Below, one piece after another: positions 1 through 48,996 of a stretch of DNA of 48,996 nt. The stretch is from positions 1,178,001 through 1,226,996 of the forward strand of contig OZ237747.1 of assembly GCA_965178125.1 (NCBI GenBank), given 5' to 3'. The DNA is from Bilabrum cf. latius. Its lineage: Eukaryota. Positions within the stretch are counted from its first letter, which is position 1. Each line of letters starts with the position of its first letter. A model generated the notes under the pieces. It did not search any database, was not told where the DNA came from, and saw only the letters and a program-made list of their open reading frames with translations. A program made the position numbers and the translations under genes.

Positions 1-276
1 GCCATTCGGATCGAGCACAATCTACACCGATTCGTCCAGGGCAAGGGCAACACAGTAGCAGGAATCATGAGCAAGATGTAGCCCATGCATGGTCTTACGC
101 AAGGACCTAGGAAGTTCGTTTACCTCCAATCGCATGGTTCAGCCCGCTAAGCAGTGCCACACGCACAGCTCCGAGCCGTTGCTGAGGCGCCGCGCATTCC
201 AAAGCGGAACCAATCGTCAACAACTTGCTCCGGTTCTACGACCACGGACACCTCTGTATCCGACTGCCCTTGTCTC

Positions 277-2346
277 ATGTCTAGAAGCTGTCTTTTGCGC
301 AAAGAACGAATAGCAGCTAAGGCTGGGCGGCTAGGCGTCGATCCCTTCGAGCTTGCCGCCCGAGACAGCCAGGAAGCATCCGGGCCGCCTCCGGAGGACG
401 CGCTGCCATTTTCCGGCAATCAGTCGAGCTTCAACGTAGAGCCTGCTCTGGCTGGGGCAATTGTACAGCATCGAGCATTCAGTCACAGCGCTGCGCGACT
501 GGAGTCTTTGGAGGATGTTTGCGCAACTGCGGCTCTCTGCCCACATTTCGATCCGTGGGAGCCTGGGACGACTGCTCGAACACCTTCGAGGTTTTTCTGT
601 CTTCTGTTCAAGCTCATGCTAATGCGACCGACCAAAGATCAGCTGCTTCGAATCCTGCAGAGCTCAATTGCCGGACCACAGGACGCCGTCTTGGAGGAGC
701 AGACCGAGGACACGAGTGCGGCCGCGGCCCTGGCAAAGTGCGGCCAGCCCCAGCACAAGCCGGGGGCATCGTGCGCCCCGCGCATCCTTGCCATGCTGCT
801 GCTTCGGTACTGCGCCGACCAGCGCACCCTGTGGTCCTGGCTGCGCCCCTTCCTGGACGACGCACAGCCAGTCCGAGCAGCCGGCGGCATGGACCCCGGG
901 CTGAGGCTCAAGGCAGCACCCGATTCCCTGCCTGGGCCATCGGGACCCGACGCCGTGGAGGCCTGCAGATCGCTGTGGCGGGCCCAGTCGGATTCTCGGG
1001 CCGCCCCCACGGTGGGGGCAGTGGCCAGGCACCTCCTGCTGGCCCCTCGCTTCCAGGACGCGATGCTGCCGCGGCTGGCAGTTCCGGTATAGCGACGGGT
1101 TGAGGCGCTGCTGGGCCTGCACGCCATGTCCAGGCGGTGCATGGGCCGGGCCTGGGAGCTCCGGTCCAAGTGGGTACCCGGCGCGGCGGTGCGGTGGCAC
1201 GCGGGAGGCGAGGAGCAGACCCCGGGGGCAGAGGGGGGCATCGGCGCGGGCAAGGCCGCAGATGGTGGGGCGGGGTGGAAAGAAGGGGCGGTGAAGAGGG
1301 GGGCCACGACCGAGGAGGCCTGCGGCAGGCGCTGCGTGCTGTGGCTGACGGAGCGAGGGGGTGGCATAGGCGCTGGTGGGGGTGCGGGCGGGGCCGGTGC
1401 AAGTCGAGATGCGATGGTGGACATGGGGTACCTGGACATGGCTGGGGGGTTCGGTGCTGCGGCGGGCGGGGAGGGCGGTAGCTCCCTGCCACCTGGGCTG
1501 CGGCTGCCCGTCCTCTCTGAGCTATCCGGGACTGGCGGGAGTGTAGGTGCATCCAGGGGTGGGGCGGGAGGGCTCAAGTATGCGGGGGGGAGGAGCTCAA
1601 GTGGTAGTGGGGCGCGTTCGTCAGGGGCCCGGGGATACGGCCGTGGTGGCGGTGGCGGCGCGGGGGTGCGAGGGGGTGGCACTCGACGCAAGGGGAAGGG
1701 ACAGCAAGGCAGCATGGCGGCGATGATGCTGGAGGAGGAGGAAGAGGAGGACGAGGAAGAGGAGAAGGAAGAAGATGGGGAATACTATGAAGGCGTGGGT
1801 GGGTACGAGGATGAGGGGGAAGGCGCGTGGGAAGCGGATGGAGGCGATGATGAGGCACAGGGGCAAGAGGAAACAGCCAGCGGTGCTGGTGATCGTAGTG
1901 TGACGATTGAAATTAGCAGCTCTGGCCAGGTGGAGGGCCAGCAAGACGCCTCTGGCGCCACGAGCAGTGCCGAGGAGCCTGCCGATGCTGGGCCCGCTGG
2001 CGCGGGTGCTCCGGGCTCCATGGCCGCTTTTGCTGCTATGATGCGGGGCGGGGAGTCGTCTCGATCCACCGGTGGAGCGGGCAGCGCGGCCAAGCCCCGG
2101 GTGGAGCGCGCCGAGGATGACGCGATGAGGCTGGAGCAGGCGGGCAGGGGAGGCAGGGACGTCGATGCGATAGGGGACGACTCGGAGGAGCGAGCCCGGG
2201 AGCGGGATCAAGCACCCGCTGGTGGGAGTTTCAATGATAGTTCCAGCCAGTAGCAGCACCAGTCAGGAAGTGGTGCCGGAGAGGCGAAGGAGCAGGGGGA
2301 GAGATAGCAAGTGCCCCAGGCAGCTTCCAACATGTGGAGCTTCTGA
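277..2346 (+). CDS. PRPF38B: Pre-mRNA splicing factor PRP38 family protein (PRPF38B-like) with long Gly/Glu-rich C-terminal extension
   Basis: Motifs LPFSGNQSSFNV, FDPWEPG, FFCLLFKL, LLLRYC, LWSWLRPFLDD and LPRLAVPV*RR match the PRP38 domain. ORFs 154-1092 and 1126-2253 share a frame, joined through TAG at 1090, 2251 and 2305, and end at TGA 2344-2346. Start ATG 277 is the first ATG after an in-frame TAA at 148. Confidence 0.8.
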
Positions 2347-2619
2347 GTGCGGGCCGTAGAGGAATTTTTGTTCAACGGTTGAAGCTGAGGTCTAGCTGGC
2401 TTTAGACACCAGTCACGCCGGGGAAGAGGTTCGCCTCTCGGTCAGGAGCACCGATCGCGATTCGCGATCCTCGCGATATGACCCTCACTCTCCCTCTCGG
2501 TGCCAGATGCCATCTTGATCTTGGTGTCATCTAGCTCAGGCAAAGCTGCCCGCACTCACCCCAAGAATATTTGGAGCCGAAAATTCCAAAATAAAGTGGT
2601 AACGCAATTCATTGCTCCG

Positions 2620-3642
2620 ATGGAGAAGTCCGACCGGACAAGTTCCAGACCAGCACCAGCAGGTGCAAAGCAGCAATGGCAGAGGCTGAACCCAACACAT
2701 GCTGGCTTTAGGAGTTCCGATCTAGATACTTGGTGCGTAAGTACCAGCATGGACAACATTATGATAGGTCCCATGACTGGAGGGGGTTCATGTTGGGTTT
2801 CTACAGACGGTCGCATTGAAAGAGCAGGAAATGCAATCCCAACTACTTGGCTGCCCGAGTTCCCCTTCCAAACCGGCAAGTGGTGCTTTGAGGTTCAGAT
2901 GTTAAGAGGCGAATCGCAGTGTTTGTTTAGTCAGTTTGGGATCGGGCGAGCATAGACGCGTTGCACTGTGAGAGACGGTGTCGGCGACAGGTCGGATAGC
3001 TGGAGTGTTGACTACAGCAGGGGCGTGGCATGGCACATCGTAAGCTTTTCGTGCCAACAGAGGCGACGGCTAACTTGTGAAACAGTATCAATCTGCGTCG
3101 ACATCGACGCGGGCACCTTGACCTCCGCTGTGGACGGTGACTGGGCCGCGGACAGATGCATCGGTTTCGGCAAGCAGCAGGGAATCGCCAAGGCCTCCCT
3201 CCACAAGAGTTTTGCCCTTTACCCGATGGCATCCATAGCAGATGGCACATACCGGTATAACATCGGAAGTCCGCACAGCCCTTTCGTGCACAGGCCCCCT
3301 TCAGGGTATAGACCCCTGTGGGAGGCGAGGGGCGGCACTGCGACGTCTGACCGTCTCGTTCGCTTGGAGAGATTGCTGGCCTTCAGGCGGGCACGGGAGG
3401 CCCACAGGGATGCAAGCATGGTGTTCCGGGCGGCAAGCGAGGGCAGGCCTCTGGAGCTGGTTAAACGCCTGCGGCTGGGCAAGCTCGCTGGTGGCCTGGA
3501 CATGAAGGGCGAGGTGGTGGTCGGTGGAGGTGACGGTTCATCTGGGGAGCGACGGGTGGTGGTGGGTTCGTTGGAGGCGGCCCGTCTGGGGGGGCACGAT
3601 GAGTGCGTGAGCGCTATTGAAGAGACTCGAGGCAGCGCATGA
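2620..3642 (+). CDS. SPRY-domain protein
   Basis: GKWCFEVQM...QFGIG...GVGDRSDSWSVD...ISICVDIDAGTLT...LYPMASI...YNIGSP-PFVHRPPSGYRPL is a SPRY fold pattern. One in-frame TAG (2953) lies inside the domain. Ends at TGA. Confidence 0.75.
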
Positions 3643-3707
3643 CATGCCTGGATACCAGGATCGGCCTACTGCAACAATATCAAAACAATAGCAACAACAG
3701 TCAAAAC

Positions 3708-5015
3708 TCAGTGCACAGCCCTCGGGTCCCACCCAGACCAGGGCGCCCCGTCCTTGGCGAAGACAGGCAGGCCCCAGGAAACCACCACGTTCGCCGTGGC
3801 TCTGTAGGGCCTCTCCTCGTACAGGGCCACGTTCTCCTTCCCGAGCCTCTCGAGCTCTCCCAGGATCCAGTGCACGTCGGGGATGTTCCACGCGATCCAC
3901 CCGCGCCTGCTCCTGGCGATCAGCGAGGAGACGTAGGGCGCCCGCGTGTGCGGCTTGAGCTCGCTCAGGGCGTAGTTGGACATGAAAAGGTCGAATTCGG
4001 CGGGCTCCTCCCCTCTAGCGATCCTCTCCTCCAGTCCGGCCAGCCCACCGAGCTCCGTGTTCCCCAGCCGCACTCTGCTCGCTTTCTCCGGAGCAAGTGC
4101 CCGGCTCAGCCACCTGCGCTGCACTCGCTCCACCGCTGGCAAGTCGAATATCATCCAGTCCCCGATCCCCTGAAACAGAGACAGGCAGGCGTGCGCCTGC
4201 CCCCCGAAGCCGCCCCCCACTTCGACCACCCGGGCCCCTGGACCAATGGACATGGGGGTGTCGAGCAGCGCCCTGCCGAACCATAGGCGGATGTCCACCG
4301 CCACACTCAGGTAGCGAAAATGCACGGGAGCCACTTGTAAGCCAGTGGCTGGGAAGTCTCCCCTCATGAGCGTCGCGAGGCTGTCCTCGCTCGGGCCACC
4401 GATGGAGCTGCCGACGCGCAGCATTTCGATTGCGTCTGCTTGCTGCAATACCGCAGGGTCCCGCCGCTCGATGTGGTCAATCATTGGCTGCAATACATTG
4501 TTCATTTTTGGATCCTCAAACATTATCCTTGAGGCTGGGTGTTCACGGAATCGGTCGAATGCAGAATTTCGGTCCTGTCCCGCTGCTTCCTCCATCAGCG
4601 CGACGTACTCTGCAAAGAACCCACCGCCAATGTGCCAGCTATCATGGGTTGGCTTTGTTGTACCTGCATTATTGACGACTCGACTTGCCTATTCGCAGAT
4701 ATCCTACAGAAATTGCAGGAGTGCGGACTTAAATTCAGCACATGTAGGCGCTGTCTGATTCCCCTGGGCCCAACAGTCCGTTCTGATGGACCGTAGCTCT
4801 CCCTTCATGAGCGCGTTTATTAACATCTCCCTGTTTCTGTCATTGCATATAGAATCCAGCACGCCTGGAAGGAGGAGCGGCTACAGTGATTTGCTAGGCT
4901 GGAGCCCAAGGAGAAGTGTGCTAGCATTAACTACGAAGCCCAGCGGCTGCTGTTCACAAGATGTACACAACAGCAGTACAGCAAGAAGCACTGTTCGAAA
5001 GTATTGCTTAAGCAT
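3708..5015 (-). CDS. Putative secreted/luminal SAM-dependent sugar O-methyltransferase (NanM-like family)
   Basis: Motifs RVVEVGGGFGGQA, IFDLP and FDLFMSNYALSEL. Reading TAG (4689, 4704, 4881) as sense extends the ORF to ATG 5015 and gives a signal-peptide-like start MLKQYFRTVLLAVLLLC. Ends at TGA 3708. Confidence 0.7.
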
Positions 5016-5136
5016 GCTCTGCAAGATAATTTGTGTTGGTTCATTTCACATCGATTTCTTTCACTGATGGCATGGCATTGCAGCACTGTGCTCACCACGA
5101 GAGACGCGCGTATCCGATCCGGAATAGCCATGTCCC

Positions 5137-6630
5137 TCATTGCGCCCTGGCGACAGTCGCGGACCGCCCCACCAGCATGAGAGTGGCAGCGGCCACCGCT
5201 GCTGCTGCTGCTGTTTGGACGCCCATAGCATCGCGCGATGCTTCCGACGAGCTCGGAGTGCTCGACGGTGAAGAGCTCACTCCCACACTAGCACTCGCAG
5301 ACGGTACTGCTGATGCCGAGGCAGATGGGGCTGCGCTGGTCGGTGACGAGCTTGGGATGCTTGCATGCGACGGCGTAGTCGAGGGCGAGGGCGATGGTAC
5401 TGGCGAGCGCGATGGCTGGCTTTTCATGATAGCCAGCCCGTAGCCTTGCCCCATGGGTCCTTGGAAGGACCCGCCCGCGTACAGGGTGCTTCCAAAATCA
5501 CTGAGCGTCAGCACGGTCACAGGCGCGTTGAATGACCCTGCCCTGGCTTCCCATGCCTTGGTGGCTGTGTTGTATGCCGCCACGCCGATCGTGTTCACCC
5601 CATTGACGTTTGAAAGATGACCTCCAATGTACACTAAACCTGCTATTGTATCCACAGCGATTGCAGACACGTAGTCACCGCTGGTAGGCTTGGTCCAGCC
5701 GCCCACGGCCGAAAATGCGCCAGTGCCGCTGTCATAGTACGCAAACCCTGGAACAGCCACTCCGCCAGCACTAGTAAACTTGCCTCCGATGTAGACTCCA
5801 TCGGGGCACCCGCGCGTCGAGCCGCACTCTATGGCAGTCACGTGGCCCCCGGTCACGTGCAGGCTAGACCAGCCAGAGCTGGAGTCGTACAGCTGCAGGG
5901 CCCCTAGAGATGGATCTACAGCGCCGCCGGCATACAGTGATTTGAGCTTATAGTTCTCTTGGTCCTTGACGGCGATGGCCCAGATCGTCTGCGTTGGCCC
6001 GCCTGAGCCCAAGGGTGCAGCCCGGCCCTCTGGTCCATTTCGCCACGTGAGGACGGTCGTGCCAGAGATGGCACGCTATGCAGCCGTTCCAACTACCCAA
6101 TCCAGCGCGGCTATTGCCATGGCATTCACCACAGGGGCGCCGTAGTCGAAGCCGCCCTGCTGCATCCAGCCGCCGCTCGAGTAGCAAGCCACGTTGACTG
6201 CTTTCCGCCCGCCGGCCGACTCGAAATCTCCCCCGAAGCAGAACTGAGATGCGCCAGTACTGTAAAACAGCGCTGCATGCGCTATTCCCACGGAGCCCTG
6301 CATCGCGAGGCCGGTGCCAAGCCTGGACCAGGTACTCGGCTGGAAGCTGTTGCCCAGGAACAGCTCCGTGGCTCCCGAGGACGTCTGCTCGTGGTCGCCC
6401 GCATCGGTGACATTACACCCCTGAAACTGTCCTCCAATGTATAGAAAGTCCCCATGGGTGGCTATCGCAGCCACATTGGCCCACGCCGGGTCCCACACGC
6501 CTCCAGCCAACTCTTCCCAGATCCAGCTCGACCCTGCAACATCGACTAGATCTGCGCCTGCCTTGCGCGCCCTGTCGGCGCATGCAATACTGGCACTTGC
6601 AAGCACAATGCACGCTAGCATTCCAAACAT
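5137..6630 (-). CDS. Cell-surface beta-propeller protein (Rax2-like GGxF repeats) with Ser/Pro stalk and C-terminal hydrophobic, possibly GPI, signal
   Basis: N-terminal signal peptide, repeated LYIGGxF/VYIGGKF/LYAGGSF blades, SPSPSTTPS stalk and an Ala-rich hydrophobic tail. ORFs 6076-6630 and 5137-6012 are in frame across TAG 6076. Ends at TGA. Confidence 0.7.
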
Positions 6631-6819
6631 GTTGATGCAGGACTCCTAGTATGAGGAGACCGCGGGGCAATGTTCCGGATGGATCTTGAAGGCCGGTTCG
6701 GATCTTTGCCATGTTCCGGTTTGAGAGGGTGAGGGCGGACTGGTTGAATTCATGAATGTAGTCTGACTAATTGTAGAAGGCTCCAAGGATTTGCGTCTGA
6801 CATGTTGTTGAGGAAATCT

Positions 6820-9800
6820 TCACCGGGGCATGCTCAGTTTCAAAGGCGAGACCCTGCTGCCGGGGTGCAGCGCATCATCGAGGCTGGCCAGGGCCCGGGT
6901 GAGTCCCCGGATGTTCTCCTGCCGGGTGGGGGACGACGGGATCACGCCACTGCTGGCACTACCTGCAGCTCTCCCACCCTGGCCCCTCCTCTGCGACCGG
7001 GTGCGCACCCCGGGCCCCGCCCCAGCCGCCTGCAGAGCGGCCAGCTTCCTCCTGAGGGCCTTCCGCAGCGCGCTGAGCTTCTTGCGCACGCCCTCCCCCA
7101 TCGCCTTGCCGCTCGCACTCGTCACACCTGCCCCTGCCCCTGCACTCGCCCCTGTTCTGGCCGCGACCGCCCCCGCAAGCAGCTCCAGGGCGGGTGCGAG
7201 CAGCCCGACGGGATCGTCCCGGTACAGCTGCGCGGCGTCCGCCAGCACGTCAGTGGCCTCGGCGGCGTGCGCCAGCGCCCTGCGACAGGCCCTGGATCCA
7301 CGGGTGGATTCGGCCAGCAGCCGCATGCAGAGGGAGGCCAGCTTTCTGTGCGGCCTGCTCAGGTTGCAGGACCGGAGGGCCGCCAGCACCACGGGCACGG
7401 CGCTCGAGGCCGCCATGGCGTCACCCACGAACGGACCGGAGGGGGCCAGGGCCAGGAGCTGCTGGCAGGCGGACTGCACGCGGGACAGGGATCCGGAGCG
7501 CAAAAGGTTCCGTACGGCGGCCCGCGTCCTGGCTCCCACGGTCTCGGCCGCGGTCGCCCGTGCTGTGGCCTGTGCCAACTTCTCGCGGGCAGCGGTCACG
7601 GCGGGCCCCGCACTTGCCCTCATGGCGGCCCCCCTCCACTGGGCCTGCAGGGCCAGCACGGCCCCCCTTGACCTACGGCTCTCCTCGGCCATGCGATCCG
7701 CCCTTGCCCTGGCCACTTGCGCCTCCTGCTCGGCTCTCGCCTCTTCTTCGCGCCGGTGCTGCGCCCTTGCCGCGCGCGCTTCGGCACGTCCGCGGAATCC
7801 CCTCCAGAGTGCCTGCAGCGAAGCGGCGGCCCGCGCCTCCCTCTACTCCTGCTCCCGTTGTTCCCTCGCGACCCGAGCCTCCTCCTCCCTGGCCTGTTCC
7901 TCCTCCATGGCTCTCGCCTCCTCCTCGGCCCGCTGCCTCGCCGCCCTGGCCTCGTCCTTCATGGCAGCGAACCGCCGCCGCTGCAACGCCCCGCGGGCCA
8001 ATGCTCCCAGCTGCTCTGCCAGCCAGGTCAGCCCGTCCAGTTTGGCCATGTCCTCCAGCATCCGCCACCAGCTCTGGATGGCACAGGCAGCCAGCACCTC
8101 CTGCTCGCGCCGGGCCTCTTGTTCCTTGGCCTCGTCATGCGCCTCGGCTCGCCGCCTCGCGCGGGCCTCGCGCAGCAGGCGACGGCGGGCGGCGCGGGAG
8201 GCCTCCAGCGAAGCGGCCGCCTGCTCCGACGCGCGGGCGGCCCGTCGCGCCCTGGACAGCGCTCCCTCGACCCCAACGGGAGCTGAGCCCGAGGCGGCAC
8301 CGCTACTCGGGGCGCGATGGTCCGAGGGCGGGAGGGTCGGGGGCACAGCCCGCCTGACGCGCCTGCTCCCCCCCACGGCATCTCCCGAGGGTTTCGAGGG
8401 GGCCGCTGCCGCGACCGGTTCCGGAGCCGCGGCAGCGGCCTCCGTGCGCCGCTCCCGGACTCGCCTTGCCCCTTCCCGCAGCACCCTCTGATTGGCGAGC
8501 GCGTGCAGCAGCTTGCGCCGGTAGAAGGCGCCCCTGCACCAAGCCGACAGCTGGGCAGCGGCGGCTGCCCGCTTCTCTGTCTGAGAAGCCGCCCTTGCCC
8601 TTCGCCTCTTGAGCTCCCCGCGCGCATACCTCCGCCACGCGGCCTGCACCCGCATGGCGGCCCTGGACTTGCGCGCCGCAGGGGCCAGCACGGCCCAGAG
8701 CAGTCGGCCGCAGGCCAGCACTGCCCTACCGGCCACGGGGACGCCAGCACCGGCAGTCGCGCTCGCCCTGGCTGCCGCTGCCGCGATCGTGTCATGGGGT
8801 GGCAGCGGCAGCGGAGGCCCGTCCAAGGCTACGACAGCCCGCTGCACGGCCACGAACCTCTCACTGGCACCCGCAGAGGCAGAGGTGCCCGCCGCGTGCC
8901 CCGGACCCAGGGCCAGGCACCTCGGCAGCAGGGCGGGCGCGTACCTGTGCACCGCCAGGGCCAGGGCCTTGCCGTCGCTGCACAGGCAGGCGGCGGCGAG
9001 GGCGGGACTCATGTCTCCAGCACGGTGGGGTGCCGATGCCGCCGACTCGTCGACTGCCTGCGCCAGGGGAGCGGCGCCCGGGATGCACAGGCACGACGGC
9101 CCAGCGGACGCGAGAAGCCACGCCAGCACCAGGCACTCGGCCTGCCGCTCGGTGGTGCCAGTGCTGCTGCTGGGTGAAGCTCCGGCACCAGATGACGCTG
9201 CCGGCGGCATTTTGCGCGCAGCCTCGAGCCACGGGAGGGCTGTGCGCGCAGCCATGCCGGTGGGATCTGCCCTGCAGAGGGCCCGCACCTCTGCCTCGAG
9301 GGCCGCGCGGGACCCGGGCCCGGCCAGGGCACCGGCGCCGCCGCCGCTGCTACGACCCCCCACGGCCCTCCCCGCGGCCCCTCCCAGGGAGCCCCTGGGC
9401 CTGTCTGCCTCGAGGTCCGCCGCCCGCTGCAGCGCCGCCCACAGCACTCCCACCGACGCCTCCGCGGAGCCGTCCGCGATGGCCTGGGCCAGGGCGGCCT
9501 CGGGCGACGCGCTCTTGCGTCTCATCATGCTGCGGAGAGTGCCCCCAGCGGAGGGTACAGGCACGGCGGACACGTCCACGCCCGCGCGGGAGAGGAGAGA
9601 GAGGGCCGCGCCGACGTTGCGGGAACGGACCGTGCGCGTGGGGGCGGGGAACCGCAGGATCCGGCGGGCCAGCTAGAAGGGTGCCGTGAAGCAGTCGCCC
9701 TCGCCTGTTCCTGCCTCCCCATCGGTGGCCTCTGCCTTTATTCCCTCAGTGGAGGAGGAGGAATCCGCACCAGCACCCGGCGCCCGTTCCCCACCAGCCG

Positions 9801-12117
9801 ACAGCAGCCGCTCCCCCAGCAGAGCCAGCCGCACCCCGTCCGCCAGCGCCGATGCCAGGTCGGTCGCCCCCCTGCACCGAGGCACCCCCCACGCCCGCAG
9901 CTCCACCTCCTCGTGCGACGCCAGCGCAGACACGCCCAGGCCTAGGACGTGCTTGACCGGGTCTGCCTCGCCGTGGAGCAGGGGCACCAGCAGCCTCCGA
10001 AGCAGCTCCCGCGTGCTGCGGACCTCCGAGCCAAGCCGGAACAGGCGGTGCGGGGCCAGTGGGGGGTGACCTCGGGGGCACAGCAGCGGCTCCCCGTTGA
10101 GTGGGCCCTGCCCCGTGAAGGCGGCGTCGAGGAATGCAACGAGGTGGAGCGTGCGACGGAGGGCGAGCCTTGACTGGTCCCGGGTGTGCGCGGCGGTCTG
10201 CGCGCCCGCTGGCGTCTCTTCGTGCCGCATGCGGGTCTGCTCGTCGAAGAGGATGTGCGTCTTCCACAGCCGGCGGAGCGTGCGCTCGCCGCCGTCCGCA
10301 GGGGGCACGTGCACGTACACTGGCCCTTGCCCCCTCCCGTCCGCAGCACCGGCTCCTCCCATGGCAACCGCCAGAGCGTCGGCACCGGCATCGCCCTCAC
10401 CGAGCCCCTCCTCCGCCTCCTCCACGGGCCCGCCCTCCCTGATCTTGACTTTCTTGAGCACGTGCACCGAGGTGGCTGCCGCCGTCTCGAGACCCGCCCG
10501 CAGCCAAGCGGGGTGCACGCACCGCAGCGCCGCCCACAGTTCCTCCTGCAGTCCTAGGTCTGCGTGAGGGGCCCTGTCGTCGCGGACCGCCAGGGCACCA
10601 GACTGCACCGCGGCGTCCACGCACTTGCGGACGTCTTCAGCGGCAGGGTCCCACCAGGCCCCCACCGCTGTGCTGCGCATGGCCGCCACTCGCCGCTGGA
10701 GGTCGAGCTGCCGACGGGCAGAGGCGGCCCGCTCGGCCTGCTGGGCGGCTCGCGCGGCGGGAGAGCTAGGTGCAGCAGCTTCGTCTGCCTCTCCATCCTC
10801 GCGCGCTCCCAGCTCCCCCATTTGGTTCTCCTTCTCCTCCAGCTCTGCCTCCACCCGCGCGGCCTCCTGTTCGGCCACCTCGGCCTCCCCCTGCCACAGC
10901 GCCGACTCAGCCGCCACCACCTCTGCCCTCCAGCGCACCTGACCCCCTCCCGCCGACCTGCCAGCCCCATGGTGCCTGTGCCTGTGCCTGGAGGATGAGG
11001 CCCGCCTGGTCCTGGTCCTCGCTGCCATCGAGGAGGAGCGGGAGGAAGCGCCTGACCCTGAGCCGGTGCCGGAGGGGCCACTCGATCTTCCCCTGGCCCC
11101 CTTGGCCCCCTTGGTGGGGGCGGCGGGGGGGCGCTATTCCCCCCTTGCGATGCAGTGGTGCAGCCAGGCACCCAGCGCGCGGGACTGCTGGTCCAGTACC
11201 TGGGCGGTTGCAACCTCGGGGGCCACCTGGTGGGTGGATGCTGGCTTGACCGGCCCGCCCCGGCCCCTTGCAGTCCTGGGCCCCGCGCTCGCGGCCCGCT
11301 TGAGCTTGGCCGTCTTGGACCTGGCTGATGCGGCCGCCTGCCTTCGAGTTGGGGCGGCGCTGGTGGCCGCGAGCCCCGGTGCGGTGGGCCCCGCTGTCTG
11401 GGCCAGAAATCTAGTTTCTCTCGCCTTCTGGGCACGGGCATGCTGCTGCTGTTCCCTGCGCCGCCTCGCCGCTTCCTGCAGCGCCGCGGCCGCCTCTCCG
11501 CCCGCACGCTTCTCCTGCTTCTTCTTCTCGTGCTCTGCCATGCGGCGCAAGAAGGAGGCAGGGGGGCCGCCAGCAGCTCGCCCGCTTGCTTTCACTGGAC
11601 TTGATGAGCCGTCTCGCGAGGATACAGCGGCTCGGTTGCTGTCCCGTGGCGCGAGTGCGCGTCGGCCCCCGCCGGCCTCTCGCCGATTCGGCGGGCACTG
11701 GATCTGGCACCGGACCGCCATGGGACCCGCGCCCGTGCTGAACGTTAATGAACCAGCTGCTTTTTCACTTCGCGATGTACTCTAGAAAGCTTCGGATGGT
11801 ATGCTCCACTCCACATCGACTGATTGGCTTGCGCCTGCCGGCACGGCAGTGCCAGCTGCAGTAATGCTGCCCCAAGACACGCCGTTCGTATCCCTTACCT
11901 TGCATGGTCTTTGAGCAATATTGACGGATTTTGTTGTGGGGTTTGAAAACGTAAGCCGGCCTTGCACGACCAAGCCTTGAGAGGCATCGCTCGGAATTGC
12001 GACGCAACCAAAATCGAGCACTGGCTCTGAGCCGAATGCCCTAAGCTCCACATCTGCCTAGGGCAAAGATGCTGAAGCCACATAATGTATGCTGTTTGTT
12101 GCAGCCACGGCAGACAT
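6820..12117 (-). CDS. ASPM: Abnormal spindle-like microcephaly protein homolog (ASH-like, CH and IQ motifs, C-terminal HEAT/ARM-like region)
   Basis: One frame of about 1765 codons broken only by TAG (12058, 11782, 11134, 9673, 7843). Contains HADLGLQEEL..HPAWLRAGLE, DLASALADGVRLALLGE, several IQ-like motifs (VQAAWRRY, IQSWWR, LQALWRG, LQAQWRG) and LRSCNLSRPH. Ends at TGA 6820. Start ATG 12117 is tentative. Confidence 0.85.
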
Positions 12118-12347
12118 GACCGCAGAGGTTGACCTGCGCAGCCACACACTTGCCCAACGGCCGGAAAAGACTGGCGCCGCGCATCGTTCGATCGTGGTTC
12201 CGTAAGCCTCCCGCCAAATCCACCGGGGCACTTGCCACAATCTGCTCTAGACTCAGCAGACCCCAATCAAGAGATTTGCGGTTACTAGTTATACTTTACA
12301 GGAAAAGTAGACTGACCCTCGCAAGTAGGAACACAGAATCTGCTGTA

Positions 12348-12998
12348 ATGATGCAGAGGAGCACAACTAGCATGATGAGATCCCAAGCGTTCGCAATCGT
12401 TGCAGCATTGGTCTTGGCTTCGTTCGCCGCTGCTGCTCAGATCAAGTCAACAAGCAACAGGTAGACAACGGCTGAAGTGCATGCGGATGGCAGTGCGACC
12501 GGTACTGGCGGAGCGGGACAAGCATCGGCAGGGAGGAGCATTTCGAACTCAGAGCTTTTGCAAAACGTTGCTAGTGAATTCGTCGATGATCTTGCGGATC
12601 AGCTGCAAGTTAGCAAGAGCGCGCTGCTCATTATCTTTGTGGGGATCTTCATCGCCCTCGCCTGGGTCCTTGTCCCGTGCCTGTGCCGATTCGCAACCGG
12701 GACTGGAGTGATTGAGCAGAAGGTGCAGAAGGTCACACGGGAGATGCAGGTTGTGGAAACTCAGCTGGAGCGCATCGAAGATCGCCAGCAGAACTTTGAA
12801 GCCAGGGTGGACGAGCAGATGCACGCCCAGACTGCCCAGCTGCAGAACGTGCAGGAAGGCCTCGGCCAGGTCCTTTCCAAGATGTACGAGCAGTCCAACA
12901 AGCTGGACAAGATGACCCAGCCCAGACCCGCCCAGGCCCAGAGCCAGACGTAGACACAGCCTCGTCGCCCGGGCACTTCCTGGACTTTCTTGGGCTGA
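12348..12998 (+). CDS. Single-pass membrane protein with signal peptide and cytosolic coiled coil
   Basis: Signal peptide (AFAIVAALVLASFAAAA), TM helix (LLIIFVGIFIALAWVLV) and a Gln-rich coiled coil. TAG at 12462 and 12951; the second sits in QAQSQT*TQP. Ends at TGA 12996-12998. Confidence 0.7.
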
Positions 12999-13291
12999 GC
13001 CAGCGATGTACACCGGGTGGTGAATCGTGGCTGGGCTGTAACGTGGCGGTCCCTCAGGCTGTGGGGGAACGGGCCTGTCCTCCCCCCCCCGTCCGAGCGA
13101 TGTTGCAGCGCGACTGGGTCTCGTTGATTGATTGGTTGATTTGTTGGGTGCCTCACACATCATTCCCCGGTGAACTCATGGTCTTGATTCGAGGCCTCTG
13201 CAAAGCACCCTGTCGGAGCAAGTCTGGCCTGGTCTACAGCCCACGCAACATCCAGAGAATTCAAATTGCCCGTGAATCATCAACTGCAGCC

Positions 13292-14937
13292 TCACCGCAG
13301 CGCACCCTTCCCGGCGTCCCGACCCCCTGGGCCCGCCCCACCCGATGCCGCGCCTCGACTCCGACTGCCCTCCCTCTCCCTCCTGCTCCGGCTCCTGCTC
13401 CTGCTGCTGTCCCTAGCCCCATCCCCGCCTTCACCGCGCCCCCTCCCCCTTTCCCTCTCCCCCCTGCTCCTGCCCCTGCTCCTAGATCGCGCCGGAGAAC
13501 CCCTCCTCCTCTTCTCTTTCTTGTCCGCAAGCGCCACCTCGGCCGCATGCCCCGCCCGCTGCGTCGCCTCCAGCGAATTGGCCGCGAGCACAGACCGCTC
13601 TCGCCCAGATGCTGGCTCAAACCGAGCACCCGTAGACTCCCAGCCCCTCCGTGAGACAGCCACAGTCGCAACTAGCAGTCCGCCCCCAGATGCGCGCAAG
13701 CCCGCACGATCCGGTGCAAGCTCGTGCGCCAGACCCAGCGAGCTGTCCGTCAGCTCGGGCCTGGCGCCAAGGAAGTACTCTGCGAAGGGGTGGCGAAGTT
13801 GGCTGGTGGTGGTGCATGGATTGCGTGCGATACTCATTGGGGAGAGAGGCAGCTCAGTGGCCTGCATAACAAGCACACGAGTGCATGCCATCAAGCTGCG
13901 GGTAGCGCAAGCTAGGCACGTGCCTCACCCTTCCAGTCCTCGAGGGCGGTCCCTCGTGGCCTCCAGAGGGACACGCACCGCCTGCTGCTGCCCGACCGCA
14001 TGGGCAGTCGAAGTAGGCCGTAGCCGCCTGCGGGTGGGCAATGACAAGGATGCAAGGGAGAGGCCATGCATGCAGTCGCGCGCAGGTGGCGGTGGCGATG
14101 TCACGAGCAATACCATTGCATAGTCGCCGCCCGGTTGGGACTAATTGATGTGCACGCTGGCGCGATGCCGTCACAGGGCATGGGCATGCACCGGGCAGAA
14201 CCCAAGCAAAAACGTCATTTCCGATGACTCACAAATCGTGTTCCTCCCCGCGATGTCCCTGGTCCAGGCGGAGACCGCGAGCATGGGCCACCCGTCCAGT
14301 GCAGAGGTGGCCAGGTGCACGTCAATGGGGTGAGAGAGGGGGGCACTGCCAGCGCCCTGGGACCAGGACAGCTCCCGCTGGCGAGTGGACACACTGATTG
14401 GATCCGTGGCACGGCTCCCGCGGTGCACCGGAGCGGATGAGTCCCCGGCGATTCGGCCCGAGCTTAGCGGGCCCTCCCCAGATGCATCTGAACCCCCCAG
14501 CCCGTCGCTCCCTGGCGGCACCGGGATAGGCGCAACGACTGCGGGGCCTCCCCAGGCCGTGCTCGTTCGACTTCCATCAATTTCATGGACAGAGGCTGTC
14601 CCAGTTGAATCAGAGGCCTCGAAGCCCGACTGTGACCAAGTCCCCTCGCCGTCTGCCGCCTTGCTGGCGCGGGCAGCAGACTCTGTCGGGTGCGGAATCC
14701 GAATAGCGTGAGTCTATCCGTCTGTCTGTCCCTCAATTACACTCCATGACGCAGATGGCAGCACCAGGTGCCATCGCACGTATGCCTCGTGGCCAGAGAC
14801 GCCTTCCAATGTCTCCAACTGTCCAGAAAAATGAACTGCGAGACAGGAGCGGGTATGCAGCGCAGCTGACGAAGGTTGTATGTAATTTGAACACAAAACG
14901 TATCCACACAACCGCGTGTAGTCTCACCTTCAGGCAT
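13292..14937 (-). CDS. B9D2: B9 domain-containing ciliary transition-zone protein 2, four exons, with internal insertion and RS-rich tail
   Basis: Exons 14937-14928, 14835-14233, 14027-13929 and 13779-13292, with phase-compatible GT-AG introns. Spliced protein MPEVHFSGQ...EGQTDG*TH...SHPIDVHLATSALDGWP...CGYG...LWRP...EYFLGARPEL matches B9D2. TAG at 14714. Ends at TGA. Confidence 0.85.
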
Positions 14938-15102
14938 GGTAGGGCCAGATATGCACAGTTGCCGTTCGAATGCTGGTTGAGTGCACTTACACAGGGCGAA
15001 ACCGCTTTTCTTGGATAGCCACTGCATCCAACTGTTCACGTCATTCCACCAAGGATATTAGTGCCGCAGCCTGTACATTGTGCTCAGAAAGACTGTGCAA
15101 CA

Positions 15103-16652
15103 ATGTCGGTCGCCGCTTTCTTTGGGTTTCGGGGTCCTGATTACTACACCAGGAAGCTTCTGTAGCGCGTGAAGGAATCAATCACGGCGGAAGAGGATGA
15201 AGCGATGGCAAAGGCCCAAGAGAGTGTGAAGTCGTCCATGACGAAGCTCCGCAATTGGGTGTACGGCGAGGTGAGTCTTTGAGTCGCTTCCACTGGGATG
15301 CTTGAGCCGAATCGAAACGAGACGCATGCTCGGCTGACCAGCACGTCATCGAGAAAGCACCATGCCGCCTAAATGCAGTCGTAACGTGTAAATTTGTATC
15401 ACAGGATGGGTCCACGCCTTCAGCTGCTGACCTGAACAAGCTTGCAGTCGCCTGGCAGGAGGAAGGTGCCGTAGCTCAGCTGCTGCACCACGCCAAAGTG
15501 TTGGATTTCGAGGTTCGCAAGCAGTTCTCGGAAATCACCTGCGCTTTGGCGAGAGACGACGTGAATGGATTCCTTACCACTCACCTCAGGAACCAGCCGG
15601 AGCTCTTGGAGGACCTGGTGGGCGGCTATGGCGACCACGAGGTGGCGCTGGCGGTGGGCCCCGTCCTGCGGGAGTGCCTGCGGGACCCCATCCTGCACCG
15701 CGCGTTCTGCCTCGGTGCCGGGGCCGTGTCGGGGGCTGTAGGTGCGGGGAGTGCCGCGGCGGGCGGCGCGGGCTCCGGCGGACCGGATGCAGGGGCCGAC
15801 AAGGACAAGAAGAGCCCACTTGGCCCTGGGTTGTGCTCGCTGATGCGGACCCACGTGCACACGCCTCGGTTCGAAGTCGCGTCCGACGCCTTGTCGACCC
15901 TGCGGGAGGGACTGACGTGCCAGATGGCCGCCGACGACGCGGAGACCTCGAGGAACAAGGTGCTCAGGGACCGCGTGCAGCTGTGCAAGCAGACGGTGGC
16001 AGAGATGCTGACTGCGCACTACGACTCCTTCTTCCCCCTCTTCTGCTCCCTGCTGGACAGCGAGTCGTACTTCACCCGCCTCATGGCTATCAAGCTGCTG
16101 GGCGACTTGCTCCTGGACCGGCCGCACAAGGAGATCATGCTCAAGTTCATCGCGGACCGCAAGAACCTAAGGAAGGTCATGTCCCTCATGCGGAGCAGGC
16201 AGGCGGCCATGCAGTTCGAGGCCTTTCACGTGTTCAAGGTCTTCGTCATGAATCCGGCCAAGCCCCCGCAGATCACGGAGATCCTCATGGCCAACTCGGA
16301 CAAGCTCGTGCAGTACCTGCGGGGGCTGCAGAACGACAAGGACGACCCTCAGTTCGCCGAGGAGAAGGCGCTCCTCATTGAGACCATTACCACCAAGCTC
16401 AAGCTCCCAGAGGGGTACAAGTCGGCCGCCATGGCCGCCATGGAGAAGAAGAGAAAAGCGGGGGCTGACGCAGCGGCAGCGGCAGCGGCAGGCTCCAAGC
16501 CCGAGGCGGGCGGCAAGGCACCGGCGGGCTCGTGCTCCCCTGCGACGGGTGCCGCCCCGGGAGCTGTGGCGGGGGGAATCGGGGGCGAGGGCGGGGGAAG
16601 GGGGGAGGGTGCTGCTGGCACATCGGCTGCCGCTGCCGTCCCGCCCTCCTGA
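15103..16652 (+). CDS. CAB39: MO25/calcium-binding protein 39 family scaffold
   Basis: Exon 1 15103-15270 (TAG at 15163), intron 15271-15404, exon 2 to TGA 16652. Motifs LDFEVRK, FEVASDALSTL, IKLLGDLLLDR, QFEAFHVFKVFVMNP and FAEEKALLI. Confidence 0.92.
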
Positions 16653-17167
16653 GTGGTTGCCGTGCCGTGTGGTTGTCGACTCGAGCAGGTGGTTGAACCG
16701 CGGCATTGGTCTGCTCATGGGGAGCACTCCGCGAAACAGGCCGCGCGAACCTACCCACCGATGATATCACGAAGCGTGAGCGGGCTGCTGTTCCTCTCCC
16801 TCCGCCCTGACCAGACCTCTTGCAGCGAAAGGCTCGCCATGCTGGTAGTGGGACAAGGTAGGGGCACAGGCAGGCCAGGAGGGAAGGATGCATTGCATTG
16901 CATGCCATGGCCGGGCCAGGCCGACCATTCCAAGGCCCGCATGTAGGACACGAAGACCCGCCATGCCATGCCAAAGCCTGTGCAGCTGGGCCAGGCCCCA
17001 GGCAGCGATACCGGGGTGCCGCTGCGTAGATTGGATAGAAAGACACTATGATGCCTGCACGGTTGGGCAGTGCAGCGGCAAGTCATCTATGGCGAGCACG
17101 AGCACGACGAATGCAGGGGAGTCTATTGCTGCTAGTCGCGCAAGAAGTCCAAGAGCTGCCCGCTGAA

Positions 17168-17263
17168 AGGGATGGAGGCCGGCTGGGGGGGGGGGGCCTG
17201 AGCAATGAGAAGGGAGAGAGGGATGGAGGCCGGCTGGGGGGGACCTGAGCAATGAGAAGGGAG
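17168..17263. repeat. Two-copy tandem repeat of about 47 bp with variable G run
   Basis: AGGGATGGAGGCCGGCTG(G)nCCTGAGCAATGAGAAGGGAG occurs at about 17168-17216 and 17219-17263. Confidence 0.85.
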
Positions 17264-17554
17264 GGGCCCCGTCGGGCATCGAGCAGAGACCAGCGCTGAT
17301 CTAGATGCGGGCATGTGCGTATACTTGTGCGTGATTGAGCACGAAGGGGAAGGGGGGAAACAAACGCAGACGTGCCCGTCGTTGGAAGACGGCCTCTGGC
17401 GCTGACATGGTGCTGCCAAGCACCAGCGATGTCTTGCTGTAAGGGGCCAGATACTGACGCAGTTCGGTCATATCGAAAGTAGAGATCAAGAATTATTGCA
17501 AAAGAGAGTGCATTTCAACGTGGTGGGGCCTAGCCCACTCATGGCAACGGCTCG

Positions 17555-18314
17555 TCATCGTACCCTCCTTCTCTTTGCCGCCGCCGGAGTCATCGCTGAG
17601 GGACCCCGCTTGCCTGCCAGCGCCTTCTCTGCTTCCGTGGCGGGCATGCCCGCCGCTCGATCCAGAGCGGTAGACGCTTCCTGCGCACCTTGCTGGCTCG
17701 CTGCGACGATCTTGCCGGCGTCGTGCAGGCGGGCCTTGGCGCCTGCCGTAGCCTGGGAGGCCCTGGCTACCGCAGCTGTTGCCCTGCCTAGGCCCGCAAT
17801 CTCACTGGAAGACGAAGAAGAGCTAGGTTCTCCATCGTCTTGGACTATTCTCTGCAGACTTTGCTTAGCAGCAGATGACAGAGCTGCCTGCAGAGCAGCT
17901 GGAACTGACTGGCGCTTCTCCTTCAGAACTCTTGCCAGTCCGTCTGACTTTTGCTCCAACTATCTGACCTCCTCCTCTAATTGTTTGTCAAGTGGCTCTG
18001 GTGCGCAATCTGCGGCAAAAAGTCGGAGCAATCATCAGAATACATTCGAAACTCCGCATCGTGAAGCGAGAGCCAAACTGCTCGTTGTTGGTAGCCTCAC
18101 CCAACGTGGGATCGCTAGTTCTCTTAATTCCCTCTCTGATCCCGCGGGATGCGTGAGACACTATCAACCTGGCTCGTACTCTGGCCCTGTCTGCGCGCGA
18201 TCCAGACAATCTTGAACCCAAACTCGTTGCAGCCGCAGCACCTGCGGATTCCACGCGAGCACAGTCTGCTAATGACCAAGGAACCAACTCTTTGGTCCTG
18301 GAACCGCCACTCAT
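17555..18314 (-). CDS. Small coiled-coil protein, possibly kinetochore Nsl1/Mis14-like
   Basis: Exon 18314-18101, intron 18100-18010 (GTGAGG...GCAG, phase 1), exon 18009-17555 with TAG at 17960. EPLDKQLEEEVR*LEQK...EKRQSVP resembles the Mis14 core. Ends at TGA. Confidence 0.5.
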
Positions 18315-18757
18315 GCTGCGGAGTTGCCTTTCTACTGTGAAGTGACCAAACGGCTACGCTCAGCCTGAGGTGTGACGAGTACTACACCCGCAGATCAAGC
18401 GTGAGCTCGTGAATTCATGCCACATTCTGGCGATCCAATTCCTTGATTGTGTTGGTTGAGAGTGATAGTATCCGCACCTCTCGGTCCTTTTATAGATCTC
18501 TGTAAGGCAATCATTCGTTCGGATAATCATGAAATAAAAAAAAAACCTAATGAACAAACTGCAACTGTATAAAGCTGGCCATTGCAGCCTTGAGTATTCA
18601 CTCTGGCGATACGTAGAAGTGCACCATCTAGGCCTCGCAGTACGCTGCTTTGCTTGCAGTTGGTGCCGTGTCGGTGTCAAGTTATTCCGACGACGACTAG
18701 CACCTCGCCCTGGTGGCGGCAGTCGACCGCAGCAGTGGACAGGTTGCAGCAATCGAC

Positions 18758-19542
18758 ATGCGAGACAGAAGCACTGGCTCCTTTGGTGCAGATGAGTCGA
18801 TGTGGTCAGCTTGCTGCAGGATGACCGGGAATGTGTGCACGCCATGCGGGGCAAAGCGGATGGATGCCACCTGGTGCGAAAGGGCGTGGCCAGCAAACAT
18901 AGCGATTGGCCCAGACTGGGGCTGCATGATTTGCACCCATGCTATTGTTGTCGTCCCGGCGACACTTTTTTTCGCATTTGTGTAAGATACACCCCATGCG
19001 CTGTCTGCTGTGCGATCTTATGGGACCGTTCCTGCATGGCTTGCATATGCTTGGTATCGCAGCGCACCTGACGTGCACCTATGGGTGACTGTTGTTGGTG
19101 CCATAATTTTTGTAGCAACTTGGCTCATGCTTGCGATGACCTCATGCGGCGACCCGGGGTACCTGCCGAAACAATCCAGAGAGGAGCTCTCTGCTCAGAA
19201 AGCAAAGCTACAGGAGGATGGAACCATTCAAAATTACACTCTTTGCCAAGCATGTCAAGTGTACAGACCACAAAAAGCTCGGCACTGCCAGGCTTGCAAT
19301 GCGTGCGTTCTTGGCCTGGGTAAGAGACGCCAAATTCGATCTGCCATTCAGTTTCTTAGTATGACACAACCCGTTTTGAATTGTTATGCTATAAGTGTCG
19401 CGCAGATCATCACTGCCCATGGCATGGAAAATGTATTGGGTAGTACAACATGTTTACATTTAACATGTTCCTGTGGATGATCATGGTTTTTTTGGTATAC
19501 ATGGCGGTCAGTGCTTTTATTTTTATGACAAGAGACAGTTAA
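18758..19542 (+). CDS. DHHC-type protein S-palmitoyltransferase
   Basis: Introns 18982-19062 and 19320-19405. Spliced protein has GPDW, DPGYLP and CQACQVYRPQKARHCQACNACVLGLDHHCPWHGKCIG*YN (TAG 19441). Ends at TAA 19540-19542. The start may lie further upstream. Confidence 0.88.
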
Positions 19543-19659
19543 TGTTTTGGAATTAGCTGTTGGCCGTACGAAAGTAACCTATTCAATCAGATCGCATGGC
19601 AAAGATTGCCATGTCTCATATGATACTCGAAGCTCAATACATACCATAAGCCCTACTTT

Positions 19660-19990
19660 TTTCAATGAATGTTTACTGTTCTCAATAGGGGTCGCTCTCC
19701 TTGGCACATACACTGCAAGAAACCAGCAAAACAAGGTCTACCATCCTTAGTGACATCGCCAGACCGAAGAATCGCATCTGAGTAGTCTGGGTCCCCGCAT
19801 TAACGATGGCGTCCAAGTCAAATTTTGATATGTAGCTACCCTTATCGATATCAAGGGTCTCAAAAACGGAAATCAACTTTGGAGCATCAAGGTTAAGCTA
19901 CCTCGGAATAAGAAATGCTTGCAATTTCGATGCAGAAATGGATCCATCTCGGTTGATGTCGCATGCCTATGCAAGTCTGGTCACAAGCCG
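19660..19990 (-). pseudogene. Degenerate multi-EF-hand (CDPK/calmodulin-like) fragment
   Basis: EF-hand-like loops DINRDGSISASKL and DIDKGSYISKFDL lie in one frame. A third loop, DVTKDGRPCFAGF, lies in a shifted frame after GCGGGGACC (about 19790). Ca-ligand residues are eroded and there is no clear start. Confidence 0.5.
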
Positions 19991-20606
19991 CCCGCCCCGC
20001 GGCGGGCCAGGCAGTGAGTGGGGCTACTACAAGAAGGTCGTCGGCTTTCACCGCCTCAGCCAGATCGAGCCAATTGTCGTAAAATAAGAAGTTCTCGTGC
20101 CACTACTGGCAGGCCCTTCGCAGACTACTTTTTCAAATTTGCAATGATAAATTTTATTTGTCCGAGTCTACAAAGGCTCCATTTCATCAGGATGACTGTT
20201 GATGCCGTGTGGCAATTGAATACTTACATTCAAATCAATAGTCAACTTTTGCAGCATCATGACTTAAACTAAACTATTTAAGCATATTCTGAAATTATGT
20301 TACGCGCATTGCAAAGTCTCAGCTTCACTAGATAGAGAGTACAACGTAGGTTCCCGAGGTCTATACTCATAAGTGATGTGACCGAGACTCAATCATGGGT
20401 ACCAATCGTCATTGCAGCACATGGGTCATTGTTCCGGTCGTTATAAGTCGGATACCAATGCATGGCTTGTAACTTCTGATATTATCATCAGAAGCAAAGC
20501 CAAAACTGTTCCTAGCCTGCATGACCAGCATCGTGCTTATAAGATACAACATTTCTCTACAGAAGAGCAGATGATTTAGCAAACAATCAACAAGAATACA
20601 TGGCAA

Positions 20607-22373
20607 TTAACCCTTTGAACTCTAAACAAGTCGCTTCTTCATAGACTTCTTCATTTTACCCTATCGCTTAAGCTTTGCTGCAGTCTTTACCTTCAGCTTG
20701 TGCGCCCTCTTGGCTTCCTTGCTTGACCCTCGAACTTCGAAATCATCAGCTGCATTGTGCGTCTTCCGCATCCGTTCTGAGCGTTTACTTCGCTTGAATG
20801 CAGTCTTCGACCCTCTTGGTGGAAGATGCGGTAGCATCGAGACATCAAGTCCCAACGATGTCGCGTCTTCCTACATCTGCCGCTAAATAATCATGTCTGT
20901 GTCTTGTTTCGCTCGCGATCGACCTATGGAATCTTGGGTCTCAGCCGAAGACAACAGTCGAACTTCTACTTCATCGTCATTCAGTTCTTTGATTGATTTC
21001 GGTAAGGTGTCTTCCATAAAGATCGAGTCATCATCTAGTCCAACCTCAGGAGATGAATGCAATGATTCCAAGTAGTCTTCCAGCTCTTCAGCTGCAGACA
21101 AGCCAGGCATCGTAACAAAATCGAAGAGCTACCTTGCTGACAGCAAAGTTCTACTATCCAAGTGGCGACGAAAGAAACCTATAACATTTTTACAATCCAT
21201 TCGAAGGAATTCGCCAGCCATTGGGTTGTCAGAATCGACTGCCTGCGACACATCAATAATCCAGACCTTTCCTTGATCCTTGTCCCACAACAGATTATAC
21301 TCGGACAAATCTGCATGAACCAAGTTGCACTGCTAGAACATCACACGCATCATCCGGACAACTTGATTGTATGCCCTTCTTACTGAGATCCGATCCAGTT
21401 TCGCGTCATGGAGTCGAGGGCACGGCCAGCCCTTTTTCCCGATGAAGTCCATGATCAAGACGTGGTGCTTCAAGGCAATTACATTTGGAACCGGCAGTCC
21501 TGCAAGTCGTAATCTCTTGAGATTGCGCATCTCTTTTTCAGCCCACAGCTTAACCATTTTCCTGGGATTATGTCGGCTGTACCCTTGCCTAAACCTGTGC
21601 TCTCCGCTGACATACTTATCTCGGTCTTTGAAGACGAGGATGCTCGTCTTGAAAATCTTGATTGCGACGAACTCATTCAGCGATGGGCACTTACCGCTAT
21701 CTACTCCAAACTTCGCACGATACTTGCGACTGTCAAAATCTCGAACTTCGGGAGGTGCTGGCACGCCCGTACCGTCCTAATCGTTGACTGCAGCTTGTGT
21801 AGGCATGGATGGCTGCTCAGAAGTGGCCCTGGTGTCGCGCGTTCCCAAGTACACATTCGCCTCCTTTCCAGTGCTGACACAACCGTGCACACTCTTCAGG
21901 ATTCCGCTTCCAGATACAAATCGAAATAGAATCAAGCCGGTTCTTGGGTCAAGTACTTGGTCAGACGTGGCACGGTCATCTCGTCCAGTGTGGCGGGGAT
22001 TCGACTTCTTCACGAGCGCCTCATGCTTTGACACAGCTGGCTCGCCACGACTAGTAAGCCTGTCTGCTAACACCTTGCTTGATTTCTGCGCCTGAGTGCC
22101 ACACAAGAATCCTCTCTGCTAGCCTTGCATTTTCGAGCCTTCCATATACTGTTGTTTTACGTCAGCCGTGTACATCTCGGTGCTGGCCGATGAAACAACA
22201 ATTGAATCATCTGTTTTAATCGCACTTATCAACGAAACCGCCCGCTCAGACATCTTCTTTTGCTGCCGAGCTCGCTTTCTAGCAAGACGAGCCGATTCCG
22301 CAGCAGAACTACCGGCTGAGCCTGATTCACCAGGCTGGTCTAGAAGACACCCATGTGGGCTTGAAGTCTCCAT
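20607..22373 (-). CDS. RIOK1: RIO1 atypical serine/threonine kinase
   Basis: Intronless 588-codon frame with 8 TAG (22119, 21777, 21333, 21129, 20883, 20871, 20661, 20622). Motifs [53 protein letters not shown] and a basic C-terminus. Ends at TAA 20607. Confidence 0.95.
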
Positions 22374-22530
22374 TGGTTCCTAATGCTAGCTTTAGTGTAT
22401 GATTGGCACGAACTCTGCGTGTGGCTGTGTGTATCGGCGGCTGGGAACATTGGCGGCAGCTCGGCGGTGGATGACGAGTGCAATTTTCAAACACCGCAGT
22501 TGGGACACATTGGCCTAGAGTCGCTCGAAA

Positions 22531-25500
22531 ATGGTAGAATTGCGAGCAGAGGTTATTGTTCCCAGACTTAAATCATTCCTTAAGTACATGGAGGTGAGTG
22601 TAGTCGCAAGCTCGTTGTTCTTTTTACGGCTTGGCCGTGTATGTCGACAGGCCTATTTTCTGCAGCACTAGTATCGCAGGCCAACACCGAGGAATTTGGT
22701 GGGAGCAAATCTGTACTGCTTCTGAATGGCAAGCAGAAAGCTGGTGATTCGCTGACTGCGGCCCTGTAGATGCACTTTCTGGAATACGAGTTCCCAGACA
22801 CGGCGATGCTACTCACCAAGTCGACAGTCCACGTCCTCACCAGTGCATCGAAGGCAAAGTACCTCCAAGAAGCCGCAGACAAGGCAAATGAAGACGGCTC
22901 TTTCCGAATCGAGACTATCTTGCGAAACAAGAAGTCGGGCGACTCTGATACCATCGAAAAGCTCGTGCAGCTCGCTCGAACTGATGGCCCCTGTGCCGTT
23001 GTGGAACTCTCGGAGGATCTGTTGGGCTCTTTTGGACCTGCAGTACTTGACGCATTCAAAGCAGCTGGCAAGCCAGCAGGCGACCAATCGCCCTTGCTGC
23101 TCAAGGAGGCGGACGAAGGCGTCCAGAAATACCTCACTCGCAAGGACGTCCACGCGCAGGATTTCCTGGTGCGATCTGCTCAACTTTCCACTAGAATGTA
23201 CAGAAAGGTCCTGCTTGATGCAGTTGAAACTGTGTTGGATGAAGGCAGTGATGTGAAGCACCGCACCCTTGCCCAAAAGTGCTCGGCTGTCCTGCAGGAC
23301 GACGCCAAGTTCGGCAAGCTCAAGCTGAGCAAGCTGGACCAGGACCACTGCGGCGTGAGCACTGCTCTGGTGTAGAGCGGCGGATCATACACCCCGAAGT
23401 TGTGGGAGAGTTCCTCTGGCTCTGAGGACTCGACCCTGTCCCCGGACGTGATCCTGGTCTCGCTGGGGTGTGCCTACCGCAGCTACCACTCGCTGGTTGG
23501 CCGGACTCTCCTGATCAACCCGACGGACGAGATGAGCAAGTGAGCTATCATGGTGCCAAGCCATGTAGTGGGCCATCACTTTCCCCCCGCCGCCCCCTTT
23601 TTTGTCCTCCTCACCAGCGCGTATCAACCCCAGCCTGCCGCCCTGCCGCCTCACCGTGTGCTTCACATCGCCGCAGGGCCTATTCGACGCTGTAGGAAGC
23701 CCACGGAATCGTGCTTGACCGGCTCCGCGATGGGGGCAAGATTAGCGATGCTGTCATCGCCTGCGAGTCGCACCTGCGGGGCAAAATGCCCTCTGGGACG
23801 CGCCTTCCTGAGACTTTCGGACACGCCACTGGGCTGGTCGACAGGGAGCGCCCCATGATCCTGTCCGCCAAGAACCATGCTATAGTGAAGGCGGGCCAGG
23901 TGCTGACCGTGATCACTGCGGCTGAAGACATTCCAATCAATGATGCGACATCTGCTCCCGAAGGTGCGGCTGTCAGGAAGCTCCCGCGGTACTCGCTGTG
24001 CCTCAGCGACACCATCCTGGTCCTCGCCAAAGGACAACCCGAGCCGAACAAGGTGCTAACCCAAAAGGCCCCCAAGGACCTTGAGGACGTGTCGTATGAT
24101 CTCGCCGATAGCGATGATGAGGGAGACAGCTCGGAGGATGACGATGATGCGCGTGAGAAGGGCCGAGCTAAGGCCAGGAAGGCTGCCGGCAATTCGGGAC
24201 GGGATGCTGAAGGTCGTAGCATGCGACTTGCGGCCAAGGTCCGCGATACTGGTGGTGCGGAGACTGCGGAGAAGCGAGCTATCCACCAAGCTGAGCTCCG
24301 CGAACGACAGATCAAGGAGATGCAAGCCAAGATCCTAAGCGGAGAAGGTGGCTCGGGCTCCAAGGCAGCCGACATCGAGGTGAAACCCATCGTGGCGTAC
24401 TCGGGACCAGCCAAGCTGCCTCGCACGGAGAAGCCCACGAAGATTTCCGTTGACAAGGAGAGGGAGATCGTGCTGCTGCCAATGATGGGGCAGCTGCTAC
24501 CGGTTCATATTGCTACCATCCGCAACGTTACCAAGACAGAGGAGGATGGGCTGCACATGCTGCGCTTCAACTTCTACACGCCGCAGTCTGCTGCTGGCAA
24601 GGAGTGCCTGCCAGCCATGGTCAAGTCTCTGGGGGACTTTGCGCAGACTCCCTTCATCCGATCGCTCAACTTCACGAGCAAAGACAGTCGCAACATGAAT
24701 CTGCAGCTCCGCCTGATCAAGGACATGCAGAAGCGGGCCCGCCAAGCCGCTCAACTCGAGAAGGAAGAGGCCGCCGTCAAGGAGCAGCCGAAACTGATCA
24801 TCGATCGCACGCAGAAGACTCCAAGGTTGCAGCGCTTGCAGATGTGGCCGAAGATCACCGGTCGCAAAACGATGGGCAACCTGGAGGCGCACTCGAATGG
24901 CTTGCGCTTCCGCAGTGCTCGAGGGGAGCAAGTGGACATCATCTATTCGAACGTGAGGCACGCTGTGTTTTAGCCGTGCAAGAACGAGCACATTGTACTG
25001 ATTCATTTCCACCTGAAGAACCCAATCATGGTGGGCAAGAAGAGCCGGAAGGACATCCAGTTCTACGCTGAGCTGATCGAGACCTCCAACCTGCTGGACA
25101 ACAAGCAACGGGCCCTCGGCGATGCCGATGAGATTGAGGAAGAGAGGCGAGAGCGGGAGATGCGCCGAAGGATGAACGACCTGTTCAAAAAGTTTGCCTC
25201 TCGAGTTGAGAAGATCGCAGCCAGACCGCCCAACTCGACCTCGCTCGAGTTCGAGACTCCCTTACAGAGCGATGAGATGCAGTTCAAGGGTGCGCCGCTG
25301 CGCGAAATGGTGACCATCAGCACAACCACTAGTGCACTCGTTTCTCTAGCAGAGAAGCCTCCGTTCGTCCTCTCTCTAGATGATGTGGAGCACGTGCACT
25401 TCGAGACTGCCGGCCTAGGCTCTGCCAAGAGCTTCGACCTGGTATTCGTGCTGAAAGAAGGCCGGGCGGAGAAAGGCAAGGACGAGTTCGTGCGAATCAG

Positions 25501-26029
25501 TGCCATTCCAGTGACTAAGATGGACATGATTCAAGACTGGCTGGACGAAGTGGTCGAGCAAACGTTCACAGTCGGCCGGTCCCTCAACTGGAAGACCTTC
25601 ATCCAGACTCACGTCCGCGACCCCAGGTTCTACTTCGATACTGAGGAAGACGGGACTTCAAAGCCATTTGTTGGATGGGAATTCTTCTTGGACACTTCGT
25701 CGTTGAGCGACGAGGATGGGTCCGATGATGATGCGGAATCTGAGTTCGGAGACGACAGCGAAGACCTGGAGAGCGAGGAGGATGACGACGATGAGTTCGA
25801 TTCTGCCGTTGAGGAGGAAGAAGAAAGCGATGAAGAGTCCGAAGAAGACGAAGAGGATGAGGAGGCTGCTGACTGGGACGAGCTAGACCGCCAGGCTGCC
25901 AAGGACGACAAGAAGCGTGACATGTTGGACCGAGAGCAGTACTAGGATCGCGGTTCGGCAGGGTCCAAGAGGAAGCGAGCTAGCGGGTCTGGCGGTCATG
26001 GCAAGGGAAAGCGGAAGAGGGTGCGTTGA
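22531..26029 (+). CDS. SPT16: FACT complex subunit Spt16
   Basis: Introns 22594-22679 and 23540-23676. TAG at 22767, 23373, 23693, 24971 and 25943. Motifs EYEFPDT, V*SGG, PVHIATIRN, GNLEAHSNGLRF, F*PCKNE, IHFHLKNPIMVGKK, GWEF, an acidic tail and DWDELDRQA. Ends at TGA 26027-26029. Confidence 0.96.
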
Positions 26030-26278
26030 TTGGTACGAGGGAGCTCGTGATGGCCTGGCTGCAGCCAAAAGGCCTTGATTGCAGCCAGTACTAGGCTGCG
26101 TACATCTGGATGTTGGTTGCTCGAGCAAGTGCTCGGGAGACTCAAAATTGACTGCCGGCCCGTGTTCGATTCAATTTCCACCGGATTACTGAGCGGAGAC
26201 GAACCAGTATTCGCAGCGTGAACTACAAGTAGCTACTTTTCCTATCAAAGCAAGGCTTTTGACTTTTCGCACAATCAA

Positions 26279-29187
26279 TCAGTCAACGATTTCAGGAAAG
26301 TCGAATTCTTCGTCTTGGCGAGACTTGGACCCCTCGACTGCATTCCCAAGGCCTGAAGGGGCTTCAACCTTGTCTGCTTCAGCAGAGCCTCCGTTGTCAG
26401 TAGTTGCCTAGCGGGGCTACCCGGACGGCATCGGCATGCTCTTCGGCAGTCTCGCTTGACCGGCTGGGACAGCAGTGTGCGAACCAGTCGTGGAACCCTG
26501 TTTGCCAGCCTGGTCCCCATGGATTGGCATTGACGAGCCGCTCTGTCCACCGATGGACGCACTTGCACCTTGGTCTCGGCGGTCGATCTCGACGATGTCA
26601 GAGTGGATAGACTACAACAATGCAGGCCAGGATGTTAGCAGCGTGTCGGCGGGCTGGTCTCGGCTGCTGGTACTCCCGGGCGCCCATGACTTCGCTCCGT
26701 CGCCCGAACTAATCAATTCTGCAATTTTCGCGTGCTGGATGGTTGCGCTAGACGCTACAAGTTTCCGCATCGAATACGCCGTGGCGTCTCTCATCGCCTG
26801 CGCGCGGCTACAGCTCGACGCCAGCTGTGTGGCCAACGGCACAGCTCCCACCTGCCCACTCATGCCGACGACGCTGCCCATGATTGCAATGGATATGAGC
26901 TCTAGCTGCTTCATCGTGGTCGGGTGCAATATTGTGCAGCTAGACTGCAGAGCAGAGCAAATAAGTCCGGTTGCTGCTACAGCTTCCTGCTCCAGCCCGC
27001 CGCTGTCGCCCAGGTGGGCTGCAGGCCGAACTGTTGAGAGTGATCCAGTGGTTGATGCACGCTGTGGTTCGTCCTGTCCTGATGCCGAGCGAACTCGCTT
27101 CTTGCCGGCGTACTTCCCCCTTCGACCTCCAAGACGGGCCGCTCCAGTCCCCAGCGGGACGACCTGCTTGTTCTTCGCCTGGGCTCGGAGTGCGTGCACG
27201 GCCCCACCTCCCAGCTGCTGAACCCATGCCACCAGCCTTTGCACCGCAGTGTCGAAAAGACCAGGCCCAGGCGTGTCACGCCCGTGCCGTGCCACGCCGG
27301 CTCTGTGCAGGGCAGAGGCCGCCCTCAGCAGGCTGACGGCGCTCCGGGTCGCGTCTTGCGAGGGGGCAGAACGGCTCTGCAGAGACCGGAACAGGGCATA
27401 TAGCAGCGGCTAGGCATGCCGAAGTAGCACAATCCTGCCCTACAGCCGCTGCATGCTGCATAAACCATGAACTGTTTCGGCACAGTATCTGGCGCAAGCG
27501 GAAGTAACCATCTATGCAAACCCTTGCGGCAGCTGCAATCCGTCGCTCGAGTCGAGACTGACACCACCCTTTTCCTTCGTAGCAATGACTTGCATCAAGC
27601 CAGCCGAAGCAGTCTCAACGATTGCGGCGATTGGGACCGAGACCTTGCCGCCTCTCTTTGATTGGGCCGACGAGTGCCGACTCGGCGAGCACGCAGCGCT
27701 GCCAGCGAAGCGAACCATGTCACAGATCTGAACAAGGATCCCTCTCAAAGTATGTGTGATGTTCTAACAGCTTTGCGAAGAGCGCATGGCCACACCATGT
27801 GCCCAGCCGCGCTGCCCGCCAGACGGCTTGCTAGCAGAAGCGCTACCTGGGACCTGGACATGCACTGGCCAGTAACCATGCGCCGGAAGTGTCACAACGT
27901 GCCATATTGATTGATCCACAATGACGCACACTCCGGGCAAACGTTGCAAGGTGCGCACCTCGATCTTATCGCCAGAGCCGACTTGCATGATCCTGAGGGC
28001 CGCTGAGGCGTCCTCGTCTTTGGCAAGCTTCAGCACACTAGATCCTGGTCTTGAGTGGCTGCAAGTAGCATCAAGCAAGGCGCAATATGTTGCGCATAGC
28101 GAAGATACCCAGTTGCCTCCGGGTAGCCAATGGGAGACTGCATGGCTGGGAAGGCTGGAAAGCGCAACGATGCACAAGCTGGCTGCCTTCGACACGCTTG
28201 GCTCGGAGCAAACTCCGAGCCGGCAGACAGCAGGCAGGCAATCGCCAACCAACTTGCCTCGGGATGATATGAAACCGGAAAAAATCGTTAGTACTGCAGA
28301 CAGGCATCGCAAGAGGCTGATCAAGCACACGCAAACGGGGTTTGCTGTCGATGTCCCTACTTCTACAGAGCCAGCCTAGACGTGGCGTATGATGGACGAA
28401 ACGAGTCTTCCGATGTATGAATGAGGATTTCGTCCGAGTTTATCTCCGGCTCCCCCTCGCTTAAGACTCTCCGAAGCTAATTCCCGACTCTACTTTTCGA
28501 TGCAACGTCGCACAGAGCTTGCAGCGTTTCCGATTTGCCCGGATAGGGACACGCTAGTGTTAAGTACTGGACATTTATCCAAAAAGTCAGTCAAGATTGG
28601 TAATAGACGAGCCACAAAGCCAGAATCGCAACTCGACAGGTCCGTTCCGGAAATACCAGCAAGACCAACTTCTGATATATTCAAATCCCGCCTGGTTATT
28701 CCAAGGCGGAGGATACCAAGAAGATGCTCATCTACGTTGCTGCTCGAAGTGTAGGCAGACATGGGATCGCCGCAATGTACCTTCTGTTTGTCCCCCAGCG
28801 ACGTGTTCCTCTCGACATTTGACTCCGGATGGCCAGCCAATCCAGTCACATTTTGTTTTGCATGCCCTATACTCGAGCCTGCAGCACGCCAGCCAGCTTT
28901 ACTGCTAGCTTGCATTGTTTCGCTAAGTGCGAGCAGTACCAGCACTGCAGTTTGTAAGGGATTCACCGGGAGGTTGGTCCGACCCCCACCATGCTCTTGC
29001 CGATCCTCCGCGCCTTCCCCCTCGTGGGCAATCACGCAAATTAGCTGGAGCTGAACCGTCCCAGCACATACACAGTCTGTGGCAGCAGTCACTGCGTCAG
29101 GGGCGGTGCGGCCCTGGAAGCCTTGAGGCAACCGTAATGCCTCCACGTAGATGCTACGTCTCCGACTGCGTGAAGCTTGGCTTCCAT
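26279..29187 (-). CDS. Large alpha-solenoid protein, tentatively Rix1/PELP1-like
   Basis: One frame from about 29146 to TGA 26279, interrupted only by at least 9 TAG. It is helical and Ala/Leu-rich and ends in DEEFDFPEIVD, reminiscent of Rix1 C-termini. The 5' end (ATG 29187 plus a probable small intron) is unresolved. Confidence 0.5.
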
Positions 29188-29201
29188 TGTGGTTAGACTG
29201 C

Positions 29202-30041
29202 TCACTGCTTCATGCCTTTGTCCCCGCGCTACATGTTCCCTGTTTCGGCTGCTACCAACGGCTTAGAAGCAACTGAGAGGATGTCTCCAAAGGACCTGGC
29301 GCCGAGCAGGGCAGTCCGAGCAACGGCAACTGCGTCACCGCTGCCTGATGCAACCTACTTGACATCATTCAGTCGCCTCCGCAGGTATTCTGTAGAATCC
29401 TGGAAGCCTTCAGATTCATCCGACAGCATGGCAATCTCAGCGCTAGAGTAGGCGCCAAGAAGAAGCAGCCTGCGACTGTACCACGTAAGGTCTGTTGATC
29501 GATCCCCAGCCTAATGCCAAATCTCATCAATTGACACGGCAAGACTGTCTGTTGCACGAGATACATTCTCTGGCTACAGCCCAATAGCAATTGCTTCACC
29601 CCACTCCGCGCCGTGTTTGTCAGCAATTGCCAGCAACCGAGCCCTGGATGCCTCGAACACGCGCTCCGTCGCATCCATTGATGCCACTTCATCAGCTGAT
29701 AGTGAGTGCATGCTGTCAACCATAGACTTGTCCGCTTCTCGCATGGCAAAAACGATCAAGTCCATGGCATCCGACGCATACTTGCGAGACGAAATCGCTG
29801 GGATGCTCAAAGAGCTACAAGCCGACTCCACGGCCTCCATGGACCAGCCGAAATCTTTTACTCTTGCTAACGATGCCAAAAGAACGTCATCACGGGATGG
29901 ATAGTCCGGGGTATTCGTTGCTATTGACCCTTTTGAGCTAGCAAGGACCTGACGTGTCAATCTTGCGCGGCAAGTATCTACAGTGCGCCGCAATAAGGGG
30001 CGTGCAACCGCTGATACACGATTCATGATAATACTTTTCAT
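29202..30041 (-). CDS. COQ9: Ubiquinone biosynthesis protein COQ9, mitochondrial
   Basis: Arg/Ser-rich presequence, VKDFGWS, and DEIWH*AGDRSTDLTWYSRRLLLLGAYSSAEIAMLSDESEGFQDSTEYLRRRL. TAG at 29574, 29511, 29355 and 29229. Ends at TGA 29202. Confidence 0.93.
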
Positions 30042-30427
30042 AGGAGGCGGTGAAACTATTCACCAATTTCCGCTTGTTGAAATACCTGGCGGTGCTCGCG
30101 GCGGCGATCGTCAATAACTAACCGCACCTTACAATACCGCGGTTCGCCTCAAAATTCTTCAGCGCTGGTGGCACCTCAAGACCCTCACCAATGAATACTT
30201 AGCTGCCTGTTACATTAAATCGAGTCACATAGCTGTGTAGGGGCTATGGTAACCGACTGGGAATGATCGGACACGGCGTGAACAGCATGAGGGAAACGCA
30301 CAGCGGCAGGCATCGGCTGGTGAGGGAGTATCGAACCCGACTGCGTTTCTTGCCTCATTGGCGTTCCAACCTTTAATCAACTAGGCTGAGTCGGCTCTTG
30401 CCGCTTACCTGCAATCATCCCGCGCAG

Positions 30428-32203
30428 ACGCTACGCGAGCCGAAACCGGTGCCCCTCAGCAATGCTTTCGTGAAAGAGGAGGCCAAGAAGATGGGCGGCT
30501 TCCCATATCGCGATGATGGCGAGCATGTTAGCTTGCGAACAGTGCCAGCGTGAGCATAAATTGTCATGATGTGGCGGCGCGTCAAAAGCTGAATCACATT
30601 AATGCTGAACACTGCTTTGGCCTTTGCTTATTCTTGCAGTGACGCCAAAGAGTTTAGTAGAATGCGAAGACGATACAAAAAAGAACTAGGCCAGCTTCGG
30701 AAGCAGTGGAAAGCTGCATGGACGGCAAGAGAAGAGAGACAAGCCGAACAGCGAACAGCTGCCTTTGCTGAGTCTAGTGCTCGAGCAGCCAGCCTTCGGT
30801 CAAAAAAGGATTCGGAAAAGCTTGCCCGCCGTGCACTTCACAAGCAGATGTAGGCCAGGAACCAACAGGCGGGGCTTGCTAAAAAGTAGATGGGTATTGA
30901 GCGAACCGCCCTGTGGCACAAGCAAGTAGATAGGAGGCGCTCGAAGTGGCTGGACGCCGTTGAGGCTGACGCAGAGACCTGGATTGGTGAGGACGAAATT
31001 GACAGGAGGATTTCTGCTGAGCTCTTCCAGGAGAAGTACCCGGCACACCTAGAGACGTACTTCGCTGCAAGCGCGCAACGGAAGATCGCAGATGAGCTGA
31101 GGCAGAGAGCGCAGGAGGCAGCTGAGTCAGCTAGGGCACTGCAAGAAAGATTCGACGCCGCGCGTGAAGCTGCGTCTGGCGGGGCTACCGGTTAGAGGCG
31201 CCGTGACGGGGCTCTCGACACTCTGGCCGGTGGCACTGGCTCCAGAACTCACGGCGATGAGGACGAAGCCGGCGCTGCAGCACTGCTCGGGCTGGAGAAC
31301 CTGGCGGGTGATGAGACTGAGGATGACTCGGGGAGTGATGGTCAAGAGGATTCCATGCTTCGGTCGCTGCGTCTGGATGCGATGGCAGCTCGTCGGGAGG
31401 CAAGGGAAGCGGCTGCGACGGCCGAGCGTCACTCCACCGCGCTTGCAGATGATGACGATGAAGACATGGACGTGTGGGACAGCGACGACTGGTTGGAGCG
31501 TGAGGGAGCTGCTCGCCGCACGCAGCTCGTGGATCCAGTAGAGCAGGTGGAGGAGAGCTACCGCAGGCTGGCCTCTGCTGGCTTGCAGATCGCTGAGCTC
31601 TACCACGAGAAGCCAGGGTCTGGTCCTCGCGACGACCGCGATGCTCGACTGAGGCAGTACGCGCGGGACTACCTGCCAGGTGCCCGCACTGCGGAGCAGC
31701 TTGCTCAAGCAGGAGTAGGGCCTGGTGACGAAGAGGCCGATCTCAACCTCGACCGCGGCTTCGAGTCAGCTCGGACCGAAGGCTGGCTGACGAATGCCCG
31801 CGGGGAGGTTGTAGTCGATGAGGGCGAGGATGAGGACGAGGAGGCGCAGCTCATGGATGCGTACGCCCATGGTGACGTGCGCCAGGTGGCAAGGCTGCTG
31901 ACGAGGAAGCGGCAGAGGATGGTCAGCGAGTACCCCGCACTAATGGCTGCACGGCGGAGCATCGGTGAGCCCTTGGAGGGCAGGGACGGCGACGAGATCG
32001 CCGCCGAGGAGCAAATGAGGCTTGGAGTAGCTGAAGTGGGTTCTCAGCCTGCAGACGTTTCCGACGAGTTTGGCTTGGACGGTGCCGATGAATTCGAGTA
32101 CGAGGTGGATCCTGAGGCGCTTGTGGGTGAAGAAGACCTTGGCGAGCCCTTCTTGGATGACGAGCCTTCGGCTACCGGAGGCAACGACGCTGGGCGAAGG
32201 TGA
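30428..32203 (+). CDS. Coiled-coil protein resembling mitochondrial ribosomal protein mS26, with acidic C-terminal extension
   Basis: Exon 30428-30549, intron 30550-30639, then a single frame through TAG 30851, 30887 and 31193 to TGA 32203. RRRYKKELGQLRKQW...TWIGEDEIDRRISAEL resembles mS26. A further upstream exon is likely (possibly ATG|GT at 30246). Confidence 0.5.
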
Positions 32204-32392
32204 TCTGCACTGTCGCTGCTACTCTAGCTACGTTAGGGTGGTCCGATTCTAGTACAAACGAGTCGCCAATCGGCTCTTTGGGTGCGATTGCGAGCATAAC
32301 CTTATTGGTTCGGAGAGTCGCTGCATTGTCACACGTATTCGCCGAGCAGACGGCGGTATCGCACACAAAGCCATACATCCCCTGCACGCATG

Positions 32393-35300
32393 TCAATCAT
32401 CTTCCATGTCGTCCATTCGCTTAACTTTGCCGTCAGCGAAATCCCGGAGTTTCTATGCTTCCGCAGATTTTGACGACGGGGAAATGCGCCCGGGGTCACC
32501 GTGCCGAGCCTGCACTACGTCGCTCGAGCCAGGCTGGAAGACGGTGCGACCGGACTCTGATACTGCCATTTCGATTCCGGACTTGCTAGACACCTAACCA
32601 TCCTAGCCCAGAGCCTCTCTTCCACGAGCAGCGTTCCTCTTCAGGAAAGACCGGGATTGGGAGTGCGCAGCTAGCGCTTGCTTAGCAGCTTCGCGCACCT
32701 CCTCCTCCGCCGATGGACGCAGGAGACCTCCCTCTCGGGCCAGCCACGAGATAGCTGGTGGGACGAAGGCGCGCACGTGCCGAATGCTTGCTTGCTGGAC
32801 CTCATGCTGCGCCCTGCCAATATAAGCAATGCTGAGGGAGCCTCCTCGCGGACTGGTGGACGGCTCTGCCGGATCCGGCACGTACTGTACCTGATACCAA
32901 TCGTCGCCCCTCTGGCTCACCATGGCTGCTGCGTTGGCCCGGTACTCGGCGTGGGCAGCTGCTTCCATCTGCGCGAGCTTGCTCGAGTCGTTGCCCGACA
33001 CGGCTCTTGCCTGCGCCATGCGCCCAAGGAAAAGCTCGTACAGCTGCCGCACCTTGGCGGAGGCACCATCGTGCAGAGACCCCGTGAGGTGCTGCACACA
33101 CTGTTTGGCCACGCGGTCTAGTGTATACAACTGGAAGGCATGGGTCCCTGCCAGTCGCCTGCACTCCTCCTCAAACCTAGACGGGTCCATGCTCTGGTCG
33201 ATCACCGCGTACAGTACCGTCAGAAACTGCTGGTACGGGTCCTCTTCAGGTACACCTTGAGCCCCGGTTGCGCCGTCCATGGCCTGCTGCGCGGATGCAT
33301 CTCCGCTGGAAGCACCGGACGAGACCGCTTGCTCACGGTCAACCACATGAGCCACCCGGCGTCTTCCGAAGCCTTGACCGCTCCTGCACAACTTCTTTGC
33401 GATTGAAAGGCGCTCGCACAAAAGTTGTAGCAGCCGAAAGAACAAGTAGTCTGTGGGGGATCCGACGTAGGAGCTGACTCCAACACGCACAGTCGTGTCA
33501 GGCAAAGCACCAGGGGCCGCGCGTTCGCTCAACTTGGCCGCCACCGCAGACTCTGCACTTGCTGCCGCGGTGGACGCAAGCGGGCGAACCTTGCCAGCGA
33601 CGGAGTGCAGCATGGCTGCGCTGACGTCATCATCGTTGCTCCCGCTTGACATACTGAACCTGATGCCGCCCCCAGATACCCCGGATACAGCTGCATCGAA
33701 GCCAACAGACCCAGCCTGCACATCTTTGCCACCCTAGGCTGCCGGCTGAACATCAACCGCGTTCAGGACAGCCACATTAGTGGCTCCTTCACCCCAATTC
33801 AGGAGAATTTCATAGCGCACATCAGGCAAATCCTCCTGTAGCGATGCGCTTGAATCGTCCTCCATCGCTGCCTGTGGCTTCGACTTCGCCTTGCGGCCTC
33901 GCGATTTGCCCTTGCCCTTGCTACGACCACCAGCTGGTTGCTCCTCAGGCTCTTTTGGCTTCATTTTGGACACAATCGCTGCCGCAGCTGCAGGTAGGGA
34001 CTCGTCTTCTTCGAGCACGCCGTGATTGCCCCACCTGCAACGCAGCACGACGCCGTCGCCGTAAGGAGTGGACACTGCCGCACCGATCGGCACGATCCCG
34101 GGTCCTGTGGGGGACATGGAATCCTGCATCGGCGTCTGCCAGCCGCTTCCAAGCCGGAAAAACCTTGACAAAAACGTCCGCCAGACGCCCGAAAGTAGAG
34201 GCAGATCAGACTTCACTACGATCTGCTCCGCTGCATACTCGAGAACAGCAACAGCATCTGGAAGCACGTCTAGATCTGGGAGTCTGTAGTGCAAGGTAGC
34301 ACGGGCAACGGCTCGAATCCCACCGGAAACGTTAGCATCGTTGACAAAGGCGACATCCTTCGACGCAAGAGCCGGCAGTGCAGAGGCATCTTGCTGGGGC
34401 ACATCCTGCACAGCCCCAGCAGAGCCATCATCAGCCCCGCCAGGCTCGCTGCTGGCGCCATCTGGGCCAACCGCGGTCTTGGCTTCAAGCTCCATCTGAG
34501 CAGATTTCGCCATGGCCTCGGCCTTCTCCACCGCGGCCCGCATCTCCGCTACCAATGACTTCGCCATGGTTGCCTTCTTGTCGCGCTGCTTGAAATAGAA
34601 CGAACGGTGGTCCAGCGACTTGTGGTAATTCCGCTCCATGACAGCCTTCCAGTGCCGGTTCAGCTGCTGCCTCGCCCTCCTCCACTCAAGGTCCTTCTGC
34701 TTCAGCCGCTGCAGAATGACAGGGATAGCACCGGCTGGGTGCTTTCGGAGGAGCTCTAGCATGACACTCGCCTTAGTGCCGTACACGCGCGCGATACTGC
34801 GCAGGTGGATCGTGCTCAGAGACCTCCGGTCGAGGCGAACCTGCCATTCATACCCGTCAGCAGCAGCTAGAGCGCGGATTTCGCTGTCCAGTGGCTCCAA
34901 TGCCCGGATTGTGCTGTGGTTGTTTGCGACGATTTGATCTACCTCGTATCGTTCGTCTTCGCAGCGGAATAGGGCCTCCTCGTACACATTTCGGCGCATG
35001 TGCTTGAAGCTGAAGTCCTCGCTGCCAGTCGGGACAGACACCCAGATATCGTTCAGCAGGCTCTGTTCCCATCGCGACCGCTCTGAGCATGCCTGCATGG
35101 GAAACCCTGCTGGCAGCTGGCGGTACGATCGGCCGTTGGTCCTCTGCTTGGACAGGTCCAGTTCAGCCACGGGTAGCGACTGGAACGCATCCTCTTCTGT
35201 CGCTGCAGTGCTGCGCTTTGGGTGCAGAAGTGCCCGCACATCTTCGAGCAACGATAGGGTGCGCTGGGAGTGCCCCAGAACGTCTCCCAACAAATTGAAC

Positions 35301-37126
35301 AGCTCTTGGCGGTTCAATATTTGCTGCGCGTGCAGCTCGAAGCACTTTAGCACCTCCAGCCAGGCTTCTCTGCCCCCCAGGGCCGCCTTGAGCCGAATGA
35401 AGAGACTCTACTCCGTGGGTGGAAGAGACACGCGCAGCTCCTCGTCCGCGTCACGGGCGGCAGCTTCCCGGGCGATCCCACGCGCTGACCGGCCCGGACC
35501 CATGCCCACCATCATGCGGGCCTGCGACCTGCGCATGTCTCTCGCCCGGCTGCGCTCACCAGCAGCAGCAGCAGACCACCTGTCGTGATCCCCAATCGCC
35601 ATACCATGCCTGCCGGCTGCCAGTCCGCGGTCTCCTGCACGCACCCAGTCCCGAGCGCCCGGCCCTCCCCTGCGCATTTCGCGCTGGCGCTCCGCCTCCC
35701 TGCTGAGGCGCTCCCGAGCCTGAGATTGGATTGTGTCGGGGAGGAAATACGCAAAATCCGTCAGAAGATCTTCGTGGTCTGCGAATAGGTGAGACACGCG
35801 GTCCAGCACCGCCTTGATGTCCTCCCTGTTGCGCTGGTACGAGTGCAGGATCTCCAGGAAGCTCTTGTAGATCTTGGGCTCGTTTGAGAACCTCCGCTTG
35901 ATGCGAGTCACGTACTGGATTGCGTGGTCGAATTCCATCGGCTAGCCTTGCTCGCGGGCTGCAGCTGGCCGTTGGCCAGCCCGGAGCGGGACCCCAGGAG
36001 CCCCGGGAGGTGGGCCTTGCGGTGGCAGGGGAGCCTGCGCGGGGGGAATGCCAGGGTGGGGGCCGTCCGCACCTCCATCACCCATCCGTGGTCCAGGGTG
36101 TGGGATCCCGCCCATCTGCTAGCCAGGCTAGGGCACAAAGCCAGGTATGCTGTTGCCATCGATGCGGAACCCGGGCGGGAGGAATGTGTTGAAGCCGTAG
36201 ATAAGCTGGGGGTGGCCTTCAAACAGCTCCGAAACACGCCGAATCACACCAGGCGTGTCGATTCTACGAAAATGAAGCAAATAAATGCCGACAGTAAAGG
36301 GAATCATCAGTTTCAGCTGTGCACAAGGCGAACTTAGCCGCAACATTGTGAAATGGTACTTACGACTGAGCCTTGAACTTCTTCATGATGTCCAGGAACT
36401 GGTTATAGATCTCTGGGCGGTCGCTAAACCTCTTCTTGACCTGCAATGAAAGAAATAAAACGGGTGAAGAGAAAACATGATGGCTGGAAGCTCCCAAGGA
36501 GCAGCACTACGGCTGCAATCACTGCTCACCTTGTCGAGATATGCGAGGGCGTCTTCTACTTTCAACGCCCTAGATTGCTGTGGAGCTCCACTTGTCTGCG
36601 CTATTTGCTGCTGGGGCGGCTGCTGCGGCTGACCCTGTTGATGCTGCTGCGGAGGTTGTTGCTGCTGCGCTTGGGACTGCTGCGGAGGCGCCTGCTGCGC
36701 CTGCGATTGCAGCTATGACTGCTGCTGCTGCTGCTGCTGCTACTGCTGTTGTTGCTACTGCTGCTGCTGGTGGTGGTGCTGTTGCTGAGCTGCGACCTAC
36801 ATCATCGCCTGGCCAGGTGCGAGCTGCTGGTGCCCAGCTCCCGGGTACATCTGTCCTTGACCCATGATGATTCGCTGCTACGGCGCACCTTGAAGCATCT
36901 GCTACTATCGCATCTCCATTACACGCTGCTATGCGGCATGCTGCGCATGCTGCGCCTGTTGCATTGCGGCTTGCTACTGCTGACCGGCTGCAAGCTGTGG
37001 CTATTGCTGCTGTGACGGAGCTTGGCTGGGCTACGGTTGCACGGCACCTTGCCCTCCGTCTTGGATAACCATCTTCTTTGGGGGCTACCCATACTCATCG
37101 CCGTCGTCCTGCCTTTGCCTCTTCAT
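32393..37126 (-). CDS. SIN3: Paired amphipathic helix co-repressor Sin3
   Basis: Introns 36529-36441 and 36363-36264. Contains PAH1 ([14 protein letters not shown]...GFNTFLP), PAH2 ([16 protein letters not shown]), the HDAC-interaction domain ([40 protein letters not shown]) and Sin3-C (FEEECR...LYTLDR). About 20 in-frame TAG. Ends at TGA 32393. Confidence 0.96.
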
Positions 37127-37285
37127 CCGCTGTGCACGGCAAAGTCTGTCGATATTTGGAAATCGAAGTATTCTGCCAAATCAGATTATCATGTGATTAT
37201 TCGTTACAATAATGAATGAACGTTCTATGATAGCAGCGAACCAGTTGAACTGAAGGATCAAAGCTAGGATTCCCAAGTCCCCGTG

Positions 37286-38748
37286 ATGACTGGAGTTACA
37301 GGGTTGCTCACATCGCTGGTACCAAAGAGTGTGTTTCAATTTGCGGAATGGTTCGTGTTCACTTTCATTGGAGGAGTGGTTATGCCGGTGAGTTCATCGC
37401 GATCCTTCCACAGGTGTGACGTTGCGCACAGATCGGTGGGGTACCACAACAGTTCGCCGTGTTTCCCATACTTTTCGCAGATCATTGAGATGAACATTGT
37501 ACCCGACTTTCTTCTCCGTCTAGCCACGCGACTGGCGCTCGATTACAGAGTTTACAACTCGAACTCCTAGGGAGACACCAAGGTTGACCTCCACAGCGCA
37601 AAACTAGCGTACATTGAGGATTTGAAGCAACGACCAATCGCAGAGTAGCAATCAGCAGCAAATAAGCAGCACTACGAGGTTCCTACTGAGCTGTATGATG
37701 TGAGGTTTTTCGGCAAGGGTGTTCCCGCATGTTTTCCGTGGAGCCTTGCACAGTCTCCATTCTGCTGATCGCGCTCGTGCCCGCCGGGAACAGAGTACCC
37801 CATTGTGCAAACCTTTTTTCGCAGCTTTGTCTTGGACCTCGCAAGAAGTACAGCTGCTGCCTGTGGCCGGAAGGGTGCGACTCTCTAGCCGAGGCTGAGG
37901 AGCATTCCCTGGAGCAGGTCTGCCAAAGAGCTCGCCTGTAGGAGCTGCCTCAGCGCGAAGGGCGCGGTCGAAAGCCCAGGGTGCTCGATCTCGGCTGCGG
38001 CTGGGGCAGCGTAAGCCTGTACATTGCGGAGCACTTCAGAGGTCTGGAGGTGGTGTCTGTGTCCAACAGCAAGACCCAGAAGGAGTACATCGAGGCGCAA
38101 GCCAAGCACAAGGGCCTGGACAACATCACAGTGCACACCCAAGATGCGGCTCGACTGGACCTTCCCGCTGATTCTTTCGACCGAATCGTGTCCGTGGAGA
38201 TGCTGGAGCACATGAAGAACTATGAGCAGCTGTTTGGCAAGCTTGCCACGCTGCTGCGACCGGGCGGGCTCTGCTTCTTCCACATCTTCACTTGCAACGG
38301 CCAGCCGTACCATTTCGAGGAAGGGTGGATGGCGGACGAGTTCTTCACTGGGGGACAAATGCCCAGCACGGACCTGCTGCTGCACTTCCAGAGAGACCTG
38401 GCCCTGGAGCAGAGCTGGATCATGTCCGGTGTCGAGTACTAGAAGACGCTCGAGGCATGGCTCCGTCTCCTGGACGAGAACACGCAGGAGGCGCTGGAGC
38501 TCTTCCGTCGCACGAATTGCCCCAACCCAACGGCCCAGCTGGTCAAATGGAGGATGTTCTTCTTTGTGTGTGCCGAGAGCTTCGGGTATGGCAAGGGTGA
38601 CGAATGGGTCGTGTCACATTACCTGTTCCGCAAGCGTGGCGGGGGCTCGGCACCGCCGGCTTCAACCGTGCAGACTGTCGAGGAGCAAACTGGTGCCCAG
38701 CGGCGGCAGGCTGGGGCCAAGCGCGGTCAGAGCGGACCTCACCTGTGA
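37286..38748 (+). CDS. SAM-dependent methyltransferase, CMAS / coclaurine N-methyltransferase-like family
   Basis: Introns 37388-37480 and 37700-37824. Motifs ANKQHYEVPT, LGPRKKYSCC, VLDLGCGWGS, VSNSKTQK, FDRIVSVEMLEHMKNY and WRMFFFVCAESFGY. TAG at 37568, 37646, 37939 and 38440. Ends at TGA. Confidence 0.92.
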
Positions 38749-39175
38749 ATCTGACGACTACGGAGCCTGAAGGCACCGGCATTGATCCACCCTAACGCCA
38801 ATCGAGCGCGTTCAGCATCTTGGCGATCGGGTGCAGTTGAAGTGCCCATGCCCAGCTACGCACAGCTGGATCAACTAGATGCGACATTCAAGTAGCAATG
38901 CGAACGCAAGAAACAGCAGAAGACTCTGCCATAACACTGCACTCACATCACCTCGTTCATCTCACAGTTCCATATCAAGGTTCCATACCATAGAGATCTA
39001 GCTAGTTTGGTGTGCACTTGCAGTGATGTGCACGAACCTCAGGCACAAAACCTTATTAGCTTCAGATTCATTCAGTGCCCTGCGCAATGTCCACTTCAAT
39101 TGCAGATAAGCTTTATAACATACATGCGGAACGAACTAAGTCAAGGCGGGAGCTGGAGGCCTCTTCTCGTGAGGA

Positions 39176-39571
39176 ATGATGCTTCAGTTGGACCTCATGA
39201 CTGCAGCTAAGCGCGCTACCCAGATTGTTTCGGGTTCCCAAAGTTTGCCCAATGCAGAGCCAATCAAAGCTTATATTCAGAAAACCGTAGATTCTGGGCT
39301 GCACGCTGCGAGTAGTCCCCAGACTGATGGGGCAGTGAAAGCCCTAGATCTCAGCACGAAATTATCGGAATGCAATCGTCAGATTTAGCTGGTGTATCGC
39401 GAAAACATCCGGGTACTAGACCAGGTGGGTAATCAGCATGGACAGTTTCAACGGCTTGGCCTGGCAGCGGCAGAGGGACGGGAGCGCCTGCACGAAATTG
39501 AACAGAGGCTCGATCGCGTCAGCAGAATCCTGGAGTAGAGTTCAGCGAATTTGAAAGAAGCTGAGACATAA
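39176..39571 (+). CDS. Hypothetical small coiled-coil protein (131 aa)
   Basis: ATG 39176 to TAA 39569-39571 when TAG 39386 and 39536 are read as sense. The C-terminal half is heptad-like (RLHEIEQRLDRVSRILE). Confidence 0.5.
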
Positions 39572-39589
39572 TCTTTGAATTACTCCGAC

Positions 39590-42500
39590 TCATGTCATCC
39601 GCATACCACGCCATGCAGCTTCTACCACAGATGCTACGCTACTAATCAGATCGTCGGGCACGGCCACCTCGCCGGACTTGCCAGACAGGCAGAGCCTCAA
39701 ATCCGCAAGTGCACGGGTGAGGAGCCGATCTTCGGGTTCAGCGGCTGGCCATGCGATACTAGCCTTACTGGTGAGCAAAACAGATGCGGCTGGCCTGCCC
39801 TGGTACTCGGCAGTTGGGCTGCGCCCAACGTGGCCCTTCCAGGCACCAAGCGCGTCCTCCGCTTGCAGAGATGGGGATCTCGATTCATCTGGTCCAGGGA
39901 TGGAGTCTGCCAGCCGTATCCCAGCAGCAACAAGCGGCTGCTAAACCGATGCAGGGCTCGGCAGCGACGCTTTGGCCCACACGCAGACACGTTCGGCAAG
40001 CGCCCGAATTGTGCCAGGCGATGATGCCCACACCGGAGCTGACCGCTTGGAGCTTTCCATCCGAAAGTGGATCGAGACATCACACGGACCCGCTGGTACC
40101 GGAGCCTCAACCCTACATGGCTCCAGCCCGTCACCCCTAACCCATAAGGAACCTGTCCGGCCGACTACGCGAACCGCAATGTCAGCCTGCACACCCGAGT
40201 GCGTTCCGGGTACGCCTGGCAGCTCGCACTCGAGAAGGACCTCTCCTTCCGTACATCGACGAGGGTGCACGCTGCTCTGGCCAAGCCGTAGCATCAAAGC
40301 AGCTGACACGTTGCTGGCCACCCTCGCGGCCTCTGCCACGTGCAAGGAAGCCCCTGCCGGCAAGCAGCACGCCAGTGATCCCTGATGCATTGGCTTGGAC
40401 CGTCCACTCGCCGGCGATGCAACCAGTCGGTGCTGCTCCCGCGCTCCTGCTGGTTCAGACGAAGCCTACACGTCTTTTTCCCGCCTCCCTTCGCTGCTGA
40501 ACATGCTTATCAGGCTTTCTGCCAGCGCGTCTGATACTCCGCCAGCTTCCCACTCTACAATGATGGAACCCCCCTGCTCGCAAACTGCACGCAAACCATC
40601 CGCTCTAAATTCTTGCATAGGGGACCACCTAACAAATACTTGGGGAGCAGCAGACCCTGCGGCAGCCGCTGCTCTTGCACGAGCAGTGCTTGCTCTTGCA
40701 CCAGCAGTGCTTGCAGGCTCGCTAGCCAAGGCAGGTTCATTCCATTCGTCAAACTCCTGCGGGTCCGTCACGCCCCACTCTGGGGCCGATGCTTGCCTGC
40801 GTGGGTACACGTCGCCTGCATCGCGCAGAACAGGGTCGCAACGAACCCACGCACCAATCCACTGCATGCGGCTAGCGTGCATGATGCCAGCGAAACTGGC
40901 AGCGGCATCTGCAGGGCTGGAGCTGGCGTGCTCAACAGCAGCGCTGGAGCTGGCACTGGCACTGGAGCTTGCGGGACTCGCAGCCGCGGAGGCGGAGCTA
41001 GAGCTTGATCTGGGAGGGGGTCGCGTTTCCTCGTCCCAAACATCGAAGCAGAGCGCGAATCTCTGATGTAGCCGTGATCTGATCGAGTGCTAGTTTGAGC
41101 GCACCGGCAGCACGGTGCGGCTCCACAAGCGGGATTGGTGGAGAGCGGCTTGCTATCCAGCCTGCACTGAGCTGTACACCTATCTGCTGGTGGCACCTCT
41201 GGTTCGAGATACAATGCACCCTTCGATCCCTGCAATGATAGCTAGGCCGGCAGCCCCCACAACGCGCCTTCTTTTGGGGGAGGAGCCGTCATCTTCCGCG
41301 TCTGCCCGAGAGCGAGTAGCTGCCAAAGCTGCGATCGCCCCATCAGCAAGCATGCCTCTCAGAGCCACTCGCCGGTCCTCTCGAAACTTCTTGTGCACAA
41401 TTGACAGATTTCCAGGGCCTTCGATGTGAAACGGTGCAACCTGCGGCTTAGGCTTGCCTTGTCGCTTGCACTGCTCTTCCAGTGCTTTCCAGTAGTACTC
41501 TGTCAGCTTGTTCTTGAGTCGATTCATCTCATTCAGCTCGCCATGCACCAAGATGATTGTCTTGGGCATCCCCATTGCCCGGATCATTCCCAGATTCTCG
41601 TTCAAGTCTGCATGTGCCATAAAAGCTATTTCTTCGACAGAGCAGTTGAGCTTGATGGGCGCACTGCCTCCCCTGACCGGCATGATTTCTCTCGGTCGAC
41701 CCAGCAGCTCACGGGCCATGGTCCCTTCTGGATTGAATCCTGTAATGATGACTCCATTCGACCGGTGCCCCGCCCACGCCTCGAGTAGCTACCGGCTCGC
41801 GCCGGTGTGAAGGAAACCGGGCGCCACCACCGCAACGCAGGGGCCAGCTCGTGACATTGCCAAAACATCATCTGCAGATCGCACTGCCTGTGCGTACTTG
41901 AGATTCCACGGGTTTTGACTCAGCGTCTTGGCTTGGATCCGGCTGTTCATAAAGGCTGAGTAGGTGCCGTAGATGTCGAGCGAGTTGCGAGATTGCCTCG
42001 AGCAGTAGAGCAGGGGAATAGCCTGCAGCTGCGGATTAGCACTCCACAGCTCATCAAGAATCAGAAGGAGCTCCTGAGCGCGCCCAACAGCAGAGGCAGG
42101 CAGTAAGCACCGGCCTCGCCGCCCAACGATCGCCTCGACCGACTGGCAAAACCTTCGTTCCCTGGCTTGCCGTGACTCGAGTACTTTTATGCCGGTGGTA
42201 CTTTCCCCGATGATTACGTCAGGAGGTTTGTCTCCGATCCCTGATGGCAAGTCTGCAGCCATCAGATGCCGATCCTCTGCACCAGTCCAGTCGCCAGTGT
42301 ACAAGACTCGCAAGCTCCCAAAGTCAAGCATCACCATCGCAGCTCCTAGCACATGCCCTGCATGATAGAACGTGGCAGAAACAGGGGATACATTGCTTGC
42401 GGCGCCGCTGCCCGCCCGAGCCCCACGATCTGTCCTGCTCGCAATCTCAACCTTCTCTCGGAACTACACGGCCTGGATCCGGCGAACGCTCCTGTCCACG

Positions 42501-43055
42501 TCATCTTCCGAGAATAAAACCGAGCTTTCACCCGTGACAGAGCTAGATGAAGCCCCTCCGCCTGCTTGCCCCAGTGAGTGCCTAGAAGAGATCCCTCCGG
42601 ATGCTGCCTTTGATACCCGAGCCTGATCCGAGAGTGTCAGCCGCAAAACAGCGATGGTTGGATCGGTTGCAAAGACTCGACCCCGAAAGCCACGGATGCG
42701 TTCAGTCAAGTACGGTACCGCTGCCGCATGGTCCACGTGAAAATGACTGCTTTGAAAGTGAAGCAGAAAGCTGATTCTACATACGTGCACAACCACCAAA
42801 CAGCGCCAACACTGAACGAAATAGCTCTCACGATATAATCAGGGCATCGACATCTTCGATTCGGAAGCTTTCCAATCTACTTCCTGGAACTCCAAGCTCA
42901 GAGAGCATCGGCAAGCTCTCCTTGCCTCTCAGGGATGCCGCCAATCCGCAGTCCAGCATTACGGTAGTACCCTTAAACCTGATTAGGATACAGCTGCGGC
43001 CCACCTCCTACCCGCCGCCTAGTGGAACAACTTCTAGCTCTGTAACACTGTCCAT
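39590..43055 (-). CDS. CPSF3: Cleavage and polyadenylation specificity factor 73 kDa endonuclease (CPSF3/Ysh1)
   Basis: PLGGG*EVGRSC...MLDCG, intron 42831-42747, SHFHVDH, HAGHVLGAAM, LYTGDW..EDRHL, GRAQELLLILDELW, FMAHAD and LVHGE. TAG at 43008, 42464, 41789, 41180, 41090, 40466 and 39941. Ends at TGA 39590. Confidence 0.95.
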
Positions 43056-43340
43056 CTTCTAGAGCCGTGTTTTCGTGAATTCCTAAACAACTTGAAGGAG
43101 GCCGCACAATAGCGGAACCAACCACTCGCCTCTGCCGCGGCGCCCACAACGGCGGACCGCCAAGGGAATTTCTATACATTGCGGCATATTGGCGCTTCAA
43201 ACGCGTATGGCTATTGCATCAGAAGTAGATATTCTCACGTGGGGAATCGGAGTAGGTGTACTGGTGACTTGTGTGATCGCTCCATTGTCCTGGCTGGTGA
43301 TTCGATCCCGCGGAAGAGCCTTTAGGAGTGATTGATAGCA

Positions 43341-46300
43341 ATGGCTCTGTTTGCGCTAGGTGGTATGAACGCAGGTTCCAGCTCAAGAGATAGCGCCGGG
43401 CGTGGGGCTGGGGCCAGTCTTGGGCGCGGCCGCGGCCGCGGGCGTGGGCGTGGCAAACCAGCAGGACGTGGCCGTGTAGGCCACTTGAAGCTGAGGGTGG
43501 GCAGCCACACTCACGACGCAGCCGGCGAGAACAGCTAGAGTTGGAATGACCGTGATTAGGTAGTGCCCGACCGTGCTGAACGACATAGGGATCAACGGAA
43601 GGCTTCTGCCTACGAGGGTGCCGCAGAGTGGGCGACGGGGGACAACCACAGTCTCGCTATTCCAAGTCGTGTTAAGCGCCGAAGCAGTAGTAGCCGAGCT
43701 TCCATTAGTTCAAGTGCTAAAATTGTGCATGCTGGCTAGAGGTCCGACATGGAATCGTCTGGGTCTGCAGCATCACTGCTTCTTCGCAAGAGTCTTCTCC
43801 ACGTATCTGGCTTGCCAGCCAATACTTCGCATGCTCAAGCAGCCTTGCTGCTACGTTCTGCAATTGAGACTTGTGCCTAGGGGTCTGTCGCCGATGCTGC
43901 TGAAATCGCTGTCGTGGACGTTTACCGGGATACCTGCAAGGCCCTTGTTCGGCCGCAGGCCACTGCAGCCGCACTTGTGCGAGCCTCCAGGTCTAGCCGG
44001 GGCATTGCTGCACCTGGAAAGGCAGGGGCCGAGGTGGAGTTCATAACGAAGGGTCGTAATGCCCCCATCCAATCAAAACGCGTGCAGTGCTCGGTGGATG
44101 CAGGGACCATCACGATTCGAAAGGGCAACCCAGGCCATCTAGAAGGCAAGCGGCTTGCTATCGCCCACTCCGTTGCTGCCTCTTGGGACTCGACTGGTGA
44201 CGCTGAAGATCTACCCGATGGTGTTCAACGAATCGACCCACCCAGGAGCGAACTCGAAAGTAGATCAAAGGCAACGAGCAGGCCGGAGTCAAGCGCCGGG
44301 CTGGATCTGCACTCTGAACGAGAACCGAGCCCCACCCCGCCGGCAGCCCAATCGAGTGGTTTTCTGGGCACCACGGTGGAATCTAGATCTGCGGTCGGTG
44401 GGGCCTCCGAAGCCCTGGCCAGCCTTGGGATTCCCCAGGAGTTTGCTGCGTCCATGCAGCAAGCAATGAAGCAGCAGGAGACCTTCGAAGGGGCCCCAGA
44501 TGCCACCGATCAGGAAGGCGCCTCAACAAAGGAAGAGACGTCGGCTGAACAGTCTGGACGCGATGCTGGGTGTAAGCAGCCGCCGCAGCACAAGGAACGA
44601 GCCGACTCCGTTTTGAAGCACAGGCGCACGGGCGGCTTGAAGCGGCGCGTGGAATCTCAAGACTGGCGAGGTGATGACGAGCTTGAAGACGGGCAAGCCA
44701 TGTGGAAGACTGCAGAGAATTTAAAGCGTGCTGAGGGCCTGTGGGGCCGGGGCATGTGCGGGAATCTCTACTCCCCGGACAGCAAAGCGAACCGACACAC
44801 TCGAGAAGGGGATAACCAGCTGGTGCCATTCGAGATTCCCAAGGACGGCATCCCGCTGCCATAGCTGCCGATATCTGGCGTCTCCCCTGTAAAGGCGTCC
44901 CTTGGCCCCGGCATTACTGTTGCCTCGTTTTCTGACGGCGGTCCCTTGGGCTGGTTCAAGGGCAGGCCTTCCCTCAAGGCCCTGGCAGTTGCGAAGCACA
45001 CGAGGTCCTCATCCGGAGATGAGCAGCTCGACTCACGCGAAACAGAGCAGGTTCGGCCTCCGTCTGTTCTGCTCCGTGTGTGTGACTACCTGTTCGGGGT
45101 CGTGATTGATGCTGACAAACAAGGTCACGACCCTCGTTTCGATGGACGTCCGACTCTGCTCGAGATTCACGAGTTCCTCTTCAACCGGACACGAGCTGTC
45201 CGCAAGCACCTCGGCACCCAGGGCTTCAAGTATGGTCAGCGGAACGACTGTATAGCAATGGAGATCTTGGAGCGATGTGCTAGGTACCACATATTGATGC
45301 AACACGAACTCTGCGATGTCTCAGGGTTTGACCAAGGCCTGAACTTGGAGTAGCTCTCTGCCAGCCTGAAGGGTGCAATAGCGCTGTATGACGATGCGTG
45401 GGAAAGGCACGAGTCTTTCTGTCGCTCTGTGGCACGGACGAATTCGAAACCACCAACGCGGCTGCGATCACCCTGTGAGGCAGAGATTCGCGGGTTGTGG
45501 CTGTTGCTGCATGCGTCGGATGCCAGGGAGAGAGTTGCAGTCTCGCTGCATCTTAAGCAACTCAGACCTGAGCTCTTGAGGCACCCGAGGATCCTGAATG
45601 CAATATGGCTTTACAGGTGTGCCGACTGCAACGACATCGCGTCGATCCTGCGTGGGCTGCGATCTGGCTCGTGTGAAGGAAGGCACCTGTCATATTTGGA
45701 GAGGTGCTTGGTCCACTTTACCTTACGTGAGCAAAGGATGCGGGTGCTACGATCGCTGCAGAGTTTTGTTGCTGCGAAAGGAAGTGATGCTGCAGGCCGA
45801 GGCACCGGTTCGATTTCGCTCGGGACTGCTGCTGAATGGCTTGGCGTAGACGAGCGGGAACATCCCAAAGCCCGTGTAAAGTACTTGGCCGAGTATCACG
45901 GTGTGCGACTTGTTCGAAGAGGTACGGGGCATGTTGTATGGCCTGAAGGGAAGAAGCGCAGCCAGCGCTTTTTGCCCAATGGCAAAGACAAACCGTATGT
46001 GCACTAGCGGGAGACTTCCTTGGTGCGGCCACCCGATGGCGTGGGACCGGTGGGGTCAGACTCTCGTGAATCTGGGCTTGACCCTTGTGCAAGAGCCCGA
46101 ATTGTACTGGGGGTGACGTGGGCGATCCAAAGCATATACTTACTGCCCAGTTTCGGCGTTGATAGCAGTGGGGAAACGATTGCCGTCTCTGGTCCAGAAA
46201 GGCGCGAAATCATGGAAAAGCTGGGCGGCGGGGGTCTCCGTCGAGGCGGTAGCATTTGGTGTGGTTCTTTGCCCGAAGGGTATATTGTCACTCGCGATGT

Positions 46301-47906
46301 GACGGGAGAAGTCGGTGAGACGCACGAGGCGCTGCCTCCCGCGCGTCGCGTTCGAAGCTCACTTTACTCTACCATTGACGAGCCGCTGCGAGCTCCTTCC
46401 GCGTACAAGACAGAGTCTCTTGGCAGCGGCAGTGCTGGAATAGCCAGCGTCGATCCGTCTGCAGCTCAGGAGGTCGAGCAAGAACCGGACCCTTAGCACA
46501 AGCTTGATGCAGAGCATGAGGAGTAGGATTACAGCACCCAAGGGCAGAATCTTGCAACTGAGGTCCCAGCCGAAGTTCAACCCAATTCCACAGGTGCGAT
46601 AGTTACAGTCCAGGATCCACCTAGCAGAGTGGAGGACTTCTCATCAACGATTCCATCAGTATCAGCATCCAAATCTCCTGGTGATGGAAATGGATTGTGG
46701 GATGTAGGCCATTAGACTACTGTGCAGGAGGTAGCCTCTAAATCAGACAAGCTTGAATATTCTGGTTCGAGTATCGCTGGGCAAAGTGAACGTGCAAGTA
46801 TGGATGGCGCGGACTCCGGCTTCCCCCATGCTGGCTTTGATCTTGTGACAGCTTCCCCCACGCCTCCCCCCGGCAGCGGCTTTTCGTTGGGACCTGCGGA
46901 TGCATCCGCTTCCATTGAGTACCCAGCACGCACATTCGATGCTGTAGACAAGGAAGGCACATTTTTGGGCGATCGAGTAGCTGAACGTGATGACCAGTCA
47001 TCGTCTCCCGCAGGGTCAGGGGAACGTGGTGCTGCTAGCTCAACTGCACATGCATCCATCGATGCCGTCGACTCTGCCGACACGATTACGAGGTATCCCC
47101 AGCGCCCCATTGGAACGAAGCGGCCTCGTGCGTGTCTGTCATTGATGCATCAGTGGCACAAGCCTTCGATTCAGCCAGACTTGCGAACGAGCCAGTGGGC
47201 ATCCTCAGCGTTGCATTACCGACGGGAGCGAGACCGAACTCTGGCTCGGGATTCTTCGGCTGCACGAGTTGGTTCCAGTGTCGCTTTCAGGCACGAGACA
47301 CAGGCTGCTGCCATTGGAACTGTCAAGGTAGTGCAGCTACATAAGCTGAAGGCGGCTTTTGGTGCAATCAAGCAAGCTTGCTGCGACGTACGTGAGCGCC
47401 GCTCAGCTGCTCTACGCGTTCCAGTCGGATCTGTGGCTGGACAATCATCACCGACGCAACCCGTGGTGCGATTGGGGGTGGCCAGTGGAGCTGGATCTTG
47501 GAACTAGCACTCTCCTGCACTGGCAGTGTCGCCATCTCGCGCATCAAAGCGAGCCCGTGTTGATTCACCTAACACCTCCGATGGTCTTGTAGAACTATCA
47601 CGTAACCGCGATACCGATGGAATTGCTCGTGGAGTCTGTCAAGGGGCTCCCAGATCGTTGGCTGTTTCTGCCCAGCACCTGGACACTCGCTGGCAGCGTT
47701 GGGCTTCTGGAGCCTACGGAAGCATTAGCACTCCAGCCGCAAAGCAGGACATGTGGTAGTTACCCCGGAGGCAGTACGCTGCTGCTAGTCAAACTATGCC
47801 GAATGCTCAGAGCTCAGTGTTTGGCTTCGACGAATCAGACGAGTCTGATGTGGAAAGTGAAGGTCTGTATGACCAACTTGAGCAGATATTGCTAGATATG
47901 GACTGA
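43341..47906 (+). CDS. SAC3: SAC3/GANP family (TREX-2) mRNA export factor
   Basis: Intronless frame of about 1521 codons with 12 TAG. N-terminal RG repeats. SAC3_GANP motifs VRPPSVL..VCDYL, HEFLFNRTRAVRK, ILERCARYHIL and NLE*L...LYDD. Ends at TGA 47904-47906. Confidence 0.88.
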
Positions 47907-48212
47907 CTTAAGAATCTTTTTTGAGAGAAGTGCCATCGTACAACTTAAGATTATTTCTGCATCCTGCTGCCATCATCGATTCTTCCCACCTTCCATCCAT
48001 CCGCCGCACTCCCCACTCACCAACATTCCTCCCCACGTGCACCGTGCAACTCATCCGCCGCCCTCCCCGGAAACCGGCAACCTTACCCCTCAAAACCTAG
48101 GGTACAACTCTGACTTGGGTCATAACTCTTCGCGGCGCCGCGGTTCCGCAGGGTCAGTGAAATCCGTCAGGGCCGTGTGCCGCTTTGGGGTAGATCCGGA
48201 GTCGATATTCAT

Positions 48213-48996
48213 GGGTTAGGGTTAGGGTTAGGGTTAGGGTTAGGGTTAGGGTTAGGGTTAGGGTTAGGGTTAGGGTTAGGGTTAGGGTTAGGGTTAGGGT
48301 TAGGGTTAGGGTTAGGGTTAGGGTTAGGGTTAGGGTTAGGGTTAGGGTTAGGGTTAGGGTTAGGGTTAGGGTTAGGGTTAGGGTTAGGGTTAGGGTTAGG
48401 GTTAGGGTTAGGGTTAGGGTTAGGGTTAGGGTTAGGGTTAGGGTTAGGGTTAGGGTTAGGGTTAGGGTTAGGGTTAGGGTTAGGGTTAGGGTTAGGGTTA
48501 GGGTTAGGGTTAGGGTTAGGGTTAGGGTTAGGGTTAGGGTTAGGGTTAGGGTTAGGGTTAGGGCTAGGGTTAGGGTTAGGGTTAGGGTTAGGGTTAGGGT
48601 TAGGGTTAGGGTTAGGGTTAGGGTTAGGGTTAGGGTTAGGGTTAGGGTTAGGGTTAGGGTTAGGGTTAGGGTTAGGGTTAGGGTTAGGGTTAGGGTTAGG
48701 GTTAGGGTTAGGGTTAGGGTTAGGGTTAGGGTTAGGGTTAGGGTTAGGGTTAGGGTTAGGGTTAGGGTTAGGGTTAGGGTTAGGGTTAGGGTTAGGGTTA
48801 GGGTTAGGGTTAGGGTTAGGGTTAGGGTTAGGGTTAGGGTTAGGGTTAGGGTTAGGGTTAGGGTTAGGGTTAGGGTTAGGGTTAGGGTTAGGGTTAGGGT
48901 TAGGGTTAGGGTTAGGGTTAGGGTTAGGGTTAGGGTTAGGGTTAGGGTTAGGGTTAGGGTTAGGGTTAGGGTTAGGGTTAGGGTTAGGGTTAGGGT
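48213..48996 (+). repeat. Telomeric (TTAGGG)n array, about 130 copies, right chromosome end
   Basis: Perfect TTAGGG repeats to the end of the window, with a single CTAGGG variant at 48564-48569. Confidence 0.99.

Follow-up and report, generated by a model that had tools for sequence, protein, structure and literature searches.

The nuclear genome represented by this DNA very probably reads UAG as an ordinary glutamine codon, with UGA (the usual terminator) and UAA as stops, i.e. NCBI table 15; the organism would be a stramenopile near Cafeteria, and at least one relative from metagenomes would share its code. A sequence-only reading had proposed this meaning of UAG together with UAA/UGA stops, and the proposal is upheld by homology alignments, a calibrated codon tally, spliced RNA-like contigs that keep their TAGs, and exchanges between TAG and CAG/CAA with a relative. 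The window, which is the whole 49-kb stretch of DNA that was analysed, is the end of a eukaryotic chromosome with a (TTAGGG)n telomere, as read from its letters. The repeats at 48214..48996 (+ strand) identify this as a nuclear chromosome end. The GC content across the window varies from 0.47 to 0.75.

With the standard stop codons the longest stop-to-stop ORF in the window is 609 aa and three ORFs reach at least 500 aa. When TAG is taken as sense, ORFs of 1810, 1524, 1329, 1082, 976 and 867 aa are obtained and the number of at least 500 aa is 14. Taking TAA as sense lengthens no ORF in the window. We also considered TGA as a sense codon, which gives 12 ORFs of at least 500 aa, and rejected it; six of these 12 are frames that overlap, on the two strands, within 6.6-11.8 kb, where the GC content is 71-75%, two are without any TGA, and the gain is an effect of composition.

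The conserved genes of the window (RIO1, SPT16, CPSF73, Sin3, SAC3/GANP, COQ9, PRP38, B9 and others) are open only when TAG is read through, as had been claimed from the letters alone, and the eight TAG positions quoted in support of that claim (43008, 22767, 23373, 24971, 14714, 21333, 1090 and 45351) are all exact, including their flanking peptides. The PRP38-family ORF (151..2346, + strand; Pfam PF03371, E 3.7e-16) contains three in-frame TAGs, one of them at 1090, and ends in TGA. The same terminator closes an ORF of 1810 aa without a Pfam match (6820..12252, - strand; GC ~0.7), in which there are six in-frame TAGs. A B9-domain exon ORF (14171..14923, - strand; PF07162, E 5.4e-13) has one, at 14714; neither this ORF nor the PRP38 part had a PDB match. 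The Mo25 gene (14398..16652, + strand; PF08569, E 1.4e-68) is free of TAG in its main ORF, 15306-16652, and has one in a candidate first exon within ORF 14398-15282 (RKLLXRVKESI, where X here and below stands for TAG); the joining of these two parts is putative.

The RIO1 kinase ORF (20607..22391, - strand), which is supported by Pfam (PF01163, E 6e-66) and by PDB alignments, has ten in-frame TAGs, two of which are ahead of the first Met. The SPT16 transcript (22520..26244, + strand; Pfam, PDB and spliced contigs) consists of exons to 22591, at 22678-23539 and at 23677-26029, the last with the stop TGA, and contains five in-frame TAGs, among them those at 22767, 23373 and 24971. Its two GT..AG introns on the + strand measure 86 nt (22592..22677) and 137 nt (23540..23676). 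Runs X5 and X7 have contigs that show the joint of the first, and X1 and X6 have none; the second was also seen as a contig joint. A 976-aa ORF without a Pfam match (26279..29209, - strand) has nine in-frame TAGs and a homolog in the syntenic relative described below, and four occur in the COQ9 ORF (29202..30059, - strand; PF08511, E 1.1e-23). A gene without family assignment (30264..32203, + strand) includes a 536-aa ORF, 30593-32203, with three TAGs, and introns at 30319-30426 and 30550-30639.

Sin3 (32393..37180, - strand; Pfam, PDB) has a main ORF at 32393-36382 with eight TAGs. It is putatively joined to an upstream Q-rich exon ORF (36383-37180), which ends in the start of PAH1 and contains 12 TAGs among its 70 Gln codons. 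The remaining genes are a CMAS-like/N-methyltransferase-like ORF (37699..38748, + strand; PF02353, E 9e-33, PDB) with two in-frame TAGs, a CPSF73-like endonuclease (39590..43196, - strand; Pfam, PDB) and a SAC3/GANP-family ORF (43332..47906, + strand; PF03399, E 1.2e-35, PDB) that has 12 in-frame TAGs and ends in TGA. The endonuclease has seven TAGs in its main ORF, 39590-42838, and its exon-1 ORF, 42828-43196, has one at 43008 in PLGGGXEVGRSC.

Altogether 88 in-frame TAGs and no in-frame TAA or TGA were counted over 18 stop-to-stop ORF segments, in which a small number of leader codons are also counted (the likely start Met is preceded by two of the ten TAGs of RIO1 and by two of the three in the CPSF73 exon-1 ORF). 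Twelve segments with Pfam or PDB homology, together 7783 codons, hold 55 of the 88; in-frame TAA and TGA are again zero, partly by construction because segments were defined as free of both, so that the weight of this count lies in segment length and homology. The two off-frames of the same 12 segments contain 117 TAG, 61 TAA and 332 TGA. Pfam families span the in-frame TAGs, and ungapped alignments of conserved blocks cross them in many unrelated genes. TAG makes up about 14% of all TAG, CAG and CAA codons in the ORF segments. The segments end in TGA in 17 of 18 cases and in TAA in one, some of these being exon-frame ends rather than true gene ends; RIO1 terminates in TAA at the homologous C-terminus. 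UAA and UGA are still stops in the 49-kb window and in 7.4 kb of the relative.

Stop codons that are also read as sense depending on context occur in Condylostoma and in karyorelict ciliates. UAG might be ambiguous in the same manner, with a sense meaning inside genes and a terminating one in some contexts, e.g. near the poly(A) tail. We regard this as improbable, although TAGs do lie close to predicted ORF ends, 4 codons before the TAA of RIO1 and 27 codons before the TGA of SPT16. None of the 18 segments requires an end at TAG. The homologs of RIO1 align beyond its last TAG, and the basic tail that follows the last TAG of SPT16 is conserved in P0121, a public SPT16 fragment with Q at that codon.

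Next to ordinary use of UAG as a sense codon stands the question of its residue. When codons were tallied against alignment columns, the 11 TAG columns, from three genes, gave a sum of +12.3 bits for Q; T (-16.6) and R (-21.7) came next. The pooled tally excluded the near-identical relatives P0121 and P0188, and that of RIO1 excluded P0001 and P0002, two internally duplicated chimeras; the SPT16 homologs were aligned with the faster settings of MAFFT. The same method decoded 58 of 61 sense codons correctly. The mean frequency of Q was 0.26 at TAG columns, compared with 0.24 at CAA and 0.20 at CAG columns. In SPT16, the TAG of FXPC (24971) is opposite Q in 66/66 homologs and that of VXSGG (23373) in 4/4 PDB alignments shown. 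In RIO1, Q occupies the TAG column of MFXQC (21333) in 78 of 118 homologs and that of ARXLF in 66 of 118, and human CPSF73 has Q at the TAG of GGGXEVGRSC (43008). Gln had been proposed for these motifs of CPSF73, SPT16 and RIO1 at the four numbered positions, and the homologs agree; the same proposal found no support at SPT16 22767, where the four PDB alignments shown have H, F, H and H, and at SAC3 45351, where human GANP has N.

Other columns are less uniform. The TAG at position 6 of SPT16 exon 3 meets L in 35 of 66 homologs, and COQ9 162 has L over Q by 50 to 30. K prevails at RIO1 577 (74 vs 18 for Q) and at RIO1 590 (K 60, N 35), and the TAG at CPSF73 350 corresponds to E in the human protein. 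In the Sin3 alignment of 31 matches two of the eight TAG columns are filled: Q is the top residue at X147 (8/31), and X325 has R 10, L 6, K 4 and Q 1 of 31. This scatter at TAG columns is matched by the CAG and CAA columns. The density of TAG did not correlate significantly with Gln content (Spearman 0.09; 85 bins of 150 codons), the best values being +0.20 for N and -0.23 for A. TAG use tracks local AT content and AT-rich residues, and its density is therefore uninformative about the residue. In the Q-rich exon of Sin3, seven of the 12 TAGs have Q neighbours (permutation p 0.07, weak and suggestive); outside this exon Q neighbours of TAG are no commoner than for E or K. Over the 11 columns of the tally, UAG fits Gln better than any other residue.

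Relatives of the organism carry the same codon. Two metagenome records (L001 and L002), which are 100% identical over 6187 nt, have the gene order of the window and contain 22 in-frame TAGs with no TAA or TGA; the GC content of L001 is 52%. When the window was compared with this syntenic relative, CAG or CAA was found opposite TAG at five of the seven TAG sites in well-conserved context, and Arg codons at the other two. At least one further, more distant relative from metagenomes only appears to have the same code. The SPT16 fragment P0121, 99% identical to the window, has Q at both of two window TAG sites. It is known here as a protein only, and a gene caller with TAG read as sense could have produced its Q residues. 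A COQ9 fragment (P0188; 95% identical, 150 aa) ends exactly at a TAG of the window, and a further public fragment of 93 aa (P0190) also ends at a TAG codon.

If UAG specified Glu, Lys, Arg, Leu or some other amino acid instead, the L at SPT16 position 6 and COQ9 162, the K at RIO1 577 and 590, the E at CPSF73 350 and the two Arg pairs would be accommodated. Such a meaning is highly unlikely in view of the summed log-odds, which favour Q and stay at or below -16.6 bits for all other residues, of the invariant columns, which are Q, and of the five pairs with CAG or CAA.

Reassignment of both UAA and UAG, as in table 6, with UAA just rare in a GC-rich genome, would agree with the overall scarcity of TAA (347 vs 733 TAG trinucleotides on both strands of the window). 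We find this still harder to accept, since read-through of TAA extends no frame and the homology-supported codons include none. RIO1, in a region of GC ~0.47, has 10 CAA, 10 TAG and no in-frame TAA before the TAA at its homologous end, and L001, with its GC content of 52%, has 22 in-frame TAGs and no TAA.

UAG as Gln, with UAA as a stop, also presupposes that the TAGs persist in the RNA. Contigs of four runs from four studies (X1, X5, X6 and X7) were compared with the window over 20600-32300. X5 and X7 are two of three runs that were guessed to be RNA, none being on record as such, and GT..AG joints were taken as the sign of RNA. In the contigs of these two runs four GT..AG introns are spliced out and there are no other differences from the window over this interval, including all of RIO1 and SPT16; one RNA-like contig spans RIO1 (20600-22420) without a difference. 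The unspliced runs X1 and X6 likewise showed none. The identity of RNA-like contigs and genome over RIO1 and SPT16 indicates that editing and splicing leave their TAGs in place, and the check for edited or spliced-out TAGs and assembly errors that the sequence-only reading had called for found no case over 20600-32300. That the TAGs are untranslated (assembly errors, pseudogenes, RNA-edited, intronic, or bypassed by low-level readthrough) can hardly be entertained, since no point in its favour was found, the four runs agree with the window, the spliced contigs keep TAGs and have their introns elsewhere, TAGs lie within ungapped conserved blocks, the pattern recurs in a relative from two metagenomes, and inefficient readthrough could not support genes with up to 20 TAGs (Sin3, 8 + 12).

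The phylogenetic position was estimated from SPT16 only (one gene, 65 rows) with FastTree, in a tree for which the tool flags the meeting of long branches. The window sequence and P0121 are sister to Cafeteria (support 93); this group lies inside a clade of 10 rows (support 99), and a clade of 39 rows (support 100) that includes oomycetes and a diatom also encloses the window sequence. RIO1 and SPT16 are neighbours in the window, and their Cafeteria roenbergensis homologues, with identities of 49% (RIO1) and 43% (SPT16), have consecutive locus tags. The tree and this adjacency suggest a position of the organism within stramenopiles, next to Cafeteria, a marine flagellate (bicosoecid). Cafeteria roenbergensis is the nearest named relative; public records annotate its SPT16 (1111 aa) and its RIO1 (836 aa) at full length, and these genes presumably have no in-frame TAG. 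The earlier picture of a GC-rich, intron-containing, flagellated protist fits the GC range, the four introns, the B9 gene and this relative.

A code in which UAG alone became Gln is already known from Iotanema, Protocruzia and some phyllopharyngean ciliates. In Iotanema spirale (Fornicata), UAG is Gln, UAA is the primary stop and eRF1 carries a T32G change (PMC5304391). Both this flagellate outside the ciliates and the window organism changed UAG only and kept UAA; Iotanema is an anaerobic endobiont of the Metamonada with UAA as main stop, whereas the window belongs to a stramenopile beside Cafeteria that mainly uses TGA. PMC11687900 gives UAG, and not UAA, as Gln in Protocruzia tuzeti and two phyllopharyngean lineages. 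These share codon and residue with the window and represent several independent origins, but they are alveolates with nuclear dimorphism, whereas the chromosome end in the window is conventional, with TTAGGG repeats as its telomere and with spliceosomal introns in its genes. UAR codes for Gln (table 6) are listed for many ciliates, hexamitin diplomonads and some ulvophycean green algae (PMC2984419). They too turn a stop into Gln by one transition from CAG/CAA; they differ in that UAA is also reassigned, while the window has no in-frame TAA. In the window organism, a tRNA-Gln with anticodon CUA would decode UAG and not UAA, and the affinity of eRF1 for UAG would be largely lost. No tRNA or other ncRNA was detected in the window, L001 or L002 (ARAGORN; Rfam at gathering threshold), no rRNA in the window (Rfam), and the eRF1 gene is absent from the 49 kb.

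An undescribed, independent origin of UAG = Gln, as had been suggested earlier, is plausible. In the literature searched we found no stramenopile case of nuclear UAG = Gln, an absence that cannot be proven. On balance we lean slightly towards this being the first nuclear code change in stramenopiles, an independent UAG = Gln with UAA/UGA stops in a small group next to Cafeteria, made up of two or more divergent lineages (SPT16 identity 72%), with a GC-rich genome and TGA as the usual stop. The capture of UAR codons is usually ascribed to AT-rich genomes, with which the GC-rich setting would contrast. UAG and UAA nearly always change their meaning jointly. In the literature consulted the nuclear exceptions amount to a handful (PMC11687900, PMC5304391). 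The window organism would add a further independent case from another supergroup, Cafeteria, a close relative that presumably has the standard code, and the second lineage would bracket the timing of the change, and tRNA-Gln and eRF1 could be compared before and after it. A culture of the organism may exist, since several studies have RNA-like and DNA runs that contain it; it would then be a usable model for the uncoupling of UAG and UAA. Gene calling with the standard code truncates the proteins of this organism, as in P0188 and P0190, and annotation and completeness estimates of its genome, and of the metagenome bins related to it, have to be made with table 15.

With standard stop codons, the longest stop-to-stop frame was 609 amino acids and three frames reached at least 500 amino acids. 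When TAG alone was read as sense, frames of 1810, 1524, 1329, 1082, 976 and 867 amino acids appeared, and 14 frames were at least 500 amino acids long. Reading TAA as sense changed no frame anywhere in the window. Reading TGA as sense also gave 12 long frames; this is a composition effect, because six of them overlap on both strands of a stretch with 71-75% GC (6.6-11.8 kb) and two are free of TGA. The TAG-open frames matched the Pfam families PRP38, B9, Mo25, RIO1, COQ9 and SAC3/GANP, five domains in SPT16, the PAH, HDAC-interacting and C-terminal domains of Sin3, a CMAS-like methyltransferase and CPSF73-like beta-CASP/RMMBL. The 18 ORF segments contain 88 in-frame TAG (including a few in leaders upstream of the start Met), 388 CAG and 168 CAA. 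Twelve homology-supported segments (7783 codons) have 55 TAG, no TAA and no TGA; the off-frames of the same segments have 117 TAG, 61 TAA and 332 TGA.

Alignment with homologs indicates that Gln is the residue for TAG (* in the motifs) in strictly conserved blocks. The SPT16 motif AVF*PCK has Q opposite TAG in 66 of 66 homologs and in 4/4 PDB alignments; the same holds for ALV*SGGSY in 4/4 PDB alignments. Among 118 RIO1 homologs, the TAG of VMF*QC faces Q in 78, H in 19 and R in 11, and that of SAR*LFDF faces Q in 66 and E in 34. Opposite the TAG of the CPSF73 motif PLGGG*EVGRSC, human CPSF73 has Q, while Cryptosporidium CPSF3 has C. The sequence-only reading had quoted eight TAG positions, all of which are exact, and its Gln motifs in CPSF3, Spt16 (F*PC and V*SGG) and RIO1 (MF*QC) do have Q facing TAG in homologs; its Gln match in SAC3 was not borne out in the alignment with human GANP, which has N there. 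Residues scatter at TAG columns in less conserved positions: L in 35/66 at position 6 of SPT16 exon 3, L 50 and Q 30 at COQ9 162, K 74 and Q 18 at RIO1 577, R 10 and Q 1 of 31 at Sin3 325, and E in human at CPSF73 350.

A codon tally was pooled from the alignments of RIO1 (118 homologs), SPT16 exon 3 (66) and COQ9 (149), using only columns at least 70% filled and scoring amino acids by summed log-odds. It recovered the standard meaning for 58 of 61 sense codons with n≥3. For TAG (11 columns), Q scored best at +12.3 bits, followed by T (-16.6) and R (-21.7), which upholds the earlier proposal that TAG is read as Gln. The mean Q frequency per column at TAG (0.26) matches that at CAA (0.24) and CAG (0.20).

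Seventeen of the 18 ORF segments terminate in TGA, some of these being exon-frame ends and not gene ends. RIO1 terminates in TAA, level with the ends of its alignments to human and Chaetomium RIO1. It is very improbable that UAG, while sense within genes, is also a terminator in some contexts. Within the window (GC 0.47 to 0.75), AT content is highest at 18000-22400 (GC 0.47-0.49), where RIO1 is located; RIO1 uses TAG, CAG and CAA equally, 10 each, and TAG use seems to track local base composition. The terminal TAA of RIO1, and its lack of in-frame TAA despite AT-richness, argue that UAA is not sense as far as 49 kb shows. Together with the TAA-free homology-supported codons, this agrees with the earlier view that UAG alone was reassigned.

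Eight public sequencing runs each contain 50% or more of the words sampled from 20600-30100. Four of these, each from a different study (X1, X5, X6 and X7), were compared with the window over 20600-32300 and showed no differing letters and no indels. Contigs from X5 and X7 skip four GT..AG introns (22592-22677, 23540-23676, 30319-30426 and 30550-30639), whereas those from X1 and X6 are unspliced; X5 and X7 thus behave as RNA assemblies, a nature that is otherwise only guessed and that these splice joints support. One X5 contig spans the complete RIO1 ORF, and a further one corresponds to the SPT16 message after splicing (22520-26244); the two are identical to the genome letter for letter. Assembly error, editing to CAG and splicing out of the TAGs, which the sequence-only reading had raised as alternatives, are therefore ruled out at least within this 11.7-kb stretch.

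An SPT16 protein fragment from Logan (P0121) is 99% identical to the window SPT16 and covers two of its TAG sites, each of which it reads as Q; a COQ9 sequence (P0188, 95% identical) ends exactly at window TAG 162. Both are recorded on a 19,171-nt contig, and if this is a single contig whose genes were called under the same table, the Q residues in P0121 would be real CAG/CAA codons. Two metagenome contigs, L001 and L002, were reached through a 93-aa COQ9 fragment (P0190, 62% identical) and are 100% identical to each other across 6187 nt. Positions 1-7414 of L001 carry SPT16, the 976-aa gene, COQ9 and the 536-aa gene in window order (24713-32200), at 72%, 30%, 48% and 68% protein identity, respectively, and at a GC of 0.52 versus about 0.56 in the corresponding window part. 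These frames contain 22 in-frame TAG, no TAA and no TGA, and end in TGA. Seven TAG sites have well-conserved surroundings, with 6 or more identical residues among the 11 that flank them; five pair TAG in one genome with CAG or CAA in the other, in both directions, and two pair with Arg codons. Pairings in the 30%-identical gene are uninformative. The TAG to CAG/CAA pairing and the 22 in-frame TAG indicate that TAG is used alike in a second lineage that is clearly distinct.

The best named matches were to Cafeteria roenbergensis (RIO1 49%, SPT16 43%), with oomycetes and diatoms next. In the window, RIO1 and SPT16 lie side by side in divergent orientation (20607-26029), and in C. roenbergensis they have consecutive locus tags (FNF31_06201/06202); the pairing is conserved at a protein identity of about 45%. 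A FastTree of 65 SPT16 sequences, a single-gene tree in which long branches meet (tool warning), placed the window and P0121 as sister to Cafeteria (support 93), nested in a 10-row clade (99) and a 39-row stramenopile clade (100). SPT16 from Cafeteria and from nearer relatives (P0122-P0125) was called full length (944-1111 aa), which suggests that it has no in-frame TAG.

Passages of PMC11687900 list UAG-only reassignment to Gln in Iotanema spirale, Protocruzia tuzeti and two phyllopharyngean lineages, and UAG as Leu in a rhizarian and Ser in Scotinosphaera. Searches of full-text literature that includes few subscription-journal papers turned up no stramenopile or bicosoecid with an altered nuclear code. 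The variant itself is already described; the lineage appears new. The finding is relevant to the study of genetic-code evolution, and it affects annotation of the Bilabrum cf. latius genome and of related metagenome bins. UAG would likely be read by a tRNA-Gln(CUA) that does not read UAA, as described for Tetrahymena in PMC5304391, probably paired with an eRF1 change of the Iotanema kind (T32G in the GTS motif; same source). Neither gene lies within the 48,996-base window.

The 1810-aa ORF (6820-12252, minus strand, GC about 0.7) is Ala/Arg-rich and had no match in a Pfam search. It contains repeated W-R-G/IQ-like motifs (e.g. AAWRRYARG, LQALWRGFRGR and LQAQWRGAAMR), presumably reminiscent of the IQ arrays in ASPM-like spindle proteins. 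The frames of the 976-aa ORF and COQ9 share 8 bases (29202-29209), and one RNA-like contig (26219-30071, minus strand) extends across the two; the genes may be packed very closely, their transcripts may overlap, or one transcript may carry both. X1, X5, X6 and X7 are filed under four different organism names, 20600-32300 is identical in all, and small shares of this stretch also occur in two metagenome-labelled runs; the organism may be present in samples or cultures carrying another label. The window closes with about 780 bases of (TTAGGG)n (48214-48996), perfect except for one CTAGGG unit near 48561, and so represents the end of a eukaryotic nuclear chromosome. Only about 300 non-coding bases separate the SAC3 stop (47906) from this telomere, so genes extend almost to the chromosome end.
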